Part shown: piece after piece, positions 1 to 64,000 of the stretch
How the letters are laid out: the number at the start of each line of letters is the position of its first letter
Numbering within the stretch: position 1 is the first letter of the stretch
NCBI GenBank assembly: GCA_964505425.1
Contig: CAZDHX010000004.1
Span: 17,722 to 81,721 of the forward strand
DNA: 64,000 nucleotides
DNA from: an uncultured Dehalococcoidales bacterium
GTDB taxonomy: Bacteria > Chloroflexota > Dehalococcoidia > Dehalococcoidales > BS750m-G39
Reading direction: 5' to 3'
Made by a program: the position numbers and the translations under genes
The notes under the pieces: generated by a model
Told to the model about the DNA's origin: nothing
What the model saw: the letters and a program-made list of their open reading frames with translations, nothing else
Databases searched by the model: none

Positions 1-817
1 ACTCACAGTGTCTCATCCCTTCGTCTAGAAACTCAGCAACCACTACCCCCCCAGATTCTTCAATCAACTTGGGAACAACATAGTCGCCCACGCCTAATAC
101 GTGACCGGCCAGAAGTAGCCTGGGCGCCTCCTCAGGGAAAGGACTCTTGCCTTTTTGCAGCTCTTCATACAGCTCATTGAGTTTCGGCAGTAGCTTCTCC
201 GGGTCGCCATAGAAGGAATAGTGATTTAGCCGAATGAAGTCGGCACCGCCTATAGGTGGTGGCTGCTTCTTTCTTAACAGATTAATCTTGCTCAGGAGGT
301 CTCTAATCCTATTAATGGAGTCAGTTGATTCCTTGAGTTTTTGGTCTGATACTTTATTGCCGGTGAGGGCTTCCAGCTTCTGCTTCAGCTGAATTAGCCC
401 CTTATAATAGTAGTCCCGGGAGAGTGATTTTTCCCAGTCAGGTGGAATGCCCAGCCTTACCGTCGGTAATTTAAAGTATTCGAACAGGTCGGCTAACCTC
501 GACTCGTGACAATCACTGCATTGCACCACTATAAGGTCAAGCATTGGCACCACGGGGTCTATGCCTAAAAGGTGATATCCAATTTGCGACCTGGCATAAG
601 GGCTCGTGAAACGCAGCATGTAAGGTATTACTGCATCCGGGGGTTCAGGCTGTCCCCCTCTGCAGAGCAAATAGGGTAGTGCTCCAGAGGCGTAGATTAA
701 CTCCTCAGGAACAAACCTGCCTATATAGCCAACTATTTTAGCCCCCTTTTCCCTCCGTTCTTTTAGCTTTTCCGGTCGGGTGCGGGCAATTTGCGCCAGC
801 TCTCCGAGTGTATCCAA
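1..817 (-). CDS. 2-hydroxyacyl-CoA dehydratase / benzoyl-CoA reductase B-C subunit family protein. Only the N-terminal ~272 codons are present; the C-terminus runs off the left edge.
   Basis: This ORF is not in the supplied track because it runs off the edge. My own reverse-strand translation is LDTLGELAQIARTRPEKLKERREKGAKIVGYIGRFVPEELIYASGALPYLLCRGG...LLLAGHVLGVGDYVVPKLIEESGGVVVAEFLDEGMRHCE. It parallels the N-terminal half of the 58769..59923 product (KVVGYFCTYEPEEVLYAANVLPVRILGG ... FVIEDHCTGSRY). The start is tentative (TTG at 815-817); there is no in-frame ATG. Confidence 0.7.
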   Translation of the reverse strand, partial: MDTLGELAQIARTRPEKLKERREKGAKIVGYIGRFVPEELIYASGALPYLLCRGGQPEPPDAVIPYMLRFTSPYARSQIGYHLLGIDPVVPMLDLIVVQCSDCHESRLADLFEYFKLPTVRLGIPPDWEKSLSRDYYYKGLIQLKQKLEALTGNKVSDQKLKESTDSINRIRDLLSKINLLRKKQPPPIGGADFIRLNHYSFYGDPEKLLPKLNELYEELQKGKSPFPEEAPRLLLAGHVLGVGDYVVPKLIEESGGVVVAEFLDEGMRHCE

Positions 818-957
818 GGCTTTCGTCCCCCGTTTAGTAATATTGCTACTGGTTAAGTTAATACTTTCAGTCAGTCCTGTCAAAGGCGGCAAGAATAAGC
901 CCTTGTTGGGACAAGCGGATTTATGATAGTATCTTGTCAGTAAGACGGAGGTCAAGA

Positions 958-2919
958 ATGGAGCCTAGAATCGGAGTCTATATCTGCCATTGTGGCAGCA
1001 ACATCGCCGGCACGGTTGATACCGCGGAAGTCGCCCGTTTTGCCGGAGAGCTGGAGGGGGTGGTGGTTGCCCGTGATTATAAGTTTATGTGCTCCGACCC
1101 CGGTCAGGAATTAATCAAGAAGGACATCAAGGAGCTGGGGCTTAACCGGGTGGTGGTTGCCTCCTGCTCGCCGACAATGCATGAGCCGACCTTCCGCCGC
1201 GCCTGCCAGGAGGCGGGGGTAAACCCTTATTTCTTTGAGATGGCTAATATCCGGGAGCACGTCTCCTGGGTAACCGAGGACAGGGAGGCGGCTACCGAGA
1301 AAGCCAAGGCATTGGTCAGCGCCGCCGTGAGGCGGGTCTATTACCACCAGCCGCTGGAGGCGAGGGAGGTTCCGGTTAACCCAAATACCCTGGTGGTGGG
1401 CGGGGGGATTGCCGGCATTCAGGCGGCACTCAAAATTGCCGACTCGGAGCATAAGGTCTATCTGGTGGAGAGGACGCCCAGCATCGGGGGGCATATGGCA
1501 CAGCTGGACAAGACCTTCCCCACCCTGGACTGCTCGGCGTGCATCTTAACTCCTAAGATGACGCAGGTTGGCTCCCACCCCTTTATTGAGCTCTTGACCT
1601 ATAGCGAAATAGAAGAGATCTCCGGCTATATCGGCAATTTCAAGGTCAGGATAAAAAAGAAGGCACGGTATGTCGACGAAGACCTCTGTACCGGCTGCGG
1701 GGTGTGTCAGACCAAATGCCCGTGGAAGGTAGATAGCGAGTTTGAGGTCGGCTTGAGCAAGAGGAAGGCAATCTATACCCCCTTCCCCCAGGCGGTGCCC
1801 AATATTCCCGTCATTGATAAGGAGCACTGCGCCTATTTCTTGAGCGGCAAGTGCCGCGCCTGCGAAAAATTCTGTGAGGCGAAGGCGATTGATTTTGAGC
1901 AAAAAGATAAGATAATTGAGGTTGAGGTTGGCTCCATAATCTTAGCCACCGGCTTTAACCTGTTTGACCCTACGCCTATATATCCTTATGGATATAAGAG
2001 ACTGGACAATGTTATCACCAGCCTTGAGTTTGAGAGGATGGTCAACTCCTCCGGCCCCACCGATGGCAATATCGTCCTCAAGGACGGCTCAGCGCCGAGG
2101 AGCATCGGCATCATTCACTGCGTGGGCAGCCGGGACGAGAAGTACCACGAGTATTGCTCCCGTGTCTGCTGTATGCATTCCATGAAGTTTGCCCATCTGG
2201 TACGGGAGCATATGCCCGAGACCGAGGTCTATGAGTTCTATATTGACATAAGGAGCTTCGGCAAGGGCTATGAGGAATTTTATAATAGGGCTCTTAAGGA
2301 GGGGACGGTCTTTATCCGTGGGCGTCCTGCTGAGATAACCAATGTCGCCGAGATGCCGGAGGAGAAGGGCAAACTTATCGTCCAGTTTGAGGATACGCTC
2401 ATTGGGAAGAAGCGGCGACTGCCGGTGGATATGGTCGTTCTCAGTTGCGCCCTTGAGCCGCAGCCGGACGTTGAGGCGGTCGCTCGCCTGTTCAATATCA
2501 GCCGCAGCGCCGATGGCTTCTTCCTGGAGAGGCACCCCAAGCTGGAGCCGGTATCTACCATGACCGACGGCATATTTTTAGCCGGCTGCTGCCAGGGTCC
2601 CAAGGATATACCGGATACCGTTGCTCAGGCATCAGCGGCGGCGGCTGAGGCGCTGGCGATAATCAGCCGGGGGAGGGTGGAGATTGAGGCGGCTACCGCC
2701 GTAATTGATGAGAGAATCTGCTCTGGCTGCCAGGTCTGTAAGCTCGTCTGCCCCTATAATGCCATTGACTATGATGCCGAGAAGGGGGTTTGCCGGGTCA
2801 ACGAGGCGCTGTGCAAGGCTTGCGGCGCCTGTATCGCCGCCTGCTTCAGTCATGCGGTGAGCCTTGACCACTTCACCAATGAGCAAATCGTGGCTCAGAT
2901 GGAGGGGGCGCTGGTTTAA
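958..2919 (+). CDS. hdrA: Heterodisulfide reductase subunit A-like flavoprotein (HdrA)
   Basis: N-terminus RIGVYICHCGSNIAG, FAD fold LVVGGGIAGIQAAL, and several CxxCxxCxxxCP motifs (CTGCGVCQTKCP, CSGCQVCKLVCP, CKACGACIAAC). Length is about 654 aa. I prefer the ATG at 958 with GGAGG 7 nt upstream over the TTG at 934 used in the track. Confidence 0.85.
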   Translation: MEPRIGVYICHCGSNIAGTVDTAEVARFAGELEGVVVARDYKFMCSDPGQELIKKDIKELGLNRVVVASCSPTMHEPTFRRACQEAGVNPYFFEMANIREHVSWVTEDREAATEKAKALVSAAVRRVYYHQPLEAREVPVNPNTLVVGGGIAGIQAALKIADSEHKVYLVERTPSIGGHMAQLDKTFPTLDCSACILTPKMTQVGSHPFIELLTYSEIEEISGYIGNFKVRIKKKARYVDEDLCTGCGVCQTKCPWKVDSEFEVGLSKRKAIYTPFPQAVPNIPVIDKEHCAYFLSGKCRACEKFCEAKAIDFEQKDKIIEVEVGSIILATGFNLFDPTPIYPYGYKRLDNVITSLEFERMVNSSGPTDGNIVLKDGSAPRSIGIIHCVGSRDEKYHEYCSRVCCMHSMKFAHLVREHMPETEVYEFYIDIRSFGKGYEEFYNRALKEGTVFIRGRPAEITNVAEMPEEKGKLIVQFEDTLIGKKRRLPVDMVVLSCALEPQPDVEAVARLFNISRSADGFFLERHPKLEPVSTMTDGIFLAGCCQGPKDIPDTVAQASAAAAEALAIISRGRVEIEAATAVIDERICSGCQVCKLVCPYNAIDYDAEKGVCRVNEALCKACGACIAACFSHAVSLDHFTNEQIVAQMEGALV

Positions 2920-3785
2920 TACTCGCTGGAGACAAAATTTTTAATCTGAGCGTAGCTGAAAACCGGTCCGTCGCGGCAGACAAAGATATTGCCGATGTTG
3001 CACCGCCCGCACTTGCCGATGCCACACTTCATCCGCTTTTCTAAGGTGGTGAGCATCTGCTCCGGGGTAAAGCCCAGCTTTTCCAGCACGGGGAAGGTAA
3101 AGCGTATCATAATCGGCGGCCCGCAGACGATAGCCACCGCGTTATTGGCGGAGGGGGCTACCTCCTCCAGTATCTTGGGCACCACCCCCACCTTTCCCTT
3201 CCAGCTTTCATCCCCCCTATCAACGGTGGTGACGAATTTTATCGTCTTGTCCTTACCCCAGGCATCAAGGTCATACTTGAAGCACAGGTCAGCGGGGGTG
3301 CGGGCGCCATAGACAATATCTATATTTTTATATTTCTTCCGGTTATCTATCACATTCCAGATTAGAGAACGGAGTGGGGCAAGACCAATGCCGCCACCGA
3401 CGAAAACAAGATTTTTCCCCTGTAAGAAATCAAGGGGAAAACTGTTGCCGTAGGGTCCTCTAAAACCAATCTCGGCGCCGACGCCGAGGCGATGCAGGGC
3501 GTTGGTTACCCTGCCCACCCTCTGTACCACGAACTCCAGGTGGTCGCGGCGGGTGGGGCTGGAGGAGATGCAGAAGGGGGCTTCGCCGACGCCAAAGACG
3601 GAATACTCGCCGAACTGCCCTGACTCAAAGCTGAACTCCTTCTGCAGTTTCGTGTCCTTGAAATTAAAATGAAATGTCATGATGCCGGGCGTCTCTTCAA
3701 TTATCTTTTCTATAACCGCTACGTGAGGCAGATAGACATTATTCTGGGCTAAGAAATTGCTTGGCTTGATATTGGTGGTCGTCAT
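2916..3785 (-). CDS. FAD/NAD(P)-binding oxidoreductase with a C-terminal 2Fe-2S site (FlxA / AsrB / sulfhydrogenase-gamma-like)
   Basis: Ferredoxin-reductase-type fold (RxYS-like SSSPTR, GGGIGLAPL) and a C-terminal CGIGKCGRCNIGNIFVCRDGP motif. Its start overlaps the upstream gene's stop by 4 nt. Confidence 0.75.
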   Translation of the reverse strand: MTTTNIKPSNFLAQNNVYLPHVAVIEKIIEETPGIMTFHFNFKDTKLQKEFSFESGQFGEYSVFGVGEAPFCISSSPTRRDHLEFVVQRVGRVTNALHRLGVGAEIGFRGPYGNSFPLDFLQGKNLVFVGGGIGLAPLRSLIWNVIDNRKKYKNIDIVYGARTPADLCFKYDLDAWGKDKTIKFVTTVDRGDESWKGKVGVVPKILEEVAPSANNAVAIVCGPPIMIRFTFPVLEKLGFTPEQMLTTLEKRMKCGIGKCGRCNIGNIFVCRDGPVFSYAQIKNFVSSEY

Positions 3786-4813
3786 TTTTCTACCTTTGCC
3801 TTAGCCGGCACGCTATTTATTACCTGCGTAATATCCCAGTTCACCGGGCAGAGGCGGATGCACCTGCCGCAGCCGGTGCAGGCGATTACATCAAAATTCA
3901 TGGGGTAGAACTCGTATTTATGGCATACCTTCTGCCTTACCCGCCGCCATTTCTCGGCTCTGGGGTTCTCCATGGGCATCTTGGTATAGACGGAGAAGCC
4001 GCAGCTATCCCAGCTCCGGAACCTCGTTCCCTCCTGCCCGACCACCTCGTCGTTGATATCAAAGCAGTAGCAGGTGGGGCAGAGCAGGGTGCAGATGCCA
4101 CAGCTGATGCACTTGGCGGCTACCCTCTCCCAGAATTCCTGATCGTCAAAGCTGGCTTGCAGCTTATCCCCAATGCCCTCGGTGTTTATCTTTCGGCTGA
4201 CCTTATCGTAAGACGCCTTTCTGGCTTCTCTGGCTTTAGCCTCGTCGTTCTTGGTGGCTGCTTTCAAGCCGGTGGTCTTAGCCATTAGCTCCTTCCCCTT
4301 GGCGCTGATTTCGTTAATCAGGAACTCATCACCGATATCGGTGAGCATGAGGTCAACGTCCTCGGACTCTGCCGGGCTGATGCCCATTGAGGTACAGAAG
4401 CAGCTCTCGCTGGGGTTCATGCACCCCAGCCCGACCAGTACGGCACTATCCCTTCGGGAGAGGTAGTAGGGGTCCTTATATAAATCCTTAAAATTGGCGT
4501 CTATTATCTTCAATGCCCGGGCATCGCAGGGGCGTATGCCGAAGATTAACTGCTTGGCTCCGTCTTGAGGCAGTTCTATCTTATAGCCTTCCTTATCTTT
4601 CTGGAAGCGGAACATCTCCTCCATGGGGGGAAGAAAATTAGCCTTGGGGGGGACAACCGTGTTCCGGTACCAGTCCAAAAAGCCGGTGTCTTTGCCATCC
4701 CACTCGGCCATAGTAGCCACGCCACTCTCTCTTGACGGAACGAAAACGTCAAACTGCTGTGCCCACTGGTTGAGCAGTTTGGCTATATCCTTCTTATTTA
4801 TCTTCTTGGCCAT
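3782..4813 (-). CDS. 4Fe-4S dicluster protein (FlxB / AsrA / sulfhydrogenase-beta-like)
   Basis: Motifs CISCGICTLLCPTCYC and CTGCGRCIRLCP. The N-terminal region is typical of the AsrA/HydB family (PPKANFLPPMEEMFRF). 343 aa. Confidence 0.7.
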   Translation of the reverse strand: MAKKINKKDIAKLLNQWAQQFDVFVPSRESGVATMAEWDGKDTGFLDWYRNTVVPPKANFLPPMEEMFRFQKDKEGYKIELPQDGAKQLIFGIRPCDARALKIIDANFKDLYKDPYYLSRRDSAVLVGLGCMNPSESCFCTSMGISPAESEDVDLMLTDIGDEFLINEISAKGKELMAKTTGLKAATKNDEAKAREARKASYDKVSRKINTEGIGDKLQASFDDQEFWERVAAKCISCGICTLLCPTCYCFDINDEVVGQEGTRFRSWDSCGFSVYTKMPMENPRAEKWRRVRQKVCHKYEFYPMNFDVIACTGCGRCIRLCPVNWDITQVINSVPAKAKVEK

Positions 4814-4815
4814 TT

Positions 4816-5763
4816 CTACCTGAAGAACTCCTCAGCCTCTTCTTCTTCATAGTGGGTCATCAGAGGGAGGGCGTCCTTGTCCATGCCGGCTTTGAACTGG
4901 AAAAGCTCGCCGACAATATCGTACATTTCCCTGGTCAAGCTTCTCAGCGGGATATTCACCGGGCAGGCGCGCTCACACTCGCCGCAGTCAGTACACCTGC
5001 CGGCGACGTGGAGATTCCTTGTAATCTGGAATATCAGGTTGTCCTGCCAGCGCGGCGCCGGTAAAACCCACTGTGGCTCGGTCTCCTCAACGAAGCACCG
5101 CTGGCAAAAGCAGGCGGGGCAGACATTTCGGCAGGCGTAGCAGCGGATACAGCGGCTAAATTCCTTTTCCCAGAACGCCCACCTCTGCTCCGGGGTCATC
5201 TGCTTTAATTTTGCAATCCTCTCCTGAGCCACCGGGTTAGCTAGGGGAGGGCTTGGCTCGCCGAGAAGGATGTCATATTCTTTCGGGGTGGGGAACTCGC
5301 AGGCAAGGCAGTGGTCAAAGAGGACTTCTGTAACGGGGAAGTCCTTTTTCTGACCGTCGGTCTTTATGGTTACCTTATTCCCTTCCCGGGTAATATCGCC
5401 CAGCTCATCCCTGTCTTTACCCGCCAGCCTTTCTATCTTGCCGAGGTCGATAACGCCGGTGCAGGGGACGCCCAGAATGACCAGGTTTTCTCTGGCTACC
5501 TTGTTATCCTGTATCAGGCTGACCACGGAGCGGCTATCACAGCCCTTGACCACGATGCCGATTCTACCCTTTATCCCGATAAGGAAATCGGCTAGGTTAT
5601 TGGCGATAAAGGGATTGATTACCAGGCGTCCGGCGTCGTTTTTATACTTGGTGATGAGGGGGGTGGTGGTAAATTTCAGGCTCCCTGATTCAAAGCCAAT
5701 AATCCAGTCAACCTTGTCCTGCTCCAGTAGCGCCTTAGCCTCGCTTCTCAGTTTTTGCTCCAT
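4816..5763 (-). CDS. Iron-sulfur protein (FlxC-like, FrhB/HydB-related)
   Basis: Motifs CIRCYACRNVCPACFC and CTDCGECERACP. It sits between the MvhD-like and AsrA-like genes. Confidence 0.6.
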   Translation of the reverse strand: MEQKLRSEAKALLEQDKVDWIIGFESGSLKFTTTPLITKYKNDAGRLVINPFIANNLADFLIGIKGRIGIVVKGCDSRSVVSLIQDNKVARENLVILGVPCTGVIDLGKIERLAGKDRDELGDITREGNKVTIKTDGQKKDFPVTEVLFDHCLACEFPTPKEYDILLGEPSPPLANPVAQERIAKLKQMTPEQRWAFWEKEFSRCIRCYACRNVCPACFCQRCFVEETEPQWVLPAPRWQDNLIFQITRNLHVAGRCTDCGECERACPVNIPLRSLTREMYDIVGELFQFKAGMDKDALPLMTHYEEEEAEEFFR

Positions 5764-6214
5764 CTCCCTGTCTTTCTGCGAAAAGTTGATTAGGCCCGAC
5801 CTCTTTTACCCCCTTGGTCACCTCAGTGACGACATCAGCGAATTTTCCGGCTTCTGAGGCTGAGACCCAGCTTGCCTGGAGCCTCTGCGGCTTGACGCCG
5901 AGGTACTCAAGGAAACGCTTGGTTATGGCGATTCTTCTGCGGGCGCGGTAATTCCCCGTTTGATAGTGGCACTCGCCGGGATGGCACCCGGAGACGAGCA
6001 CGCCATCAAAGCCCAGACGCAGCGCCTTGAGGATAAACAGCGAGTCCACCCTGCCTGAGCAGGGCACCTTTATTATCCTTATGTTGGCGGGATACTTCTT
6101 GCGGCTGGTTCCAGCCAAATCAGCGCCGGCGTAGCTACACCACTTGCAGAGAAAGCCGACCAGCTTTGGTTCCCATTCTGTTTCTGGCTTCATAAAACCG
6201 AGCCATTTTATCAC
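5735..6214 (-). CDS. mvhD: MvhD/FlpD-like hydrogenase delta-subunit family iron-sulfur protein (FlxD-like)
   Basis: Motifs FLCKWCSYAGADLAG, VPCSGRVD and GCHPGECHY are typical of the MvhD family. The start may instead be the internal Met at 6193. Confidence 0.8.
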   Translation of the reverse strand: MIKWLGFMKPETEWEPKLVGFLCKWCSYAGADLAGTSRKKYPANIRIIKVPCSGRVDSLFILKALRLGFDGVLVSGCHPGECHYQTGNYRARRRIAITKRFLEYLGVKPQRLQASWVSASEAGKFADVVTEVTKGVKEVGPNQLFAERQGDGAKTEKRG

Positions 6215-6262
6215 AAGTGGTGGAGTAGCATCAAGGATGTGATATTGCTATACTGGAGTGGT

Positions 6263-7285
6263 ATGAAAACTGGCGATTTTGATTACGAGCTTCACCCTGA
6301 GCTTATTGCCCAGACCCCGCTTGAGCCGAGAGACCACTCCCGGCTCATGGTCATTAAGCGGGGCGATGGCTCAATAGAGCACCGCCGCTTTTTTGAACTC
6401 GTTGATTTTTTGCGCGCCGGAGACGTCCTGGTGTTTAACGATAGCCGTGTCATCCCGGCTCGGCTCAGCGGAAGGAAGGCGGATACCGGGGGTAAGGTCG
6501 AGCTTTTACTGCTCCACCGCCTTGGCGAGGCTCGCTGGGAGGCGCTGGTGAAGCCGGCGAAGAGAATCGCTGTCGGCACCAGGATTGAGATTGAGGGCGG
6601 GAATAAGACTCTGGCTGAGGTAATCGGGGTAGGGGAGGACGGGACAAGGCTTATAAATTTTTCTGACGAAGCACCGCTACCGCAGCTGGGCAGGGTGCCG
6701 CTACCGCCGTATATCAAGAGCCCTCTGGCTGACCCGGAGCGTTATCAGACAGTCTACGCCCGGGTTTCAGGCAGCGCCGCTGCCCCCACCGCCGGGCTTC
6801 ACTTTACCCCGGAGTTGCTTCAGGCGATAGAGCAGAAGGGGGTTCATATGCTCTTTGTTTCTCTCCATGTCGGGCTGGATACCTTCCGTCCCGTCAAGGA
6901 GGATGACCCCCTCAAGCACCCTATACATAAGGAATATGGAAATTTAAGCCCGGAGGTTGCCACCGAGCTTTCACAGGCTAAGGCTGAGGGGCGGAGGGTG
7001 ATTTGCGTCGGTACCACCACGGTAAGGCTGGTCGAAACTGCCGCCCAGGGCGGAGATTCGGCCAAAATTCAGCCCTTTGAGGGGTGGGCGGATTTGTTTA
7101 TCTTGCCTGGATATCAGTTCCGCATAGCTAGCGGCATGATAACCAACTTTCATCTCCCCCGCTCAACGGTGCTGATGCTGGCTTGCGCCTTTGCCGGCAG
7201 GGATTTTATAAAGAAGGCGTATCAGGAGGCTATCTCACAACGATACCGCTTCTATAGCTTTGGCGACGCCATGCTGATTTTATGA
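6263..7285 (+). CDS. queA: S-adenosylmethionine:tRNA ribosyltransferase-isomerase
   Basis: Motifs DFDYELHPELIAQTPLEPRDHSRLMV, PTAGLHFT, VGTTTVR and FYSFGDAMLI. I prefer the ATG at 6263 over the GTG at 6239. Confidence 0.9.
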   Translation: MKTGDFDYELHPELIAQTPLEPRDHSRLMVIKRGDGSIEHRRFFELVDFLRAGDVLVFNDSRVIPARLSGRKADTGGKVELLLLHRLGEARWEALVKPAKRIAVGTRIEIEGGNKTLAEVIGVGEDGTRLINFSDEAPLPQLGRVPLPPYIKSPLADPERYQTVYARVSGSAAAPTAGLHFTPELLQAIEQKGVHMLFVSLHVGLDTFRPVKEDDPLKHPIHKEYGNLSPEVATELSQAKAEGRRVICVGTTTVRLVETAAQGGDSAKIQPFEGWADLFILPGYQFRIASGMITNFHLPRSTVLMLACAFAGRDFIKKAYQEAISQRYRFYSFGDAMLIL

Positions 7286-7306
7286 TATATTAGACAAAGG
7301 GGCAGT

Positions 7307-8872
7307 ATGGAAAGGCAGTATAAATACCAGGCGGATATTTCCCCGCGTTATAATATAACCACCAAGCTGGTGGATGAGATGGTGGAAAAGGGGCTGGGCG
7401 ACAAGGTGGCGGTATACTACCAAGACAAGACCTATACCTACCGTGAAATGCAAAGCCTGATAAACAGGGTGGGCAACGCGCTAAAAATTCTTGGGGTGCA
7501 CGTGGAGGAGCGGGTAATCCTGGTCATGTATGATTCCCCGGAGGCGATGGCTAGCTTCTTCGCTGCCATAAAAATCGGGGCTATTCCAGTGCCGGTTAAC
7601 TACATGTACACCATGGACGACTATCGCTATCTGCTGAACAACAGCCGCGCCCGAACCGTTATTGCCAATGGGGATTTTATTGAGGAGATTGAAGGCTTTA
7701 AGGAGAAGTTCCTCTATCTTGAGAACACTATCGTCGTCGGCGAGAAGGGAAGGGCTTATCATATCCCTTTCCATGACATTGTTGACCGCTGTTCCGATAA
7801 ACTGGATGCCGCTTATACCATCTTTGAGGATGCCGCTTTCTGGAATTATACCTCCGGCAGTACCGGTGTTCCCAAGGCGGCAGTCCACCTTCAACATGAT
7901 GTTTTCACCTGCATTGACAGCTACGCCAAGGGTATCCTGGGCATTAACCAGGACGATATACTCTTTTCGGCATCAAAGTTCTTCTTTGCCTACGGATTGG
8001 GCAATAGCTTTATTTATCCCCTGGCTACCGGCGCATCGGTAGTCCTGCTCCCGGACAGACCCCGCCCCAAGACCATATTCTCCACCATCCAGCGCTACCG
8101 CCCCACGGTGTTTTTCGGCGTACCAACGCTCTATGCCAATATGCTGGAGGTAAAGGACGCTGAGAAAGAATACGACCTCTCCTCCCTGCGTATCTGTACC
8201 TCAGCCGGCGAAGCCCTGCCCAAGGAGATATTTTACGAGTTTAAGGAGAGATTTGGGCTGGAAATTTTGGATGGCATCGGCTCAACCGAGCTGTTGCACA
8301 TCTTTATCTCCAACCGCCCCAGCGACATCAAGCCGGGAAGCTCGGGTAAACTGGTGCCGGGATACCGCGCCCGGATTGTTGATGATAACGGCAAGGAAGT
8401 GCCCGATGGGAAGATCGGTACTCTGCAGGTAGAGGGAGAATCGGTGATGGCTTATTACTACCGCCATCACGATAAGACGAGGACCTCCATGTTAGGGGAG
8501 TGGTTTGATACCGGAGATAAGTATTACCGAGACGTGGATGGTTACTACTATTACCGCGGCAGGGCTGATGACATGCTCAAGGTGGGAGGGATATGGGTCT
8601 CACCTATCGAGGTTGAGGATACTCTGATTTCCCACCCGGCGGTGCTCGAAGCAGCAGTGGTGGCCAAACACGACGAGCATTACCTGATCAAGCCTAAGGC
8701 TTTCGTCGTGCTGAGAAAGGGTTATAAGCCATCCGAGGAACTGGCTAAGGATATTCAGGCCTTCGTCAAGAAGAGCATAGCACCTTATAAGTATCCTCGG
8801 TGGATAGAGTTCATTAAAAAACTTCCCAAGACCGCAACCGGCAAGATACAGCGTTACAAGCTAAGAGATTAG
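7307..8872 (+). CDS. Aromatic acid-CoA ligase of the benzoate / 4-hydroxybenzoate-CoA ligase family
   Basis: AMP-binding motifs YTSGSTGVPKAA, GEWFDTGDKY and PKTATGKIQR. The N-terminal region (NRVGNALKILGVHVEERVILVMYDSPE..FFAAIKIGAIPVPVN) resembles BadA/BclA/HbaA-type ligases. 521 aa. Confidence 0.75.
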   Translation: MERQYKYQADISPRYNITTKLVDEMVEKGLGDKVAVYYQDKTYTYREMQSLINRVGNALKILGVHVEERVILVMYDSPEAMASFFAAIKIGAIPVPVNYMYTMDDYRYLLNNSRARTVIANGDFIEEIEGFKEKFLYLENTIVVGEKGRAYHIPFHDIVDRCSDKLDAAYTIFEDAAFWNYTSGSTGVPKAAVHLQHDVFTCIDSYAKGILGINQDDILFSASKFFFAYGLGNSFIYPLATGASVVLLPDRPRPKTIFSTIQRYRPTVFFGVPTLYANMLEVKDAEKEYDLSSLRICTSAGEALPKEIFYEFKERFGLEILDGIGSTELLHIFISNRPSDIKPGSSGKLVPGYRARIVDDNGKEVPDGKIGTLQVEGESVMAYYYRHHDKTRTSMLGEWFDTGDKYYRDVDGYYYYRGRADDMLKVGGIWVSPIEVEDTLISHPAVLEAAVVAKHDEHYLIKPKAFVVLRKGYKPSEELAKDIQAFVKKSIAPYKYPRWIEFIKKLPKTATGKIQRYKLRD

Positions 8873-8936
8873 CGCTTTACTTTGGGCTCTACCCTTTGCA
8901 AAGGGCGGGCTTTCCAGCTAAAATAGGTATAATTGG

Positions 8937-9012
8937 GCGGGAGTAACTCAGTTGGCAGAGTCCCTGCCTTCCAAGCAGGTTGTCGCGGGTTCGAGTCCCG
9001 TCTCCCGCTCCA
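8937..9012 (+). tRNA. tRNA-Gly (anticodon UCC), CCA encoded
   Basis: Hand-folded cloverleaf: acceptor gcgggag/ctcccgc, D stem actc/gagt, anticodon stem cctgc/gcagg with loop cttccaa, T arm gcggg-ttcgagt-cccgt. 76 nt. Confidence 0.9.
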
Positions 9013-9105
9013 CTCCCCACAATTTATCCCTGATACAGTAGCTCGAACCACTAGCAGGTGTGCACTCTCAGATGTCTTGAAGGCTTAGAACTTCCTTTGC
9101 TTATG

Positions 9106-10428
9106 TTACTGACTCATTATGCTTGGGAGCCAGAGGGCTATGTGGGGAAAGGCGATAATCAATGCTATCGCTGCTGCGCTTAGCCCAACAAAGGGAAAGC
9201 TGGCTCGATAGATGTCACCCATCGTGGTCGAAGGCGAGGCTACGCCTTTCATCACAAACAGGCTCAGACCAAAGGGTGGTGATATTTCTGCCATCGTCAA
9301 ATTGATAAGCATTATTACCGCGAACCACACTAGGTTGAAGCCCAGGGCAGTCAAAATGGGCACAAATAGAGGAATAGTGATCATCATTATCGAGACCGCC
9401 TCCATAAAGCAACCCATTATCAATACCACAACCATCATAGAGATGACGACGACAACGGGCGCCAGATGTAAACCTACTGTAAATTCGGTCAAGCTTGCCA
9501 TAGCCTGGCTAAAGACCAAGATTTGGCTAAAGGCCTTCGCGCCTATCAGGATCGTGAATATCATGACTGTAATCCGAAGAGTACCGAAAAAAGATTTCTT
9601 CAGCACTTCGAGATTCAGTTTTCCATGGATGGCAACCAGAATGAAGCAGCCGACAGCCCCGGTGGCTGCCGCCTCACTCGGCGTGGCTATACCCATGAAG
9701 ATAAGGCCAATAACCAGAAAGATAATAATTCCTCCCGGCAACACATAATGTACTGTGTCTACTAACCTATTTAATAAAGGGGTAGTAGACGGCTTATAGC
9801 GGGGAGCGATGGAAGGCTGGAGCCAGCATCTAAGGATAATATAGGCGAAATAAAGCGAGGCCATCAAGACCCCAGGAATAATGATAGCCATCAAAATCTT
9901 TCCAATGGAGATCATGGCCAAGCTACCTAAAAGGACACCTAGGACACTGGGGGGAATCATTACAGCCAAGCCGCCGCTGCCCAGAATAGGTCCCAGACTT
10001 ATGGACTTTTTGTAGCCACGCTTTTCCATCTCTGGCCCTAGTGTCGACCCCAGCACAGCTACACTGGCCATGCTAACACCACATAATGTTGAAAACAGAG
10101 CTCCTGCAATTACCGCTAACAAACTCAACCTACCAGGCAAAGGCCCTAGCCATTTATCCAGGACGTCTATGATATTGAGGCCTATCCCTGAGTGCAACAT
10201 CACTTCCCCCATCAGGATAAACATGGGCACTGCCACCAGAGCAAAAGTGACCACAGAATCATAGATGCTGCAGACGAGTTGCTCTATACCTCCCAAGCCA
10301 CCCCAGAAGACAATTACTCCTATGACATTTATGAGCATGAAGCTAAAAGCCACAGGCAGCCCTGAGAGCATCAGAACAGCTAACCCGCCGAAAATGCACA
10401 GCAGTACAAAATACCACTCCAACGACAT
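9106..10428 (-). CDS. dctM: TRAP transporter large permease (DctM family)
   Basis: 440-aa polytopic membrane protein adjacent to DctQ- and DctP-type genes. The hydrophobic N-terminus is typical of the DctM family. Confidence 0.85.
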   Translation of the reverse strand: MSLEWYFVLLCIFGGLAVLMLSGLPVAFSFMLINVIGVIVFWGGLGGIEQLVCSIYDSVVTFALVAVPMFILMGEVMLHSGIGLNIIDVLDKWLGPLPGRLSLLAVIAGALFSTLCGVSMASVAVLGSTLGPEMEKRGYKKSISLGPILGSGGLAVMIPPSVLGVLLGSLAMISIGKILMAIIIPGVLMASLYFAYIILRCWLQPSIAPRYKPSTTPLLNRLVDTVHYVLPGGIIIFLVIGLIFMGIATPSEAAATGAVGCFILVAIHGKLNLEVLKKSFFGTLRITVMIFTILIGAKAFSQILVFSQAMASLTEFTVGLHLAPVVVVISMMVVVLIMGCFMEAVSIMMITIPLFVPILTALGFNLVWFAVIMLINLTMAEISPPFGLSLFVMKGVASPSTTMGDIYRASFPFVGLSAAAIALIIAFPHIALWLPSIMSQ

Positions 10429-10463
10429 TCCCTCCTGTTTGTATGCATCTAGTGCATTGAAGT

Positions 10464-10985
10464 TTACGGTTCCTTATCCGGTGACACTCTCCAACTCCTC
10501 AGGTAGCCAAAACTTCTTCTCAGGAATTGGATTGAAAGGAGTAAGCTGCCTACAGGAATACAAGCAAACATAGGCCATGTAGGGGGTCGCAAGAGCGTCG
10601 CCGCATACCAGCCAATCTGGAAATGGTAGTAAGTGACCTTTACCCCATAGAAAGTAATAATCAAGAAGATGATTGCGCCAAAAATGGAAGTAGTAATATT
10701 AAGCAGACTCTGAGTTCTTGGGTTTAAACGGTTAAACACCACGTCTATTTTTACGTGCCCCTCCTCCTTTAATACCCAAGCACTACTCGAAAGAGTCAGC
10801 CCCAGTAGACAGTATGTGCAGACTTCTAACATCCAGTATATTGGACACGAAAAAAAATACCTCAGGATAATATCTGCTGTTATACCAAGCAACAGAAAAA
10901 TAAGGATAGCAATTCCAAGAAGAGCTGGGAGAAAAACTGCGCGATCCGCAATAAGGTCAAATTTCCTTAGCAGCTTCATCCTCAC
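10464..10985 (-). CDS. dctQ: TRAP transporter small permease (DctQ family)
   Basis: 173 aa with four predicted TM segments, positioned between the dctP and dctM homologues. Confidence 0.8.
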   Translation of the reverse strand: MRMKLLRKFDLIADRAVFLPALLGIAILIFLLLGITADIILRYFFSCPIYWMLEVCTYCLLGLTLSSSAWVLKEEGHVKIDVVFNRLNPRTQSLLNITTSIFGAIIFLIITFYGVKVTYYHFQIGWYAATLLRPPTWPMFACIPVGSLLLSIQFLRRSFGYLRSWRVSPDKEP

Positions 10986-11024
10986 TTACTACCTTCACAT
11001 TCCTTTAACACATAAAAAGCCCTT

Positions 11025-11067
11025 TTGAGGAGAATCACCTACTTCCCAAGAATAGGTGATTCTCCTC
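11025..11067 (-). other. Intercistronic stem-loop between the dctP-like and dctQ-like genes
   Basis: Perfect 16-bp inverted repeat tgaggagaatcaccta / taggtgattctcctca with an 11-nt loop, 63 nt downstream of the dctP stop. Confidence 0.6.
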
Positions 11068-11129
11068 ACCATTCTGTGTAGCAAAGTTCACAAACCTTGC
11101 CACAAGGTATATAAAAGCAGCCGCTACGT

Positions 11130-12179
11130 TTATTTTGTCAACAGCTGCTGAATTTGGGGCCCGAGGTCTGGCGGCAATACCTCTAGAAGGTAAGCCCACT
11201 CGGAGTCATAGCAAACTTTGTCTAGCCAAGCAGCATCCTCTGGCGAGACAGGAATAGGCTCCATTCCGTAGTCTAGCATTGCTTGCCACTCCTCATCCGC
11301 TAGCTCACCATATCTGGCATCAAAGTCCTTTTCTACCTCCGCCTTGGTCTCATCGAGCAAAATTTGCAGATGCTCAGGAAGGCTGTTCCAGGTATCCAGA
11401 TTTACTAGGACTGAAAAATCAGCTGAGAGGAACTTATAATCAAGGACATACTTCTCCACCTCATGAAAGCCATAACCCATATTTCCTACTATGGTCATGG
11501 CCCATCCATCCACTGTCCCGTGTTCCAGAGCAGTATATGCTTCCGAATAGTCTATACGGACGGGGGTAATTCCCAGCGCCTCCATGAAGTGGCGGGCAAT
11601 CGTTCCGTCACCGCAGGTTAGTCCAGCTAGGTCCGTCTTGGGGTCCTCAACCTTTTTGTTAAGATATAGAACGAAATACTCACCCGTCTGACCTTCCTTC
11701 CCTAACCAGTACAAACCGGCCTTCTCGTGCTCTGCCCGTATTAAGTCATAAGCCCCATTCTCTCGCATCTCCCAGGGCGGAATCTGTGCCTTCTGAAGCG
11801 CCTCACCTACCGGCACTAGCCCGGCATAAGCTCCAGGAAAAACATAGCACATATCAAGAACACCCTCCTGCACCGCTGCAGCCTGGGAAAAGCCTTCGAT
11901 CACTTCCGATCCACCCATCCAGTCAAGGACAAGCTCTCCATTAGCTCGTTCATTGACCCTGTCAACAAACATTTGATAGGCGATCATAAGCTTATTATCC
12001 TTGGGAAAGAGAGAACAACTCTTAAGCACTATCGGTTCGACCGTTACCCCTTCTTCTGGTGGTGCTCCTTCTGGTGCTGCTTCTTCCGCAGGAGCGCAAG
12101 CAATGGTGATGGGTAGTGTTGCCAATATTGATATTACACATATAATACCCAGCAGTACGATTAATCTCCTCTTTCTCAT
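11130..12179 (-). CDS. dctP: TRAP transporter solute-binding protein (DctP family), lipoprotein-type
   Basis: Signal peptide with lipobox-like LPITIAC followed by a low-complexity APEEAAPEGAPPEEG linker. 349 aa, next to the permease genes. Confidence 0.8.
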   Translation of the reverse strand: MRKRRLIVLLGIICVISILATLPITIACAPAEEAAPEGAPPEEGVTVEPIVLKSCSLFPKDNKLMIAYQMFVDRVNERANGELVLDWMGGSEVIEGFSQAAAVQEGVLDMCYVFPGAYAGLVPVGEALQKAQIPPWEMRENGAYDLIRAEHEKAGLYWLGKEGQTGEYFVLYLNKKVEDPKTDLAGLTCGDGTIARHFMEALGITPVRIDYSEAYTALEHGTVDGWAMTIVGNMGYGFHEVEKYVLDYKFLSADFSVLVNLDTWNSLPEHLQILLDETKAEVEKDFDARYGELADEEWQAMLDYGMEPIPVSPEDAAWLDKVCYDSEWAYLLEVLPPDLGPQIQQLLTK

Positions 12180-12257
12180 TTAAACCCTCCCAATTTAATA
12201 ATGAATATGAATAAAGCAAATCACCTCATCATCCACTCATCATCTAGCACCTCCTCT

Positions 12258-13691
12258 CTACACGTTCGGTTTACTCAGACCGTATTCTTCCCATCTATCC
12301 AGAACGCGCTTCGTCATATCTTCGTCAAGCGCGATTAAGATGGGCTTCTCTTTCCATTCATAGGGAGTGGTCGCGTCCATAATAATTCTCGAGACAATGT
12401 CACGCTGTCCGATAGGAAGCGACGGGTCAAGGACGGTAGACCGTCCCCTCTTGATGAGTTCCGTATCCCGCAGGGGGTCGTACCTAACGGAAAGCGCCCA
12501 GAATAATCTTCCAATATCATCCGCCGGGATATCAGCATCGACGACGATGACACCCTTTAACCCGTAGTGTCCTGTGGTTGTAGCGATTACTGCGTTGCCT
12601 ACTTGGTTGGCATGTCCCGCATACATCGTTTTCACTGAGACAATAGCCCAAAATCTTCCCGCTGATTCGGGTGGAGTATATACTGACTGGATACCGGGGA
12701 TCTTCATGTTCTCCAAGTCAGTCCATAGTGTGGCGGTGCGGTTAAGGCATTGAATCATATGGGCATCTGTAACCGGGTAACCTACTGTTGTTGCCCACAA
12801 AACCGGATTCTTGCGGGTTAGTATACGCTTAACGTTCAAGCATGGTTTCGGCATTAACTTGCCGGCTTCACCTGAATAATAACCAGTATATTCCCCAAAG
12901 GGCCCCTCCGGTTTAAAATTAAACGGGTCAATTTCCCCTTCTATGATGATCTCCGCATTTGCCGGGAGTTTCAGCCCAGTTAAATCGCTTTTGATTATAT
13001 CAGTGGGTTCACCCCGTAATGCTCCAGAGAGGTCATATTCATCCACTCCAGCTGAAACCATGGTGCTGCCGACAAGGAAGTCAAGGGGGTCACCCCCGAC
13101 TACGGCTGCTGCCGGCATAGGTTTCTTCATCTTTTCATACTTCTTCAAGTGGAAGTCAGCATGTTTGCCTTTAAGAATCTGTATTCCTACATTCTTCTCA
13201 TCTAGTATCTGCATACGATACGTTCCAAGATTAGTCCAACCTGTCTCTGGATCCTGGGTAATCAAATAGCAGGCTGTACCTATGTAACGCCCACCGTCTT
13301 GCGGGTAAAATTGTGGCGCTGGAAAATCAAAAACATTAATATCTTTCCCCTCTATGACCTTTTCCATAACTGGGCCGTCTTTTACCTCGATAGGTTTTAG
13401 CAAGCCCTTTGTGGCAATCTTCATCCATTCCCTAGCCATAGAGCACATAGAGGAGGTCGGTGACATACCCAAGCAAATGGCTAGCCTTTGTGGAGTGGTC
13501 AAAGCACTAGCCAAAAGTGGAATTTTGTAGCCTTTAATGTTTTCGAATAGTAGGGCGGGACCATAGTTTAGTTCATTCAATTTGGCTATATGGGAAATTT
13601 CCAAATTCCAGTCTACTTCGGCCTTGATTCTCTTCAGCGCTCCAACTTCTTCACAAGCCTGAATGAATTCTCCAAGACTTTTTATAGCCAC
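12258..13691 (-). CDS. UbiD-family (prFMN-dependent) reversible decarboxylase/carboxylase
   Basis: 477 aa. The N-terminus LGEFIQACEEVGALKRIKAEVDWNLEISHIAK...GPALLFENIKGY matches the UbiD family pattern. Confidence 0.85.
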   Translation of the reverse strand: MAIKSLGEFIQACEEVGALKRIKAEVDWNLEISHIAKLNELNYGPALLFENIKGYKIPLLASALTTPQRLAICLGMSPTSSMCSMAREWMKIATKGLLKPIEVKDGPVMEKVIEGKDINVFDFPAPQFYPQDGGRYIGTACYLITQDPETGWTNLGTYRMQILDEKNVGIQILKGKHADFHLKKYEKMKKPMPAAAVVGGDPLDFLVGSTMVSAGVDEYDLSGALRGEPTDIIKSDLTGLKLPANAEIIIEGEIDPFNFKPEGPFGEYTGYYSGEAGKLMPKPCLNVKRILTRKNPVLWATTVGYPVTDAHMIQCLNRTATLWTDLENMKIPGIQSVYTPPESAGRFWAIVSVKTMYAGHANQVGNAVIATTTGHYGLKGVIVVDADIPADDIGRLFWALSVRYDPLRDTELIKRGRSTVLDPSLPIGQRDIVSRIIMDATTPYEWKEKPILIALDEDMTKRVLDRWEEYGLSKPNV

Positions 13692-13711
13692 GACTGCATA
13701 CCTCCTTGCTT

Positions 13712-15010
13712 CTATTTTTTATTCTTGGCTGTACCTTTAAATTGAGCCAGCACTTCTTCCAGAGCATCAACCATTACCGAGGCGAATTCATAAGTATTCA
13801 AGTACAAGTCAACCTCTCTGATTTCAACCACATCCGAGTTTATCTCCTTCTTTAGAGTATCAATAAGCAACTTGTTAATTTCAGGCTGATAGAGACTTTG
13901 TCCTGCTTGGTCTGCGATGTGCCAGCCTTTCAAGGGGACCAAGAACTTGACTGGGGCCTTAGCTCGATTCAGCTTACTCGCCACAGCTTTGGCTATCTCC
14001 ACTGCCTCTTCAGCAGATATCTTCGCCGAGACTCTGAGGTCATCCATTGACCATAGCTTTCTTTCCTTAAGCCGCCTTTTCTCCCAGAGCGGGTCTCCTT
14101 TGTCTTTCCGGCTCATTGGGCCGCAACTGATTATGTCCAAGGAGCAGGGTGTTAATATTTGCGGAATCCCCATCTTACCGGCTGCCTCAAGCCTGGTCGG
14201 TATAGCAGCGCGGTTACCCCCCATCAGATATTCGCTTAAACCAGCCACGCACACATCTAAGACAGCATCGAATTTTGTTCCTGATTCAATAAGTTCTTCC
14301 ATGACAGAGTCGCCAATACCAGTACCGTGGAAAGTTATCACCTCGTAGTTGCCCTTACTCTTAAGAATAGTAATTATGTTAGCGCAGCATTGGGCCGAGT
14401 TTAGCTGGGTCATGGCTATTACCTTAGTGCCTGCTTTTTTGAGGTCATCAGTTTCTTCCGAAATGGGTCTGGCTCCACTTTCAACTGCGGCACATATCAT
14501 ATGAGCGGCCCGGATTATGCTGTTCTTCAGGAAAAGGTTCATAGAGTCTGTGTCGACCACGGTGGCAAACAACGCTATGTCACTTCTGCCGATGTAATTG
14601 TACTTGCCCATACCAGCCGTACTTGAAAGTATTAGTTTTGGGAAGCCAAATGGCAATTTCTGACAAACGTTTGAAGCCACCAAAGTATTCGTTGCGCCCC
14701 CCAATGCCACCAAGCCGTCGATTTTGCCCTCGTTCAACAGATCGCTAGCTATTTTAGTTGCACCTTTGGTAAATATCTCTTGCCTTTTTGCTCTTTCACC
14801 AGTTTCTCCCCTGGTATCTGAAGCACTACCGCCTCCAGCAAGGGCGACTTCTAAAGAAGATATGTCCGCTTTTAACTTAGGTTCTTTCAACATACTCAAG
14901 TCCATTACTAGTGGCTTGTGTCCCAGCTGGACTATACATTCGATAAGAAACTTGGCTGCTTCTCCTTTGGTATCGAGGCTAGCCATTACAAGGATATTCT
15001 TCTGGCCCAT
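13712..15010 (-). CDS. UPF0261 / Tm-1-like ATP-binding domain protein
   Basis: N-terminus ILVMASLDTKGEAAKFL and later IDGLVALGGATNT..FGFPKLILSS fit the UPF0261 family as I recall it. 432 aa. No partner PEP-hydrolase-like gene is seen nearby. Confidence 0.65.
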   Translation of the reverse strand: MGQKNILVMASLDTKGEAAKFLIECIVQLGHKPLVMDLSMLKEPKLKADISSLEVALAGGGSASDTRGETGERAKRQEIFTKGATKIASDLLNEGKIDGLVALGGATNTLVASNVCQKLPFGFPKLILSSTAGMGKYNYIGRSDIALFATVVDTDSMNLFLKNSIIRAAHMICAAVESGARPISEETDDLKKAGTKVIAMTQLNSAQCCANIITILKSKGNYEVITFHGTGIGDSVMEELIESGTKFDAVLDVCVAGLSEYLMGGNRAAIPTRLEAAGKMGIPQILTPCSLDIISCGPMSRKDKGDPLWEKRRLKERKLWSMDDLRVSAKISAEEAVEIAKAVASKLNRAKAPVKFLVPLKGWHIADQAGQSLYQPEINKLLIDTLKKEINSDVVEIREVDLYLNTYEFASVMVDALEEVLAQFKGTAKNKK

Positions 15011-15025
15011 TTCCTCCCACCTTTC

Positions 15026-16084
15026 TCAAAGCTCAACTCCCTTTTCAAGGTCTTTGGCGATGTATTCCAATGGCGATAGAGTTGTCTCCTGTCGCTTCTT
15101 CCGGCTCCATATAGTCTCAGGCCTTGCTTGAACGATGAATATGTTATCAGGGAAACTGGCATTCGTTTCGAGAGCAAACTCGATATCCATGGGTCTCTTG
15201 TAATACTGCTCTATCTTCCGGCTCAGCTTGGCAAGTTCTACTACCTCTTCATCAGACACAGAGGGTTCACTTTGGCGGTCTTCTTTTATCTCAATTTTTT
15301 TTGTTCCTGTCTTTTCATCAATGACCCGCTCATGCAGCTTCTTCTTAATTTCTTTCTTGGTAATTCTGAAGAATATCTTGTCGACCAGGAAGCTGTCAGG
15401 GTCTACCTCGGAGCCAACCAGAGTCTCTCCCACACCCCAGACAGACTCTACAGCTATTCTTGACCTGTCCCCCGTAAGTGGATCAATGGTGAAAATCACC
15501 CCGGCTGACCTTGGTTTGACCATTTTTTGCACGCCTACAGATATGACTGCATCACTAAGCTTGAATCCCTTTGAAGTCCGGTATGATATATCTCTCTGAG
15601 TGTACAGACTGGAAAAACATTCAATTACTTTGGAAAGCAAATCGGTCGTTCCTCTGACCCACAGATAAGTCTCATGCTGACCGGCAAAGCTCGCGTCTGG
15701 TGCATCCTCTTCAACCGCACTGGAACGTACTGCGACCGGTATATTGTCATCACCACACTTTTTGGCTAATTCATGATAGGACTCGCAGATTTCAGTGCTC
15801 ACAAAGTCGGGGAACGATGCTGACCTGAATATCTGCCTGATCTGTTCGCTCACGGTTGCCGCTCTCTTGCTATCTTCAAGTCCTTCCTTACTTAGAAGCG
15901 GTTCAATTTCTTTTTGCAACTTGTTGAAGCTCACAAACTCTCTATAAGCTTCAACAGTTACCGCAAAACCTGGTGGTACTGGTACGCCAATGTTCAGCAG
16001 AATCCCTAGATTGGCGTTCTTTCCTCCAACCAAGCCTAGATGCTCTGCAGAACATTCCTCGAACGGAATTACATATTTACCCAT
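15026..16084 (-). CDS. PEP synthase N-terminal (ATP-grasp, PPDK_N) domain protein, phenylphosphate synthase beta (PpsB)-like
   Basis: N-terminus LGLVGGKNANLGILLNIGVPVPPGFAVT is typical of the nucleotide-binding domain of pyruvate,water dikinases. 352 aa with no phosphohistidine domain. Confidence 0.75.
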   Translation of the reverse strand: MGKYVIPFEECSAEHLGLVGGKNANLGILLNIGVPVPPGFAVTVEAYREFVSFNKLQKEIEPLLSKEGLEDSKRAATVSEQIRQIFRSASFPDFVSTEICESYHELAKKCGDDNIPVAVRSSAVEEDAPDASFAGQHETYLWVRGTTDLLSKVIECFSSLYTQRDISYRTSKGFKLSDAVISVGVQKMVKPRSAGVIFTIDPLTGDRSRIAVESVWGVGETLVGSEVDPDSFLVDKIFFRITKKEIKKKLHERVIDEKTGTKKIEIKEDRQSEPSVSDEEVVELAKLSRKIEQYYKRPMDIEFALETNASFPDNIFIVQARPETIWSRKKRQETTLSPLEYIAKDLEKGVEL

Positions 16085-16102
16085 GCTGCCACCTTATTAT
16101 GT

Positions 16103-17962
16103 CTATCCAAGTATTTTGACTATTCCTTCGTTTCCCCTGACTTCGATGGTCTGACCAGTCTTAATTACTCGAGTCCCCACCCCCACTCCAGTGACGGCAG
16201 GTAGTTCGTACTCCCGACACACTATCGCAGCGTGAGACATCACCCCTCCGATGTCTGTTACTGTTCCGGCAATCTTCACAAATACGTATGACCAGGACGG
16301 TTCGGTAGAAGGAGCAACTAGTATTTCCCCCTCTTGCAACTCGCCAAGTTCACTCACCTCCAACACCACCCTCGCTTTGCCTACCACTGTGCCCGGTGAA
16401 CTGGCAAAGCCCTTAAGGATATGACCCTCCTCTCCCGAGGCTACCCCCATTGACTCCTGCCATTTCCCCAAACTTTCCTTAGTGACGCCCCAGAGCATTC
16501 TGGTAAAAGGCTCAGTAACTCTTTCCGGCACGGGCCCTAGTGCCGGGGGTGGTTGCCAGGCCTCCAGTACTGATAAAATTTTCTTTCTTTTGGCTATCTT
16601 TGCTCGCCACCTGTTTCCATTGCTGACACGGTATCCCATGCCGTAGTTGAACATCATTTCAAAAACCAGGTCGGCAATCTCACCCCGTTTGAGACAGAAT
16701 AAGTCTTTGGAGTCATCTATCAGCCCGAAGTCTTTTATGGTGTTGCCTAACCTTTCAAGTGCATGGTACATGGCCTGATGGAACCAACTGTCTATGTAAA
16801 ACTGATGTCCCTCTATGAATGCATACGCTTTTAGGGCTATCTCGTGAAGTTTGTAGAATGTCTGCTTCTCATGCTCTGACTCCAGTAAGCTCCCGTAACC
16901 ATCAAGCAGGCTGCGCCGTTTTTCTTGGACCGTAGCCATAGGTCTCTCCACACTCTTACCTTCCTCGATCCGCCGAACATAATCTATAATTGTACCAATC
17001 GGTATGGATAGGTCATCCAGCCAGGTATATTCTGTACACACATAACCCCGCCCCGTGGCCACATTGAACCAGGGGTCTTTGATTTCGTTGAGTCTCTTTA
17101 ACCAAGTCTTCCCCTCTTTACTTTTCTCAAGTACGGAGAACAGCTCATTCACCTTTTCTCGCTTCAACCCGGCAAACCTCAGGAATGTGTCCTGGAGATT
17201 CAGCTTTATCACAAGTTCAGCCAACTCGATAAGATATTCCTGGGGTTTATACATTTCGACACTGACTCCGGCGGTCATGCTTGAGACTTCTACGTCGCTT
17301 ATATCAGGAAAATGCTCGTGACAAAAATCGTAGAAACTCATATATGCTGAATAACCTATGTTGCAGAATTCAAAGTGATAGCACCAAACTTCATAAAGAA
17401 ATTCGATTAGTTGGTAGTAGTTCAAAATAGGTCTGAGTCCTGGTGATACCTTCTTCTTACTCGTAATGTCGTGCACATATTTTTCAATTTCCTCTTCGTT
17501 GGGGAGGCTAAAATCCATTTTTTCTATAATTCTATTGACTTCATAGATTCTTTCTTTCCTCAGTTCAACAAGCTGTAGCCAATTTTCAAAATAGAATCCT
17601 GCCCTCTCTTGGAACAGCTCCATTCTTTGGGCTACAATCTTAGGGTCGTCGATTATACTTGGCGATGAGTAATAGTAACCGTTAACAATTCGGGTATCCA
17701 CACCAAGCGCGCTGGGTATATTAAATATAGAGCTGTTGTTCTCACCCAACGTCATACCTATAGTCTCTGGATCCCAAGCATCAAATGGATAAACGCACCT
17801 CGGCTTGTGTATGCTGTCCCTGAACCAGAGCCGGTTATCCTCCTCTTCTTTCAGTTCGCCAGGCACGTGAAAGCTAGCGTACATCTCCTCCCATCCCTCT
17901 GCCCCTGGCGGTGTCTCAATCTCGCTCATTTTAGAGAAACTGATCTTTTTGTCATCCATCAC
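16103..17962 (-). CDS. PEP-utilising enzyme with a C-terminal mobile phosphohistidine domain, phenylphosphate synthase alpha (PpsA)-like
   Basis: The C-terminus GTVTDIGGVMSHAAIVCREYELPAV is the swivel His domain. The large N-terminal region has no ATP-grasp domain, consistent with a dikinase split across this gene and 15026..16084. 619 aa. Confidence 0.75.
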   Translation of the reverse strand: MMDDKKISFSKMSEIETPPGAEGWEEMYASFHVPGELKEEEDNRLWFRDSIHKPRCVYPFDAWDPETIGMTLGENNSSIFNIPSALGVDTRIVNGYYYSSPSIIDDPKIVAQRMELFQERAGFYFENWLQLVELRKERIYEVNRIIEKMDFSLPNEEEIEKYVHDITSKKKVSPGLRPILNYYQLIEFLYEVWCYHFEFCNIGYSAYMSFYDFCHEHFPDISDVEVSSMTAGVSVEMYKPQEYLIELAELVIKLNLQDTFLRFAGLKREKVNELFSVLEKSKEGKTWLKRLNEIKDPWFNVATGRGYVCTEYTWLDDLSIPIGTIIDYVRRIEEGKSVERPMATVQEKRRSLLDGYGSLLESEHEKQTFYKLHEIALKAYAFIEGHQFYIDSWFHQAMYHALERLGNTIKDFGLIDDSKDLFCLKRGEIADLVFEMMFNYGMGYRVSNGNRWRAKIAKRKKILSVLEAWQPPPALGPVPERVTEPFTRMLWGVTKESLGKWQESMGVASGEEGHILKGFASSPGTVVGKARVVLEVSELGELQEGEILVAPSTEPSWSYVFVKIAGTVTDIGGVMSHAAIVCREYELPAVTGVGVGTRVIKTGQTIEVRGNEGIVKILG

Positions 17963-18039
17963 CTTTCTCCCAAAACAAGATTATGGTCTCTTTCCCTCGG
18001 CCGTCCTGTGGCAGACCGGGCAGGACAGCCAGCTAATTT

Positions 18040-19110
18040 CTACGTAGACAAGCTAGGACCGGGCTCTCGTAACAAAGGTAACGTTACACAGCGGGCTCCA
18101 TTGGTACCAACTTGCATGCCGGAAGAATCAAATTCAATCACTTCTATTCCCGCTTTACGCACCTTGTCTATGGTTTTCTTGGCTTGAGCGGGCATGATTA
18201 CTTTACCTGGTTCAAGAAGAACACAATTCGCCGGCGCGAATTTATGGTGCTCCTCGGCGTCGACTTCTATGAGCTTAAAGTCTCTAGCCTTGAGCCATCT
18301 GAAAATCTGGTAATCCAGGTACCCTGGATAGATTAGGGCTACCCGTAGGTCAAGCACGCCGAAAATCATATCAATATGGAAGTCACCGCCAGCCCTATAA
18401 TCTTGGTAGGTAGTTGTACAACTTGCAACCGGGATTTCCTTGTAACCGGCCCGCTGTAGGACAGGGACTATTTGAGCTAGCCCTTCCTCGTTACAGGCAC
18501 AAGACCTGTATGCCATAATAGCGTCCTCAGCAACTGGCACAAATACGCCAGCCTCACAAACGCCTTTACCGTGTATGGATAGGAGAATGGGGCAGTTTAT
18601 GTCGGTAAAGAACTTTTGCCAATTAACCTCAAGCCCTCGCATGAAAGACGCTTGTCCCTGCCGGGAGATTATAGCCCCACCTCTCACTACCAGGGGTAAG
18701 GCCAGCATAAATAGCTTCCTCATCGGCCCATATGCCCCCATCGTCTCTGGAGTATCCATCCAATAAACTTCCACACCTTCTCTGTTCAGCAGCTCAGCGT
18801 ACTGGTCCATTGTTCTCTGCAGACTATCGATATCTATCGTTTCTCTTCGCAAGAGATAAAAATCCCTATTCTTTTCCCACAGCGGATTACTCTCATGCTT
18901 CGTTGGTTTAGCTAAAGCAACTGCCCTTAGTTTACCAATGCCCTGGGCACCCCAGTTCTTACCCCAGATTCTCTCGACCTCATCCAGATAATCAATTTGC
19001 TCTATTATCTCGGTATTAGGCGCTTTCCCCGGCTCATAATCGGGATAATTCTCCAGTGGGTAATCCTCGACTTTGCCCCGGTATTCCTTTTTGGGATTCT
19101 GGAATATCAT
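18040..19110 (-). CDS. Guanidino-group-modifying enzyme fold protein (amidinotransferase / arginine deiminase / DDAH superfamily)
   Basis: The C-terminal GTNGARCVTLPLLRE resembles the catalytic-Cys motif that ends ADI/amidinotransferase family proteins. 356 aa. Assigned from motif recognition only. Confidence 0.5.
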   Translation of the reverse strand: MIFQNPKKEYRGKVEDYPLENYPDYEPGKAPNTEIIEQIDYLDEVERIWGKNWGAQGIGKLRAVALAKPTKHESNPLWEKNRDFYLLRRETIDIDSLQRTMDQYAELLNREGVEVYWMDTPETMGAYGPMRKLFMLALPLVVRGGAIISRQGQASFMRGLEVNWQKFFTDINCPILLSIHGKGVCEAGVFVPVAEDAIMAYRSCACNEEGLAQIVPVLQRAGYKEIPVASCTTTYQDYRAGGDFHIDMIFGVLDLRVALIYPGYLDYQIFRWLKARDFKLIEVDAEEHHKFAPANCVLLEPGKVIMPAQAKKTIDKVRKAGIEVIEFDSSGMQVGTNGARCVTLPLLREPGPSLST

Positions 19111-19156
19111 CCTAACCTCCTTATTGAAGCGAGAGAGTTGACACCTTGCTACCTAT

Positions 19157-20185
19157 TTAAGAAGATGGCCGTTTCGACTTTGCCTCCTCAATTTCCTTCA
19201 GGTTCAGTTTCATGATTCTCGCTACATTCTTGTAACACATTAAATCAGCCTCTTCCTGGCTAAAATCATAGCCATACCGACTGGCGATCTCGGGCAAGTT
19301 TCGGAACAGATCGCACCATTCTTTAAGGATCTCAGCGGGGAAAGTGGGCATATCGGTGCCAAAGAGGATGTTGGCACATCCGCCAATTAACGTATTACGC
19401 ATAACGTCGAGCATATCAATGAAATCGGGGGTATGATCCTTGTATTTGCCTTTGCTTCCACGGAACCCACCTTTTATAACTGTAGGTGCCACCTGCCCCA
19501 TTTCAAGATTGATATTCGGAATATACCTAGCGGCAACGCACATCTCCTGCCATAGCTCCCCAATGCCGCCACCGGCATGAGCAGCGATAAACTCTAACTC
19601 GGGAAAATCTAGGGCTGCTTCTTCAAGATGGACAGGGTTAGCATATTTCGAGTATCTAAAAATACCGGCTCCCGTATGGACATTGACCGGTACTCCAAGC
19701 TCAAGGCATTTTTCGTAAAGCGGATAACATATCCTATCATTTGGATAGAAGCCGGTATGGGGAAGCAGTTTTAATCCTAAAGCACCCCACTCTTTGACAC
19801 CCTTCTCAAGAAGCTCAACCGCTGCCTTTCCTCGTAACGGGTTCACACCAATAAACGTATAGAACTTACCCTTGAGCCTTTTCGACCATTGACAGTATTC
19901 GAAATTAATCTCCTCAACGGACATCGGAGCCTCGTCACCAGCAAATCCCTCAGCACTACCGAAGTCGTTTGTCACATTAACACAAGCATCAATGCCACAG
20001 CTCTCCATAATCTTGATCCATCGTTCTGCGCCGGGGTCGAAATAATGTGGACGCGACTTCGCAAGCCATTCGTCAATAGTACCGAAGGGTAACTCCTTTC
20101 TGGATTCTCTCCATGCCATCGAACGCAAGAACCAATTCGGGAGCATCTCGCGAATCCAGACATGGCAATGAGCATCAATTAACAT
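19157..20185 (-). CDS. Amidohydrolase_2-family metal-dependent hydrolase/decarboxylase
   Basis: N-terminal IDAHCHVW metal-binding motif and later HTGAG, AHAGGG and FGTDMP. 342 aa. Confidence 0.7.
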   Translation of the reverse strand: MLIDAHCHVWIREMLPNWFLRSMAWRESRKELPFGTIDEWLAKSRPHYFDPGAERWIKIMESCGIDACVNVTNDFGSAEGFAGDEAPMSVEEINFEYCQWSKRLKGKFYTFIGVNPLRGKAAVELLEKGVKEWGALGLKLLPHTGFYPNDRICYPLYEKCLELGVPVNVHTGAGIFRYSKYANPVHLEEAALDFPELEFIAAHAGGGIGELWQEMCVAARYIPNINLEMGQVAPTVIKGGFRGSKGKYKDHTPDFIDMLDVMRNTLIGGCANILFGTDMPTFPAEILKEWCDLFRNLPEIASRYGYDFSQEEADLMCYKNVARIMKLNLKEIEEAKSKRPSS

Positions 20186-20220
20186 CTTTACCTCCTAAGA
20201 TTTTGTCTCGCTCTCATTAC

Positions 20221-20688
20221 TTATTCTTGTTTCCCCACCACAGCCTGGATAGCCTCAACGATTTTGGCATAGCCGGTACAGCGGCAGATATTGCCCGAGA
20301 GTGCTTTCCTGATTTCAGCCTCGGTCGGGTTAGGGTTTTCCTCCAGAAATGCTTTGGTGAATAATATCATGCCCGGAGTACAAAAACCGCATTGCACAGC
20401 CCCATGGTCGATAAAGGCTTTTTGGATGGGATGTAGATCCCCATTCTTAGCCAGGCCTTCAATAGTCGTTATGTTCCTGTTCCTGACACTAACAGCTAAG
20501 GTCAGGCAGGACCGTATTGGTTTACCGTCGAGAAGGACAGTGCAAGCCCCACACTTTCCGGTATCACAGCCATGCTTGGTGCCAGTGAGCCCCAGCCTTT
20601 CCCTAAGCACAAACATTAGTGTGTCACTGGGCTTTACTGTAACCTCATAAGGTTGTTCGTTGACAATGAGGTTTATTATCTGTCTCAA
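20221..20688 (-). CDS. Molybdenum hydroxylase small subunit, two [2Fe-2S] (CoxS/HcrC-like)
   Basis: Motifs GCDTGKCGACTV and CGFCTPG...CRCTGY. 155 aa. Confidence 0.9.
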   Translation of the reverse strand: MRQIINLIVNEQPYEVTVKPSDTLMFVLRERLGLTGTKHGCDTGKCGACTVLLDGKPIRSCLTLAVSVRNRNITTIEGLAKNGDLHPIQKAFIDHGAVQCGFCTPGMILFTKAFLEENPNPTEAEIRKALSGNICRCTGYAKIVEAIQAVVGKQE

Positions 20689-20690
20689 GT

Positions 20691-21554
20691 TTATCCTCCT
20701 ACCTCGGTATTCATGCAGGACGTCAGGGCTCTCATTGTGAGGACATAGGCCATCTGTTTTCGGTACTCGGCACTCGCCCTGACATCTGATATCGGGCTGC
20801 AGTCTTCCATGGCGAGCCGTGCCGCCTTGTCTATCGTGGCTTCGCTGATAGCTTTGCCAATAAGGGCCTCCTCGGCTTTTTTAGCTCTCAAGGGCGTTGG
20901 AAATACTGAGCCCAGAGCTATACGAGCACTGTCGAATCGGCTATTCTTCATGCTGACTAATGTAGCTACCGACACCACGGCCAGGTCAGATATTGACCTT
21001 GTCCCGAACTTTATGTATCCCCATCGGGCAGTTGTTGAAGGTAAAGGTATTTGGACTTCAGTAAGTATCTCATTTGGTTTCATTACTGTGTTGCCGGGTC
21101 CGGTAAAGAACTCCTCTACCGGCACCGTCCTGGTGCCGCCCAGTCCCGCTATATTCACTCTTGCTGATAATGCAATAAGGGGCGCCGGGGTATCGGCTCC
21201 CGGTGAAGCATTGCACAGGTTGCCTCCCAGGGTAGCCATATTGCCTATGGTAATCGAGGCGAATTGCTCAGCAACTTGGACAATCTGGGGACATACCCGC
21301 TTAAGCTCCGTTGACTTGGCTATCGACTGCATGGTAGTGGTCGCCCCGATTCTTATCACGTCCTCACAGCTGATGTAGGCGAGTCCAGGTACAGCTTTAA
21401 GGTCTATAATGTGCTTGGGCTTTCTAGTGTTCATTATCATCCTTATCACCAGGTCGGTACCACCAGCCATTACCTTCACCGACTCCTTGTGCTTATCGAG
21501 CAGGGAGATGGCTTCACTGACGGTTTGGGGCTCAAGATACTCAAAATCCTGCAT
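20691..21554 (-). CDS. Molybdenum hydroxylase FAD-binding medium subunit (CoxM/HcrB-like)
   Basis: Motifs AGGTDL and ATLGGNL and the CO-dehydrogenase flavoprotein C-terminal region. 287 aa. No Cys-rich insertion is present. Confidence 0.85.
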   Translation of the reverse strand: MQDFEYLEPQTVSEAISLLDKHKESVKVMAGGTDLVIRMIMNTRKPKHIIDLKAVPGLAYISCEDVIRIGATTTMQSIAKSTELKRVCPQIVQVAEQFASITIGNMATLGGNLCNASPGADTPAPLIALSARVNIAGLGGTRTVPVEEFFTGPGNTVMKPNEILTEVQIPLPSTTARWGYIKFGTRSISDLAVVSVATLVSMKNSRFDSARIALGSVFPTPLRAKKAEEALIGKAISEATIDKAARLAMEDCSPISDVRASAEYRKQMAYVLTMRALTSCMNTEVGG

Positions 21555-21555
21555 G

Positions 21556-23964
21556 CTACTTCCCTTCCTTTACCGCTAGCGCTTTCAAGATGGGCTCGCC
21601 TGAGATGGGCGGTATCTTGATTCTGACACCGACCGCGTCATACACGGCGTTGGCTATTGCCGGTGCAACTGAGCCTATACCTGCCGATTCACCCCCTCCT
21701 TTACACCCGTAGGCAAATCCAGGCTCAATGGACTCGATAAAAATCTTCTGAATAGGAGGCACGTTGGTCGCTAGAGGCACTTTGTAGTCATCGAAGTTGG
21801 GGTTAATGATTTTACCCGTCTTGCCGTCGACCATTATTCCTTCCATCAGCGCGGCTCCGATGCCCTGGGTTGTGGCGCCGTCTACCTGGCCTTCGAGTTG
21901 TTGCCGGTCAATGACCTTGCCGCAGTCGTCGGCTACTACTACATTTAGCAGTTTCACCAGTCCGGTCTCTTTATCGACCTCAACCTCAGCTATTACTGCA
22001 TCGTAGTAAGTGGCGTCGACACCACGGCCGTAGTGGGTCGAATGGCTGCTCTTAAGAATGTACTCGGTTTCAAGCCGCTCCTCTACTCCCTTGCCTACAA
22101 TCATCGAGCCTTCCCGCCTATGAACAGCGTAGTTCCCAATTTCAGCTAAAGTAAGTGATTTCTTCGGCTCGCCAACAACACTCACTTTACCCTTTTTGAA
22201 CTCTAGCTTATCCGGTGCTATGCCCAACATTAGCGAGGCGGTCTCAATTATCTGTTTCTTGGTGTCCTGACAGGCTAAATATGTCGCATTTACCCCCTGT
22301 GACATGATTCTTGAGCCGTGAGCACCCCATCCCCAGGGGACCCGGTCCGTGTCCTGCGGTACTAACTCGATATTTTCCAATGGTACGCCAAGCTCTTCAG
22401 CAACCACCATGGCAAAGGCGTTATGCACTCCCTGGCCATACTCGGCCTCACCAACCAGCAACTGTACTCCGCCATCCTCAAGCAGCTTGACATGAGCGAC
22501 ACTTCCGTAGAAACCGTCCGACGCCCGGTCATCAGTTTCGTGGCACATGCAGCCGATGCCTATACCTATGTTAGCCTGCTTATTTGCCCTCTTTTCCTTC
22601 CATCCTGCCGCCTCGGTCGCCTTCTTGATGCAGTCAGTAAATCCGCAGCTCCTGATAAACCACCCGGCGGGCGTAATGTCACCGGTTTGCGTAGCGTTCT
22701 TGAGCCTCAACTCTGCTGGGTCCATCCCCAGCTTTTCAGCCAATATGTCCATGAGCGATTCACGTGCCCAGGACATCTGAGCATCCCCGAAGCTCCGATA
22801 CGTACCGGGAGGTGTCTTATTGGTATAAATATTCTTGAAGGTGTGTCTTACATTCTTAAACCTGTAAAGAGCATCATTGCGTTCAAGCATGTGAAGTGAC
22901 CGGCGGTGCATCAGGTACTGAAAGGCGCCATTGTCCACCAAAATATCGGTAATCTCGGTGGTTAAGGTACCATCTTTCTTAGCGCTGAGCTTCATCCGTA
23001 TCGTCATATCGCCACGCGAGCGAATCAGCATGAAATCTTCAGTGCGTGTCCTGATTAGTTTTACCGGTCTTGCCGTCTTCATCGAGAGCAGAGCGGCAAT
23101 ATGGTGTAACTGAAGTGCGGTGAATTTGGAGCCAAAAGCCCCACCCACCGCCTCCTGGATAACTCTGAGCTTGGAGAGAGGGAGCCTGAGGTTATGAGCA
23201 ATCACATCCCGTATGTTAGATGGCCACTGGTTGCCTACCCAGAGAGTCAACTTCCCTGTCCCGATGTCATAGTCAGCAACACACCCTTGCGGCTCCATGT
23301 AGGCCGCCACCACATTGGTATATTTGAACTCATCTTCGACAACAATGTCCGCTTCTTTTAAGCCTTGTTCTACATTGCCCCGGTCATAAGTGACCCCCCA
23401 TGCGATGTTGTTCTTGATTTTGACCGGCTGGTAGGTTATCTGGTCTTTGTTGAGTTCAAATATCTCGTCATGTACCTGCGGCGCCCCTGGTTTCATGGCA
23501 TCGTCTACATTGAATACGCCGGGCAGTTCTTCGTATTTGACCTTTATCAACTCCAGTGCTTGCTCGGCTATCGCTTCGTCCGTCGCAGCTACAGCAGCGA
23601 CCTCCTGACCAACAAATCTCACTTTGCCGTCCCAGGCTAATATCGGTTCGTCCTTGACATCAATGCCTGGGTTATACATTCCATGGACATCCTTGCCCGT
23701 TATAACCGCCTTGACGCCAGACAGTTGCTCTGCCTGACTGGTGTCGATGGAGAGGATTCTGGCATGAGCGTACGGCGACCTCAGCACTTTAGCATACAGC
23801 ATACTTGGTGACAACACATCATCAGTGTATCTGGCTTTCCCAGTCGTTTTGCTCTTGGCGTCAATCCTACTGACTCTTGTACCAATCACGCTATAAGTGT
23901 CTTTGCGTTGGGTCCAATAACTTATTCTGTCTTTAACTTCGTCAGTCAGTACTTTGTCGTCCAT
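21556..23964 (-). CDS. Molybdopterin-binding large subunit of a xanthine dehydrogenase / aldehyde oxidase family enzyme (CoxL/HcrA-like)
   Basis: 802 aa. N-terminal a/b-hammerhead pattern (VIGTRVSRIDAKSKTTGKARYTDD), GGAFGSK, and a C-terminal GGGESAG motif. Confidence 0.85.
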   Translation of the reverse strand: MDDKVLTDEVKDRISYWTQRKDTYSVIGTRVSRIDAKSKTTGKARYTDDVLSPSMLYAKVLRSPYAHARILSIDTSQAEQLSGVKAVITGKDVHGMYNPGIDVKDEPILAWDGKVRFVGQEVAAVAATDEAIAEQALELIKVKYEELPGVFNVDDAMKPGAPQVHDEIFELNKDQITYQPVKIKNNIAWGVTYDRGNVEQGLKEADIVVEDEFKYTNVVAAYMEPQGCVADYDIGTGKLTLWVGNQWPSNIRDVIAHNLRLPLSKLRVIQEAVGGAFGSKFTALQLHHIAALLSMKTARPVKLIRTRTEDFMLIRSRGDMTIRMKLSAKKDGTLTTEITDILVDNGAFQYLMHRRSLHMLERNDALYRFKNVRHTFKNIYTNKTPPGTYRSFGDAQMSWARESLMDILAEKLGMDPAELRLKNATQTGDITPAGWFIRSCGFTDCIKKATEAAGWKEKRANKQANIGIGIGCMCHETDDRASDGFYGSVAHVKLLEDGGVQLLVGEAEYGQGVHNAFAMVVAEELGVPLENIELVPQDTDRVPWGWGAHGSRIMSQGVNATYLACQDTKKQIIETASLMLGIAPDKLEFKKGKVSVVGEPKKSLTLAEIGNYAVHRREGSMIVGKGVEERLETEYILKSSHSTHYGRGVDATYYDAVIAEVEVDKETGLVKLLNVVVADDCGKVIDRQQLEGQVDGATTQGIGAALMEGIMVDGKTGKIINPNFDDYKVPLATNVPPIQKIFIESIEPGFAYGCKGGGESAGIGSVAPAIANAVYDAVGVRIKIPPISGEPILKALAVKEGK

Positions 23965-24001
23965 TTTCTCCTCAATTCTACTTTTAACTGCACCTCACCT
24001 T

Positions 24002-24040
24002 CCGAAAAAGAATAGAGCCAATTGCATAATTGGCTCTATT
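24002..24040 (-). terminator. Intrinsic-terminator-like hairpin (or palindromic operator) in the leader of the Mo-hydroxylase operon
   Basis: Perfect 13-bp arms aatagagccaatt / aattggctctatt (24011-24023 and 24028-24040) with a 4-nt loop. On the minus strand the hairpin is followed by CTTTTTCGG, and it ends 47 nt upstream of the start codon at 23964. Confidence 0.55.
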
Positions 24041-24121
24041 CACCATAGGGTATATCCGTTCATGTTCTTTTGCTGTATCATAATGATAATCAGATAAGAA
24101 TATCACAAATGCTTAGCATCC

Positions 24122-24149
24122 ATTCTACCACACTATCGGGCATTGTCAA
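24122..24149 (-). promoter_or_regulatory. Sigma-70-type promoter for the 23964..9106 operon
   Basis: Minus strand reads TTGACA (24149-24144), a 16-nt spacer, then TAGAAT (24127-22) preceded by TGg (extended -10). Confidence 0.6.
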
Positions 24150-24519
24150 GCCCCTAGCGTATCGAATCTAATCACTTACTTAACAAAGAGACGAGTTCCT
24201 GGGGAGTAGGGAATTCTTTTGAGGGGACAACATGTCTTCCCGGTGAAGTCGTTGTCGTTGCAGCCGAAGTTATCGGCATACGCATCGATCAGACCTTTGC
24301 TAATATACATAATAGCATAGGCATAGCGGATAGCAATACTCTCCCTACTTTGCGGAATACTCACCAAGATATGCCGGAACAGTGGGGGAGGTTAATACTC
24401 ACGAGTATATTCTTATTTGACAAAAGATTAAGATTTTTATAAAGAATTTTATGAACCAGTGGAAAATGCTTCTATGAAGTGCTAAAATGAAATATTACAA
24501 TAAATGGTGGGAAATGTAT

Positions 24520-25011
24520 ATGGTAAAAACTGTATTTGATGCAGATGACGATTTGATGGTGTGGTGGTTAATACTACAGACAAGGGAAATTATGTATAAA
24601 GCCAGAACCAAGGAACTGTTTCAATATAGGGTTACGCCCCAAGAGTCTCAGGTTTTATGGGTTATTAAAGGTCTGGGCCACGCGCCAACGCCGACTGAGA
24701 TATCGCGATGGCTCTTGCGCGAACCACACGCAATCAGCACTATCTTGAAGAGAATGGAAAAGAAAGGCTTGGTGAGAAGAGAGTGTGATCCGCATAAAAA
24801 GAATGTGTTAAGAGTCTTTATCACGAAAAAGGGACTAGAACTGTACCCTAAGTTGGCAACGAGAGAGGTAGTCCACCAGGTAATGTCTGTAGTAACTGAA
24901 AAAGAGCGCCAGCAAATAAGGCCAATATTAAAGAAGATACGGGATAAATCAATAGACGTGCTGGCAACGTATAATAAAAAACTTATATCACCAGATTTTC
25001 TGGTTGGGTGA
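24520..25011 (+). CDS. MarR-family transcriptional regulator
   Basis: Winged-helix region LWVIKGLGHAPTPTEISRWLLREPHAISTILKRMEKKGLVRRECDPHKKNVLRVFITKKG. I prefer the ATG at 24520 (GGTGGG 8 nt upstream) over 24487. Confidence 0.8.
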   Translation: MVKTVFDADDDLMVWWLILQTREIMYKARTKELFQYRVTPQESQVLWVIKGLGHAPTPTEISRWLLREPHAISTILKRMEKKGLVRRECDPHKKNVLRVFITKKGLELYPKLATREVVHQVMSVVTEKERQQIRPILKKIRDKSIDVLATYNKKLISPDFLVG

Positions 25012-25975
25012 TAGATAGAATCTGCCCATTTTCCTCGAACCACCGCAGTGTATCCACCAGGGTTTCCTGAAACGGACGCGGATGATAGTCAAGTTCCCGA
25101 CTGGCCCTCTGGTGGCTTACGTTCCGGTGGCCGCGCAGTGCCCTGAGAGAAACGCTGGTATAGAGTGGTCGTCTGCCGGCTAGGCGGTCAAAGCCAGTGA
25201 TGAACGGGGCGCCAACGCGAGCCAGCCACATAGGGCAGACAAAACTGGGTGCGGGCACACCGCTTATCTCTGCAACCAGCCTGGCTAGGTCAGGTAGCGA
25301 TACCCAGTGGCCGGAAAGGATATACTTGGCACCGCTTGGCGCTCGTTCTTCGGCTCGTATTGCTGCTTGGGCAACATCGCGGACATCCACCCAGTCGAAT
25401 CCGCCAGCAACCAGGGCAGGCAATTTACCGTTCGCCATTCTCAACAGTGCCTCGCCGAGGTGTGACGGCTTGTAGTCATGGGGACCGATAACCGCCGTTG
25501 GGCTGACGATAATAGCGCCCAGCCCCCTTTTTATCCCCTGTAGTATTTCTCTCTCGGCGGCTGCTTTGGAGCGGTCGTAGGATGGGTAATTCCGGGATTC
25601 GCTGCGCATGATGACGGCAGGCTCTGATGCCATGGTGTAGATGGTGCTGAAGTGAACGAGGCGGCGTACTCTGCAACGCAGGCAAGCCTCAACCACGTTT
25701 CGGGTGCCGATAACATTGACCGATTCAAGCAGGGGCCATTCGTCCTTGAAGATGGAGATATGAGCCGCCAGGTGGTAGACCGCCTCGGCACCATCAAAGG
25801 CGTTAGCTAAGGACTCTGGGTCACGGATATCGCCTTTGATAACCTCAACGTCTAGCCCCTTGATGGCTCTTTGGTCTTCATGGACCAGGACACGCGTCCG
25901 CCGACCTTTGTCAAGCAGGGCACGTACCAGATTGGCCCCAACGTGTCCGGCGGCGCCGGTTACTGCTACCGTCAT
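24983..25975 (-). CDS. NAD-dependent epimerase/dehydratase family protein (SDR, dihydroflavonol-reductase/HpnA-like)
   Basis: N-terminal VTGAAGHVGANLVRAL Rossmann motif and YDRSK catalytic motif. 330 aa. Confidence 0.8.
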   Translation of the reverse strand: MTVAVTGAAGHVGANLVRALLDKGRRTRVLVHEDQRAIKGLDVEVIKGDIRDPESLANAFDGAEAVYHLAAHISIFKDEWPLLESVNVIGTRNVVEACLRCRVRRLVHFSTIYTMASEPAVIMRSESRNYPSYDRSKAAAEREILQGIKRGLGAIIVSPTAVIGPHDYKPSHLGEALLRMANGKLPALVAGGFDWVDVRDVAQAAIRAEERAPSGAKYILSGHWVSLPDLARLVAEISGVPAPSFVCPMWLARVGAPFITGFDRLAGRRPLYTSVSLRALRGHRNVSHQRASRELDYHPRPFQETLVDTLRWFEENGQILSITQPENLVI

Positions 25976-26062
25976 TTACCCCTTATTCTACATAAATGTT
26001 CCCCGGCTGTAAATGAGCGGTGGTTTTTTCCGTAATCCCCCAAATTTACCTCTGTCAACGTA

Positions 26063-26091
26063 TTGACATTGTGTAAAAGGTGGTTTATTAT
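26063..26091 (+). promoter_or_regulatory. Sigma-70-type promoter for the small zinc-ribbon gene
   Basis: TTGACA (26063-68), a 17-nt spacer, then TATTAT (26086-91), 20 nt upstream of the ATG at 26112. Confidence 0.6.
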
Positions 26092-26111
26092 CATACTCAA
26101 AAAGGGGGTGT

Positions 26112-26255
26112 ATGATGCAAGCCTATTGTGTCAAATGTCGAGCCAAAAGGGAAATGAAGGACGCTCAGACGATAAAGATGAAAAACGGTAGGCCGGCAAC
26201 AAAGGGAGTATGCCCGGTCTGCGGCACCAAGATGTTCCGAATAGGTAAAAGCTAG
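26112..26255 (+). CDS. Small zinc-ribbon protein (47 aa; resembles the family I recall as DUF5679)
   Basis: Not in the supplied track. My translation is MMQAYCVKCRAKREMKDAQTIKMKNGRPATKGVCPVCGTKMFRIGKS, with CxxC...CxxC, RBS AAGGGGG, its own promoter and a strong terminator. Confidence 0.75.
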   Translation: MMQAYCVKCRAKREMKDAQTIKMKNGRPATKGVCPVCGTKMFRIGKS

Positions 26256-26304
26256 GCCTGTAGCTATACTATTATAACTTTTATAACTTTGAGAATTGGG
26301 GGCA

Positions 26305-26346
26305 GGGCTAAACATTCCTTGGCCCAAGGAATGTTTAGCCCTTTTT
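26305..26346 (+). terminator. Rho-independent terminator
   Basis: 18-bp perfect arms gggctaaacattccttgg / ccaaggaatgtttagccc followed by TTTTT. Confidence 0.85.
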
Positions 26347-26489
26347 GTTATCGTGGCTGGGTATTGCCGCTGCATGAGTAGAGTGAAAATTTCGGCGGAA
26401 AAGTTAACATAAAAAAGCGTTAAAAAATTGAAAAGATGGTTTATAATGTGAAGTAATAACGGTGCCGAAGAGGTAGTTGCCAACATAGT

Positions 26490-26756
26490 ATGGAGCAGGC
26501 CAAGACAGCGCGAGAGTTAGGTTTTGAAGAGCCAGAGGTCGGCTACGAATGGGATGCCGGCAGTACCCCGCCCGGTGATTCGGTGCCAGGGCGTTGGCTG
26601 GTGAGGAGGGAGGGGGGTAACTGGGTTGTCTTATTCCATGCCTCCAATGGCATTGAATACATTATTCACGCTTTCCCACCAGACGAAGATGGCGAGAGGG
26701 AAGCAAAGACCATGGCGCTCAAGCTGGTGGACTTTGCTTGGGGAAAGCGGCAATAA
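26490..26756 (+). CDS. Hypothetical protein (88 aa)
   Basis: ORF only; no motif recognised. Confidence 0.4.
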   Translation: MEQAKTARELGFEEPEVGYEWDAGSTPPGDSVPGRWLVRREGGNWVVLFHASNGIEYIIHAFPPDEDGEREAKTMALKLVDFAWGKRQ

Positions 26757-26777
26757 AGAAGCTTAGCTTTGGGGGGC

Positions 26778-28787
26778 TTAATCCCCCTGCCTCTCCTTAA
26801 CCAGGGTGTTAACCACTGATGGGTCAGCCAGGGTACTGGTATCACCCAAGTTTTTAACGTCACCGGCGGCAATCTTGGTCAGTATGCGCCTCATAATCTT
26901 GCCGCTCCTTGTTTTGGGCAGACCGTCAGCAAACTGAATCTTATCCGGGGTGGCTATAGGGCCAATCTCCTGACGGACATGAGCTATAAGCTCCTTCTTC
27001 AGCTCGTCGGACTTTTTTAATCCCGCTTTCAGGGTAACAAAGGCGTATATCCCCTGCCCCTTAATATCATGGGGCATACCAACGACTGCCGCCTCAGCCA
27101 CTGATTTGTTGGATACCAGGGCGCTTTCCACCTCGGCAGTACCGATACGGTGACCGGAGACATTGATGACATCGTCTATTCGCCCCATTAGCCAGTAGTA
27201 GCCGTCCTTATCCACCCTTGCCCCGTCCCCGCTATTGTATACCCCAGGGAAGCGAACAAAGTAGGTATTCTTAAACCTCTTTGGCTCCTTGTAGACCCCG
27301 CGCATTAGCCCGGGCCACGGTCTTTTAATTACCAGGTAGCCACCCTCGTTAATATCGACTGGAGAACCATCTTCCCTTAGCACCGCCGGCTCAATACCGG
27401 GGAAGGGGAATGTCGCTGAGGCCGGTTTAAGCGGGGTTGCTCCGGGCAGGGGGGTAATCAGAATGCCCCCGGTCTCGGTCTGCCACCAGGTGTCAACGAT
27501 GGGACAGTTACCCTTACCAATTACGTTGTAATACCACATCCAGGCTTCAGGGTTAATTGGCTCACCAACTGAACCAAGGATGCGCAAGCTGCTCAAGTCA
27601 TGCTTATCAGCCCATGTCTCCCCCTCCTTCATCAGGGCGCGGAGGGCGGTGGGGGCAGTATAGAAGATATTGACGCGGTACTTTTCCACAATGTTCCAGA
27701 ACCTATCGGGGTGGGGGTAGGTGGGCACCCCTTCGAACATAAGACTGGTCGCCCCAAAGGCTAGCGGTCCATAGACAATATAGCTATGCCCGGTTACCCA
27801 GCCGATGTCGGCGGTGCACCAGAAGGTATCCTCCTCCTTGACATCAAATATCCACTTGAATGTCTGGTAGACAAAGAGGAGGTAGCCAGCCTGGGTATGC
27901 AAGACTCCCTTTGGTTTCCCGGTGCTGCCGCTAGTATAGAGGATAAACAACGGGTCTTCGGCATCCATAACCTTTGGTTCGCAGTACGGCTTTATATCTT
28001 CAGCCGCCATCTCCTCATGCCACCAGTAGTCACGACCACGCTGCATATTTATTCCAATATTGGCTCTCTTGACCACAATCACGTCTTTTACCCCACGGCA
28101 TTCTTGGAGGGCAACATCAGGATTATCCTTGCTCCTGATAATTCTGCCGCCGCGGTAGTAGCCATCGGCGCAGATAAGCATTTTAGCCCCGCAGCCCAGT
28201 ATCCTGTCCCTCAGTGCCTCAGCGCTGAAGCCGCCGAAGACGACGCTGTGGATAGCACCAATCCGGGCGCAGGCAAGCATGGCGATTGGCAGTTCAAGAA
28301 TCATCGGCAGGTAGATAGCAACACGGTCACCTTTCTTAATTCCGTGTTTCTTCAGGACATTGGCAAACTTACACACCAGGTGGTAAAGCTCCTGGTAGGT
28401 CAGGGTCTTGCTCTCACCACCGTCCCCCTCCCAGATTAGTGCCGCTTTATTCTTTCTCCATGTCTTGAGGTGGCGGTCCAGGCAGTTATAGCTGACATTG
28501 AGCTTACCGCCAACAAACCACTCGTGCTTGGCTTCTTTGAAATCCTCCACCAGCACCTTGTCCCACTTCTTATACCAGTCAATTTGCTTTGCCATCTCTC
28601 CCCAGAAGCCCTTGGGGTCTTTGATAGAGCGTTCATAAATCCGCTTATATTCGCTAAGGCTTTTTATATATGCCCCTTGCTGACTCTCTTTACTGGGCTT
28701 CAATACCCGCTTTTCCTCCATCATGGAGGTAATTGTTTTTATCTCTCCCGTCTTCACCTTTGTTTTTTGGTTGGACCCTTTTTTCAC
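26778..28787 (-). CDS. acs: Acetyl-CoA synthetase (AMP-forming)
   Basis: Motifs [39 protein letters not shown] and [14 protein letters not shown] start with an AAGGGAG RBS. Confidence 0.9.
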
Positions 28788-28882
28788 TCTAAACTCCCTT
28801 TCTAATTCCGTAGTGATATAGCGCTAATCGATTAAGCCTGAAATCGAATCGTAGAGAGGCCTGCCGTTAGAGGCAACCAGAG

Positions 28883-29338
28883 TCAATCCTGGTAGGCAAC
28901 ACCCATCAGTTGGGTAAACGCCGCCCGCAGCCTTTGTGAAATCACATAGGCTACGCCGCCGGCGATCTCGGCGCAAAGCTTGGGGTTGGTGGAGACTAGA
29001 TTGCGCAGTTCCTTCCCATTGAATGCCAATACCTTTGTCTTCTCCAAGGCTTTTGCCGTAGAAGTGCAGCGGAAGGGCGGTATCGTCGCTGACCAGCCAA
29101 AACACTCAAAGTTGGTGGCGGTCTGGATTTGGCGCTTATCCGTGGGCCCTAGCTCGATGATAATGGACACCAGCCCCTCTTCAATAACATATATGTTCTC
29201 CTGCTCCACATCCTGCCGGCATATAAATGTTCCAGCTTCAAATGTCATGGGGGTGCACATCTTTTCCACTGCCTTGAGTTCATTCTCTTCCAGGTAGTGG
29301 AAGACATCAGACCTTCTCAGTACTTCTATGGTCTCCAT
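28883..29338 (-). CDS. Stand-alone cyclic-nucleotide-binding domain protein
   Basis: 151 aa. Beta-roll pattern VFHYLEENELKAVEKMCTPMTFEAGTFICRQ..ENIYVIEEG and FG..A...PFRCTSTAKA (phosphate-binding-cassette-like Arg). Confidence 0.65.
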   Translation of the reverse strand: METIEVLRRSDVFHYLEENELKAVEKMCTPMTFEAGTFICRQDVEQENIYVIEEGLVSIIIELGPTDKRQIQTATNFECFGWSATIPPFRCTSTAKALEKTKVLAFNGKELRNLVSTNPKLCAEIAGGVAYVISQRLRAAFTQLMGVAYQD

Positions 29339-29420
29339 TCTAACCTCCGTAGCTTTTATATCTTATGCCCACCAGATAGTTATTATACACTGCCGATTTC
29401 ATATTTTTCAAATAAAAGTA

Positions 29421-29449
29421 TTGCTACCAGCGAAACATCGGTGTAAAAT
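29421..29449 (+). promoter_or_regulatory. Sigma-70-type promoter upstream of glnA
   Basis: TTGCTA (29421-26), a 17-nt spacer, then TAAAAT (29444-49). Confidence 0.5.
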
Positions 29450-29493
29450 GAGTGAAATTCAATTCATTGCCTTAAACTTGCGGAGGGAGTCCT

Positions 29494-30822
29494 ATGGAAG
29501 CTCAGGAGATTTTGGAACGAGCCCAAAAAGACGGTGTGGGCTTTATAAGCCTGCAGTTCACCGATTTACTGGGGGTGCTGAAGGAGGTCGTCATACCAGT
29601 TGAGAAGCTGGGGGAGGCACTGGCTAACGGGGTATGGTTTGATGGCTCCTCAATCGAAGGCTTTGCCCGAATCCAGGAAAGTGACCTCTTTTTAAAGCCA
29701 GACCTGTCAACCTACTCGGTCGTTCCCTGGCTAACCGAAAACGGTAAGACAGCACGGCTAATCTGCAATATCTACGGGGCAAATGGGCAACCTTACGAAG
29801 GAGACCCTAGATTTATTCTTAGCAAGATGATTGCCGAGGCAGCTGAGGCGGGCTTCCGCTATGACGTTGGACCGGAACCGGAGTTTTACCTGTTCAGGAA
29901 GGATGAGCTAGCCGCCGAGACGCCGATAGATTATGGCAGCTATTTTGAGCTTTCCTCATTTGAGGGCTACCAGGTTATGAAGGGAATAATTGCCGCCCTT
30001 AAGACCTTTGGCATCAATGTTGAGGCATCACATCACGAGGTAGGGCAGGGTCAATATGAGATAGACCTTAATTACGGGCACTGCCTAGCGATGGCTGACG
30101 AGCTGCTTACCCTGAAATATACCGCCAAGAAAATCGCCCAGATGTATGACCTGGAGGCAACCTTCATGCCCAAGCCGGCAATGGGTATCGCTGGCTCCGG
30201 TATGCATATTCACCAGAGCCTGTTTGATATCAAGGCAAAAAGAAACGCCTTTTACGATAAAAACGATAAATACGGGTTATCCAAGACTGCCTACAGCTTT
30301 ATCGCCGGTCAGATGAAGCATATTAAGGCGATGTGTGTTATTCTTTGCCCCACGGTAAACTCTTACAAGAGGCTGGTTTCCGGGTTTGAGGCTCCGGTCT
30401 ATATCACCTGGGCGGGTATGAACCGCTCCGCCCTTATTAGAGTGCCCAAATGGTTTAAGCAGAGGCAAGAGTCGGCGAGGATTGAGCTGAGATGCCCCGA
30501 CCCAACCTGCAATCCATATCTGGCATTTGCGGTTATGCTAAAAGCCGGTCTGGATGGGGTTAAGAATAAGCTAGTGCCGCCCCCGCCGGTGGAAGAAAAC
30601 GTGTATCAGCTTGAAAAGGAAAGCCTGCTAAGCAAGAAGGTTGATGTCCTACCGGCGTCATTATGGGAAGCACTGAACAAGCTGAAGAAGAGTAAGCTTG
30701 TCCAGGAAGTCCTCGGGGGGCATCTGCTGGAGAGGTATATCACCATAAAAACAAAGGAGTGGGACGAGTTTAAGACGCAGGTCACACCCTGGGAGATAGA
30801 TAAATACCTGGACGTTTATTAG
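29494..30822 (+). CDS. glnA: Glutamine synthetase, type I
   Basis: Motifs FTDLLGVLK, GPEPEFYLF, HHEVGQGQYEI and NSYKRL. 442 aa. Confidence 0.9.
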   Translation: MEAQEILERAQKDGVGFISLQFTDLLGVLKEVVIPVEKLGEALANGVWFDGSSIEGFARIQESDLFLKPDLSTYSVVPWLTENGKTARLICNIYGANGQPYEGDPRFILSKMIAEAAEAGFRYDVGPEPEFYLFRKDELAAETPIDYGSYFELSSFEGYQVMKGIIAALKTFGINVEASHHEVGQGQYEIDLNYGHCLAMADELLTLKYTAKKIAQMYDLEATFMPKPAMGIAGSGMHIHQSLFDIKAKRNAFYDKNDKYGLSKTAYSFIAGQMKHIKAMCVILCPTVNSYKRLVSGFEAPVYITWAGMNRSALIRVPKWFKQRQESARIELRCPDPTCNPYLAFAVMLKAGLDGVKNKLVPPPPVEENVYQLEKESLLSKKVDVLPASLWEALNKLKKSKLVQEVLGGHLLERYITIKTKEWDEFKTQVTPWEIDKYLDVY

Positions 30823-31202
30823 GTTTTCGGCGGGGAGTAGGCAATACAGTCTATCTCAATAAGCATGCTCGGTAGGGCGAGGTCGGCTATTACCGTTGAG
30901 CGGGCGGGGCGGTCTTCAGTAAAATAGCTCTGATAAATCTCGTTCATCCTGGCAAAATCAGCCTCGTTGCGCAGAAAGATGGTCACCTTTACCACCTCGT
31001 CCAGGGACGACCCAGCCGCCGCCAGCACCTTCTTCATGTTCTCCAGGCACTGCCTTACCTGCCTCTCTATCCCCTTGACCTCTTTGCCCCCCGCATCAGT
31101 ATGCCCAATCTGACCCGAGACAAAGATGTAATCACCAGCCCTTATTGCTGCGGAGAAGGGGAGCTTAGGAGCATCAGGCAGGGTGATAACCCTTTTTAGC
31201 AT
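30819..31202 (-). CDS. ridA: RidA/YjgF-family reactive intermediate deaminase
   Basis: 127 aa with GDYIFVSGQIG, ARSTV and IEIDCIA. Confidence 0.85.
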   Translation of the reverse strand: MLKRVITLPDAPKLPFSAAIRAGDYIFVSGQIGHTDAGGKEVKGIERQVRQCLENMKKVLAAAGSSLDEVVKVTIFLRNEADFARMNEIYQSYFTEDRPARSTVIADLALPSMLIEIDCIAYSPPKT

Positions 31203-31280
31203 GGCAAAATCTCCTCCTTTCTCGGATTATACGCCATCTCAATTGATGTATGCTATTATTAGGATAGAAGGAGGTAGATT

Positions 31281-31784
31281 ATGGGCACAACTAATGACAA
31301 TTTGCAGGCTGCCTTCGCTGGAGAAAGCCAGGCTAACCGCAAGTACCTATTCTTTGCCGAGAAGGCGGTGGAGGAGGGGTATAAACAGGTAGCCCGCTTG
31401 TTCCGCGCCACCGCTGATGCCGAGACGGTGCATGCCCGAAATCACTTTAAGGTTATGCAGGGGGTGAAATCAACCAGGGAAAACCTGATGGCGGCCAAAG
31501 ACGGTGAGAACTACGAATTTGAAGAGATGTACCCTGCCTTTATCAAGCAGGCTGAGGCGGAGGGCGCTGATAAAGCCAGGGACAGCTTTGCGCTGGCTAA
31601 TAAGGTGGAACGGATTCACCACCGCCTCTTTGAGACCGTCCTCGGTAAGCTGGGGAAGGGTGAGACTGTTGCCGAGCACCCGATTTACGTCTGCCAGGTC
31701 TGCGGCAATACCGTGGTGGGTGAGGCACCGGAAAAATGTCCCATCTGCGGGGCGACAAGAAAGATGTTCAAGCTTATAGAGTAG
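31281..31784 (+). CDS. rbr: Rubrerythrin
   Basis: Di-iron ExxH helices (FAGESQANRKY, ETVHARNH, EFEEMYP, ERIHHRLF) and a C-terminal rubredoxin-like CQVCG...CPICG. Confidence 0.9.
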   Translation: MGTTNDNLQAAFAGESQANRKYLFFAEKAVEEGYKQVARLFRATADAETVHARNHFKVMQGVKSTRENLMAAKDGENYEFEEMYPAFIKQAEAEGADKARDSFALANKVERIHHRLFETVLGKLGKGETVAEHPIYVCQVCGNTVVGEAPEKCPICGATRKMFKLIE

Positions 31785-31860
31785 GGGAAAGTTGTTCCAC
31801 AATCCCGATGACAGGCAGCGATAAACCAGCTATAATAGAGGACATTGATGGAGGGCGAGC

Positions 31861-32367
31861 TTGGATAGCAACAGGAAAATCAAGGCGATTATCCGGCAGA
31901 TGGAGATAGATGACGTCAGTGCGGTGTACCGCCTGGGCGAGAAACTCTTTAGCAGCGAGGAGTTTCCCATACTCTATCGGACCTGGGACCCTTATGAGGT
32001 AACTGAGTATTTTAGCTCCGAGCCGGATTACTGCCTGGTGGCGGAGACCGAGACGGGCAAAATCGCCGGCTTCGTACTGGCAACCACCGTTGAGAAGGAA
32101 GGCACGGCGTGGAAGAAATACGGCTACCTGAGCTGGATAGGGGTGGATGAGGCTTTTCAAGGGACCAAGCTGGGTCACCGCCTCTATAGAGAGCTGGAGA
32201 AGAGGTTGTTGGAGGACGGGGTAAGGATGGTCATAGCTGACACTGAGGCTGAAAATGAGAAGGCAATCGCCTTCTTTAAGGGGTTGGACTTCTCCAATAG
32301 CAGTCAGCATGTCTGGTTGGCTAAGACCCTGCGCCGACCAAAACCTGAGCAGAACAAGGGGCGTTAA
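31861..32367 (+). CDS. GNAT-family N-acetyltransferase
   Basis: Motif A-like WIGVDEAFQGTKLGHRLYRELEKRL. TTG start. 168 aa. Confidence 0.75.
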   Translation: MDSNRKIKAIIRQMEIDDVSAVYRLGEKLFSSEEFPILYRTWDPYEVTEYFSSEPDYCLVAETETGKIAGFVLATTVEKEGTAWKKYGYLSWIGVDEAFQGTKLGHRLYRELEKRLLEDGVRMVIADTEAENEKAIAFFKGLDFSNSSQHVWLAKTLRRPKPEQNKGR

Positions 32368-32443
32368 CATAATAGGGGATAAAGTTGACATAAAGTTTTT
32401 CTTGCCTATCCTCTAATGGTCAATATCTTCACTGGTAACCCTT

Positions 32444-33757
32444 ATGAACTACCAGGCGGCATTGGATTACGTCTTAAGCTTCGCTGATTATGAGCGAGCC
32501 TCACGCTCAGCGGTTGTCTTTGACTTAAGGCGCATGGAGATGCTGCTGGAAAGATTGGGCAGTCCTGATGTAGGGGCAATACCGATTCACGTAGCGGGCA
32601 CGAAGGGCAAGGGGAGCACCTCCGCCATGATTGCCTCCATCCTGACCAGGGCTGGCTATAAAACTGGGCTTTATACTTCACCTCACCTCCATTCTTTCAC
32701 CGAGAGGATACAGGTGGACAGGGTGCCAATCGCCGAAGGTGAATTCGCCCATTTGGTGGAAGTTCTAAAACCTGAGGTTGAGGCGGTAAATGAGTTCGGT
32801 GCCTTCGGACAGCTCACCACCTTTGAATTGCTGACCGCATTAGCCTTTGCCTATTTCAAGGGGAGGGGAGTGGATTTTCAGGTGCTGGAGACGGGGTTGG
32901 GAGGGCGTCTTGATGCCACCAATGTGGTCAAACCAGGAGTCTGCGTTATCACCTCCATAAGCTTTGACCATACTGAGGTTCTGGGCAACACCCTTGCCCA
33001 GATAGCCAGGGAGAAGGCGGGGATTATCAAGCCGGGGCGTACCGTGGTATCCTCCCCCCAGCCCCCCGAGGCAATGGCAGTGATAGAAAGGGTATGCCGG
33101 GAGCAGGTGGCAAGACTAGTCAAGGTGGGCGGTGATGTCACCTGGGAACGGAGAGCCTTTAGCAATGAAGGGCAGTCGTTTCAACTAAAGGGGCTAAAAG
33201 GCGACTATAGCCTCAGCCTTACTTTACTTGGTGAGTATCAATTGGAAAATGCGGCTACGGCGGTGACCGCGGTGGAGGTCTTGGGGGAAAGGGGAGTGGT
33301 GGTTGGTGCCGAAAACATTGCTTCGGGGCTGATGCAGGTGCACTGGCTGGGGCGACTGCAGGTCCTGAGACAGGAGCCGTGGTTTATCGTCGATTGCGCC
33401 CATAACGCCTACTCGGCAAAGAGGCTGGCTGAGGCGCTCAGGCAATATTTTGATTTTGAGCAGGCGGTTCTTATCCTCGGTGTTTCCTCAGACAAGGACA
33501 TAGATGGCATGGTTGCTGAGCTTATGCCTCTTGCCGGTACGGTTATTGTTACTTCTACCCAGCACCCCCGCGCCCTGGAGCCAGCCAAACTTGCTGCTAA
33601 ATTCTCCAGGCGGGGGATAACCCCTGAAGTGGTAGGAGATGTTACCTCAGCCGTGAACCTGGCACTGGCCAGGGCAAGACCTGAAGACCTCATTTGTGCC
33701 ACTGGCTCAATCTTTGTTGTTGCTGAGGTAATGGAATACCTGCCAAAGCTCGCTTAA
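32444..33757 (+). CDS. folC: Bifunctional folylpolyglutamate synthase / dihydrofolate synthase
   Basis: Mur-ligase P-loop VAGTKGKGST, TSPHL, and ETGLGGRLDATN. Confidence 0.9.
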   Translation: MNYQAALDYVLSFADYERASRSAVVFDLRRMEMLLERLGSPDVGAIPIHVAGTKGKGSTSAMIASILTRAGYKTGLYTSPHLHSFTERIQVDRVPIAEGEFAHLVEVLKPEVEAVNEFGAFGQLTTFELLTALAFAYFKGRGVDFQVLETGLGGRLDATNVVKPGVCVITSISFDHTEVLGNTLAQIAREKAGIIKPGRTVVSSPQPPEAMAVIERVCREQVARLVKVGGDVTWERRAFSNEGQSFQLKGLKGDYSLSLTLLGEYQLENAATAVTAVEVLGERGVVVGAENIASGLMQVHWLGRLQVLRQEPWFIVDCAHNAYSAKRLAEALRQYFDFEQAVLILGVSSDKDIDGMVAELMPLAGTVIVTSTQHPRALEPAKLAAKFSRRGITPEVVGDVTSAVNLALARARPEDLICATGSIFVVAEVMEYLPKLA

Positions 33758-33763
33758 GCTGGT

Positions 33764-34429
33764 TTATCGCTTGCCTTTAACCAGGCTCCGCGCCAGCAAT
33801 TTGTCAAAGGCCTCAAACCATTTTAGCTTGACTTCATCGGACCAGCTTGGGTCAAAGGTGGGGAATTTCGCTGTCAGCTCATCTACGACTTCATGTGGAA
33901 TTACTAAATTCCGATTTAGCTTGGTACTCTTTCTTTTGGCTTTAGTTCCGGAACTAGCGGTCAGTGTTCTTACCCGCTTAGTTATGAACGTTGACAGTGG
34001 AATTCCGGCGTCGTTGGCGAGGGCGACAAAAAACTTGATGCACTTGCGGTTGACATCATCGGCTAACTCAAAGTTACGATGAAAGACCTCTTCCAGCTGG
34101 GCATAGGTGGCAATGTGGAAGTCAAATGACCCGCCCAGGACAAATCCATACGATTCACTGGCTATCTGTCGGAGGAGCTCTGCCCTCTTTTCACCCTTGG
34201 CGGAAACAAGCTGCCTTAATTGGCTGGTTGGTACGCCGTTGGCATCAACAAGACTGAGAAAGCGCAGGGCTCCCATAAGCTGAGTGCCAGTAGAACCGGC
34301 TAGCCTATCACTCCAGTAACTACGGTCAATCCGGGCTGGCATTTCCCGTTCCAATCGCTCAGCGAAGTTCAGGAAGGTGCGGTAAGAGACATAGGGTGGC
34401 AGGCGCTTTCGCCCTCTCTCGTCAACCAT
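33764..34429 (-). CDS. Hypothetical protein (resembles the family I recall as DUF5343)
   Basis: N-terminus LPPYVSYRTFLNFAERL...ARIDRSYW..GSTGTQLMGALRFLSLVD. I prefer the ATG at 34429 (GAGGT 7 nt upstream), because the GTG at 34447 lies upstream of the predicted transcription start. Confidence 0.55.
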   Translation of the reverse strand: MVDERGRKRLPPYVSYRTFLNFAERLEREMPARIDRSYWSDRLAGSTGTQLMGALRFLSLVDANGVPTSQLRQLVSAKGEKRAELLRQIASESYGFVLGGSFDFHIATYAQLEEVFHRNFELADDVNRKCIKFFVALANDAGIPLSTFITKRVRTLTASSGTKAKRKSTKLNRNLVIPHEVVDELTAKFPTFDPSWSDEVKLKWFEAFDKLLARSLVKGKR

Positions 34430-34444
34430 TTCGGCTACCTCATT

Positions 34445-34571
34445 CACTAATTATAATGGAATGGAACTGGAATTTCAAGCGGCACTAATTTTTCAGCCAT
34501 TTTTTCACCATAATTTATGCACTAAATTTGGTATGGAATTTACACTAATTTGAAGTGGAACTTTTTGGAAT
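34445..34571. repeat. Cluster of short direct repeats in a divergent promoter region
   Basis: TGGAAY occurs six times (34457, 34462, 34468, 34534, 34556, 34566). CACTAA(A)TT occurs four times (34445, 34483, 34520, 34543). The composite TGGAATTT-N(1-7)-CACTAATTT occurs twice. Confidence 0.7.
34450..34478 (-). promoter_or_regulatory. Sigma-70-type promoter for the 33764..34429 gene
   Basis: Minus strand reads TTGAAA (34478-73), a 17-nt spacer, then TATAAT (34455-50). The spacer is made up of three tandem TGGAAY complements. Confidence 0.6.
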
Positions 34572-34606
34572 TTTAAAGGACAGGCACGGATTGCAAGAGA
34601 CAAAAG

Positions 34607-34636
34607 TTGACGCATGCTTTCAACGGCAAGTAGGAT
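34607..34636 (+). promoter_or_regulatory. Sigma-70-type promoter for the small ORF and ftsA-ftsZ
   Basis: TTGACG (34607-12), an 18-nt spacer, then TAGGAT (34631-36). Confidence 0.45.
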
Positions 34637-34669
34637 ATACGGCATATCGTTAAAAAGGAGGGGTATTTT

Positions 34670-34885
34670 ATGGGCACATCAATCGAGTTCCAGAAGCTGT
34701 TGACGGAGATAATCTACGTCAACCTGCCTGGACCCGAAGAGCCGACCCCGGGAATGAGTGGCGGAGAGCTACTGCATGGTTTCTTGGCAGACCTTCATCG
34801 TCCGACCAACCCTGAGATAAGGAGCTGCGTTAATGCCTTGTGCAACAAGTGGAACATCCGCTACCGAGACCACCGGGGACAGTGA
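34670..34885 (+). CDS. Hypothetical small protein (71 aa) upstream of ftsA
   Basis: Strong RBS AAGGAGG 8 nt upstream of the ATG. No motif recognised. Confidence 0.5.
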   Translation: MGTSIEFQKLLTEIIYVNLPGPEEPTPGMSGGELLHGFLADLHRPTNPEIRSCVNALCNKWNIRYRDHRGQ

Positions 34886-34913
34886 GTCGGCCTAAGTTAG
34901 AAAGGAGGAAACA

Positions 34914-36119
34914 ATGAAAAGGACTAAGTTTGCAGCAATAGATGTTGGTTCAACTAAAGTATGTACGGTTATGGCTGATATTAATGGTGATGAGCTGCCC
35001 CGCATTCTCGGCGTAGGTGTAAGCACCACCCAGGGGCTGCAGAATGGCCTGGTGGTTAATTTCAATGAAGCCAAGCAGTCAATCCTGGACTCGGTGAGAG
35101 AAGCGGAACAGACTGCCGGACACAAGCTGGAAACAGCCATCATCGGCGTTACCGGTAGGCATATCACCTCGGTAAATAACCGAGGGGTCGTTAGCATTAG
35201 CCGCAATGACAAGATAGTGCACCCCGATGACCTAAAACGCGTCCATGAAGTAGTTCGTAATATCAAGGTTCCGAGTGACCGAGAGCTGCTTCATATTATT
35301 CCTCGTGGTTACACCGTTGATGGTCAAGAAGGAGTAAAAAACCCCGTCGGCATGCACGGCTTTCGCCTTGATGTTGAAGCACATATTATTACTGCCGCCG
35401 CAACTTCAATACAGACCCTGACCAGGTGCATTCGTGGCATTGGTGTTGAGATTGAGGATGTTATCCTGGAACCGCTGGCCAGCGCTGAAGCTGTCCTCGT
35501 GGACGAGGAAAGGCAAAATGGTGTCCTCGTCGCTGATATTGGTGGTGGCACCACTGACCTTGCTATGTACAAGGACAATAGTGTCTGCTTTACCTCTGTC
35601 CTGCCCGTAGCCGGTTTCCAGATCAGCCGGGATATTTCCATTGGTCTGGGACTTCCCCTCGAGCTTGCCGAGCAGATGAAGAAGAGGTATGGCAATGTGA
35701 CACCATCCCCGGAGAAAGGCAGGAGAATGCCCGATAAGAACATCACCCAAAACGGGCATAATATTTCCTACGCCGACCTTTCCGAGATTATCCGCGTTCG
35801 CGTTGAGGAGCTTCTGCGGCTTATCGTACTGCAGTTGCAACAAAGCGACTATCTCAAGACTCTCCCCTCCGGCCTGGTACTCACTGGGGGCAGCGCTAAC
35901 CTTCTTGGCATTGCCGAGCTGGGAAGCAGGATAACCCGCCTTCCGGTGAGGATTGGCGTGCCGAACCACCTGAGTGGTGTTACCGACATGCTGCACGACC
36001 CGGCCTATGCCACCAGTGTTGGTCTTCTTCTGTGGAGGGGGAGGAGTGGAGGCATAAAGAGCTGGCGACCTAAGGGTGTTGGCCGTGTTCTTTCCGGAGT
36101 TTTCCGGATCTTTGACTAG
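34914..36119 (+). CDS. ftsA: Cell division protein FtsA
   Basis: Actin-fold motifs AAIDVGSTKVC and ADIGGGTTDL. Adjacent to ftsZ. 401 aa. Confidence 0.9.
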   Translation: MKRTKFAAIDVGSTKVCTVMADINGDELPRILGVGVSTTQGLQNGLVVNFNEAKQSILDSVREAEQTAGHKLETAIIGVTGRHITSVNNRGVVSISRNDKIVHPDDLKRVHEVVRNIKVPSDRELLHIIPRGYTVDGQEGVKNPVGMHGFRLDVEAHIITAAATSIQTLTRCIRGIGVEIEDVILEPLASAEAVLVDEERQNGVLVADIGGGTTDLAMYKDNSVCFTSVLPVAGFQISRDISIGLGLPLELAEQMKKRYGNVTPSPEKGRRMPDKNITQNGHNISYADLSEIIRVRVEELLRLIVLQLQQSDYLKTLPSGLVLTGGSANLLGIAELGSRITRLPVRIGVPNHLSGVTDMLHDPAYATSVGLLLWRGRSGGIKSWRPKGVGRVLSGVFRIFD

Positions 36120-36144
36120 AAACCAGTAAAAGGAGAAAGGGAAA

Positions 36145-37224
36145 ATGTCAAGATCAAGTTATGTCCCCAGTGGGGCAAATATCAAGGTTATCGGGTTGGG
36201 TGGTGCTGGTTGTAATGCCATCACCCGGATGGTCCGGGAGCAGATACGCGGCGTCGAGTTCATTGCCATGAATACTGACGCCCAGCATCTGGCAGTTACC
36301 GAAGCTGCGGTACGCATCCAGCTTGGTGAGCAGTCTACCCGTGGTCTGGGTGCCGGTGGTGACCATCTGGTAGGCAAGAAGGCTGCTGAGGAGAGCATTG
36401 AGCAGATTAAGCAGGCTGTTGCCGGAGCAGATATGACGTTCATCACCGCCGGCATGGGAGGCGGTACCGGCACCGGCTCAGCGCCAGTGGTGGCTGAGGC
36501 TGTCAAGCTAACTGGTGCCCTCAATATTGCCGTGGTCACCTGCCCCTTTGATTTTGAGGGAAACCACCGCAACGAGGTTGCTGAGAAAGGGGTTATGGAG
36601 CTGATGGAGAAGGTGGACACCCTGGTTATTATCCCTAACGACCGTCTGTTCGACCTCTGCGATCAGAGGTTGGGTGTTGATGGCGCCTTCAGGATGGCTG
36701 ATGATATCCTCTGCCATGCGGTGCAGGCAATCGCCGAGGTGGTCACTGTCCCCGGGCTCATTAACCTTGACTTTGCCGATATCAGAACGGTGATGAAAAA
36801 CGCTGGTCCGGCATGGATGTCTATCGGTCGGGGTTCAGGGACGAACCGGGCAATAGATGCCGCCAAAGATGCCCTGTCTAGCCCACTCCTGGATGTATCT
36901 ATGGAAGGGGCAAAGGGGGTCTTATTCAATGTCGCCGGTGGTAGCGATCTCTCCCTGTATGAGGTTAACGATGCCGCTGAGGTTATCCGGCAAGCGGTTG
37001 ACCCGGATGCGATTGTCATCTTTGGGGTTGTCCTTGACCAGCACATGGGCAATGATATCAGGCTGACCCTCGTCGCTACCGGCTTTGCTTCCAAGGATTC
37101 TCTTTCTGGCGTATCCTGGGAGAGTCGGATGATGAGGACCCTTAAGGGAGTGAAAAGCGAGGAGGAGCTGGGGATTCCCGCCTTCATGCGGTACCGGCGT
37201 GTTCTCCCCGGACAAAAGACTTAA
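36145..37224 (+). CDS. ftsZ: Cell division protein FtsZ
   Basis: Motifs GLGGAGCNA, GMGGGTGTGSAPV and NLDFADI. Confidence 0.95.
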   Translation: MSRSSYVPSGANIKVIGLGGAGCNAITRMVREQIRGVEFIAMNTDAQHLAVTEAAVRIQLGEQSTRGLGAGGDHLVGKKAAEESIEQIKQAVAGADMTFITAGMGGGTGTGSAPVVAEAVKLTGALNIAVVTCPFDFEGNHRNEVAEKGVMELMEKVDTLVIIPNDRLFDLCDQRLGVDGAFRMADDILCHAVQAIAEVVTVPGLINLDFADIRTVMKNAGPAWMSIGRGSGTNRAIDAAKDALSSPLLDVSMEGAKGVLFNVAGGSDLSLYEVNDAAEVIRQAVDPDAIVIFGVVLDQHMGNDIRLTLVATGFASKDSLSGVSWESRMMRTLKGVKSEEELGIPAFMRYRRVLPGQKT

Positions 37225-37253
37225 CGTAAGAAATTATGCATCGCCCCCACTCT

Positions 37254-37290
37254 AAGCTACCGCTGGTTTTTTAACCAGCGGTAGCTTTTA
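37254..37290 (+). terminator. Rho-independent terminator after ftsZ
   Basis: 15-bp arms aagctaccgctggtt / aaccagcggtagctt with loop tttt and a trailing TTT. Confidence 0.8.
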
Positions 37291-37291
37291 C

Positions 37292-37320
37292 TTGACTACA
37301 CAACCCGACCCTCCTATGAT
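37292..37320 (+). promoter_or_regulatory. Sigma-70-type promoter for the ACT-like gene
   Basis: TTGACT (37292-97), a 17-nt spacer, then TATGAT (37315-20). Confidence 0.5.
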
Positions 37321-37366
37321 AAGCTAAGATAAATCAAGCGGAATTTCTTAATAGGAGGTACATGCC

Positions 37367-37792
37367 ATGGAAGGCCCCATACAGCGTATTGAGCGTGTTG
37401 AATACTACTATACTGTGGTTCCCGACAAGGCTGGGGCGGGTGCTAAGGTTTTCAATGAGCTTAAGGCACAACATGTCAACCTGCTTGCTTTCAATGGTTT
37501 CCCGTTGAGCGAGCAGCGTAGTCAGCTTGACCTCGTGCCGTCCAGCGGAGCTGCCCTCGTGGCAGCAGCAAAAAAGGCAGGAATCAAGCTGGTGGGTCCA
37601 AAGGTTGCTTTCCTAATCTCGGAGTGGGAGCACATAGGTGCTGTCGCCGATATACTTAACGAACTAGGACAAGCCGGGGTCAACGTCACCGCCATGCAAG
37701 CCATCGAAACCGGCGACTGGCGTTATGGAGCTATCCTCTGGGTTAAGCCAGGCGACATCGACAAAGCTTCTCAGGCATTGGGTATCTCTTAA
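37367..37792 (+). CDS. ACT-domain-like small-molecule-binding protein (tentative)
   Basis: 141 aa with two beta-alpha-beta-like halves (YYYTVVPDKAGAGAKVFNELK.., FLISEWEHIGAVADILNELGQAGVNV). RBS GGAGGT. Confidence 0.45.
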   Translation: MEGPIQRIERVEYYYTVVPDKAGAGAKVFNELKAQHVNLLAFNGFPLSEQRSQLDLVPSSGAALVAAAKKAGIKLVGPKVAFLISEWEHIGAVADILNELGQAGVNVTAMQAIETGDWRYGAILWVKPGDIDKASQALGIS

Positions 37793-37806
37793 TCTGAGGA
37801 GTTAGC

Positions 37807-37882
37807 TGGTAGGCCGTACAGGTCTCGAACCTGTGACACCCTGATTAAAAGTCAGGTGCTCTGCCAACTGAGCTAACGGCCC
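37807..37882 (-). tRNA. tRNA-Lys (anticodon UUU), CCA encoded
   Basis: Reverse complement gggccgt-ta-gctc...gagc-a-cctga-cttttaa-tcagg-gtgtc-acagg-ttcgaga-cctgt-acggcct-a-cca. 76 nt. Confidence 0.9.
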
Positions 37883-37963
37883 CTAGATTTAATTAGTTTA
37901 GCAAATCTAAGCCCCCCGTGCAACCAAGACAAGGCTAGACTCTCCCCCCATGTCCACTATATA

Positions 37964-38533
37964 ATGGGGAATATGATGGAGAGACAAGCCAGGGAAGTTA
38001 CCATTAACCAGGCAAGGTTAGCCATAGTCCAGGGGGATATTACCAAGCAGGCTACCGATGCCATAGTTAATGCGGCTAATTCCGGGCTGATGGGCGGGGG
38101 CGGTGTTGACGGCGCCATCCACCGCGCTGGAGGTCCGGCTATCCTGGAGGAGTGCCAGCAGATTGTGGCCAGTCAGGGACGCCTGCCTACCGGTAAGGCG
38201 GTCATCACCACCGGAGGAAACCTGAGGGCAAAACATGTTATTCACACCGTTGGGCCTGTCTGGCAGGGAGGGAATAAGGGTGAAGTAGCTCTGCTGGCGA
38301 GCGCCTATAAAGAGAGCCTGAAGCTGGCAGCCACCCATAACCTGACCAGTGTCTCCTTTCCCTCAATAAGCACCGGTGCCTATGGCTATCCGCTAGCTGA
38401 GGCGGCAGGGGTGGCACTTAAAGCCGTAGTCTCATTTCTCGGAGAGGTCACCTCGGTAAGGGAGGTGGTCTTTGTCCTCTTTGACTCCAGGACCTATGAG
38501 GCTTACTCCTCCGCCCTTGGGGAAGTGGCATGA
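37964..38533 (+). CDS. Macro domain protein (O-acetyl-ADP-ribose deacetylase, YmdB-like)
   Basis: Motifs IVNAANSGLMGGGGVDGAIHRAGG and ISTGAYGYP. Confidence 0.85.
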   Translation: MGNMMERQAREVTINQARLAIVQGDITKQATDAIVNAANSGLMGGGGVDGAIHRAGGPAILEECQQIVASQGRLPTGKAVITTGGNLRAKHVIHTVGPVWQGGNKGEVALLASAYKESLKLAATHNLTSVSFPSISTGAYGYPLAEAAGVALKAVVSFLGEVTSVREVVFVLFDSRTYEAYSSALGEVA

Positions 38534-38985
38534 GGATAGGGGTAATCTCTGACACTCATGTAACCTCGCTCGCCGAAATTCCGGAGCGGATACTGGCGGT
38601 GCTAGCCAAGGTGGACTTGATAGTCCATACCGGAGATTTTGTGGCTAAGGGTGTACTCGAAGGACTAAAGCGGCTTGGAGAGGTAAAAGCGGTGCGGGGT
38701 AACATGGATTCCGAGGAGCTTAAGCGTATTCTCCCGGAAAAGGAACTGCTTGAGATAGAGGGAAAAAGAATCGGCATTATCCATGGCTGGGGCGCTCCCT
38801 ACGGCATAGAGGATAGGGTAGGGGGAATGTTTGAAGACGTTGATATTATTATCTTCGGGCACTCTCATGAGGCAAAGAATGAGGTAAAGAATGGTACCCT
38901 TTTCTTTAATCCCGGCCGGGCGAGAGACTCCTTCGGCGTTTTAACCATTGGTGAAGAGGTCAGGGGGGAAATAATAAGCCTGTAA
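38530..38985 (+). CDS. YfcE/MJ0936-family metallophosphoesterase
   Basis: Motifs ISDTH, HTGDF, GNMD and FGHSH. Its start overlaps the macro-domain stop (ATGA). Confidence 0.85.
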   Translation: MRIGVISDTHVTSLAEIPERILAVLAKVDLIVHTGDFVAKGVLEGLKRLGEVKAVRGNMDSEELKRILPEKELLEIEGKRIGIIHGWGAPYGIEDRVGGMFEDVDIIIFGHSHEAKNEVKNGTLFFNPGRARDSFGVLTIGEEVRGEIISL

Positions 38986-39002
38986 GTTATTAAGGGGGTT
39001 AT

Positions 39003-39566
39003 ATGAGATATAGAGGCTTTGGTCTGACTGCGGTCTGGATTTTAATCGGCATAAACCTGCTACTGTTTGTCGCTACCTCTGTTAATAGAGACCTTCTCTT
39101 CCTCCTTGGACTCTACCCGGCAGGCTTTTTAGGTAGACCGTGGACTCTGGTGACCAACATGTTTGTCCACGCTGGTATATGGCATATCTTAGCCAACATG
39201 ATAACCCTGTTCTTCTTCGGGAGTTTCCTCTGCCGTTTGATCGGGTCAAAAAATTTCCTTATCACCTACTTTGGCGGGGGGATACTGGGGGGTATTTTGT
39301 ATCTCCTTCTTGGCAATCCCTATACCGTGGCCGTAGGCGCTTCGGGGGCTGTTTATGCCCTGGCGGGGGCATTGGTGGTGATGATGCCCAATTTAAGAGT
39401 CCTGGTGTACTTTATCGTCCCGATGCGCCTGTGGATGGTGATTTTGGTCTTTTTTGTTCTCTGGTCTTTTATACCTGGCGTCGCCTGGCAGGCTCATCTT
39501 GGCGGCCTCGTCTTTGGGCTGATTATGGGCTTTTTCTTCCGAAGGAGGGGACGCTATTACTACTAA
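39003..39566 (+). CDS. Rhomboid-family intramembrane serine protease
   Basis: Six predicted TM segments, GASGAVYALAG (catalytic Ser) and AHLGG (His). 187 aa. Confidence 0.85.
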   Translation: MRYRGFGLTAVWILIGINLLLFVATSVNRDLLFLLGLYPAGFLGRPWTLVTNMFVHAGIWHILANMITLFFFGSFLCRLIGSKNFLITYFGGGILGGILYLLLGNPYTVAVGASGAVYALAGALVVMMPNLRVLVYFIVPMRLWMVILVFFVLWSFIPGVAWQAHLGGLVFGLIMGFFFRRRGRYYY

Positions 39567-39614
39567 GCTGAACAAACTGTAATCTAGCGCTAAGCACTGG
39601 CTACTGGCTACTAG

Positions 39615-40478
39615 TCACTTCCAGCCGAGATCGCGCAGTATCTCGGTTACCGTTTTGCTGCGGTTTAGGGTATAAAAGTGGAAGTAGCGGACGCCGTTCT
39701 GCCATAGGTCCTGGCACTGATTGACGGCAAAGTCCACGCCAATCCGCTGGGCTTCATCAGCCGAAGCTGCCTTCTCCATTGGCCCGACAAGGGACGGCGG
39801 TAGGGTGGCGCCAGACATCTGGCTGAAGCGCTTTATCTTCTCAATGTCAGTGACGGGCATAATGCCCGGTATTATGGGAATGTTGATGCCCGCCTTTTCC
39901 GCCCGCTCCAGGAAATCGTAGAAGAAGTGGGTGTCAAAGAACATCTGGGTGATGGCAAAGTCAGCCCCGGCGTCAATTTTCTGCTTGGTGTAGAACATAT
40001 CCCTTCCCAGGCTTGGCGACTCCTTATGCCCTTCGGGATATACCGCCACCCCGATAGAGTAGCCGCCGACGGAGACGGCTAATTTTACCAGGTCAATGGC
40101 ATAGCAGAAGCCATCCTTAGGGGTAATGAATTTTTCGGCGCCCTTGGGCGGGTCCCCCCTGAGGGCGAGGATATTCTCAACGCCCTGCCCCTTATAGCCC
40201 TCCAAAATATCTTTTAGCTCGCCCGCGCTCTGGTCAACACAGGTGAGGTGGGGCAGGGGGGTGAGGGAGGTCTCCCTCTTCAGACGCGCCACCACATTGC
40301 TGGTATTTTTCAGGGTGCCGCCACCAGCGCCGTAGGTTACCGAGACAAAGGTGGGCTTTAGCGCCTCCAGCTTGGCTATCGTCTCAAAGAGCCGACCTTC
40401 GTCCTCGCTGGTCTTAGGCGGGAAGAACTCAAAGGAGACGTGCCTTCCCGGCTGCGCAATAAGCTCCTTTATCCTCAC
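39615..40478 (-). CDS. metF: Methylenetetrahydrofolate reductase
   Basis: Motifs VSFEFFPPKT, VTYGAGG, HLTC and LALRGDPP. GTG start overlaps the sod stop by 1 nt. No metV is adjacent. Confidence 0.9.
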   Translation of the reverse strand: MRIKELIAQPGRHVSFEFFPPKTSEDEGRLFETIAKLEALKPTFVSVTYGAGGGTLKNTSNVVARLKRETSLTPLPHLTCVDQSAGELKDILEGYKGQGVENILALRGDPPKGAEKFITPKDGFCYAIDLVKLAVSVGGYSIGVAVYPEGHKESPSLGRDMFYTKQKIDAGADFAITQMFFDTHFFYDFLERAEKAGINIPIIPGIMPVTDIEKIKRFSQMSGATLPPSLVGPMEKAASADEAQRIGVDFAVNQCQDLWQNGVRYFHFYTLNRSKTVTEILRDLGWK

Positions 40479-41056
40479 TACTTCACCCGACTCTCCACCA
40501 CCTTCCAGTTTACGTTCTTGAAAAAGGCAGCGATGTAGTCAGCTCGCTTCAGCCCGTAATCAGTCATGAAGGCATGCTCAAAGACATCCATTACCAGGAT
40601 GGGGCGACAGCCAGCCAGATGCCCAACCTCGTGCTCGTTAATCCACTGGTTAAAAAGCCAGCCGCTCACATTATCCTGGTAGAGTATCACCCAACCGATG
40701 CCGCGCATCGCTCCGGTAGCCCTGAAATCCTGCTCCCAGGCGTCGTAGCTGCCACAGGCATCAGCCAGCTTTTTGGCCGAAGCCCCGGACTTATCCAGGG
40801 GCGTCTTACCCCCCAGGTTTTCAAAGTAGTATTCGTGGAGGCGCATACCGTTGAACTCAAAACCAAAGCGGCGTTTAAGCTCAGAGTATTCCGGGGTGCC
40901 TGTCTTGCCCTCTTTAAGCATACCGGTGAGCAAGTCAGAGAGCTTGTTAGTATTGGTCACGTAGCCCTGGTAGAGGGTAAAGTGATTGGTGAGTAAGGTC
41001 TGGCTGAAGCCCTCCATTCCGATAAGACTAGTATAGTCCTTTGCCGAGTAGGTCAT
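40478..41056 (-). CDS. Fe/Mn superoxide dismutase family protein (atypical N-terminal motif)
   Basis: C-terminal DVFEHAF (Asp and His ligands) and LHEYYF (His ligand). The N-terminal helix reads NHFTLYQGYV instead of the canonical HHxKHHxxYV. Confidence 0.8.
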   Translation of the reverse strand: MTYSAKDYTSLIGMEGFSQTLLTNHFTLYQGYVTNTNKLSDLLTGMLKEGKTGTPEYSELKRRFGFEFNGMRLHEYYFENLGGKTPLDKSGASAKKLADACGSYDAWEQDFRATGAMRGIGWVILYQDNVSGWLFNQWINEHEVGHLAGCRPILVMDVFEHAFMTDYGLKRADYIAAFFKNVNWKVVESRVK

Positions 41057-41057
41057 T

Positions 41058-41744
41058 TTACCTCCTCCTTTCCTTTTTTTGTTCTCCCATCCTCACCAGC
41101 ACCTTGCTCAGAAATCCCTGTTCACCCAGCCAACTGCCGATGATAGAGGCTAGCGCCATTAAGCCATAAATGCAAAAAGAAGCAATGGGGCTGATAAAGG
41201 AAACGCCCATGGCAAGCAGAAAAAAGAAGGCGCTAATGAGAAACATAAACTTGGTACGCCTCACCAGCTTGGGGTCAATGTCCCTATCCACCAGGCGGTA
41301 TCTGCCGGTGGCGTATGCCCAGAGGGTAAAGCCCATGATAAGGCAGAGGAGGATATTGGCTCCGTAGGCGACAATCGCCGTCTGCGTCTCTCCATATTCC
41401 CCAAGGAGGGATGTGGAAAAGGGTACCAGCGCCACAAACATCAGCATAATGATATTTATCCACACCAGCTTGTTGTCAGCCCGCCTGATGTGATGAGACA
41501 TGAGGTGATGGTTAATCCAGATGACGCCCAGTACCAGAAAACTCACCCCATAGGCGAGGAATTTGAGCCACATCTCAAGCAGCTTGTGGAGTAGCTCGGT
41601 ATTGGCTGAGGTTCCGGTTATCAAGGGGACACCGAGCTCCAGCACGAGGATGGTCATCACGATGGCAAACACACCGTCAGATAAGGCTTCAAGGCGACTT
41701 GTAGTAAATATACCGACTGGCTTATTACCCCTGGCTGGCTTCAT
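41058..41744 (-). CDS. TMEM175-family (DUF1211) potassium channel-like membrane protein
   Basis: Signature RLEALSDGVFAIVMTILVLEL in TM1, six predicted TM segments. 228 aa. Confidence 0.75.
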   Translation of the reverse strand: MKPARGNKPVGIFTTSRLEALSDGVFAIVMTILVLELGVPLITGTSANTELLHKLLEMWLKFLAYGVSFLVLGVIWINHHLMSHHIRRADNKLVWINIIMLMFVALVPFSTSLLGEYGETQTAIVAYGANILLCLIMGFTLWAYATGRYRLVDRDIDPKLVRRTKFMFLISAFFFLLAMGVSFISPIASFCIYGLMALASIIGSWLGEQGFLSKVLVRMGEQKKERRR

Positions 41745-41795
41745 ATCTCACTCTCCTCCGCTCGTTCACAGGGCGGATTGAGATAAACAAAAAAG

Positions 41796-41868
41796 TGGAG
41801 CCGAGGGGATTCGAACCCCTTACCTCCTGAATGCAAATCAGGCGTTCTCCCAACTGAACTACGGCCCC
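41796..41868 (-). tRNA. tRNA-Cys (anticodon GCA), CCA not encoded
   Basis: Reverse complement ggggccg-ta-gttc...gaac-g-cctga-tttgcat-tcagg-aggta-agggg-ttcgaat-cccct-cggctcc-a. 73 nt. Confidence 0.9.
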
Positions 41869-41963
41869 AAATCATACGATATTATAGCAACAAGGGGTCT
41901 CCCTTCGCAATTTGCTGAACATGGTTGGGGTGGTAAAACTGTGGAAGAGGTGCTTGGTTAGAC

Positions 41964-42040
41964 TGGCGTCCCTGGAGGGATTCGAACCCACGACCCGCTG
42001 CTTAGAAGGCAGCCGCTCTATCCAGCTGAGCTACAGGGAC
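41964..42040 (-). tRNA. tRNA-Arg (anticodon UCU), CCA encoded
   Basis: Reverse complement gtccctg-ta-gctc...gagc-g-gctgc-cttctaa-gcagc-gggtc-gtggg-ttcgaat-ccctc-cagggac-g-cca. There is one U-U mismatch in the T stem. 77 nt. Confidence 0.85.
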
Positions 42041-42140
42041 GAGCTGTCATTCCAATGTAACACGAGAGCCGAGGATAGGTCAAGATGGTTTTTTAGCTTG
42101 ACAATAGCTTTGCCGCATTGCTAGTATGAGGTTGATTTTA

Positions 42141-44018
42141 ATGCCTAGGTTATTAGATAAAGTAGATAGCCCCGCCGACTTGAAGAGACTGACAAAGCCG
42201 CAGCTTGAGCAACTGGCATCCGAACTCAGGCAGGAGCTGGTGACCAGGGTAAGTGCTAATGGCGGTCATCTGGCTTCTAATCTGGGTGTAGTTGAGCTGA
42301 CCATAGCTTTGCATCGGACGTTTGATAGCCCCCGGGACAAGATTATCTGGGACGTGGGGCATCAAAGCTACGTCCATAAACTGCTCACCGGCCGGAGAAA
42401 AGCCTTTGCCTCTCTCCGCCAGTATAGGGGACTATCAGGCTTTACCTCCCGCAGTGAGAGTGAGCATGACCCCTTTGGCACTGGTCACGCCAGCACCTCA
42501 GTCTCGGCAGCGCTTGGTATGGCTATTGCCCGTGACCTTTCCGGCGATGACTACAACGTGATTGCCGTTATCGGCGACGGGGCGATAACCGGTGGGATGG
42601 CACTTGAGGCGCTGAACCAGGCGGGGCATCTGGGCTCAAAGATTTGCCTCGTTTTGAATGATAACGGGATGTCAATCTCGCCCACCGTTGGCGCCTTTGC
42701 CAAGCTCCTGAGCCGGGTGCGGTTTGACTACCGCTACCGCTGGGCAGAGGCGGAGGGCAAGCGGCTCCTGGACTCTTTCCCCTTAGGTAAGCAGATGCAG
42801 CAAATAGGACGGCGGATTAGTAACGTATTCAAGGGGCTGATTATGCCCACCGTGCTCTGGGAGGAGCTTGGCTTTACCTATATCGGTCCTATTGATGGGC
42901 ATAACATTAGTGAGCTTGAGATAGCGCTTACCCAGGCACGTGACTACTGCCCAAAACCAGCCTTTGTCCACGTTATCACCACCAAGGGTAAGGGCTATCG
43001 TCCTGCTGAGGGTGATGCCGTTTACTTTCACGGCGTACCGCCTAAGGGCGCTGACACCGAGAAGGCGCCCGCTTATAGCGAGGTTTTCGCTCAAACGGTG
43101 CTTCGTCTGGCTCGGGAAAATCCGAAGCTGGTGGCAATTACCCCGGCAATGCCCGAGGGAAACTATTTGAGCATAGTTGCCGCCGAATTTCCAGAGCGGG
43201 TTTTTGACGTGGGAATCTGCGAGCAGCATGCGGTTACCTTTGCCGCCGGGCTGGCGACACAGGGTTTTAAGCCTGTTGTGGCCATATATTCCACCTTTTT
43301 GCAGCGTGCCTTTGACCAAGTAATACACGATGTCTGTCTCCAGGATTTGCCCGTTGTCTTTGCCATTGACCGCAGCGGCATTGTCGGTGATGATGGTAAG
43401 ACACACCAGGGGACCTTTGACATCTCTTACCTGACATTAATCCCTAATTTGATAGTAGCGGCACCCAAGGACGAGAATGAGCTCCAGCATTTGCTCCACA
43501 CTGCGGTGAGGTCAAAACACCCTATGGCAGTACGCTACCCCCGGGGCTCGGGGCTGGGTGTGAAATTAGACGCCGAGCTTCACAAGATTCCCATCGGTAA
43601 GGGAGAGATACTAAGGCATGGCAAAGACGTAGTCATATTAGCCATGGGGACTATGGTGGCTCCAGCCCTTGAAGCCGCCGAAGAGCTAGCCTCAAGCGGA
43701 ATTGAGGCTACAGTGGTTAATGCTCGCTTTGCCAAGCCACTGGACGCTGAACTTATATTAGCTCTGGCTGAAGATATTAAGCGCCTGGTCACGGTTGAGG
43801 AGAATGCCCTCAGCGGTGGCTTTGGTAGCAGCGTAGTCAGCCTTCTTAAGGAAGCCAGCGTCAGTAATATTCAGGTAAAAAGCATTGGCATCCCTGATGA
43901 GTTTGTTGACCAGGGCAGCCAAGCCATCCTCCGTTCCGGTTACGGGCTTGATGCCCCGGGAATAGCCAGCCAGGTCCTGAAACTATTCCCCAGTCACTCG
44001 TTAATTAGGGAAAAATGA
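42141..44018 (+). CDS. dxs: 1-deoxy-D-xylulose-5-phosphate synthase
   Basis: Motifs LLDKVDSPADLKRL, GGHLASNLG, DVGHQSYVHKLLTGRR and GDGAITGGMA. I prefer the ATG at 42141 over 42126. Confidence 0.9.
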   Translation: MPRLLDKVDSPADLKRLTKPQLEQLASELRQELVTRVSANGGHLASNLGVVELTIALHRTFDSPRDKIIWDVGHQSYVHKLLTGRRKAFASLRQYRGLSGFTSRSESEHDPFGTGHASTSVSAALGMAIARDLSGDDYNVIAVIGDGAITGGMALEALNQAGHLGSKICLVLNDNGMSISPTVGAFAKLLSRVRFDYRYRWAEAEGKRLLDSFPLGKQMQQIGRRISNVFKGLIMPTVLWEELGFTYIGPIDGHNISELEIALTQARDYCPKPAFVHVITTKGKGYRPAEGDAVYFHGVPPKGADTEKAPAYSEVFAQTVLRLARENPKLVAITPAMPEGNYLSIVAAEFPERVFDVGICEQHAVTFAAGLATQGFKPVVAIYSTFLQRAFDQVIHDVCLQDLPVVFAIDRSGIVGDDGKTHQGTFDISYLTLIPNLIVAAPKDENELQHLLHTAVRSKHPMAVRYPRGSGLGVKLDAELHKIPIGKGEILRHGKDVVILAMGTMVAPALEAAEELASSGIEATVVNARFAKPLDAELILALAEDIKRLVTVEENALSGGFGSSVVSLLKEASVSNIQVKSIGIPDEFVDQGSQAILRSGYGLDAPGIASQVLKLFPSHSLIREK

Positions 44019-45211
44019 ATAAGCTGACGGTCAGAGATATAGACGTTACCGGGAAAAGGGTTCTGGTCAGGGCTGACTTTAACGTCCCCTTGAATGAAAC
44101 CAGCGGGGTCATTACCGATGACAGCCGCATCCGGGCTACGCTGCCCACCATCAAATACCTTATCGAGCGGAAAGCCAGGGTTATTCTATGCTCCCATCTC
44201 GGCAGGCCAGGGGGAAAAGTTGTGGAAACGCTGCGGCTGGCTCCGGTTGCCCGGCGTCTCTCAGAGCTCCTGGGGCAGAGGGTGGAGGTTGCTCCCCACG
44301 CTAGCCTTGGACCCGAGGTGAAGAAGGAGGTAGAAAGCCTGAAGGGGGGTGACGTGCTGCTCCTGGAGAACCTCCGTTTTCAGCCCGGGGAGACCGAGAA
44401 CACTGCCTCCTTTGCTCAAGCCTTAGCCGGGCTGGCTGATATCTATGTAAACGATGCCTTTGGCGCCAGTCATCGGGCTCATGCTTCGATAGTAGGCGTG
44501 GCCAACTATCTGCCGGCGGTGGCTGGTCTTTTGCTGGAGAAAGAAATCAACGTCCTAGAGGATATTCTGGCTAAGCCGGCTCACCCCTTCGCTTTGCTTG
44601 CCGGCGGTGCCAAGGTAAGCGACAAGATTGCCGTATTTGAAAATACCCTGGACAAGGTGGACTGCCTTCTCATTGGTGGCGGCATGGCGGCTACCTTTCT
44701 GAAGGCTAAATCCTACGAAGTAGGCTCGTCACTGGTAGAGGATGATAAGCTGGGCTTTGCCGCTGGGTTGATAAAGAACGCTGCTGAGCGAGGGGTACAC
44801 TTGCTGTTGCCGGTTGATGTGGTCATCGCCGATAAAATCAGCACTGAAGCCGAGGTTAAGGTAGTACCGGTGGAAGGGATACTGCCGGGCTGGGGGATTG
44901 TTGATATAGGGCCTCAGACTATAAGTAATTTTTCTGAGGAACTGCGCCGCTGCCAGACAGTCTTCTGGAACGGGCCCATGGGTGTATATGAGATAGCCGA
45001 ATTTGCTCAGGGGACACAGGCTATGGCTAAGCTTCTGGCTAGCCTCAAGGCGACCACCGTTGTCGGCGGCGGTTCTACCGCTGAGGTTGTCACCGCCATG
45101 AAGCTGGCGGATAAGATGAGCTTTGTCTCTACCGGCGGTGGTGCTTCGCTAAGGTTTTTGGGTGGTGAGAAGTTGCCTGGTGTGGAGGTTCTACTCGAGC
45201 GGGGAGGCTGA
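44015..45211 (+). CDS. pgk: Phosphoglycerate kinase
   Basis: Motifs [25 protein letters not shown] and STGGGA. Confidence 0.95.
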
Positions 45212-45213
45212 CT

Positions 45214-46422
45214 ATGATAGATAAGCTGGATTTAATAAAGGAACTCTCAATAGCTTCACCGAGCAAGATCGTGCTACTGGTCATTGATGGTCTGGGTGGA
45301 CTGCCCCATCCCAAAACGGGCAAGACTGAGCTGGAGACGGCGAAGACGCCCAACCTTGACCGGCTGGCAGGTAAAGGTATATGCGGTCTTGTTGACCCGG
45401 TTAGCCCTGGAATAACCCCCGGCAGTACCCCGGGTCACCTTGCCCTGTTTGGTTATGACCCTCTTAAATTTAACGTCGGGCGGGGGGTGGTGGAGGCAAT
45501 AGGGATAGATTTTGAGCTGAAACCGGCGGACATCGCCGCCCGGGGCAATTTTTGTACCGTGGATGAAAGGGGGCTGGTCACTGACCGCCGGGCGGGGCGT
45601 ATCTCTACCGAGAAATGCGCCGAGCTATGCCAGCTGCTTGACGGTCTGGTAATAGACGGGGTTAAGCTCGTTGTTCGCCCGGTCAAGGGGCACCGCTTTA
45701 TCGCTGTCTTTCGTGGTGAGGGGTTATCGCCCGAGGTCAGCGACTCCGACCCCCAGCAGGTGGGGATAGCGCCAAAGGCGGTTAAGGCTCAAAAGGCGAA
45801 GGCTGCTAAGACGGCCGAAACCGCCAACGAGTTCGTCGCTCAAGCCAGAAAGGTCTTAGCCAAGCATCGCCCGGCCAATATGTTGCTCCTGCGCGGCTTC
45901 TCCAGCCGACCCAATATTCCCACCATGCCCGAGGTCTATAAATTAAAGCCAGCCGCCGTTGCCAGCTACCCGATGTATCGGGGGCTGGCTAAACTGGTCG
46001 GGATGCAGGTTCTGGAGACCGCCGCCGGCATCAAAGAGGAGTTTAATACCCTCAAGCAGAACTATAAGTCATATGACTTCTTCTTCGTGCATATAAAGGA
46101 GACCGATTCCGCCGGTGAGGACGGCGATTTTGAGCGCAAGGTAGGGATTATAGAGGAGCTTGACAAGTCTCTGCCCACCCTGCTCGACCTTGCCCCCGAT
46201 GTCATTGTGGTCACCGGTGACCACTCCACCCCCGCCTTGCTCAAGGGGCATAGCTGGCACCCGGTGCCAATACTTTTATATTCCCCGTGGTGCCGCCCCG
46301 ATAGGGTAGAGGAACTTTCGGAGTCAGCCTGCATTCCGGGTGGGCTGGGAAGATTCTCAGCGACCGAGATTATGCCACTGGCAATGGCTAATGCCCTGAA
46401 ACTCGCCAAATTTGGTGCTTAG
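45214..46422 (+). CDS. apgM: 2,3-bisphosphoglycerate-independent phosphoglycerate mutase, archaeal type
   Basis: Motifs VIDGLGG, TDSAGEDG and TGDHSTP. 402 aa, between pgk and tpiA. Confidence 0.8.
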   Translation: MIDKLDLIKELSIASPSKIVLLVIDGLGGLPHPKTGKTELETAKTPNLDRLAGKGICGLVDPVSPGITPGSTPGHLALFGYDPLKFNVGRGVVEAIGIDFELKPADIAARGNFCTVDERGLVTDRRAGRISTEKCAELCQLLDGLVIDGVKLVVRPVKGHRFIAVFRGEGLSPEVSDSDPQQVGIAPKAVKAQKAKAAKTAETANEFVAQARKVLAKHRPANMLLLRGFSSRPNIPTMPEVYKLKPAAVASYPMYRGLAKLVGMQVLETAAGIKEEFNTLKQNYKSYDFFFVHIKETDSAGEDGDFERKVGIIEELDKSLPTLLDLAPDVIVVTGDHSTPALLKGHSWHPVPILLYSPWCRPDRVEELSESACIPGGLGRFSATEIMPLAMANALKLAKFGA

Positions 46423-46431
46423 GAGACCGAG

Positions 46432-47196
46432 ATGCGTATCCCATTAATTGCTGGTAACTGGAAGATGAATACCACGCTAAGCGAGGCAGTAGAATTAGTC
46501 AAGAAGATGCGTCATGAACTTGACGGGATAAAAGACGTGGAAAAGGTAATATGCCCCCCCTTTACCTCCCTAGTCCTGATAAAAGGGCTGACCGAGGAAA
46601 GCTCGATAAAACTGGGGGCGCAGAATATGTACTTTGAGGAAAAGGGGGCATACACCGGTGAGATTTCACCACTGATGCTGGCTGAGCTCTGTGATTTTGT
46701 TATTATTGGGCACTCCGAGCGCCGGCACTATTTTAATGAGACCGAGGAGCTTATAGATAAAAAGGTCAAGGTGGCGCTAAAGGTCGGTCTAACACCGATT
46801 CTGTGTATCGGCGAAACCCCTGAGGAAAACGAGGCGGGGAAGACAAAGGAGGTCTTGAGTAAGCAGCTAAGCTCGTCTTCAAGTCGGATATATTATCTCG
46901 GCGGCTTGGTCTTAGCCTACGAGCCGGTCTGGGCTATCGGCACCGGGCGGGCGGCTAGCGGCGAGCAGGCAAATGATACCATCGGTTTTATCCGCCAGCT
47001 CGTCTCCAAGCAATGCGGCAAGGAGATTGCCCAAGAGGCGCGTATCCTCTACGGGGGCAGTGTCAATGCGGGTAATATTGCCGAATTTATAAACCAGCCT
47101 GAGATTGACGGTGCCCTTGTCGGTGGTGCCAGTTTAAAGCCAGACGAGTTTCTGGACATAGTGAGGCAGACCTCAGAGATTAAGCGATTGAAATGA
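46432..47196 (+). CDS. tpiA: Triosephosphate isomerase
   Basis: Motifs AGNWKMN, IGHSERR, AYEPVWAIGTG and YGGSV. Confidence 0.95.
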   Translation: MRIPLIAGNWKMNTTLSEAVELVKKMRHELDGIKDVEKVICPPFTSLVLIKGLTEESSIKLGAQNMYFEEKGAYTGEISPLMLAELCDFVIIGHSERRHYFNETEELIDKKVKVALKVGLTPILCIGETPEENEAGKTKEVLSKQLSSSSSRIYYLGGLVLAYEPVWAIGTGRAASGEQANDTIGFIRQLVSKQCGKEIAQEARILYGGSVNAGNIAEFINQPEIDGALVGGASLKPDEFLDIVRQTSEIKRLK

Positions 47197-48134
47197 ATCG
47201 TCTAGTAGCTATAGTTGGACCAACCGGTGCTGGTAAGAGCCGGCTTGCTCTTGATTTGGCCCGGGCTTTTGACGGGGAGATAGTGAGTGCCGACAGCCGA
47301 CAGGTTTACCGTTATATGGATATCGGCACGGCTAAACCAGGTCGGCAAGAGTTATCCCTTATTCGCCATCACCTCGTTGATATCTTGAGCCCTGATGAAG
47401 ATTTTGGTCTGGCTCAATATCAGCAGCTTGCCTACGAGGCTATCGAAGATATCCAAAAGAGAGGCAAGCTGGCAATACTGGTCGGCGGCAGCGGGCTATA
47501 CGTCTGGGCGGTGCTGGATGGCTGGAGGATACCTAAGGCAGCCCCTGACCTCAAGTTGAGGCGTGAGCTGGAGAAGGTGGAGAGTAGCGAGCTTTATCGG
47601 GAGCTGGCGAAAGTTGACCCGGTGGCGGCACAGAGGATTGACCCCCGCAACGTCCGCCGCATAATAAGAGCGCTTGAGGTCTATAGAGACAACGAGGTTC
47701 CCTTCTCTCAGCTCCAGCTTAAGGCAAAACCACTACCCAATATCCTGATAATAGGTCTGACGGCTGATAGGGCGGAGCTATACCGCCGCATTGACCAGAG
47801 GGTGGAGGAGATGATAGAGCGGGGGCTGGTTGATGAGGTCAAGGGACTGCTGGATAAGGGCTATGATTTGGCTCTGCCGGCCATGTCGGGCATAGGCTAT
47901 AAGCAAATTGCTATGTATCTCAAGGGAGAACTAAGCCTGGCTGATGCCATCCAGCAGATAAAGTTCGAAACGCACCGGCTCGTCCGCCACCAATATAGCT
48001 GGTTCAGGTTGAAAGATGATAGAATAAGGTGGTTTGATATAGAGAAAGAGGCAGATTCTGAAATCAAGTCACTGGTGACTAGGTCTACAGGTGATCGCTA
48101 TGAAGTTCACCAAGCTACAGGGCTCAGGAAATGA
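47193..48134 (+). CDS. miaA: tRNA dimethylallyltransferase
   Basis: Motifs GPTGAGKS, SADSRQVYRYMDIGTAKP and GGSGLY. Confidence 0.9.
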   Translation: MNRLVAIVGPTGAGKSRLALDLARAFDGEIVSADSRQVYRYMDIGTAKPGRQELSLIRHHLVDILSPDEDFGLAQYQQLAYEAIEDIQKRGKLAILVGGSGLYVWAVLDGWRIPKAAPDLKLRRELEKVESSELYRELAKVDPVAAQRIDPRNVRRIIRALEVYRDNEVPFSQLQLKAKPLPNILIIGLTADRAELYRRIDQRVEEMIERGLVDEVKGLLDKGYDLALPAMSGIGYKQIAMYLKGELSLADAIQQIKFETHRLVRHQYSWFRLKDDRIRWFDIEKEADSEIKSLVTRSTGDRYEVHQATGLRK

Positions 48135-48972
48135 TTTCGTACTAGTTGAAGCTGATGAAGCCCGGCGCGACTGGTCGCGGCTGGCGGTAGCGATGTGCGA
48201 CCGCCACTTCGGCATCGGCGCTGACGGCCTGTTATTGGTCTCACCCTCAAAGGTCGCCGACTTTAAGATGCGAATCTTTGACCCTGATGGCTCTGAGGCT
48301 AGAGCCTGCGGCAACGGACTGAGATGCCTGGTCAAATATGCTCTGCAAAAGGGGCTGGTTAAGGCAGCCCCCAGGATGTCAGTGGAAACAATATCAGGCA
48401 TAAGAAAGGTTGAGCTTCAGGGGATAGGTGATAATGCCGCTAATATTAAGGTCGACATGGGAGAGCCAAAATTCGAAGCCAGTGATATCCCGGTAGTAGT
48501 AGAGTCGGGTAGGGACTTAGTTGACATAAAGTCAATGCTGGGCTATCCTGTTACTGTGGAAGGTACCGAACTCCTGCTCAACCTTGTCTCAATGGGAAAT
48601 CCACATGCCGTTTATTTCTGGCAACGCCCGGTATCTGATTTCCCATTATCCCAGCTGGGGCCAAAGGTAGAACACCTGTCAATATTTCCCGACCGGGTAA
48701 ATTTTGAGGTCGCCAGGGTAGTGAACCAGAATCAGATAGAAGCCCGCGTCTGGGAGAGGGGAGTAGGGGAGACATTGGCTTGCGGCAGTGGTGCCTGCGC
48801 GATAACTGTCGCTGCCCAGCTATACGGCTATATCAGCAATAAGGCTGATATAAAATTACCCGGCGGTGTACTGCAGGTGACCTGGTATGGAGCAGGAGAG
48901 GTGTTCCTCAGCGGTCCCGCCGAAATAATCTTTGAGGGAGAATGGCCCGATGAAACTGTCAAGACGGATTGA
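48100..48972 (+). CDS. dapF: Diaminopimelate epimerase
   Basis: Motifs FTKLQGSGNDF, ACGNG, SMGNPH and ACGSGA. I prefer the ATG at 48100 over the GTG at 48091. Confidence 0.9.
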   Translation: MKFTKLQGSGNDFVLVEADEARRDWSRLAVAMCDRHFGIGADGLLLVSPSKVADFKMRIFDPDGSEARACGNGLRCLVKYALQKGLVKAAPRMSVETISGIRKVELQGIGDNAANIKVDMGEPKFEASDIPVVVESGRDLVDIKSMLGYPVTVEGTELLLNLVSMGNPHAVYFWQRPVSDFPLSQLGPKVEHLSIFPDRVNFEVARVVNQNQIEARVWERGVGETLACGSGACAITVAAQLYGYISNKADIKLPGGVLQVTWYGAGEVFLSGPAEIIFEGEWPDETVKTD

Positions 48973-50149
48973 ACATTTACCCCCTTATCTCTTCGTGGAG
49001 ATAAACAGAACGATTGCTGAAAAGAGGGCTAGAGGCGAGGAGATAGTTAGTTTTGCCATAGGTGACCCTGATATTCCCACACCCCCTCATATAATTGAGA
49101 GGCTGTGCCAGGCAGCAAAAGACCCGGTTAATCATCGTTACCCAGAGACGGAGGGGCTACCTGAATTGCACCAGGCGATAGCCGAGTGGTATAAAAAGCG
49201 CTTTGGTGTTTCCCTGGATGCTGACAAAGAGGTTTTACCCCTCATTGGCTCAAAGGATGGCATTGCTCACATTGCCTTTTGCCTTATTGACTACCGGGAT
49301 GTTGCTCTGGTAACTGACCCGGCGTATCCCGTTTATTCAGTAAGCACCATGTTAGCCAGTGGCAATCCTTACTATCTACCACTTACTGAGGAAAATAATT
49401 TCCTGCCCGATTTAAACGCCATACCGGCTTATATCCTGAAGAGGGCTAAGTTATTGTGGATAAACTATCCTAATAACCCCACCAGCGCGGTGGCTGAACT
49501 TGATTTCTTCAACCGGGTAGTTGAATTCGCCCGGAAGCATAAGCTAGCTGTCTGCCATGACGGACCATATTCAGAGGTTGCCTTTGACGGCTACCAGCCG
49601 GTTAGCTTTATGCAGGCGGATGGAGCCAAGGAAGTAGGGATGGAGTTTCACTCCCTGTCTAAGACCTACAATATGACCGGATGGCGGATAGGGATGGCGG
49701 TGGGTAATGGGATAATGATAGATGCCCTGGAAAGGCTTAAGTCAAACGTAGATTCAGGGATTCCGCAGGCTATTCAACTGGCGGCTATTGCCGCTCTGAC
49801 CGGTCCTCAGGACTGTGTCAAGGAGCATAACGCCGTCTATCAAAGACGCCGCGATTTGATTATCGACGTGCTGAATAATATCGGGCTAAAAGCTAGTCCC
49901 CCCAAAGCAAGTCTGTATATATGGGCTAAGGTTCCCACGGGCTATACCTCGGTGGAATTTGCCACCGATTTACTGGAGCAGGTCGGGGTAGCAGTTACTC
50001 CCGGGGTAGCCTATGGCAAGCATGGCGAGGGTTATGTGCGCCTGTCGCTAACCGTCCCCGACGCCACCATAGTGAAGGGGCTATCAAAGCTATCATCGTG
50101 GCGGGATACCAAGAGAAACGTGAGAATGGGGACTAAGTTTACTAAGTAG
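48950..50149 (+). CDS. dapL: LL-diaminopimelate aminotransferase (class I/II PLP aminotransferase)
   Basis: Motifs LPPYLF, NYPNNPT and SLSKTYNMTGWRIG (PLP Lys). Adjacent to dapF. I prefer the ATG at 48950 over the TTG at 48932. The DapL versus generic aminotransferase call is inferred from context. Confidence 0.7.
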   Translation: MKLSRRIEHLPPYLFVEINRTIAEKRARGEEIVSFAIGDPDIPTPPHIIERLCQAAKDPVNHRYPETEGLPELHQAIAEWYKKRFGVSLDADKEVLPLIGSKDGIAHIAFCLIDYRDVALVTDPAYPVYSVSTMLASGNPYYLPLTEENNFLPDLNAIPAYILKRAKLLWINYPNNPTSAVAELDFFNRVVEFARKHKLAVCHDGPYSEVAFDGYQPVSFMQADGAKEVGMEFHSLSKTYNMTGWRIGMAVGNGIMIDALERLKSNVDSGIPQAIQLAAIAALTGPQDCVKEHNAVYQRRRDLIIDVLNNIGLKASPPKASLYIWAKVPTGYTSVEFATDLLEQVGVAVTPGVAYGKHGEGYVRLSLTVPDATIVKGLSKLSSWRDTKRNVRMGTKFTK

Positions 50150-50202
50150 GAGGGGCTATTACTAAAGCGACAGTTGCCACCCGAGTACCGGAACGGGCAC
50201 TC

Positions 50203-51324
50203 TTGGCGGCGGTAGTCAGCAAGCGGGATGCCGGCAGCTGGTCGGCAGAGGACTCGCTGGCGGAGTTGGCTCAGTTAGCCAATACGGCGGGGGCGGAGGT
50301 GGTGGGGAGGCTCACCCAGCGCTTGCCGGTGGCATCAAAAACTCACTACCTGGGCAAGGGCAAGCTGACTGAGTTGCTGTCGCTAAAGGATAGCACCGGG
50401 TACAATGTCGTCATCTTTGACGATGAGCTCTCACCACTACAGCAGCGAAATCTGGAAGAAGCCCTCCAGGTAAAGGTGATTGACCGCGTAGCCTTGATTC
50501 TGGATATCTTCGGCAGAAGGGCTAGGACCAGGGAGGGGCAGTTGCAGGTCGAGCTTGCCCAGCACCAATACCTTTTTCCGCGCCTTGCCGGACAGTGGAG
50601 CCACCTGGAAAGATTAGGCGGTGGCATCGGCACCAGGGGTCCCGGCGAAACTCAGCTTGAGACCGATAAGCGCCTTATTCAGCGGAGGATAAAACGGCTT
50701 GAGACGCAGATTGAGGATATAAGAAAGCGCCGCCAGTTGTACTGGCAACAGCGCCGCAAGAGCGGCATCCCAATAGTCACCCTGGTCGGCTATACCAACG
50801 CCGGCAAGAGCACCCTGATGAATGCCCTCACCCATGCCGGCATCTTCGCTGAGAATAAGCTGTTTTCCACCCTGGACCCCACCACCAGACGGCTAACCCT
50901 TCCTGACGGGAGGGGAGTCTTACTGAGCGATACCGTCGGCTTCATCCGCAAGCTGCCGCCCACCATCGTCTCCGCATTCAAGGCAACCCTTGAAGAACTG
51001 GACGAAGCCAGTATGCTCCTGCACGTAGTTGACATAACATCTCACACCGCTTCAGAGCAGTGCCAGATAGTAGAGGGCATTCTGGCGGACCTCGGGCTCG
51101 AGGACAAGCCCCGGATTACGGCGCTGAATAAGATTGACCTGTTACTCAGCGGTAATGGTGAAAGCCAGGACTGGGATGAAGACACGGCGCTAGGGTATCT
51201 TTCCCACCAGTTTGGGCCGGCAGAGGAGAACACGGTGCTGGTTTCGGCAACCAGGGGCTGGGGACTGAGAAGGCTTCTAGCGGCAATCAGCCACACGCTG
51301 AGCCAAACGACACAGGCAGTCTAA
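50203..51324 (+). CDS. hflX: GTPase HflX
   Basis: Motifs GYTNAGKSTL, DTVGFI and NKID. The 5' boundary is uncertain; see findings. Confidence 0.85.
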   Translation: MAAVVSKRDAGSWSAEDSLAELAQLANTAGAEVVGRLTQRLPVASKTHYLGKGKLTELLSLKDSTGYNVVIFDDELSPLQQRNLEEALQVKVIDRVALILDIFGRRARTREGQLQVELAQHQYLFPRLAGQWSHLERLGGGIGTRGPGETQLETDKRLIQRRIKRLETQIEDIRKRRQLYWQQRRKSGIPIVTLVGYTNAGKSTLMNALTHAGIFAENKLFSTLDPTTRRLTLPDGRGVLLSDTVGFIRKLPPTIVSAFKATLEELDEASMLLHVVDITSHTASEQCQIVEGILADLGLEDKPRITALNKIDLLLSGNGESQDWDEDTALGYLSHQFGPAEENTVLVSATRGWGLRRLLAAISHTLSQTTQAV

Positions 51325-51413
51325 TATGACGCTCTGTAGTCAAAATCTAGGCGTCTAAGCGTTCCTACGAGTATCTAACCCCTAGCCTGAGCGCCTCTGG
51401 ATAGGCGTTTCAG

Positions 51414-51647
51414 ATGGCTAATACCCCTTTTTGTGCTATACTTAAACTAGGCGAAGGAACCATGGCGATAAGGGGTAAAATGTACAGGGTTAGATGCCGT
51501 AGCTGCGGGAAGGTCTTCACCGTGCCCGGTGTAGCGTCGCCGGTACCGGAGCATCCCGTTGAAGCTAAGAAAACAGATTTTAGCGTCTACCTGCCGTGCC
51601 CGGGTTCAGGTCACTCCGATATTCTCGTGGAAACTGTGTATCAGTGA
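51414..51647 (+). CDS. Hypothetical small Cys-containing protein
   Basis: YRVRCRSCGKVF ... LPCPGSGH. The start could be the internal ATG at 51462. Confidence 0.35.
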   Translation: MANTPFCAILKLGEGTMAIRGKMYRVRCRSCGKVFTVPGVASPVPEHPVEAKKTDFSVYLPCPGSGHSDILVETVYQ

Positions 51648-51756
51648 ATCGAGGAGAGTGCCCCCACCCCCCGAAGCTAAATGTTGGGGCGCACTATATA
51701 TGTTATGTAGAATTAGCTAGGCTTTGAGGTCTTTTCCCACTCCCCCAACTCATAGC

Positions 51757-52059
51757 CTAAGGTTTTACGAATCCCATTCTGCTCTTAGTAACTGGCTCCG
51801 GCGCTTCCACAATCTTGCCAAACTGCTGCTCGTATTTCTTCATGTTATCCTGGAGGGCAGATACGGTCCTTTTCGTATGGCCCGGGCTCATTATTACACG
51901 AGCCGTAACGGTCGGTTCTGGCGCCGCCGCCAGTATAAAGTCCATAATGAACTCTTCCTTAGTATGGGTAACGACCATCATATTGCAATAAGCGCCACGT
52001 CTAATTTCGTCAGTTAGCCTGATTTTTATCCCCTGCGGTGGTTTAGGTTGCTCTGCCAT
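51757..52059 (-). CDS. DUF3467-like protein
   Basis: IKIRLTDEIRRGAYCNMMVVTHTKEEFIMDFI...ARVIMSPGHTKR..ALQDNMKKYE. I prefer the ATG at 52059 (GGAGGTGG upstream) over 52146. Confidence 0.65.
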   Translation of the reverse strand: MAEQPKPPQGIKIRLTDEIRRGAYCNMMVVTHTKEEFIMDFILAAAPEPTVTARVIMSPGHTKRTVSALQDNMKKYEQQFGKIVEAPEPVTKSRMGFVKP

Positions 52060-52215
52060 ACTTCCACCTCCATTCAAGGCTATTGTATCGCTAAATAAAT
52101 GGAAGTCAATAGGTAACATAATTGCTATTGGTGCTTGTTGGGGCAATGAGAAGAGGACTTATGTTAAGAACGGGCTATATTATGTCAACTGCACTATTTT
52201 GGCGGGCAATAAAGA

Positions 52216-52235
52216 GGGATTTTAGCTAAAATCCC
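52216..52235 (-). terminator. Weak terminator-like hairpin after the 52244..52777 gene
   Basis: gggatttta / taaaatccc arms. The trailing T-tract on the minus strand is only partial (CTCTTTATTG). Confidence 0.3.
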
Positions 52236-52243
52236 CTACTGGC

Positions 52244-52777
52244 TCAGCTGAACTGTAGCCATAAAGTAAATAAACTGATTGTTAACGCGCCCAGAGCAAA
52301 TGAGGCTGTTGCCCACACCACCTCGATAGTCGCCATATCCCGGAAATGCCGGGCGTAGTCTTCATATCTCTCCATGAGCTCGTTCATGGATGTCTGAAAC
52401 TCCTTCAGGTTTAGGGTCTCCCTAGCTAGCTTCTTGGCGTCCTTCTCAACGCATTTTATAGCTTCCTCAAGTGGGAGTGACGCCCAGCTTGAAATATCCC
52501 TAACGTGCTGAGGCCACAGCCACCTGGCCGCTTTCTGGAAGCGCTCTATTCTCTTCTGCATCCCCGCTTGCAGCGTTTTAGCCCTTTCTGCAATCTTGCA
52601 CTTTTTGCCATCTGTTATTGCCACTGGGCCAGCCTCAAAATCATGCATTGCATAATGTATAGCGCCTCGAGCTCCATCACTCATCCAGACCATTCTCATC
52701 CAAGCCAGATAACGGAAAATCCGGACCAGCCCGAAAAGCCCCAGGGCTACACCTACAGCAAATATGATCCAGTACAA
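52244..52777 (-). CDS. Hypothetical membrane protein with N- and C-terminal TM helices
   Basis: 177 aa. Hydrophobic ends (YWIIFAVGVALGLFGLV; WATASFALGALTISLFTLWL) flank a charged helical middle. It lies 18 nt downstream of the oxidoreductase gene. Confidence 0.5.
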   Translation of the reverse strand: MYWIIFAVGVALGLFGLVRIFRYLAWMRMVWMSDGARGAIHYAMHDFEAGPVAITDGKKCKIAERAKTLQAGMQKRIERFQKAARWLWPQHVRDISSWASLPLEEAIKCVEKDAKKLARETLNLKEFQTSMNELMERYEDYARHFRDMATIEVVWATASFALGALTISLFTLWLQFS

Positions 52778-52795
52778 TTTACAGAGTTCCCCCTC

Positions 52796-55294
52796 TTAGA
52801 ACAGGTCTTCTAACTCCCGATTGCCCTCGGGCATCTGGCCGTGCCGGGCACTATACTGCTGGAGGAGCTCACTCTCCCGCTTGGTATACATCGGCTCCTC
52901 TTCATACATAAAGTAACGAGCTTTCTGCTGCGTTTTTAGCTGCTCCCCTAGCTCCCGGCACAGGTTCATTGCCCCCTTAATATAAATAACGTTCTTATCG
53001 GCGTCCAGCAACTGGTAGACGCCCTCTGTTTCGGGGGCTTGCCCCACGTTTTCAGCGGTGAATTCCAGCCAGAGTTCCTCTTTCGGCACCATAATGGGCT
53101 TTGAGATGAGAAGCCTGAGGTCGCACCGGAGGCAGCGCCCGGCTTCACCGGTAGCTTCTTCCTTGCCAAAGCCCAGCTCCACGGTGTTGAAGTTAGCCAC
53201 GCGCTCCTTAACGGGTATACACGGCACGGGAACCCTGGGCTTGTCGGCAAACCCCTCCTCACGCCCCAGGCAGGGACTGGCTGGCTCGGCATCAACCAGC
53301 GTCTCCTCTATCTTCCCCTCCCCTCCCAGGTAGCTATCAATAGAGCCAGCCGCCTTTCTGCCGGCAGCAATAGCCTCAACGACCGAAGCCGTCCCGCTCA
53401 CAGCGTCACCGGCGGCGAAGACCCCCGCCCTGCCGGTAGCCAGTGTAGCCTCATCAACCTCAAGGGTACGCCTCTTGCCGGTCTTAATAGCGCTGATTCC
53501 CTCAACCAGCTCCAGTTCGGGCAGCTGACCTATGGCAAAGATAACGGTATCTGCCGGTAAAACGTGCTCCGAAGCCTCAATACACTCAACGCTGAGCTTG
53601 CCTTCTTTATCAAAGCTAAAGCTCTTGACATCAAGGCACTCAACGCCGCTGACATGCCCGTTATCGCCCACAATGCGGCTAAAGCTCTGCGAGTTATGTA
53701 AGGTAATCCCCTCCTCACCACCCCAGCTGCACTCTTCGGGGGTAGCTAACATACCACTAGCCTCTTCAAGGCAGGCTATATGGACATCCTCGGCCCCCAG
53801 CCTCAGCGCGGTGCGGGCGCAGTCAAAGGCGACATTACCACCGCCGAGAACGACCACCCTACTGCCCACCTTGACCTCTTCGCCCAGATTAACCTCCCGG
53901 AGAAACTCAGTGTTGAGCAGAACGCCGTCAAGCTCAGCGCCGGGGATGGGCAGCGTCTGCCCCCGGTGGGCGCCGACGGCTATCAATACCACATCGTAGC
54001 CCTCCTCCAGGAGTTTAGCCACCGATTCAACCCTGGTATCGGTCTTAATCTCAACACCGACGCTCTTTATGTCATCTATTTCTTTGTCCAGCACCTCTGA
54101 GGGCAGGCGGTGTCTGGGGATGCCGACTCGCATCATGCCGCCGACTACGGGCAGGGCTTCGAAAACGACCACGCCATGCCCCAGCTTAGCTAGATAGTAG
54201 GCGGCGGTCAGCCCCGCCGGTCCTGAGCCGACGATAGCCACCCGTTTACCAGTAGCCGGCATCTTCTTGACCTTCTGCCTCCAGAGACCGGTATCATTCT
54301 CGGCGGCAAAGCGTTTAAGAGCTCTTATGGCTATCGCTTCGTTCACATCGCGGCGCCGGCATTCCTCCTCACAGAAGTGAAGGCAGATATACCCCAGGAC
54401 GGCGGGGAAAGGGGCCTTCTCCCGGATTACAGCTACCGCCTCAGGGTATTTCCCCTCTTTTATGAGGCGTATATAGCGGGGCACGTCTATCCCCGCCGGA
54501 CAGGCGCCTGTACAGGGAACTTCCTTAAACGGCTCTGTATCCGCCAGGGCACCCGTGGGGCAGACCTCGACGCAGGCGGTACAGAAGCGGCAGGCTGATT
54601 CTCTAAGCGTCGGGCTGACACTGCCCACTATCACCCTGCCCGCCTCGTCAAAGACGAAATCAATAGCCTCCACCCCCCGTAAATCCCGGCAGGCACGAAT
54701 GCAGCGCGTGCAGCCGATACAGAGGTTGTAATCGCGCTCAAATAGAGGCTCTTTGATAACCGGCAGGTCTTCAAAGACATAGCGTGGGGTCTCCTGCTTA
54801 ATGCCGATGTACTCCACCAGCCTCTGGAACTCGCAGTTGCCGAACTTGGGGCAGCACCGCTCGTTCTCTGGGATGTTCATCGAGCAGGGAAAGCGGGCGC
54901 AGCCCTCCTTCTGGGCACAGGTCAGGCAGGCATGGGGGTGCTTGGCGAGAAGGAACATAAGCTTATCACGGCGGTACTCCTCAAGCTCAGGGGTATTGGT
55001 GCTAACCACCATACCCTCAGCTACCTTTGTGGAGCAGGCCCGGTGAAACCCTTCCCTCCCCTCAATCGCCACCACGCAGAGCTGGCAGCCCTCATAGGCA
55101 AGCTCAGGCTTTTTATTATCTATGCGTTTGCCTTCACGATAGACAGCCTGAGTTGGTTTAAGCTTTTCTATGGGGGGAAGGTCGGGGTGGGAACAGAGGT
55201 GGGGGATATAAATCTCCGCCTGCTGGGCAGCATCCAGTATCGTTGTCCCTTCTGGTACGGTGACTTCAGCGTTGTCAATAGTTAGCTTAGCCAT
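52796..55294 (-). CDS. Multi-domain NAD(P)H oxidoreductase: N-terminal 2Fe-2S and 4Fe-4S (NuoG/HndD-like), GltD/SudA-like FAD-NAD(P) module, and a C-terminal GIY-YIG-like extension
   Basis: N-terminus KLTIDNAEVTVPEGTTILDAA..IPHLCSH. Fe-S motifs CIGCTRCIRACR and CRFCTACVEVCP. Dinucleotide folds VAIVGSGPAGLTAAYYL and VVVLGGGNVAFDCA. The last 96 aa read GVYQLLDADKNVIYIKGAMNLCRELG...KRESELL...MPEGN. Confidence 0.75.
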   Translation of the reverse strand: MAKLTIDNAEVTVPEGTTILDAAQQAEIYIPHLCSHPDLPPIEKLKPTQAVYREGKRIDNKKPELAYEGCQLCVVAIEGREGFHRACSTKVAEGMVVSTNTPELEEYRRDKLMFLLAKHPHACLTCAQKEGCARFPCSMNIPENERCCPKFGNCEFQRLVEYIGIKQETPRYVFEDLPVIKEPLFERDYNLCIGCTRCIRACRDLRGVEAIDFVFDEAGRVIVGSVSPTLRESACRFCTACVEVCPTGALADTEPFKEVPCTGACPAGIDVPRYIRLIKEGKYPEAVAVIREKAPFPAVLGYICLHFCEEECRRRDVNEAIAIRALKRFAAENDTGLWRQKVKKMPATGKRVAIVGSGPAGLTAAYYLAKLGHGVVVFEALPVVGGMMRVGIPRHRLPSEVLDKEIDDIKSVGVEIKTDTRVESVAKLLEEGYDVVLIAVGAHRGQTLPIPGAELDGVLLNTEFLREVNLGEEVKVGSRVVVLGGGNVAFDCARTALRLGAEDVHIACLEEASGMLATPEECSWGGEEGITLHNSQSFSRIVGDNGHVSGVECLDVKSFSFDKEGKLSVECIEASEHVLPADTVIFAIGQLPELELVEGISAIKTGKRRTLEVDEATLATGRAGVFAAGDAVSGTASVVEAIAAGRKAAGSIDSYLGGEGKIEETLVDAEPASPCLGREEGFADKPRVPVPCIPVKERVANFNTVELGFGKEEATGEAGRCLRCDLRLLISKPIMVPKEELWLEFTAENVGQAPETEGVYQLLDADKNVIYIKGAMNLCRELGEQLKTQQKARYFMYEEEPMYTKRESELLQQYSARHGQMPEGNRELEDLF

Positions 55295-55613
55295 TTAGGG
55301 AGTTCTGCCCATAGAGGAGCTTCCAGCCATCGGAGTGGGAGATAGCGCCAAACTCGCAGGCGGCAGCACAGGGTGCGGGGTTCTCTCCAAAACCAGGCTT
55401 GCAGGGGGCGCAGGTGTACCTCAGCTTCTTGCGCTCCCCGGCAACTACCTTGACCACCGGCTCTTCGCGGAAGGGGTCATATTCATCCTCACCGACCTCA
55501 AGTGCCTTCATTGGGCAGACCTCCACGCACTTGCCGCAGCCGTTGCACTTGTCGGTGTCAACGCTCAGAAACCAGTCCCCCGACCCGTCTTTGAAACCGT
55601 AATTAGCTAACAA
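55287..55613 (-). CDS. 2x[4Fe-4S] ferredoxin (BzdM/Fdx-like)
   Basis: CNGCGKCVEVCP plus CAPCKPGFGENPAPCAAACE (Cx2Cx11Cx3C, a long spacing reminiscent of Alvin-type low-potential ferredoxins). TTG start. 108 aa. Confidence 0.75.
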   Translation of the reverse strand: MLANYGFKDGSGDWFLSVDTDKCNGCGKCVEVCPMKALEVGEDEYDPFREEPVVKVVAGERKKLRYTCAPCKPGFGENPAPCAAACEFGAISHSDGWKLLYGQNSLNG

Positions 55614-55625
55614 CTTCGCCTCGCT

Positions 55626-56558
55626 TCACGCTTTTCTGGCGCTTTGCGCCTTGCCTCTCTCCAGCATGGCAAAGGCAAAGAGGGCAGCGCCAATTCCGCC
55701 AGCAATCTGGGTGTCAAAGGGGAGACCCTTGTCCTTCATCTTGGGGTCATGCCAGGCCTTCTCCATAGATTTGACGCCCAATTCCTTCTCCAGCCGCTTC
55801 ACTACCCCCTCATTCTTGGCGATGCCGCCGGTGATGGCAAATTTCTCCTCCATACCCAGGCGGTTTAATAGCTCGGTTATGCGATGAGCCATAGCCGCGC
55901 AATAAGCCGCCATAATATCGTTCTCGGGCACCCCCTCCTGGAGCAAGCCAACGACCTCGGTCTTGGCAAATACCACGCAGGTGCTACTTATCATCGGCGG
56001 TTCCTTTTCAATCTGGAAGGAGCGAGGGCCAATCTCCCAGACCGGGACCCGGATGAGGTCAGCAAATACCTCCATACCCCGCCCGGTGCCGGCGGCGCAC
56101 TTATCATTCATCATGAACTTCATCACCTTACCCCGCTCGTCGCAGCGGATAGCCTTACAGTCCTGACCACCCATATCCAGCACCGTCCGTATCTCCGGAC
56201 CGTACATGAAGTTAGCTCCCCGGGCATGGCAGGCGATTTCGGTTATTGTTTGCTGAGCCATAGGGACATTTACCCTACCGTAGCCCGTCCCGATGCAATA
56301 GTCAATGGTATCGACCTTCAGGTCGCTTTCCTTCAATGCCATGTTCACGCACTTCAAAGCGCTGTCAGGGCTATTGGAGCCGGTGCGGGTATTGCTATAG
56401 GCATAGAGCTGACCATCAACCATGATTACTGCCTGTGAGCTAACGGAACCAACGTCAACCCCGGCAGTAACAAACTTACCCTTTTTCCAGTCTACGTCGG
56501 GGTTCACCCACGAGGTCTCGGGCCACCTCCAGAATTCTACCTTCTTGGCCTCAACCAT
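55626..56558 (-). CDS. Benzoyl-CoA reductase ATPase subunit-like protein (BcrA/BzdQ-like; BcrAD_BadFG family)
   Basis: Acetate/sugar-kinase fold GVDVGSVSSQ and cluster-bridging Cys motifs NDKCAAGTGRG and STCVVFAKTEV. 310 aa. Confidence 0.75.
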   Translation of the reverse strand: MVEAKKVEFWRWPETSWVNPDVDWKKGKFVTAGVDVGSVSSQAVIMVDGQLYAYSNTRTGSNSPDSALKCVNMALKESDLKVDTIDYCIGTGYGRVNVPMAQQTITEIACHARGANFMYGPEIRTVLDMGGQDCKAIRCDERGKVMKFMMNDKCAAGTGRGMEVFADLIRVPVWEIGPRSFQIEKEPPMISSTCVVFAKTEVVGLLQEGVPENDIMAAYCAAMAHRITELLNRLGMEEKFAITGGIAKNEGVVKRLEKELGVKSMEKAWHDPKMKDKGLPFDTQIAGGIGAALFAFAMLERGKAQSARKA

Positions 56559-56576
56559 TGCTCATCCCTCCTTTTA

Positions 56577-57407
56577 TTAAGCCTTCCCCTCTTCAATCTG
56601 CTCTTTTTCCACGACCTTAGCCTCTACCTTCTCCTCAAGCACGCCGGCAGCGGCGGCAGTAGCTGCCCCTAGGGCGCTAACGAAATCGGGGTCGTCGGGC
56701 ACCTTCACCTCCATGCCAAGGTCCCTCTTCAGAGACTCGATAAACCCCGGGTTCTTAGCCACTCCGCCAATCATGACCACATCCTTCTCCAGCCCGACGA
56801 TGCGGGCTACAGAGCCAATCCTGCCGGCGATGGCGTCGTGGACAGCACGGGCGATATCGTGCTTTGGCGTCTTCTGATGAATCAAGGAGACCACCTCAGA
56901 CTCGCCAAAGACGGCGCACTGGGCATTCATGGGGATAGATTGTGTGGACTTGAGTGACAGCTTTGCCATTTCCTCTATTGGCACCTCCAGTGCCCGGGAC
57001 ATAGTATCAACAAAGGTGCCGGTACCGGCAGCACACCTCTCATTGATGGCAAAGTCCAAAACCTTGCCCTCGGGGCTGATCTTCATTGCCCGACCTTCCT
57101 CACCCCCAACGTCAATGATGGTTCTGGCTGAGGGGATAAGCTTAATCACCCCTCTGGCATCAGCAGCAGCATCAGGGATGACACCGTCAGCGAAGGTAAC
57201 CCTTGCCCCGGAGCTACCGGTAGCTACCACCCGGCTAATATCCTCGCGCTTGAGTCCAGCCTGCTCGAGTGCCTCCGCATACAGTTTCTCCGCCGCCTCC
57301 GCCTTACTAATCCCGGTGGGTCCTCCAACCTTAGCTAATATGGTGCCATTCTTGGTGATAATAATATGTACATTCTTACCACCAACGTCTATTCCGGCAG
57401 ATATCAT
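56577..57407 (-). CDS. Benzoyl-CoA reductase ATPase subunit-like protein (BcrD/BzdP-like; BcrAD_BadFG family)
   Basis: Motifs GIDVGGKNVH, NERCAAGTGTF and AQCAVFGESEV. 276 aa. It is a paralogue of, not identical to, the 55626..56558 product. Confidence 0.75.
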   Translation of the reverse strand: MISAGIDVGGKNVHIIITKNGTILAKVGGPTGISKAEAAEKLYAEALEQAGLKREDISRVVATGSSGARVTFADGVIPDAAADARGVIKLIPSARTIIDVGGEEGRAMKISPEGKVLDFAINERCAAGTGTFVDTMSRALEVPIEEMAKLSLKSTQSIPMNAQCAVFGESEVVSLIHQKTPKHDIARAVHDAIAGRIGSVARIVGLEKDVVMIGGVAKNPGFIESLKRDLGMEVKVPDDPDFVSALGAATAAAAGVLEEKVEAKVVEKEQIEEGKA

Positions 57408-57430
57408 GCTGTCCCCCTTTCTAGGCCTTG

Positions 57431-58750
57431 TTAATCGGCTACTTTCTTGAGCCCCAGGGTCTCAGTAACGAAGAGGTCAATAAATCGCTTCGTCCGACCC
57501 TCGTCAAACTCTCTCTCGTCAGCCATGTTGCCTTCAAAGGTCATTACCGGCAACCCCAGCTTTTGCACCGCTATCTTCATCTCCATCTGGTGCTGGGCAG
57601 TGCCTTCGCAACCGCGGTTAAGGTGTATTATTGACGCATCGCATTTCCACTGCTGGGCAATCTTGGTTATAATATCGTTCTTGTACTTGGCTCCATAAAA
57701 CGGCGCCCACATCAGCTTGCCCTTAAGCTCACCTTCAGCTAAAAGTTTCAGGGCATGGTCACGGTCCTTGATGGTTATGCCCTGTTCCTCAAGGGTGGGA
57801 TAGGGCACGAGCTTCCCCGCCTTGTTTATCTTCCACCAGCCGATGAGGGAGAAGGTGTAAAGGCTGGCTACCGAGACGATGCCATACTTCTCCAGATAGC
57901 GGAAGATGCGGAGAAAGCCCCAGGGTGGCTGGCTATCACCCAGCACACGGCATTGCTCGTCAGCTACCGCCGCAATCTTATTAGCCACCCGGTCCTTCAC
58001 CTCAGGATAGAGCAGGTTCTTATAAAAGTCAGCGATGTCCTTGTTTGACTTTTCCAGGGTTCCAAGAACGTATAAGGAGAACATCGTCTTCTCATCAAGA
58101 GGCGCCGGGACAGCCTGGTTAAGCTCGCATGCCTTTGCCCAGTAGCAGGCAGAATCATAGGTATTTTTGACATTCTGAATCAGCTTCTCGTCAACAATCT
58201 TCCTCTTGGTGACCTTCTCCAGGAAGTCAATACCATCGTGAAGCTGCTCCACCACATAGTTTATCTGGCGCTCCCCTATCTTGTCGTAGGCGCCAGCCCC
58301 GACGTCAAAGCAGAAGAAGGGAATATCGCCGCCTTCAATCTCATCGGCTACCTGAAGCCACTTTGCGTGGGAGCAGCAGATATGGTTCTGAAAGATGAAG
58401 TCCACCTTGGGCCACTCCCCACCGAAGGCGAATTCATTGAGGACTATAGAGCCCCAGTAGTTGCGCAGGTAGGCGCACAGGTCTCGAGCACAGCCCCACT
58501 TACCTTCAGCCGCCTCCTGATACTTGACCTGTAGCTCGGGGTTAGCCCCCACGCTGGCTCCATAGGGCTCTTCAGTAAGCCCATGCACCTCACCCTCAAG
58601 CGCCTGGGGAATGGCATCAAAACTCCAGGCTCCCCCCTCCCAACGCAAAGCCCCCCGGTCATGCGCCTCCTTATAGTCCTTATAATAATTTGCCCTCAGT
58701 TCCTTAGCCCTGTTCCAGCAATCTAGGCCCTTTGTTTTATACTTTGCCAT
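57431..58750 (-). CDS. Benzoyl-CoA reductase / 2-hydroxyacyl-CoA dehydratase catalytic subunit family (BcrB/BzdO-like)
   Basis: 439 aa, HgdA/BcrB-family size with matching Cys content (HICCSHAKW, LNRGCEG). Placed between the C-like subunit and the ATPases. Confidence 0.7.
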   Translation of the reverse strand: MAKYKTKGLDCWNRAKELRANYYKDYKEAHDRGALRWEGGAWSFDAIPQALEGEVHGLTEEPYGASVGANPELQVKYQEAAEGKWGCARDLCAYLRNYWGSIVLNEFAFGGEWPKVDFIFQNHICCSHAKWLQVADEIEGGDIPFFCFDVGAGAYDKIGERQINYVVEQLHDGIDFLEKVTKRKIVDEKLIQNVKNTYDSACYWAKACELNQAVPAPLDEKTMFSLYVLGTLEKSNKDIADFYKNLLYPEVKDRVANKIAAVADEQCRVLGDSQPPWGFLRIFRYLEKYGIVSVASLYTFSLIGWWKINKAGKLVPYPTLEEQGITIKDRDHALKLLAEGELKGKLMWAPFYGAKYKNDIITKIAQQWKCDASIIHLNRGCEGTAQHQMEMKIAVQKLGLPVMTFEGNMADEREFDEGRTKRFIDLFVTETLGLKKVAD

Positions 58751-58768
58751 CTTTCCCCCCTAATCTTT

Positions 58769-59923
58769 TTAGACAAATAGTTCCTCAGCCTGTATCTGCT
58801 CCAGGAACGCTTCCACACGGATACGGAACTGACCTACGGGAACAGTAACCTCAAATTCAAGGAAGTAACAAGGGATGCCGTTGCTCTCCAGAAACCGCCT
58901 CAGGCTTGGGATATCAAGCTCATGGGGGTCACAGAACTTCTGCTGAATCAGGATTACCCCCTGAACGCGGTAGTCCTTAGCCAGCTGCAGGATATGTCCG
59001 AAGCGCTTCCTTGAGATATCCTCCATCCCCCAGTCCTTATTGGGACAGGGCACCCGGTCGCAGTAGCGGTTGGCAATAGCCTGAAGCCGGTTCTTATCCG
59101 GGACGACCTCATCCCAGAAATACCTTGAGCCGGTACAGTGGTCCTCAATAACAAAGGTGCCCCCTATTGACTCCACCATCTCCATAAAGGGACGGTCATC
59201 ATTCTCGCTGCCAACAATCATCAGGCGGACACCGGTATCGCGCTCAAGCTTCCGCTGGGGCAAGGTGGCGACTAGCTGCTTTAGCAGGTCATTCTGCTCT
59301 CTCTTATCCATAAGCTGGCTTGCCCAGACCATGGTCATGGCTTCGGTGCCGGTAAGCGGCGGATTGTCCGCTTTACGCAGTTCGTAGACCTGCTTCATCA
59401 AGCGCCGGTTGGTATTCATAATGTCTATGCCCTCGTCCAGCTCTTTATCGGTGATTTTTGCTCCTGTCCATTCCTCTATCGCCTTCTTAAAATCTTCCAA
59501 CTCCCCTCTCAAGAACTTCTTGGCTCTAGGGCTGCGCACGGCATTGGGCATAGCAAACCAGTAATTCCACGGGGTTGGCACATGAATTGTCCAGGCACCA
59601 AAAGCCTGGCGTGGGTGGAGACAACAGTTAGTCGCCATTATCCCATCCAGGTAGTCATATTTCCCCTGCAGCCCCTGATTCAGGCAGTCGCGGGAGAAAG
59701 GACACCACATGTCAAACATGTGTGGCGTAGCCAGGGTAGGTGCCTCATGACCACCCAGTATGCGGACGGGAAGGACATTAGCGGCATACAGGACCTCCTC
59801 CGGCTCATAGGTACAGAAGTAACCTACTACCTTGCCCCCTGTTCTCCGCTTCCAATCCTTAGCATATTCATGCCGTAATTCCCAGACATCACCGAACTGC
59901 TTTAGGATTTCAGATGCTTCCAT
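58769..59923 (-). CDS. Benzoyl-CoA reductase / 2-hydroxyacyl-CoA dehydratase catalytic subunit family (BcrC/BzdN-like)
   Basis: 384 aa with KVVGYFCTYEPEEVLYAANVLPVRILGG, MWCPFSRDC and IEDHCTGSRYFW. Confidence 0.7.
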   Translation of the reverse strand: MEASEILKQFGDVWELRHEYAKDWKRRTGGKVVGYFCTYEPEEVLYAANVLPVRILGGHEAPTLATPHMFDMWCPFSRDCLNQGLQGKYDYLDGIMATNCCLHPRQAFGAWTIHVPTPWNYWFAMPNAVRSPRAKKFLRGELEDFKKAIEEWTGAKITDKELDEGIDIMNTNRRLMKQVYELRKADNPPLTGTEAMTMVWASQLMDKREQNDLLKQLVATLPQRKLERDTGVRLMIVGSENDDRPFMEMVESIGGTFVIEDHCTGSRYFWDEVVPDKNRLQAIANRYCDRVPCPNKDWGMEDISRKRFGHILQLAKDYRVQGVILIQQKFCDPHELDIPSLRRFLESNGIPCYFLEFEVTVPVGQFRIRVEAFLEQIQAEELFV

Positions 59924-59957
59924 ATCTTCCCCCCTTAATTAACTGTGCTCTGGGTTC

Positions 59958-60818
59958 TTAATACTCACTGAATACCGAGTCAAAATACTTATTAGCTTTA
60001 TCAGCGAGCAGGTCATGATATTCGCGGAATAAGGCTGCCGCCCTGGGTCGCAGCCAGTACTCAGGCAAAAGCTCCACCGGCAGGTCAGGGTCAAAGAAGG
60101 GTAGCTTGCGGTATTCATGGATTAACCCAAACCTCTCGACAAAGCACTCGCTGGGTTCAATGGTCTCACCGGCACGAGTGCGTCTCAGGTGATCATCAAG
60201 CTTGGGCTCATATTTCTGGGTGAAACTGGCATATTTCTGGTGTATCCGGCTTAAGTCCCAAACAAGGGATACCATCTTTTTCGGGTCGGTAAAGCCCTGG
60301 TCTCTAGCCTGAAATACCTGAATATAATCCCTGATATTAAGCCTTTCCCCCAGCTCCTCCACTTCCTTGGTTAAGTCATAGGGTGAAATCCAGGTAGCCT
60401 CAGTAAGAGCGCCGTAACCCATCCAACTCAGCTCAAGGCGCAACCTGTCCCTCGCCTCGCGTTTTTGCTCGGGAATAGAGTAAGTAACAATATTCCAGCT
60501 GCCGTCCCAGTGGGAGTTCTTCCGCTCAAAGATGCGCTTGGCGCCCTTGGTCAGCAGCTGGTGGCCATCCTCAGTCAAGGAGTAGTAGCTCCTCCGCCCT
60601 ACCCGCCTCACCTTCAACAGCCCGGCACGGCACATCCTGGATACTGCCGAGCGTACTGCCTGCTGGGACAGACCAAGATTACCAAGCAGCTCTATCAGGC
60701 TACCGATTCCAATCTCACCTCCACGTTTAAGGAGATAATCGCCATAAAGGGTGAGAATAGCCGCCTGGGGGCGAAATGTAAATGTAACTCCTAACAAGTG
60801 CTTGCCTCCATATGTCAC
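59958..60818 (-). CDS. paaX: PaaX-family transcriptional regulator
   Basis: LTLYGDYLLKRGGEIGIGSLIELLGNLGLSQQAVRSAVSRMCRAGLLKVRRVGRRSYYSLTEDG closely follows the E. coli PaaX N-terminal pattern as I recall it. The likely true start is the TTG at 60797 (GGAGG 7 nt upstream) rather than the GTG at 60818. Confidence 0.85.
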   Translation of the reverse strand: MTYGGKHLLGVTFTFRPQAAILTLYGDYLLKRGGEIGIGSLIELLGNLGLSQQAVRSAVSRMCRAGLLKVRRVGRRSYYSLTEDGHQLLTKGAKRIFERKNSHWDGSWNIVTYSIPEQKREARDRLRLELSWMGYGALTEATWISPYDLTKEVEELGERLNIRDYIQVFQARDQGFTDPKKMVSLVWDLSRIHQKYASFTQKYEPKLDDHLRRTRAGETIEPSECFVERFGLIHEYRKLPFFDPDLPVELLPEYWLRPRAAALFREYHDLLADKANKYFDSVFSEY

Positions 60819-60825
60819 TTTATCT

Positions 60826-60850
60826 TTATGGCGTATTTTTTACGCCATAA
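60826..60850. promoter_or_regulatory. Inverted repeat at the predicted paaX transcription start (candidate operator or 5'-UTR hairpin)
   Basis: ttatggcgta-ttttt-tacgccataa: 10-bp perfect arms with a 5-nt spacer. Confidence 0.5.
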
Positions 60851-60853
60851 AAA

Positions 60854-60882
60854 ATTTTACCATATTAAGATGGCATTGTCAA
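60854..60882 (-). promoter_or_regulatory. Sigma-70-type promoter for the paaX-led operon
   Basis: Minus strand reads TTGACA (60882-77), a 17-nt spacer, then TAAAAT (60859-54). Confidence 0.6.
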
Positions 60883-61032
60883 TACTCTTTGGGTAACTTA
60901 AGTGAGATTAGATGTGGTTAAGTGAGCTCGGGTGACTATTGCATCTTTAACGCCTTGGTGCTATTATATTTGGAATACGAATGATTTCTATGCCGTTCAA
61001 GTCATATGCCTTCAACAAATAGAGGTACCAAA

Positions 61033-61764
61033 ATGAAGCTATTTGTCATCTTTCCTGCTCGGAATGAGAGCAAGACTATAGCTCAGTGCATTGAAACCGC
61101 CAAGAAAAGCAAATATGAGCCGGAGGTACTGGTGGTTGACGGTTTCTCATCAGATACCACCAAGAAAGAGGCTACTAATGCTGGTGCCATAGTCATAGAC
61201 CAGAGCGAAGGCGTCTACCCGGGTAAGGGTAGAGCCCTTAAGGACGGTATAAGGGAGGTAATTAGGAGGGGGGCGGATTACATCCTGTTTCTGGATGCCG
61301 ATATTGTCAATCTGACGCCGGAATGGGTCAACAAATTAGCTGAGCCCGTGATTGAAAAAGACTTTGATATGTCACGGGGCTATTACCGAAGAGCCGAATA
61401 TGACGGTGCCGTTACCAAGCTGGTAGCCAGGCCGCTTTCCTGGGTCTTCTTCCCTGAGATTTCTCACTTTGAACAGCCGCTCTCCGGCGAAATATGTGCC
61501 ACCACTGAACTGTTCAAGAGCCTGCTTGATAGCCGAGACTGGCCCGATGGCTGGGGCATAGATATCTGGCTATTAGTAGAGTCTGCCATGAAGGACTACC
61601 AGATTGTTGAGGTATATTTAGGGACCAAGGTGCACACCTCCAGACAGGACTACCTGGCTGATGTGGTCAGACTGGCCAAGATGGCAGAGCAGGTATCGCT
61701 GACGACCTTCAAGGAAGCGATAAAATACAAACGGGTAGATAACGTAAAAAAGGTCCAACTGTAG
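61033..61764 (+). CDS. Family-2-type glycosyltransferase (glucosyl-3-phosphoglycerate synthase-like)
   Basis: Motifs VIFPARNESKTI, LFLDADI (DxD) and QPLSGE. I prefer the ATG at 61033 over 61006. Confidence 0.7.
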   Translation: MKLFVIFPARNESKTIAQCIETAKKSKYEPEVLVVDGFSSDTTKKEATNAGAIVIDQSEGVYPGKGRALKDGIREVIRRGADYILFLDADIVNLTPEWVNKLAEPVIEKDFDMSRGYYRRAEYDGAVTKLVARPLSWVFFPEISHFEQPLSGEICATTELFKSLLDSRDWPDGWGIDIWLLVESAMKDYQIVEVYLGTKVHTSRQDYLADVVRLAKMAEQVSLTTFKEAIKYKRVDNVKKVQL

Positions 61765-61779
61765 CCACTTGGTATTTTA

Positions 61780-61854
61780 TGGTGGGCTCGGTAGGACTCG
61801 AACCTACGACCAAGCGGTTATGAGCCGCCCGCTCTGCCACTGAGCTACGAGCCC
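61780..61854 (-). tRNA. tRNA with CAU anticodon (elongator Met or Ile2), CCA encoded
   Basis: Reverse complement gggctcg-ta-gctc...gagc-g-ggcgg-ctcataa-ccgct-tggtc-gtagg-ttcgagt-cctac-cgagccc-a-cca. It has a G1-C72 pair and lacks the GGG/CCC anticodon stem, so it is not an initiator tRNA. Confidence 0.85.
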
Positions 61855-61908
61855 GCATAGGCAGAGGAAATTATACTACTTCGGGGCGCGGCTAACAAGC
61901 CAGAGGAC

Positions 61909-64000
61909 CTACGCTCTCTCCACCCTAACCGCACAGACTTTATACTCCGGTATCTTGGCTACCGGGTCAACTACCGGGTTGGTCAACATGTTTGCCGGGC
62001 TCTCGGCAAAGTGGAAGGTCATAAATACCACCCCCACCGGCGAGGTCTCAGTTACTCTGGCTTTGGTTTTTACCTCTCCCCGTCTGGAGACGACCTTAAC
62101 CGTCTCACCATCCTTTACCCCTAAAGCCTTAGCATCAGCCGGGTTTACCTCTATCCCCTCCCCTTTCAGCATATTAAGTCCCTCTACCCTCCGTGTCATA
62201 GTGCCGGTATGAAAATGATACAGGCTCCGCCCCGTGGTCAGCACCAGGGGATATTCTTTATCCGGCAGCTCCGCCGGCGGCTTATACTCAAGGGGGATAA
62301 ACTTGCCCTTACCCCGGGTGAACTGCCTGCTATGAAGGATGGGCGTCCCGGGGTGGTCTCTGGTCGGGCATGGCCACTGCAGTCCGCCTTTTTCCAGACG
62401 TTTATAGCCGATACCGCCGTAGCTGGGGGTGAGTGAGGCTATCTCATCCATTATCTGGGAGGGATTTCTAAAATCAAAGCCCTTCCCCATCCTCTTCCCA
62501 AGCTGACAGGTAATCCACCAATCGGGCTTGGAGCTGCCTATCGGCTCTATCGCCTTTCTTACCCTCTGCACCCTTCTTTCGGTATTGGTGAAGGTGCCAT
62601 CTTTTTCGGCAAAGCTCGCCCCGGCTAAGACGACATCAGCCAGCTGGGCAGTCTCGGAGGGAAATATGTCCTGGACGACAAGAAATTCAAGTTTTGCCAG
62701 CGCCTCACGGGCGTGGCTAATGTCAGGCTCACTGAGCGAGGGGTTTTCGCCGATAATGTAGAGCGCCTTTATCTTGCCACGGTAGGCGGCATCAAATATC
62801 TCGGTTATGGTCAGCCCAGGGGTCGGATTTAGCTTGCCGCCCCAGGCTTGCTCAAACTTCTTCCTGACATCAGGGTCACCGACCGCCTGATAGCCGGGAT
62901 AGACGCTAGGCAGGGCGCCCACGTCACAGGCACCCTGGACATTGTTCTGACCGCGGAGGGGGTTTACCCCGGTTGACGGCTTGCCGACATTGCCGGTGAG
63001 CATGGCTAAATTAGCGGTAGCAATGACGTTGTCGGTGCCGTGGGAGTGCTGAGTGATGCCCATAGAATATAGAATAGAGGACGGCTTGCTGGTAGCATAT
63101 ACTCTGGCGGCTTCAACGAGCTTCTCTTTGGGCACACCGGTAGTACGCTCCACAAAGTCAAGGTCAAAGCCCTTCAGCAAGCGCTTAAAGGCCTCAAAAT
63201 TTTCACACCTCTCCTTGATAAAGCCGAGGTCAAGGAGCTTTTCATCAACGATGACCTTCGCCATCCCCATGAGCAGGGCGACATCGCTCCCCGGCTTGTG
63301 CCGGAGCCAGGTATGGCTGAAGCGCACCAGGTCAATCTCCCTGGGGTTGGCAACAATTAGCTTTGCTCCGTTGTTTACCGCCCGCTTTACCTCAAGCCCG
63401 ATTATGGGGTGGGCTTCGGTGGTGTTGGTGCCGATAGCCAGGATGCACCCGGCGTCTCTTATCTCGTTTATGGAGTTGGTCATCGCCCCGCTACCAAAAC
63501 TCTGCGCCAGACCGGCGACAGTTGGGGCGTGGCAGAGGCGGGCGCAGTGGTCAACATTGTTTGTCCCCAGAACAGCCCGGGCGAACTTCTGGGCAATATA
63601 GTTTTCTTCATTGGTGCCCTTGGCTGAGGTAATCACCGCTACCTCTTCTGGTTTATAACCGCCAAGCCTCTGGGCAACAAGCTCCAAAGCCTCATCCCAG
63701 CCTGCCTCGGTAAACTCACCGTCTTTCTTGATAAGGGGGGATTTCAGGCGGTCGGGGTGGTGAACAAAGTCAAAGCCATACCTCCCCTTGACACATAGCC
63801 AGCCGTTATTAACGGTGCCATCTCTCTTGCCGCGGACACCTACTAACTGCCCGTGACGGGTGCCCAGATAAATTCCACAGCCAACCCCACAATAGGGACA
63901 GGTGGATGCCACTTCTTCTACCGGTCGCTCAGCTTTTTTAGGCATAAGGGCAGCCACCGGGCAATGGGCAACGCACTCCCCGCAGGAGACGCAATTTGAC
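61909..64000 (-). CDS. Formate dehydrogenase alpha-subunit-like molybdopterin oxidoreductase, Cys-type. The N-terminus lies beyond the right edge.
   Basis: Motifs TCPYCGVGCG and DHCARLCHAPTVAGL (Cys where Sec-type enzymes have U). The frame stays open upstream of the track's GTG at 63957 and encodes ...NCVSCGECVAHCPVAAL, a 4Fe-4S motif, so the gene continues past 64000. Confidence 0.85.
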   Translation of the reverse strand, partial: SNCVSCGECVAHCPVAALMPKKAERPVEEVASTCPYCGVGCGIYLGTRHGQLVGVRGKRDGTVNNGWLCVKGRYGFDFVHHPDRLKSPLIKKDGEFTEAGWDEALELVAQRLGGYKPEEVAVITSAKGTNEENYIAQKFARAVLGTNNVDHCARLCHAPTVAGLAQSFGSGAMTNSINEIRDAGCILAIGTNTTEAHPIIGLEVKRAVNNGAKLIVANPREIDLVRFSHTWLRHKPGSDVALLMGMAKVIVDEKLLDLGFIKERCENFEAFKRLLKGFDLDFVERTTGVPKEKLVEAARVYATSKPSSILYSMGITQHSHGTDNVIATANLAMLTGNVGKPSTGVNPLRGQNNVQGACDVGALPSVYPGYQAVGDPDVRKKFEQAWGGKLNPTPGLTITEIFDAAYRGKIKALYIIGENPSLSEPDISHAREALAKLEFLVVQDIFPSETAQLADVVLAGASFAEKDGTFTNTERRVQRVRKAIEPIGSSKPDWWITCQLGKRMGKGFDFRNPSQIMDEIASLTPSYGGIGYKRLEKGGLQWPCPTRDHPGTPILHSRQFTRGKGKFIPLEYKPPAELPDKEYPLVLTTGRSLYHFHTGTMTRRVEGLNMLKGEGIEVNPADAKALGVKDGETVKVVSRRGEVKTKARVTETSPVGVVFMTFHFAESPANMLTNPVVDPVAKIPEYKVCAVRVERA

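Follow-up and report, generated by a model that had tools for sequence, protein, structure and literature searches.

A twelve-gene operon of an uncultured Dehalococcoidales bacterium: a possible oxygen-independent route for N-containing aromatic compounds built on a phosphorylation–carboxylation core

The sole characterised cluster with the same core as the operon considered here is the ani cluster of Desulfatiglans anilini (H567DRAFT_03866–03876), which comprises a CoxL homologue, PasB, a UPF0261 protein, an acyl-CoA synthetase, PasA and PpcB (Xie et al. 2020, PMC7500099). Its UPF0261 protein (H567DRAFT_03869) is encoded between PasB and the acyl-CoA synthetase (PMC7500099, supplement). The ani proteins, UPF0261 included, were abundant on aniline and 4-aminobenzoate, and TRAP binding proteins were also induced (PMC7500099). 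A further related system is the set of phenylphosphate synthase PpsABC and phenylphosphate carboxylase PpcABCD of the Thauera aromatica type, a typical cluster of which is present at locus L007. Among individual proteins, MarK (Saro_1862, Novosphingobium aromaticivorans, PDB 9MPY), described in 2025, is an aromatic kinase of the UPF0261 family that phosphorylates phenolic aromatics while converting ATP to ADP, whereas Tm-1, likewise a characterised member of this family, works through ATP-bridged binding and not through catalysis (PMC12624787). NnhA of Mycobacterium sp. JS330 (PDB 9AZG) is a 2-nitroimidazole nitrohydrolase, whose authors advise against function transfer under 50% identity (PMC11659421).

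Compared by its published description, the ani cluster shares with the operon a Mo large subunit of the XDH/CODH family, the two subunits of the dikinase, UPF0261, a PpcB-type UbiD and an associated aryl-CoA ligase, and likewise belongs to a strict anaerobe; however, its gene order differs, and a sigma-54 response regulator and the acyl-CoA synthetase lie inside it. TRAP genes are part of the operon, whereas in-cluster TRAP genes are not described for ani, and neither an NnhA-like nor an Amidohydro_2 gene occurs among the ani genes of the main text or H567DRAFT_03866–03872, 03875, 03876 and 03877 (PMC7500099). The phenol type has in common with the operon the split phospho-histidine dikinase and the PpcB-type UbiD, the proteins of L007 being 40–50% identical to their operon counterparts; PpsC, PpcA, PpcC, PpcD (HAD) and UbiX are all missing from the operon, which adds UPF0261, a Mo enzyme, two hydrolases and a TRAP system.

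Organization and distribution of the operon

The window, i.e., the whole analyzed stretch of 64,000 nucleotides, contains the operon together with the following features, given in the order of transcription of the operon:

24487–25011, plus strand: MarR-family regulator, 174 aa (MarR_2, HTH_27, MarR), divergent from the operon
24122–24149, minus strand: sigma-70-type promoter candidate (TTGACA-16-TAGAAT with extended TG; consensus match only)
24010–24041, minus strand: 14-bp perfect inverted repeat with a 4-nt loop, then TTTTT, in the 5' leader of the operon
21556–23964, minus strand: XDH/CODH-family molybdopterin large subunit, 802 aa (Ald_Xan_dh_C, MoCoBD_1, MoCoBD_2)
20691–21554, minus strand: FAD-binding medium subunit, standard type, 287 aa (FAD_binding_5, CO_deh_flav_C)
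20221–20688, minus strand: [2Fe-2S] small subunit, 155 aa (Fer2, Fer2_2)
19157–20185, minus strand: Amidohydrolase_2 metal-dependent hydrolase/hydratase/decarboxylase-superfamily protein, 342 aa (PF04909, 92 bits)
18040–19110, minus strand: NnhA-like cysteine hydrolase of the ADI/DDAH (guanidino-group-modifying) superfamily, 356 aa
16103–17962, minus strand: PpsA-like dikinase alpha subunit, 619 aa (substrate-binding N-terminal part, phospho-histidine swivel domain)
15026–16084, minus strand: PpsB-like ATP-grasp dikinase beta subunit, 352 aa (PPDK_N, 350 bits)
13712–15010, minus strand: UPF0261/Tm-1-like protein, MarK relative, 432 aa (UPF0261 N- and C-terminal domains)
12258–13691, minus strand: PpcB-type UbiD-family (de)carboxylase, 477 aa (UbiD_N/UbiD/UbiD_C)
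11130–12179, minus strand: TRAP solute-binding protein DctP, 349 aa (PF03480, NF037995)
10464–10985, minus strand: TRAP small membrane subunit DctQ, 173 aa (PF04290, 81 bits)
9106–10428, minus strand: TRAP large membrane subunit DctM, 440 aa (PF06808, 258 bits)
8937–9012, plus strand: tRNA-Gly, directly past the last gene of the operon

The original prediction described twelve minus-strand ORFs running from 23964 down to 9106, and the ORF listing was identical; the gaps recomputed from the ORF coordinates (1, 2, 35, 46, 77, 18, 15, 20, 78, 144 and 35 nt) were the same as those claimed, and domain searches agreed with the product families proposed for all twelve genes. The gene set is real, lies on the same strand and is closely packed, and no convincing internal terminator was found in a scan of the region, the gaps of 35–77 nt included. 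The near-consensus promoter predicted at 24149–24122 was also present: it matches 11 of the 12 consensus positions and is the top-scoring site in 8800–24600. The first start codon follows 158 nt downstream, and the intergenic region that holds the site is A+T-rich and 522 bp long (G+C 0.40). It should be noted that promoter-like sites as a class were not enriched in the operon region (25 found versus 20.5 ± 4.8 expected), so the support for this site lies in its position and quality only.

The MarR gene, the leader hairpin, the tRNA-Gly gene and a dip in G+C content are additional observations absent from the original prediction. The G+C content was 0.44–0.49 over approximately 9–20 kb versus 0.50–0.57 in the flanks, with a step from ~0.46 to ~0.51 at the Mo genes. 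The hairpin (24041–24010) was present in the MFE and centroid folds alike, had no match in Rfam and could possibly serve as an attenuator or a MarR operator. Judging from position alone, the divergent MarR-family gene (24487–25011) likely regulates the operon. An aryl-CoA ligase gene of the benzoate-CoA-ligase family (at 7307) lies 234 nt past the operon end in convergent orientation; since it is on the other strand and the tRNA gene lies between, it represents a separate transcription unit. Equivalogs of BzdN, BzdO and BzdQ and a second activase-type ATPase are encoded at 55.6–59.9 kb, with a PaaX-like regulator also within 55.6–60.8 kb. A link of the operon to the ligase and the Bzd-type genes is plausible.

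The identical twelve-gene arrangement was not found in a collection of 5.8 billion proteins, 185,579 species genomes or JGI metagenomes. Consequently, of the claim that the operon matches no described pathway, the part concerning the gene order stands, whereas the core is already described in the ani cluster. The nearest relative was metagenome contig L002, which carries 10 of the 12 genes (37–72% identity) and lacks both the Amidohydro_2 and the NnhA-like gene. On L002 and L003, the genes of PpsA, PpsB, UPF0261 and UbiD follow in the same order (core identity 64–72%), and a TRAP system as well as an XDH-type Mo enzyme is encoded alongside; the identity of the kinase/UbiD/TRAP block of L002 was 40–72%. 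In contrast, the Mo large and medium subunits of L002 were just 37–40% identical, and its Mo genes are arranged M-S-L instead of L-M-S. This divergence and reordering, together with the higher G+C content of the Mo genes, indicate that their association with the operon may be recent or fortuitous.

Kinases, UbiD and TRAP system

The dikinase alpha subunit passed model NF006153 (632 bits, cut-off 578), has a PEP-utilizers domain at residues 543–613 with the phospho-histidine motif GGVMSHAAIVCRE (His577), and matched PEP-synthase models only over its last ~100 residues; no PEP/pyruvate-binding C-terminal domain was detected in the domain search. The proposed assignment to the split PpsA/PpsB type, as opposed to PEP synthase, is thereby supported. 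Among the matches listed, a single close relative of the alpha subunit had 67% identity and the rest had 42% or less. PasA was not among its best 120 matches, all of at least 37% identity; the sequence comparison suggests that the dikinase is not of the PasA type. The beta subunit was 64% identical to its L002 homologue and 43–47% identical to those of L005–L008, of which L007 and L008 bear the phenol-type cluster.

The UPF0261 protein shares the two-domain fold of MarK over its full length (28% identity to 9mpy). Its residues D13-T14-K15 align with D14-T15-K16 of the MarK ATP site and His228 with the phenol-binding His219, whereas other pocket positions differ (H304→R, H348→A, F283→I and I285→S). 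In its aerobic host, MarK supplies a biotin-dependent carboxylase that acts on side chains; the protein of the operon belongs to an anaerobe and has a UbiD ring carboxylase as its partner. In seven of eight contexts of relatives with at least 52% identity, UPF0261 lay within four genes of UbiD, often without a dikinase and usually along with XDH-type Mo enzymes or TRAP/TTT transporters; at L118, the two occur together with Amidohydro_3 and creatininase. The recurrent neighbourhood of UPF0261 and a PpcB-like UbiD is a new observation. The view of UPF0261 as an odd insert between the Mo enzyme and the dikinase did not hold, given its presence in the ani cluster and its proximity to UbiD in related contigs.

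The UbiD scored 612.5 bits against TIGR02724 (phenylphosphate carboxylase beta; cut-off 468.95), compared with 188 for PpcA, 291 for VdcC and 220 for ubiquinone UbiD (NF008175, cut-off 788), which confirmed a PpcB-type protein and not ubiquinone UbiD. Phylogenetically, it was grouped in a clade with the UbiDs of L002, L009, L010 and L013, to which the UbiD of the phenol-type cluster L007 was sister; thus, it falls outside the phenol-type UbiDs. No gene for UbiX, PpcC/D or PpsC was found among the annotated ORFs of the window. DctP has a lipoprotein-like N-terminus with a ITIACAPAEEAAPEG linker, and its top PDB match was 4mnc/4mni (E = 1.7 × 10−30); 4mnc, its best solved relative, was presumably crystallised with an aromatic 2-oxo acid. 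DctM was 60% identical to its L002 homologue.

Molybdenum enzyme and hydrolase pair

The best NCBIfam model of the Mo large subunit was 4-hydroxybenzoyl-CoA reductase (4-HBCR) alpha, with 534.8 bits, far under the cut-off of 994.55 (XdhA model, 507 bits), and its top PDB match was 1rm6_A (E = 2.5 × 10−105). The CODH loop VAYRCSFR is missing from this subunit and replaced by TYRSFGDAQ, while the C-terminal Glu in GGGESAG is retained. Like the enzyme of the operon, HcrABC (PDB 1RM6) consists of Mo, FAD and 2Fe-2S subunits and is its best solved large-subunit relative; however, HcrABC has a ~40-residue 4Fe-4S insertion in its FAD subunit, and the enzyme of the operon falls under all three NCBIfam equivalog cut-offs. 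The 4Fe-4S loop defines the reverse electron flow of 4-HBCR. In the FAD subunit of the operon it is absent, according to both the model alignment and Cys inspection: the alignment to the HcrB model TIGR03195 breaks at approximately residue 115 (125 bits, cut-off 405), and the five Cys residues are scattered (63, 88, 114, 252 and 280). The FAD subunits of the operon, L002, L009 and L010 (287, 293, 289 and 302 aa, respectively) are too short to accommodate the HcrB insertion, which favours a hydroxylase-type Mo enzyme. The small subunit has eight Cys residues in two canonical clusters. The suggested reductive, 4-HBCR-like role is thus weakened, although it keeps a place, since 4-HBCR alpha is the closest solved relative of the large subunit.

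The Amidohydro_2 protein contains the ligand motifs H6-x-H8, H170, H203 and D278; its best PDB matches, all weak, were the uncharacterised BB4693, the hydratase LigJ and the hydrolase LigY, so that the suggested leaning toward decarboxylases found no particular affinity behind it. The ADI/amidinotransferase fold proposed for the next product can be narrowed to a specifically NnhA-like protein: it aligned with 9azg over the full length (E = 4 × 10−44, 31% identity), and all catalytic residues are retained (C341, H245, E186, D247 and N295, aligning with NnhA C357, H260, E197, D262 and N311), i.e., both share the Cys nucleophile, the His-Glu base, the Asp and the Asn. In contrast, the second pocket Cys of NnhA (C352) is Thr in the operon protein, and the genomic contexts differ, the host here being an anaerobe. 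At L038, an Amidohydro_2 homologue (83% identity) lies directly upstream of an NnhA-like gene (78% identity), and next to this conserved pair are genes for UbiD and for the large subunit of a Mo enzyme. Among 80 metagenome loci, NnhA-like genes repeatedly had an XDH-type Mo enzyme no more than 10 kb away (13 loci), and their immediate neighbours included Amidohydro_1/3, creatinase/M24, CN_hydrolase, a DPD-like reductase and NMT1-type binding proteins. Thus, NnhA-like genes elsewhere keep company with XDH-type Mo enzymes and N-heterocycle hydrolases.

Possible route and alternative explanations

The explanation we tentatively prefer, with somewhat less than even confidence, is that the operon encodes an oxygen-independent route for an N-containing (hetero)aromatic compound, a variant of the phenylphosphate/phenylphosphoamidate strategy. 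The sequence shows how the genes are ordered, to which domains and families their products belong, which catalytic residues are kept and which neighbourhoods recur; from these we infer the enzymatic steps. All twelve genes would belong to one catabolic operon of a strict anaerobe with a Bzd-type benzoyl-CoA reductase, and the divergent MarR-family gene probably encodes the regulator of the operon. A carboxylate-bearing substrate or intermediate would be imported by the TRAP system; the NnhA-like hydrolase would act at an amidine-type carbon of the ring and displace its amino or nitro group, and Amidohydro_2 would hydrolyse or decarboxylate a ring intermediate. The XDH-type Mo enzyme, with its ordinary FAD subunit, would most likely be a water-dependent hydroxylase and not a 4-HBCR-type reductase. 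The ring OH (lactim/phenol) or NH2 exposed by the hydrolases and the Mo enzyme would be phosphorylated by one or both kinases, namely, the PpsAB-like dikinase (ATP to AMP + Pi) and the MarK-like UPF0261 protein (ATP to ADP), and the PpcB-type UbiD would carboxylate the ring via the aryl phosphate or phosphoamidate. The product may then gain CoA from the neighbouring benzoate-CoA-ligase-family enzyme and enter BzdNOPQ. Several points count against this reading: to our knowledge, phosphorylation-driven carboxylation of an N-heteroaromatic lactam has no precedent; 4-HBCR alpha is the nearest solved relative of the Mo large subunit; the Mo genes may have joined the operon recently or by chance; L002 lacks both hydrolase genes; D. 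anilini and Thauera require two UbiD-type subunits, whereas the operon encodes one; UbiX, PpcC/D and PpsC are missing among the annotated ORFs of the window; and the dikinase does not seem to be of the PasA type.

A benzenoid pathway of the ani/phenol type appears doubtful. Aniline, aminophenol or phenol would be converted to an aryl phosphate or phosphoamidate and carboxylated in the para position, or 4-amino- or 4-hydroxybenzoate would be taken up by the TRAP system; the neighbouring ligase would form the CoA ester, from which the Mo enzyme would reductively strip the para OH or NH2, yielding benzoyl-CoA for BzdNOPQ. The hydrolases would have no other task than to set free the arylamine or phenol, the precursors being N-substituted or nitro compounds. 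The core shared with ani, the UbiD score above the PpcB cut-off, the top matches of the Mo large subunit to 4-HBCR alpha, the nearby genes of the ligase, the Bzd proteins, the second activase-type ATPase and the PaaX-like regulator, and the presumed aromatic ligand of 4mnc are consistent with such a pathway. However, no 4Fe-4S loop is present in the FAD subunit, the large subunit reaches only 535 of the required 995 bits, the dikinase alpha subunit is at most 42% identical to any named PasA or PpsA among the matches listed, the relatives of the hydrolases occur in N-heterocycle and not arylamine contexts, and the ligase gene, beyond the tRNA gene, is a convergent unit of its own.

It is unlikely that the operon is a mosaic whose co-transcribed blocks act on different substrates, an XDH-type hydroxylase and the N-heterocycle hydrolase pair having recombined onto an independent kinase/UbiD/TRAP module. 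The block shared with L002, where the Mo genes are non-orthologous and reordered and the hydrolase pair is missing, the separate travel of this pair on L038 and the G+C step at the Mo genes would fit such an origin. On the other hand, Mo enzymes turn up near UPF0261/UbiD (L002, L009 and L010) and, independently, near NnhA-like genes (13 loci), a recurrence that speaks for a functional connection between the blocks; moreover, the hydrolase pair, UbiD and the Mo large subunit are all present on L038, and the 35–77 nt gaps contain no convincing terminator. Operation in the decarboxylation direction seems very unlikely: the TRAP system would import a hydroxy- or amino-aromatic acid, UbiD would decarboxylate it, and the kinases would trap or re-route the phenolic product, or else UPF0261 would be a non-catalytic ATP-binding partner of UbiD or the dikinase. 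Characterised UbiD enzymes in the match list are mostly decarboxylases, TRAP/TTT carboxylate importers go with UPF0261/UbiD pairs, and Tm-1 offers a model of ATP-bridged binding (PMC12624787); however, the PpcB-type UbiDs form the branch that carboxylates, two ATP-consuming kinases after an exergonic decarboxylation would be energetically senseless, and both the catalytic Lys and the phenol-binding His of MarK are kept.

Whichever substrate is used, the phosphorylate-then-carboxylate core is the known part, familiar from phenol and aniline breakdown. The new part is the twelve-gene combination, which adds to this core a second kinase, a Mo enzyme and two C–N-cleaving enzymes and which, in the route tentatively preferred here, may serve the oxygen-independent use of an N-containing (hetero)aromatic compound.

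Layout of the operon and its surroundings

The ORF listing bore out the twelve minus-strand ORFs predicted from the sequence alone (23964 down to 9106), and recomputation returned the same eleven gaps between them (1, 2, 35, 46, 77, 18, 15, 20, 78, 144 and 35 nt). The predicted order of products likewise agreed with the Pfam and NCBIfam matches.

Products of the operon (9106-23964, minus strand) in order of transcription
Genes 1-3: large (L, Mo), medium (M, FAD) and small (S, 2Fe-2S) subunits of an XDH/CODH-family molybdenum enzyme
Gene 4: Amidohydro_2 protein
Gene 5: ADI/DDAH-fold protein
Gene 6: 619-aa protein ending in a PEP-utilizers domain (PpsA-like dikinase alpha subunit)
Gene 7: 352-aa PPDK_N protein (PpsB-like dikinase beta subunit)
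Gene 8: two-domain UPF0261 protein
Gene 9: UbiD
Genes 10-12: DctP, DctQ and DctM

Other features of the window
934-5763: HdrA-like FAD/Fe-S protein (661 aa, plus strand) and NAD-binding/DHODB-type Fe-S, Fer4_22 and FrhB-like Fe-S proteins (minus strand)
7307-8872, convergent with the operon: benzoate-CoA-ligase-family protein
8937-9012, plus strand: tRNA-Gly(UCC)
24010-24041, minus strand: hairpin of two perfectly inverted 14-bp arms around a 4-nt loop, followed by TTTTT
24149-24122, minus strand: candidate promoter, TTGACA-16-TAGAAT with an extended TG
24487-25011, divergent from the operon: MarR-family gene
55626-59923, minus strand: BzdQ, BzdO and BzdN equivalogs and a second activase-type ATPase
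56577-57407, minus strand: protein above cut-off only on the acyl-CoA dehydratase activase domain model
55626-60818, minus strand: whole Bzd block, with a PaaX-like regulator directly upstream of the Bzd genes

The candidate promoter, already proposed in the original prediction, was the best match in the region; promoter-like matches as a class were not enriched in the operon region, and no convincing internal terminator was found within the operon. The divergent MarR-family gene had not been part of that prediction, and neither had the leader hairpin, the tRNA gene or the lower G+C content. The hairpin at 24010-24041, which falls in the 5' leader downstream of the candidate promoter and ahead of the first start codon, could serve as an attenuator or a MarR operator. 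A comparison of the leader with Rfam gave no match at E <= 1 and none at gathering score, and a riboswitch or other known RNA was rejected. The operon is bordered by the tRNA, ligase, MarR and epimerase genes, with the tRNA gene between the ligase gene and the operon's 3' end. The tRNA gene, together with a G+C content of 0.44-0.49 over approximately 9-20 kb against 0.50-0.57 in the flanks, hints at horizontal acquisition. An integrative island at tRNA-Gly was rejected: both an att-like direct repeat and an integrase were absent, leaving only the lower G+C content.

The three Dct genes make up a full TRAP transporter set (Pfam). The N-terminus of DctP (11130-12179, minus strand) resembles a lipoprotein signal (…ITIAC) and leads into a Pro/Glu/Ala-rich linker, which suggests that this binding protein is tethered to the membrane and not free in the periplasm; the ligand of its nearest solved relative (PDB 4mnc) is probably benzoylformate.

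Because the gene of the ligase (628.8 bits, cut-off 375) points towards the operon, with the tRNA gene in between, it is a transcription unit of its own. The anticipated benzoyl-CoA-reductase-like enzyme at 55.6-59.9 kb was recovered, with the NCBIfam models for BzdN, BzdO and BzdQ all above cut-off, and by these matches the block looks like a class I (ATP-dependent) benzoyl-CoA reductase in an apparent strict anaerobe. Housekeeping genes of the chromosome (ftsA/Z, glnA, dxs, pgk, MTHFR, FdhA-like and HdrA-like genes) fill the remainder of the window. From this surrounding gene content, the host is an anaerobic aromatic degrader. Close to the operon, the genes at 934-5763 may encode a redox module that is electron-bifurcating or linked to ferredoxin.

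Dikinase, UbiD and UPF0261

The dikinase is of the split PpsA/PpsB type. The beta subunit consists of PPDK_N only, whereas the alpha subunit carries the PEP-utilizers domain at residues 543-613, has no PEP-utilizers_C domain, i.e., no PEP/pyruvate-binding TIM barrel, and scores 632 bits on NF006153 (cut-off 578). The catalytic histidine of the swivel domain is retained (GGVMSHAAIVCRE, His577; His569 in Thauera). A bona fide PEP synthase, which would be one three-domain polypeptide of ~790 aa above the cut-offs of TIGR01418 / NF005057, was rejected: on the PEP-synthase models the beta subunit reached 348-360 bits and the alpha subunit 86-89 bits, against cut-offs of 598-740, each with partial model coverage, and the PEP-synthase and rifampicin-phosphotransferase models matched the alpha subunit only in its last ~100 residues. 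No gene for PpsC, the third, stimulating subunit, was found in the operon, which holds no further ORF, or among its four neighbours; PpsC is likewise absent in Desulfatiglans anilini (PMC7500099). One relative of the alpha subunit shares 67% identity and all others no more than 42%, and none of the best 120 matches (all at least 37% identical) is PasA-like; on these comparisons the dikinase is probably not of the PasA type.

The single UbiD of the operon matched TIGR02724 (phenylphosphate carboxylase beta) over its full length with 612.5 bits (cut-off 468.95), compared with 188 for PpcA, 291 for VdcC and 220.5 for ubiquinone-type UbiD (NF008175, cut-off 788); solved AroY, HmfF and VdcC-type enzymes were much weaker matches. 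A ubiquinone-biosynthesis UbiD, which like a true PEP synthase would have spoken against the original prediction, was rejected on the NF008175 score, and the enzyme is PpcB-type. Among the annotated ORFs of the window (all but about a dozen of those of at least 150 aa), neither a second UbiD subunit (alpha, or beta2 as in D. anilini) nor a HAD-type delta subunit was detected. In the operon, the phenylphosphate carboxylase set (PpcABCD), which needs a second UbiD-type, a small gamma and a HAD-type delta subunit, is incomplete. In the neighbour-joining tree, the UbiD of the window grouped with those of four related loci (L002, L009, L010 and L013), and this clade was sister to the UbiD of L007, a typical phenol-type cluster.

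The UPF0261 protein aligns end to end with the aromatic kinase MarK (PDB 9MPY; 28% identity), the first UPF0261 protein for which an activity has been demonstrated, namely the phosphorylation of phenolic aromatics with conversion of ATP to ADP (PMC12624787). The D-T-K motif of the MarK ATP site (Lys16) and the phenol-oxygen ligand His219 correspond to D13-T14-K15 and His228, which are invariant or nearly so across the clade alignment. In contrast, the residues of the acetovanillone pocket (His304, His348, Phe283 and Ile285) are replaced by Arg, Ala, Ile and Ser, with Arg in place of the stacking His of MarK. At 52% identity or more, UPF0261 proteins of this clade were found in eight distinct contexts, i.e., the window, its closest relative L002/L003 and the six listed below.

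Gene contexts of the UPF0261 clade outside the window and L002/L003
P0126 contig: UPF0261, UbiD, DctP, metallo-beta-lactamase
L009: two XDH-type Mo sets, four UbiDs, two UPF0261 genes
L010: Mo M-S-L, UPF0261, TctBAC, UPF0261-UbiD
P0127 contig: UbiD, DctQ, DctM, UPF0261
L118: ABC transporter, Amidohydro_3, creatininase, UbiD, PaaK-like ligase, MFS, UPF0261
Woeseiaceae MAG (L011/L012): UPF0261 with no related neighbours

A UbiD gene lies within four genes of UPF0261 in seven of the eight contexts, often with no dikinase. The L009 contig (JGI 3300033145, Ga0366840_1001511) holds its UbiD and UPF0261 genes within 18 kb, together with two XDH-type Mo large subunits (one with M and S), DMSO-reductase-family and metallo-beta-lactamase genes, and this stretch is a dense, uncharacterised island of aromatic carboxylation/decarboxylation. 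More distant UPF0261 genes (36-44% identical) adjoin PpsA/PpsB-like genes in MAGs of Syntrophorhabdales and Syntrophaceae. In the syntrophic aromatic degraders of loci L014, L016, L017, L021 and L035 (Syntrophorhabdales and delta-proteobacterial MAGs) and L020 (Syntrophorhabdus aromaticivorans UI), UPF0261 genes (35-41% identical) and PpsA/PpsB-like dikinase genes are no more than 10 kb apart, an arrangement similar to PasB-UPF0261 of D. anilini.

The aniline-induced ani cluster of D. anilini (aniline/4-aminobenzoate; H567DRAFT_03866-03876) encodes a CoxL homologue (03866), PasB (03868), an acyl-CoA synthetase (03870), PasA (03871) and PpcB (03872); 03869, drawn as uncharacterised, is a UPF0261-family protein in the proteome table, and the aniline-induced proteins include TRAP binding proteins (PMC7500099). 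Compared by gene content only, the ani cluster and the window share co-located Mo large subunit, PasB-like, UPF0261, PasA-like and PpcB-like genes. Because the same kinds of genes occur there, the core of Mo subunit, split dikinase, UPF0261 and PpcB-type UbiD has a published, partly characterised precedent. UPF0261 thus belongs to this core as a regular member and is no intruder. The claim that the operon matches no described pathway holds only in part: the core logic is known from phenol and aniline and the core gene set from D. anilini, whereas the full 12-gene arrangement, the hydrolase pair and TRAP system within the operon and the hydroxylase-type Mo enzyme have no characterised counterpart. 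In this weaker form, the idea of an undescribed pathway still stands.

A scan of 185,579 species genomes by UPF0261 alignment revealed no copy of the cluster (best match 52%, Woeseiaceae, with unrelated neighbours). Its closest relative, L002/L003, is one metagenome contig seen twice, in which Mo M-S-L precedes PpsA-PpsB-UPF0261-UbiD in the same order as in the window (67, 64, 71 and 72% identity), with a DUF1989 gene and DctMQP (40-60% identity) on the opposite strand. It differs in lacking both hydrolases and in its Mo enzyme, whose L and M subunits are only 37-40% identical to those of the window and whose gene order is different. The DUF1989 gene (12266-12928, minus strand) stands where the window has the hydrolase pair; the family presumably includes carboxyguanidine deiminase subunits, and the protein would be another C-N hydrolase in a matching position.

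Molybdenum enzyme and hydrolase pair

Among solved structures, the alpha subunit of 4-hydroxybenzoyl-CoA reductase (4-HBCR, HcrABC) is nearest to the Mo large subunit. All three 4-HBCR equivalog cut-offs were missed (alpha 534.8 against 994.55, beta 125.3 against 404.55, gamma 192.4 against 257.8). The 287-aa FAD subunit, in which the match to the HcrB model is interrupted at about residue 115, is devoid of the 4Fe-4S insertion that lets 4-HBCR work reductively; its five cysteines (63, 88, 114, 252 and 280) are scattered and form no cluster. Membership in 4-HBCR was rejected on the missing Fe-S loop and the missed cut-offs, and aerobic CO dehydrogenase on the absence of the active-site loop VAYRCSFR from the large subunit, where the aligned segment (PPGTYRSFGDAQ) has no Cys insertion. 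Since the FAD subunit is ordinary, the enzyme is most likely a water-dependent hydroxylase, judging by its sequence.

The ADI-fold protein is a full-length relative of the 2-nitroimidazole nitrohydrolase NnhA (E 4e-44). All five catalytic residues of NnhA (PMC11659421; nucleophile Cys357, base His260/Glu197, Asp262 and Asn311) are retained as C341, H245, E186, D247 and N295, while the second pocket cysteine, Cys352, is replaced by Thr; the identity of 31% is below the limit of more than 50% set by the NnhA authors for inferring activity (PMC11659421). The Amidohydro_2 protein has a complete set of metal-ligand motifs. Its assignment as an aromatic decarboxylase was not specifically supported, the PDB matches being weak and confined to the LigJ hydratase, the LigY hydrolase and an uncharacterised protein.

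In the related locus L038, an Amidohydro_2 gene (83% identical) lies directly upstream of an NnhA-like gene (78%), followed by a divergent UbiD gene and a Mo large subunit gene; on this evidence the two hydrolases are a conserved unit. The NnhA-like family has approximately 200 detectable members. In at least 13 of 80 metagenome loci, the NnhA-like gene has XDH-type Mo genes no more than 10 kb away, and the commonest families among 140 immediate neighbours were Amidohydro_1/3, ABC transporters, XDH-type Mo domains, creatinase/M24, GntR-FCD regulators, NMT1-type binding proteins and Amidohydro_2. Next to the closest homologues (74-76%; metagenome contigs L040 and L043) lie a DPD-like DHO_dh-Fer4 reductase, a branched-chain-type ABC importer and Amidohydro_3, a context suggestive of an undescribed N-heterocycle pathway of reductive/hydrolytic type; the neighbours of a 61% homologue are an NMT1 binding protein, Amidohydro_1, CN_hydrolase and UbiD. 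These neighbourhoods are signatures of the catabolism of N-heterocycles or ureido compounds and not of a benzenoid amine.

Reconstructed route and its meaning

The leading reading, to which we give somewhat less than an even chance, is that the operon serves the oxygen-independent breakdown of an N-containing aromatic or N-heteroaromatic compound. The NnhA-like enzyme would replace an amino or nitro group on an amidine-type carbon with water, the Amidohydro_2 protein would hydrolyse or decarboxylate an intermediate, and the Mo enzyme would hydroxylate with water. The exposed OH or NH2 would then be phosphorylated by the dikinase, the MarK-like kinase or both, after which the PpcB-type UbiD would carboxylate the ring. 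The TRAP system would import the acid substrate or an intermediate, and the product may pass on to the neighbouring ligase and BzdNOPQ. Directly supported are the operon-like anatomy, the family memberships, the conserved catalytic residues and the repeated independent co-localisation of three component pairs (UPF0261 with PpcB-like UbiD; both of these with XDH-type Mo enzymes and carboxylate importers; NnhA-like with XDH-type Mo enzymes). In a speculative scheme accommodating all genes, a 2-amino- or 2-nitro-benzazole would be hydrolysed at C2 and the cyclic urea opened to an arylamine, which would be phosphorylated, carboxylated, CoA-activated and deaminated.

A benzenoid route of the aniline or phenol type with a reductive Mo enzyme has the shared ani core and the structural proximity to 4-HBCR on its side; the ordinary FAD subunit and the character of the NnhA-like neighbourhoods weigh the other way, and we consider it unlikely, if a serious candidate. 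The step in G+C content at the Mo genes and the different partners of the core in L002/L003 could be expected of a recombinational mosaic that serves no single pathway, an explanation made improbable by the recurrent pairs and the short intergenic gaps. Least probable of all is a decarboxylative role of the UbiD or a non-catalytic one of UPF0261: the ATP-site and oxygen-ligand residues of MarK are kept in UPF0261, and the UbiD is PpcB-type.

Returning to the oxygen-free route, the most interesting by-product of the analysis is the UPF0261/PpcB-like UbiD pairing. We propose, as a doubtful but possible extension, that MarK-type UPF0261 and this UbiD clade form an unrecognised two-gene system of (hetero)aryl carboxylation, coupled here to a hydroxylase and hydrolases as an undescribed oxygen-free route. 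By analogy with MarK, it would activate a ring OH or NH2 for one ATP to ADP, versus ATP to AMP + Pi for the dikinase. In the operon, it would be joined to the water-dependent Mo hydroxylase, the NnhA-like enzyme and Amidohydro_2, and the substrate would be N-heteroaromatic or amino-aromatic, speculatively a 2-amino- or 2-nitro-azole or benzazole that is opened to an arylamine and then carboxylated. Beyond the D. anilini and MarK papers, the literature yielded nothing linking UPF0261 or Tm-1-like proteins with UbiD, or a combined pathway.

To activate phenol or aniline, anaerobes spend two ATP equivalents, and how energy-limited sulfate reducers and syntrophs afford it is an open problem according to the D. 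anilini authors (PMC7500099). The conserved pairing of an ADP-forming-type kinase with the carboxylase, taken with the activity of MarK, suggests a cheaper activation route. Phosphorylation-driven UbiD carboxylases are also of applied interest in enzymatic CO2 fixation onto aromatics. The association of NnhA-like, XDH-type Mo and UbiD genes points to oxygen-independent degradation of N-heterocycles, with azole drugs, pyrimidine- or pyridine-type compounds and aromatic amines as candidates, for which, to our knowledge, almost no anaerobic genes have been described. If true, the proposed two-gene system would explain the aniline-induced "hypothetical" protein of the only characterised ani cluster and would mean that the widespread UPF0261 family has a second role in physiology.

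Follow-up and report, generated by a model that had tools for sequence, protein, structure and literature searches.

A Dehalococcoidales operon predicted to phosphorylate and carboxylate a phenol- or aniline-like compound, with a UPF0261 protein as probable second aryl kinase

Phosphorylation followed by carboxylation is the logic proposed for the Thauera/Azoarcus system (ppsABC, ppcBCAD; Azoarcus sp. KH32C pAZKH), and we propose the same logic for an operon of an uncultured Dehalococcoidales bacterium, identified in a 64-kb stretch of DNA (hereafter the window). Azoarcus PpsA, PpsB and PpcB are 38%, 43% and 56.5% identical to their window counterparts. However, that system also encodes PpsC, PpcA, PpcD, PpcG, a further UbiD, UbiX, DUF120 and NUDIX proteins and lacks UPF0261, whereas the window shows the reverse. 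No UPF0261 gene lies within 12 kb of the annotated KH32C cluster (ppsABC, ppcB-D-A-G, ubiX). Geobacter-type clusters (G. metallireducens Gmet_2100-2102; G. argillaceus locus L045) resemble the window in that one transcription unit carries ppsA, ppsB, UPF0261 and only one ppcB, with no ppcA, ppcD or ppcG. The gene order in G. argillaceus is XylR-type regulator, PpsA, PpsB, PpcB, UPF0261, CBS protein, UbiX; unlike in the window, UPF0261 follows ppcB and precedes the CBS protein (PpsC) and UbiX, and the regulator is of XylR type. Identities to the window are 39% for PpsA, 42% for PpsB, 36% for UPF0261 and 60% for UbiD.

The 'phe' and 'ani' clusters of Desulfatiglans anilini (Xie & Muller 2018; Xie et al. 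2020) resemble the window in that each encodes a dikinase of two subunits, one PpcB-type UbiD and a UPF0261 protein, whose gene precedes that of UbiD by locus-tag order. Xanthine-dehydrogenase (XDH)-family genes ('CO dehydrogenase' or 4-hydroxybenzoyl-CoA reductase (4-HBCR)-like), an acyl-CoA ligase and a TRAP system, whose binding proteins are aniline-induced in D. anilini, are likewise common to both. By contrast, the D. anilini regulator is sigma-54-dependent rather than MarR, and the nitrohydrolase-like and Amidohydro_2 genes of the window are unreported for its clusters. MarK (Saro_1862 of Novosphingobium aromaticivorans; 9MPY) phosphorylates phenolic OH groups and yields ADP (PMC12624787). 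It shares with the window protein both UPF0261 domains, an Asp-Thr-Lys motif, the histidine at the phenolic oxygen and an aromatic catabolic context in which phosphorylation precedes carboxylation, but its partner, in an aerobe, is a biotin-dependent carboxylase acting on an acetyl side chain, whereas that in the window is a UbiD ring carboxylase. The two-component hydroxyphenylethanone dikinases AcvAB/HpeHI belong to the same split dikinase family as PpsA/PpsB but differ from the window module in their substrates and their biotin-dependent carboxylase. Among genomes that encode an aromatic kinase, about one in four have both an AcvAB/HpeHI-type and a MarK homologue (PMC12624787).

In the window, PpsA-like, PpsB-like, UPF0261 and UbiD genes follow one another in the same orientation on the minus strand; their predicted sizes (619, 352, 432 and 477 aa) were confirmed as ORFs with Pfam or NCBIfam matches. 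They make up the core of one minus-strand operon, which comprises 12 genes, runs from 23964 to 9106 and has a divergent MarR gene upstream:

7307..8872, plus strand: convergent benzoate-CoA ligase family gene (TIGR02262, 629 bits; cut-off 375)
9106..10428, minus strand: TRAP large membrane subunit DctM, last operon gene (Pfam DctM)
10464..10985, minus strand: TRAP small membrane subunit DctQ (Pfam DctQ)
11130..12179, minus strand: TRAP solute-binding protein, DctP family (Pfam DctP)
12258..13691, minus strand: PpcB-type UbiD (de)carboxylase, 477 aa (TIGR02724)
13712..15010, minus strand: UPF0261 (Tm-1/MarK family) two-domain protein, 432 aa, proposed ADP-forming aryl kinase (PF06792, PF23189)
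15026..16084, minus strand: PpsB-like ATP-binding dikinase subunit, 352 aa (Pfam PPDK_N)
16103..17962, minus strand: PpsA-like dikinase subunit, 619 aa, substrate domain and His-swivel domain (His577)
18040..19110, minus strand: guanidino-group-modifying (pentein) superfamily hydrolase, 2-nitroimidazole nitrohydrolase homologue (PDB 9azg)
19157..20185, minus strand: Amidohydro_2 (PF04909) metal-dependent hydrolase or decarboxylase (Pfam E 7e-26)
20221..20688, minus strand: [2Fe-2S] subunit of Mo enzyme (Pfam Fer2, Fer2_2)
20691..21554, minus strand: FAD subunit of Mo enzyme (Pfam FAD_binding_5, CO_deh_flav_C)
21556..23964, minus strand: Mo-cofactor large subunit, XDH family, closest to 4-HBCR alpha (Pfam Ald_Xan_dh_C, MoCoBD_1/2)
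24010..24041, no strand: perfect 14-nt inverted repeat with 4-nt spacer (GAATAGAGCCAATT / AATTGGCTCTATTC)
24122..24149, minus strand: sigma-70-like promoter candidate of the operon (TTGACA, 16 nt, TAGAAT, extended TG)
24487..25011, plus strand: divergent MarR-family regulator gene (Pfam MarR_2, HTH_27, MarR)
55626..59923, minus strand: Bzd-type class I benzoyl-CoA reductase genes (BzdN, BzdO and BzdQ equivalogs above cut-offs)

Gaps within the operon measure 1-144 bp and therefore leave no space for a hidden small subunit. The promoter candidate is the top match of the scanned region to the consensus, and to the consensus only, at 11 of 12 positions; the inverted repeat between it and the first operon gene could act as a MarR operator or form a 5' hairpin. 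The original prediction had recognised the four-gene module but overlooked this operon context of Mo enzyme, two hydrolases, TRAP transporter and CoA ligase.

Domain matches bore out the description of the core as a phenylphosphate-synthase/carboxylase-like module. The PpsA-like protein matches NCBIfam NF006153 over its full length (632 bits; cut-off 578); its sole Pfam match is the PEP-utilizers mobile domain at residues 543-613, and the motif GGVMSHAAIVCREYELPAV occupies residues 572-590. The PpsB-like protein matches Pfam PPDK_N (E 2e-104), and the UbiD homologue carries UbiD_N, UbiD and UbiD_C domains and matches TIGR02724, 'phenylphosphate carboxylase subunit beta' (612 bits; cut-off 469). 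The alignment to PpsA, PpsB, PpcA and PpcB for which the original prediction had called, done with the Azoarcus proteins, gave identities of 37.9%, 43%, 30% and 56.5%, respectively. Against the window UbiD, 2606 proteins scored E <= 1e-60, and the 119 other clusters listed for it are all 63-74% identical.

To place the module among its relatives, we used the 80 species-level loci whose UbiD is closest to that of the window (at least 59% identical, range 59-71%), so that the statistics hold for these and not for all UbiD carboxylases; 51 of them had flanking DNA sufficient for neighbour counts. Whereas the window UbiD is 59-71% identical to those of these phenol-type loci, PpsA, PpsB and UPF0261 of the window are only 34-46% identical to their counterparts. 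Among candidates scored from a collection of 5.8e9 sequences, only one relative of the window PpsA exceeded 42% identity, and the protein forms its own long branch outside all phenol-cluster PpsAs. Actinobacterial PEP-utilising enzymes of the general AcvAB/HpeHI family, about 40% identical to it, sit on a different branch. Judged by sequence, the window dikinase and UPF0261 thus belong to a rare, divergent lineage. Identities published for D. anilini are 27-28% for PasA to PpsA and 52% for Ppc-beta to Ppc-beta2, compared with window values of 38% and 57-74%, which suggests that the window dikinase is not orthologous to PasA and is not an ordinary PpsA either.

The rarity and divergence of this lineage, together with the different regulator, make a substrate other than phenol itself probable, and the earlier suggestion that the module may act on another arene appears right. 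A plain phenol pathway, with PpsC, UbiX and further subunits encoded elsewhere and UPF0261 dispensable, seems unlikely to us. It would fit the passing of the NCBIfam PpcB equivalog by the window UbiD and the dispersal of ppsC, ppcA and ppcD homologues over the D. anilini genome (PMC6114531), but not the low identities of PpsA, PpsB and UPF0261 to those of the phenol-type loci, the placement of PpsA, the extra hydrolase genes and TRAP system within the operon, or a MarR regulator in place of the XylR/sigma-54 phenol sensor of Geobacter and Azoarcus. Furthermore, UbiX is present in 45 and a CBS protein in 37 of the 51 loci with enough flank, and the window has neither. As originally predicted, the extra Thauera subunits and UbiX were not detected in the window. 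Pfam searches of its main non-nested ORFs, 100 aa or longer, yielded neither a second UbiD nor any Flavoprotein/UbiX, CBS-pair or HAD family protein; with Azoarcus PpsC, PpcD, PpcG and UbiX, or Geobacter UbiX and CBS-type PpsC, as queries, tblastn found no match in these 64 kb of a 97-kb contig.

The core had been described as a 'reduced form' into which UPF0261 was 'inserted'. Neither description survived the survey. Single-UbiD architecture is common, in Geobacter, Desulfatiglans, many Burkholderiales, Bacillota and Dehalococcoidia: PpsA and PpsB accompany UbiD in 48 of the 51 loci, a second UbiD in only 2, and across all 80 loci PpcD homologues occur in 2 and PpcG homologues in none. UPF0261 is the standard fourth gene, also present, unremarked, in the D. 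anilini phenol and aniline clusters. It lies within 6 kb of UbiD in 68 of 80 loci and beside it in 47 of the 51; the outcome set beforehand as refuting the prediction, that such co-occurrence would be missing from every other genome, is thereby clearly contradicted. An independent metagenome contig repeats the four-gene order of the window (64-72% identity) and also encodes a Mo enzyme and a TRAP system. In the UPF0261 clade of the window type, UbiD is nearby in 8 of 9 contexts, and in 7 of these 8 no dikinase was seen. Pairwise distances of UPF0261 and UbiD correlate with r = 0.91 over 56 modules, compared with 0.89 for the known partners PpsA and PpsB. UPF0261 is therefore a conserved partner of the window's UbiD clade and not an insertion.

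What this partner does is less certain. It could be an accessory of the carboxylase that binds the aryl phosphate and handles the phosphoryl group at UbiD, replacing the PpcD phosphatase (and PpcA/PpcG), a possibility we rate as real though distinctly secondary. Consistent with this, most of the 80 loci have UPF0261 and no PpcA, PpcD or PpcG, and UPF0261 is missing from a Thauera-type cluster, albeit the only one inspected; it directly follows ppcB in the commonest arrangement, and its distance correlation is highest with UbiD. In addition, phenylphosphate carboxylase activity was unmeasurable in D. anilini extracts in a nucleotide-free assay, and the authors proposed that organisms of this kind use a different mechanism (PMC6114531). 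Such a role would, however, leave dikinase-less operons of UbiD, UPF0261 and transporter genes without a source of aryl phosphate. Moreover, the UbiD subunits of D. anilini need no UPF0261 to cleave phenylphosphoamidate and carboxylate it in vitro. Return of phosphate to ADP would probably be uphill, because MarK readily runs in the kinase direction.

Structural comparison instead points to a kinase. To our knowledge, MarK is the sole characterised UPF0261 enzyme and kinase activity the sole one known for the family. The window protein matches Tm-1 (E 2e-37) and MarK 9MPY (E 3.5e-32) in the PDB, and its AlphaFold model (pLDDT 83.8) matches only these two in its two-domain fold. Asp13-Thr14-Lys15 aligns with Asp14-Thr15-Lys16 of the MarK ATP site, and His228 with MarK His219, which contacts the phenolic oxygen by a hydrogen bond. 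Identity to MarK is only about 25-28%, and the pocket differs at the positions of MarK Gly195, Thr196, Ile285 and His348. Elsewhere in the family, the ATP-site Lys, shared by MarK and the window, is replaced by Arg in the Geobacter/Burkholderiales clade, and the key His by Ser in two other clades. The proposal that UPF0261 is an accessory subunit thus stands as regards functional membership but not as regards the dikinase: since MarK (2025) is an aryl-OH kinase in its own right, an independent second kinase is the better description, and by homology UPF0261 is probably the second, cheaper aryl kinase of the module.

A kinase could alternatively serve prenylated-FMN supply, for instance by making dimethylallyl phosphate in place of the NUDIX hydrolase and riboflavin kinase of the Thauera-type cluster. 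The Azoarcus cluster does carry UbiX, DUF120 (riboflavin kinase-like) and NUDIX genes without UPF0261; DUF120 (4 loci) and NUDIX (2 loci, the Azoarcus cluster counted in each) are rare in UPF0261-containing loci, and UPF0261 is mostly near UbiX. We nevertheless think this very improbable. UPF0261 (mean identity 54%) is far more divergent than UbiD (70%), and in the window it has diverged as much as PpsA, the proposed substrate-binding subunit; this would be unexpected for an enzyme of one invariant cofactor precursor. The window has UPF0261 without UbiX, and MarK binds an aromatic compound and contacts it with a histidine that the window protein keeps. D. anilini retains two UPF0261 paralogues, and the aromatic substrate that induces one differs from that inducing the other: 03869 of the aniline cluster was detected only in 4-aminobenzoate- or aniline-grown cells (PMC7500099), and the level of 02057 of the phenol cluster rose about 50-fold on phenol (PMC7500099; replicate 1, supplementary table).

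The flanking genes bear on the substrate. The Mo large subunit has TIGR03194 as its best NCBIfam match (535 bits, under the cut-off of 995) and 1rm6_A as its best PDB match (357 bits; CoxL, 316 bits). The FAD subunit is closest to CutM/CoxM and aligns with 4-HBCR beta over residues 2-115 only, so that the 4-HBCR-specific [4Fe-4S] insertion is unmatched. The pentein hydrolase matches 9azg over its full length (E 4e-44), with Pfam ADI and DDAH at the C-terminus only; the Amidohydro_2 protein had no NCBIfam match and only weak PDB matches (LigJ, BB4693). The nearest PDB entries to the TRAP binding protein are 4mnc and 4mni (E 2e-30). These genes might mean that the Mo enzyme hydroxylates a TRAP-imported N-heteroaromatic acid, the new OH (lactam) being phosphorylated, the ring carboxylated or otherwise processed and amidine-like C-N bonds cut by the hydrolases. 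N-heterocycle hydroxylation is typical of XDH-family enzymes, the FAD subunit, which lacks the 4-HBCR insertion, belongs to the hydroxylase/CO-dehydrogenase type, and a 2-nitroimidazole nitrohydrolase homologue lies within the operon. UPF0261, UbiD, XDH-family enzymes and carboxylate transporters also occur together on related contigs, one of which encodes a DUF1989 protein, from a family that includes carboxyguanidine deiminases. We regard this as unlikely: 4-HBCR alpha is the nearest match to the large subunit, UbiD is firmly in the PpcB clade, and phenol-type clusters of other anaerobes also have XDH-family enzymes whose FAD-subunit matches are unbroken (about 260-310 aa). The same window holds a benzoate-CoA ligase family gene and BzdNOPQ, with BzdP assigned by position only, as gene 56577-57407 is above cut-off only for the acyl-CoA dehydratase activase domain model. 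With these Bzd genes as context, the organism breaks down aromatics via benzoyl-CoA.

Homology and gene context make it most likely that an anaerobic degrader of aromatics uses the operon to phosphorylate a compound resembling phenol or aniline and then to carboxylate it. With middling confidence, we read it as a single-UbiD peripheral pathway in which UPF0261 would supply aryl phosphate as an ADP-forming kinase beside the dikinase. The OH or NH2 group of a phenol- or aniline-like (hetero)aromatic compound, probably freed from a precursor by the Amidohydro_2 and pentein hydrolases, would be phosphorylated; the PpcB-type UbiD would carboxylate para to the phosphorylated group with loss of phosphate; and the neighbouring benzoate-CoA-ligase-family enzyme would form the CoA thioester. 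The 4-HBCR-like Mo enzyme would then remove the substituent to give benzoyl-CoA, which the Bzd-type reductase, its genes 35 kb distant, would reduce. Uptake of the carboxylated intermediate, or else of an acidic precursor, is the probable task of the TRAP transporter. The dikinase would convert ATP to AMP and Pi through phospho-histidine (His577), and UPF0261, by homology to MarK, would be a one-step ATP-to-ADP aryl kinase, either making the same aryl phosphate, or one closely related to it, for half as much ATP or serving a second substrate; it would be the sole kinase of related operons that lack a dikinase. In keeping with the pathway, the D. anilini dikinase and UbiD subunits by themselves turn aniline into 4-aminobenzoate in vitro. 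Against it, that system required two UbiD paralogues where the window has one, UbiX is absent from the window even though enzymes of the UbiD family generally require prenylated FMN, and the FAD subunit has no counterpart of the [4Fe-4S] insertion found in true 4-HBCR. Were UPF0261 merely a redundant kinase, its near-universal retention beside a dikinase and apparent mutual exclusion with PpcA, PpcD and PpcG would need another explanation. UPF0261 is a near-universal yet unstudied member of such modules.

The four core genes of the window, which encode the two parts of a split dikinase (PpsA-like and PpsB-like), a UPF0261 protein and a PpcB-type UbiD, are present on the minus strand at exactly the sizes given in the original prediction. 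By ORF coordinates, they lie inside one run of twelve minus-strand genes separated by gaps of 1-144 bp.

Features of the operon and its surroundings (coordinates, strand, description)
21556-23964, minus, Mo large subunit, XDH family
20691-21554, minus, FAD subunit of XDH-family Mo enzyme
20221-20688, minus, [2Fe-2S] subunit of XDH-family Mo enzyme
19157-20185, minus, Amidohydro_2 protein
18040-19110, minus, pentein-fold hydrolase, full-length homologue of 2-nitroimidazole nitrohydrolase (PDB 9azg, E 4e-44)
16103-17962, minus, PpsA-like, 619 aa
15026-16084, minus, PpsB-like, 352 aa (PPDK_N, E 2e-104)
13712-15010, minus, UPF0261, 432 aa (PF06792 and PF23189)
12258-13691, minus, UbiD, 477 aa (TIGR02724)
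11130-12179, minus, TRAP transporter DctP
10464-10985, minus, TRAP transporter DctQ
9106-10428, minus, TRAP transporter DctM
24487-25011, divergent, MarR gene upstream of the operon
24122-24149, sigma-70-like promoter match, best site of the region between the MarR gene and the operon
24010-24041, perfect 14-nt inverted repeat with a 4-nt spacer, between the promoter match and the first operon gene, with TTTTT next on the minus strand
7307-8872, convergent, benzoate-CoA ligase family gene downstream of the operon (TIGR02262 at 629 bits)
55.6-59.9 kb, Bzd-type class I benzoyl-CoA reductase genes (BzdN, BzdO and BzdQ equivalogs above cut-offs, the fourth assigned by position)
52796-60818, minus, Bzd cluster including its neighbours: 832-aa FeS/NAD(P) flavoprotein (52796-55294), ferredoxin (55287-55613) and PaaX-type regulator (59958-60818)

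The gene content of the operon, taken with the ligase and the Bzd genes, identifies the organism as an anaerobic degrader of aromatics by way of benzoyl-CoA, and the predicted operon functions form the full set for taking a substituted arene to benzoyl-CoA. The inverted repeat could serve as an operator or form a 5' hairpin. G+C content is 0.46-0.476 at 10000-20000, which holds the dikinase, UPF0261, UbiD and TRAP part; nearly every other 2-kb window has about 0.49-0.57. Horizontal acquisition of the operon is a possibility. Near the start of the stretch, genes for an HdrA2-like protein (934-2919), three FeS/FAD proteins and an MvhD/FlpD-like protein (5735-6214) make up a group at 934-6214 that looks like a heterodisulfide-reductase-type electron-transfer module.

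The UbiD protein passes the NCBIfam equivalog model for phenylphosphate carboxylase subunit beta (TIGR02724; 612 bits, cut-off 469), fails that for subunit alpha (TIGR02723; 188 bits, cut-off 565) and is 56.5% identical to PpcB of Azoarcus. Its clade is large and well conserved; the 119 other listed clusters are all 63-74% identical, and NCBI names many of them PpcB. To look for missing subunits, we ran Pfam on the main ORFs that were 100 aa or longer and not nested in another, and tblastn with Geobacter and Azoarcus seeds. Within the 64 kb, tblastn for a second UbiD (PpcA) matched just the window UbiD itself, and neither Pfam scans nor tblastn with Geobacter and Azoarcus PpsC revealed the CBS protein PpsC, whose gene may lie in another part of the genome. 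Azoarcus PpcG and PpcD queries gave no tblastn match in the window, where operon intergenic gaps are at most 144 bp, and for UbiX there was neither a Flavoprotein-family ORF nor a tblastn match. The absences first noticed in the original prediction (PpsC, second UbiD, the small carboxylase subunit, PpcD and UbiX) are borne out across the 64 kb.

In the PpsA-like protein the sole Pfam match is a PEP-utilizers mobile domain at residues 543-613, a C-terminal swivel, and NCBIfam NF006153 matches over the full length (632 bits, cut-off 578), in line with a PpsA-type subunit whose N-terminal part is the substrate domain. The predicted phosphorylated residue region includes His577 in GGVMSHAAIV, the motif quoted originally spanning residues 572-590, and the gene for the ATP-binding PpsB-like subunit begins 18 bp downstream. 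Window PpsA is 34-41% identical to PpsA of 65 phenol-type loci and of Azoarcus, and among candidates scored from a collection of 5.8e9 sequences only one relative exceeded 42% identity. Neither these identities nor a PpsA tree grouped it with phenol-specific PpsA; the window protein and its single metagenomic relative share a long branch that belongs neither with the phenol-cluster PpsAs nor with actinobacterial PEP-utilising enzymes. The contig of that relative has the same gene order (Mo enzyme, PpsA, PpsB, UPF0261, UbiD), followed by a DUF1989 gene and a TRAP system. PpsA, PpsB and UPF0261 of the window share just 34-46% identity with their counterparts in 80 related loci, and its UbiD shares 59-74% with hundreds of proteins. 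These results show that the window module is a divergent variant.

To place UPF0261 in a wider context, we scanned species-representative genomes with the UbiD-clade alignment and collected 80 loci (UbiD identity 59-71%) from Desulfobacterota, Geobacter/Geotalea, Bacillota, Dehalococcoidia, Actinomycetota and many Burkholderiales; 51 of these had flanking sequence reaching 4 kb or more upstream of UbiD and 4.5 kb or more downstream. By tblastn of the window proteins, the dominant arrangement was PpsA, PpsB, UbiD and UPF0261. UPF0261 lay within 6 kb of UbiD in 68 of the 80 loci and in 47 of the 51 well-flanked ones, where PpsA and PpsB occurred together in 48 and all three in 45. UbiX was also frequent (62/80 and 45/51), as was the CBS protein (52/80 and 37/51), and a second UbiD was rare (3/80 and 2/51). 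With adjacent PpsA, PpsB, UPF0261 and a single PpcB-type UbiD on one strand, the window has the set found in those 45 loci. UPF0261 had been described as inserted into a reduced module; that part of the original prediction does not stand, given how regularly UPF0261 accompanies UbiD in other genomes. Overall, the original interpretation is partly supported. Pairwise distances of UPF0261 and UbiD were correlated across 56 modules (r = 0.91), comparable to the known partners PpsA and PpsB (0.89), both values including shared phylogeny.

The relation to described carboxylase clusters differs between two systems. In Geobacter argillaceus, the cluster comprises a XylR-type regulator, PpsA, PpsB, PpcB, UPF0261, a CBS protein, UbiX and a phenol-pathway porin. 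The Azoarcus sp. KH32C plasmid, our example of the Thauera-type PpcA/B/D/G cluster, instead carries a sigma-54 regulator, ppsA, ppsB, CBS protein, ppcB, ppcD, ppcA, ppcG, UbiD, UbiX, DUF120 and NUDIX genes, with no UPF0261 within 12 kb. Apparent UPF0261 matches at this locus were not real, as they came from over-extended query ORFs overlapping UbiX and PpcB. From G. argillaceus and Geotalea toluenoxydans, we infer that G. metallireducens would likewise have UPF0261 after ppcB. Two of the 80 loci have a PpcD homologue, and none has a homologue of PpcG. The loci with UPF0261 and without PpcG, set against the Azoarcus cluster without UPF0261, imply two architectures, UPF0261 being a hallmark of the single-UbiD type of Geobacter and Desulfatiglans.

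This distribution bears on what UPF0261 does. The main rival to the reading that we prefer is that UPF0261 takes the place of PpcD, PpcA and PpcG at the carboxylase; it draws on the apparent mutual exclusion of UPF0261 and PpcA/D/G, in which the Thauera-type side consists of one cluster, and on failed carboxylase assays in D. anilini, but it leaves operons that have UbiD and UPF0261 without a dikinase unexplained, and we consider it rather unlikely. Such operons are common among the close relatives of the window UPF0261. Its UPF0261 clade shows 52-76% identity, and in nine contexts that we inspected UbiD was nearby in eight (36-72% identical to that of the window), a TRAP system was present in five and a TTT system in one; a dikinase was seen only in the window and in the metagenome contig of its PpsA relative. 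Because UbiD and a transporter are common and the dikinase is rare in this clade, UPF0261 forms its tightest unit with UbiD and a carboxylate transporter.

Other arrangements also occur. The closest UbiD relatives (74%) lie in clusters with the gene order LysR, UbiX, LpdD-like, PpsA, PpsB, UbiD, ligase, low-molecular-weight phosphatase and one or two UPF0261 genes. In these clusters (L090, 13194-16234; L091, 13250-15040), the phosphatase gene, of phosphotyrosine type, is directly 5' of the one or two tandem UPF0261 genes, and the dikinase genes come after those for UbiX and the LpdD-chaperone-like protein. In four Desulfobacterota loci (L017, L028, L030 and L043), a single pps-ppcB unit has a UPF0261 gene on each side; the two genes differ, and the upstream one is on the opposite strand. 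An 18-kb metagenomic locus (L001; JGI 3300033145, Ga0366840_1001511) is unusually dense. Its UbiD family alone counts five genes, of which one is cut off at the locus edge, and it also has two genes for UPF0261 and two for XDH-family Mo large subunits, one of the latter accompanied by its FAD and FeS subunits. A DMSO-reductase-family enzyme and a metallo-beta-lactamase-fold protein are encoded there too, but no dikinase was seen within the 18 kb.

In published proteome data, each UPF0261 protein of D. anilini was detected mainly or only on the growth substrates of its own cluster. The supplementary proteome table for D. anilini (Xie et al. 2020, PMC7500099) lists two of them, and replicate 1 values differ with substrate. 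H567DRAFT_03869, flanked in the aniline cluster by Pas-beta and an acyl-CoA synthetase, reached 5.4e9 on 4-aminobenzoate and 6.5e8 on aniline and was 0 on benzoate and phenol (PMC7500099). H567DRAFT_02057, in the phenol cluster between a ubiX-like gene and Ppc-beta2, reached 2.5e9 on phenol, 5e7 on both aniline and benzoate and 0 on 4-aminobenzoate (PMC7500099). By full-text search, neither of the two D. anilini papers uses the term 'UPF0261' in its main text. In vitro, PasAB and two UbiD subunits suffice for conversion of aniline to 4-aminobenzoate, with UPF0261 left out. More generally, single-UbiD modules for aryl carboxylation have in UPF0261 a conserved member that is induced by substrate and has been overlooked until now. 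For organisms with a single PpcB-type UbiD, how the carboxylase works and why so much ATP is spent have been named as open questions (PMC6114531).

A biochemical precedent comes from MarK, a homodimeric UPF0261 protein of Novosphingobium aromaticivorans (PDB 9MPY) reported in 2025 to transfer phosphate from ATP to the phenolic OH group of aromatics such as acetovanillone, with ADP as product, the first catalytic activity reported for the family (PMC12624787). The same paper finds that, among aerobic acetovanillone degraders, about 25% of the genomes that encode any aromatic kinase have both the MarK type and the dikinase type; it does not mention UbiD, phenylphosphate or anaerobes. Full-text searches retrieved no papers joining UPF0261 or Tm-1-like proteins with phenylphosphate or UbiD.

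The window UPF0261 matches Tm-1 (E 2e-37) and MarK (E 3.5e-32) across its length. An AlphaFold model (pLDDT 83.8) gave Foldseek matches over both domains only to these two (E about 1e-26), with a TM-score of about 0.5 that reflects a different orientation of the two modelled domains. The MarK ATP-site residues Asp14-Thr15-Lys16 correspond to Asp13-Thr14-Lys15, Lys15 being invariant in the window clade, and MarK His219, which hydrogen bonds the phenolic oxygen, corresponds to the nearly invariant His228. The acetovanillone pocket is altered at Gly195 (gap or Asn, depending on the alignment), Thr196 (Asn or Ser, likewise), Ile285 (Ser), His348 (Ala) and Phe283 (Ile), as expected if the window substrate differs. 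We left the His304 position out of the pocket comparison; its equivalence to Arg317, invariant in the window clade and a hint of a carboxylate substrate, was dropped as pairwise and multiple alignments disagree. UbiD-linked UPF0261 proteins are nearer to each other than to MarK and form several clades, that of the window being sister to a Dehalococcoidia/Syntrophaceae phenol-type clade whose UbiDs (70-71% identity) are among the closest to the window's in the genome scan. Elsewhere, Arg replaces MarK Lys16 in a Geobacter/Burkholderiales clade (alignment, L008-L087), and Ser occupies the His219 position in a Desulfomonilaceae/other Desulfobacterota clade and in a Bacillota-type clade. Judging from these alignments, one mechanism may not be common to all UbiD-linked UPF0261 proteins.

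By analogy with MarK, we prefer the reading that UPF0261 would be a second aryl kinase beside the dikinase, because kinase activity is the sole one known in the family, because dikinase-free UbiD-UPF0261 operons need a kinase, because D. anilini UbiDs cleave the P-N bond in vitro unaided, and because MarK-type and dikinase-type kinases often co-occur in aerobic acetovanillone degraders. The arene would be phosphorylated by the dikinase (AMP-forming, via His577), by UPF0261 (ADP-forming, as in MarK) or by both; the UbiD would then carboxylate the aryl phosphate or phosphoamidate, and the ligase, Mo enzyme and BzdNOPQ would complete the route to benzoyl-CoA and reduce it. The TRAP system would import the carboxylated intermediate or an acidic precursor, in parallel with D. 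anilini, in which TRAP binding proteins and the entire aniline cluster are induced by aniline and 4-aminobenzoate. We set aside the reverse reaction, in which UPF0261 would regenerate ATP from the aryl phosphate during carboxylation, because MarK runs readily as a kinase and carboxylation itself needs driving. A role of UPF0261 in cofactor supply seems very improbable to us. A broader proposal, that UPF0261 and UbiD form a general two-protein unit that phosphorylates and then ring-carboxylates, with or without a dikinase, and that the window lineage handles a novel, possibly nitrogen-containing aromatic, is put forward tentatively.

Several features indicate that the substrate is probably other than plain phenol: the divergent PpsA lineage, a MarR regulator where a XylR-type sensor would be expected, a window without PpsC or UbiX, and the two extra hydrolases in the operon. 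One of these, the 2-nitroimidazole nitrohydrolase homologue (18040-19110), sits within an aryl-carboxylation operon of an anaerobe. The DUF1989 family, present on the sister contig, includes carboxyguanidine deiminases; it is speculation that, with the nitrohydrolase-like enzyme, this marks a step in the pathway that involves an amidine- or guanidine-like C-N bond. Among solved structures, the TRAP binding protein is nearest to 4MNC and 4MNI, which presumably carry benzoylformate, and if so an aromatic acid would fit as the ligand.

The Mo enzyme resembles 4-hydroxybenzoyl-CoA reductase (4-HBCR) in its large subunit. Its large subunit best matches 4-HBCR alpha in the PDB (1rm6_A, 357 bits) and TIGR03194 in NCBIfam (535 bits), far under the equivalog cut-off of 995. 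The FAD subunit is 287 aa long, compared with 324 aa for 1rm6_B, is closest to CutM/CoxM and aligns to 1rm6_B over just residues 2-115; in this alignment the 4-HBCR beta-specific region is not matched. The beta subunit of 4-HBCR reportedly bears a [4Fe-4S]-containing insertion, and since this insertion is missing we rejected membership of true 4-HBCR. A 4-HBCR-like function is nevertheless possible, as similar Mo enzymes occur in phenol-type clusters of other anaerobes. That the genes serve a heterocycle-hydroxylation pathway we regard as unlikely.

Pollutants and lignin-derived aromatics enter anaerobic degradation to an important extent through the carboxylation of phenols and anilines. The comparison brings together the near-constant presence of UPF0261 in the module, its substrate induction in D. 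anilini and an ADP-forming aryl-kinase family, which no paper retrieved by our searches connects. From the divergent dikinase and UPF0261 lineage and the unusual hydrolases, the window module seems to direct phosphorylation-carboxylation chemistry at a substrate yet to be discovered. If the two-protein unit is real, UPF0261 would be an unrecognised component of single-UbiD carboxylation in Geobacter, Desulfatiglans and many other bacteria, which would explain why phenylphosphate carboxylase was never demonstrated in D. anilini extracts, and phenol-type activation could cost one, not two, ATP equivalents. The role of UPF0261 is open to cheap, direct experiment, and the textbook pathway could be revised; a kinase role would explain what many members of a widespread family of 'unknown function' do.
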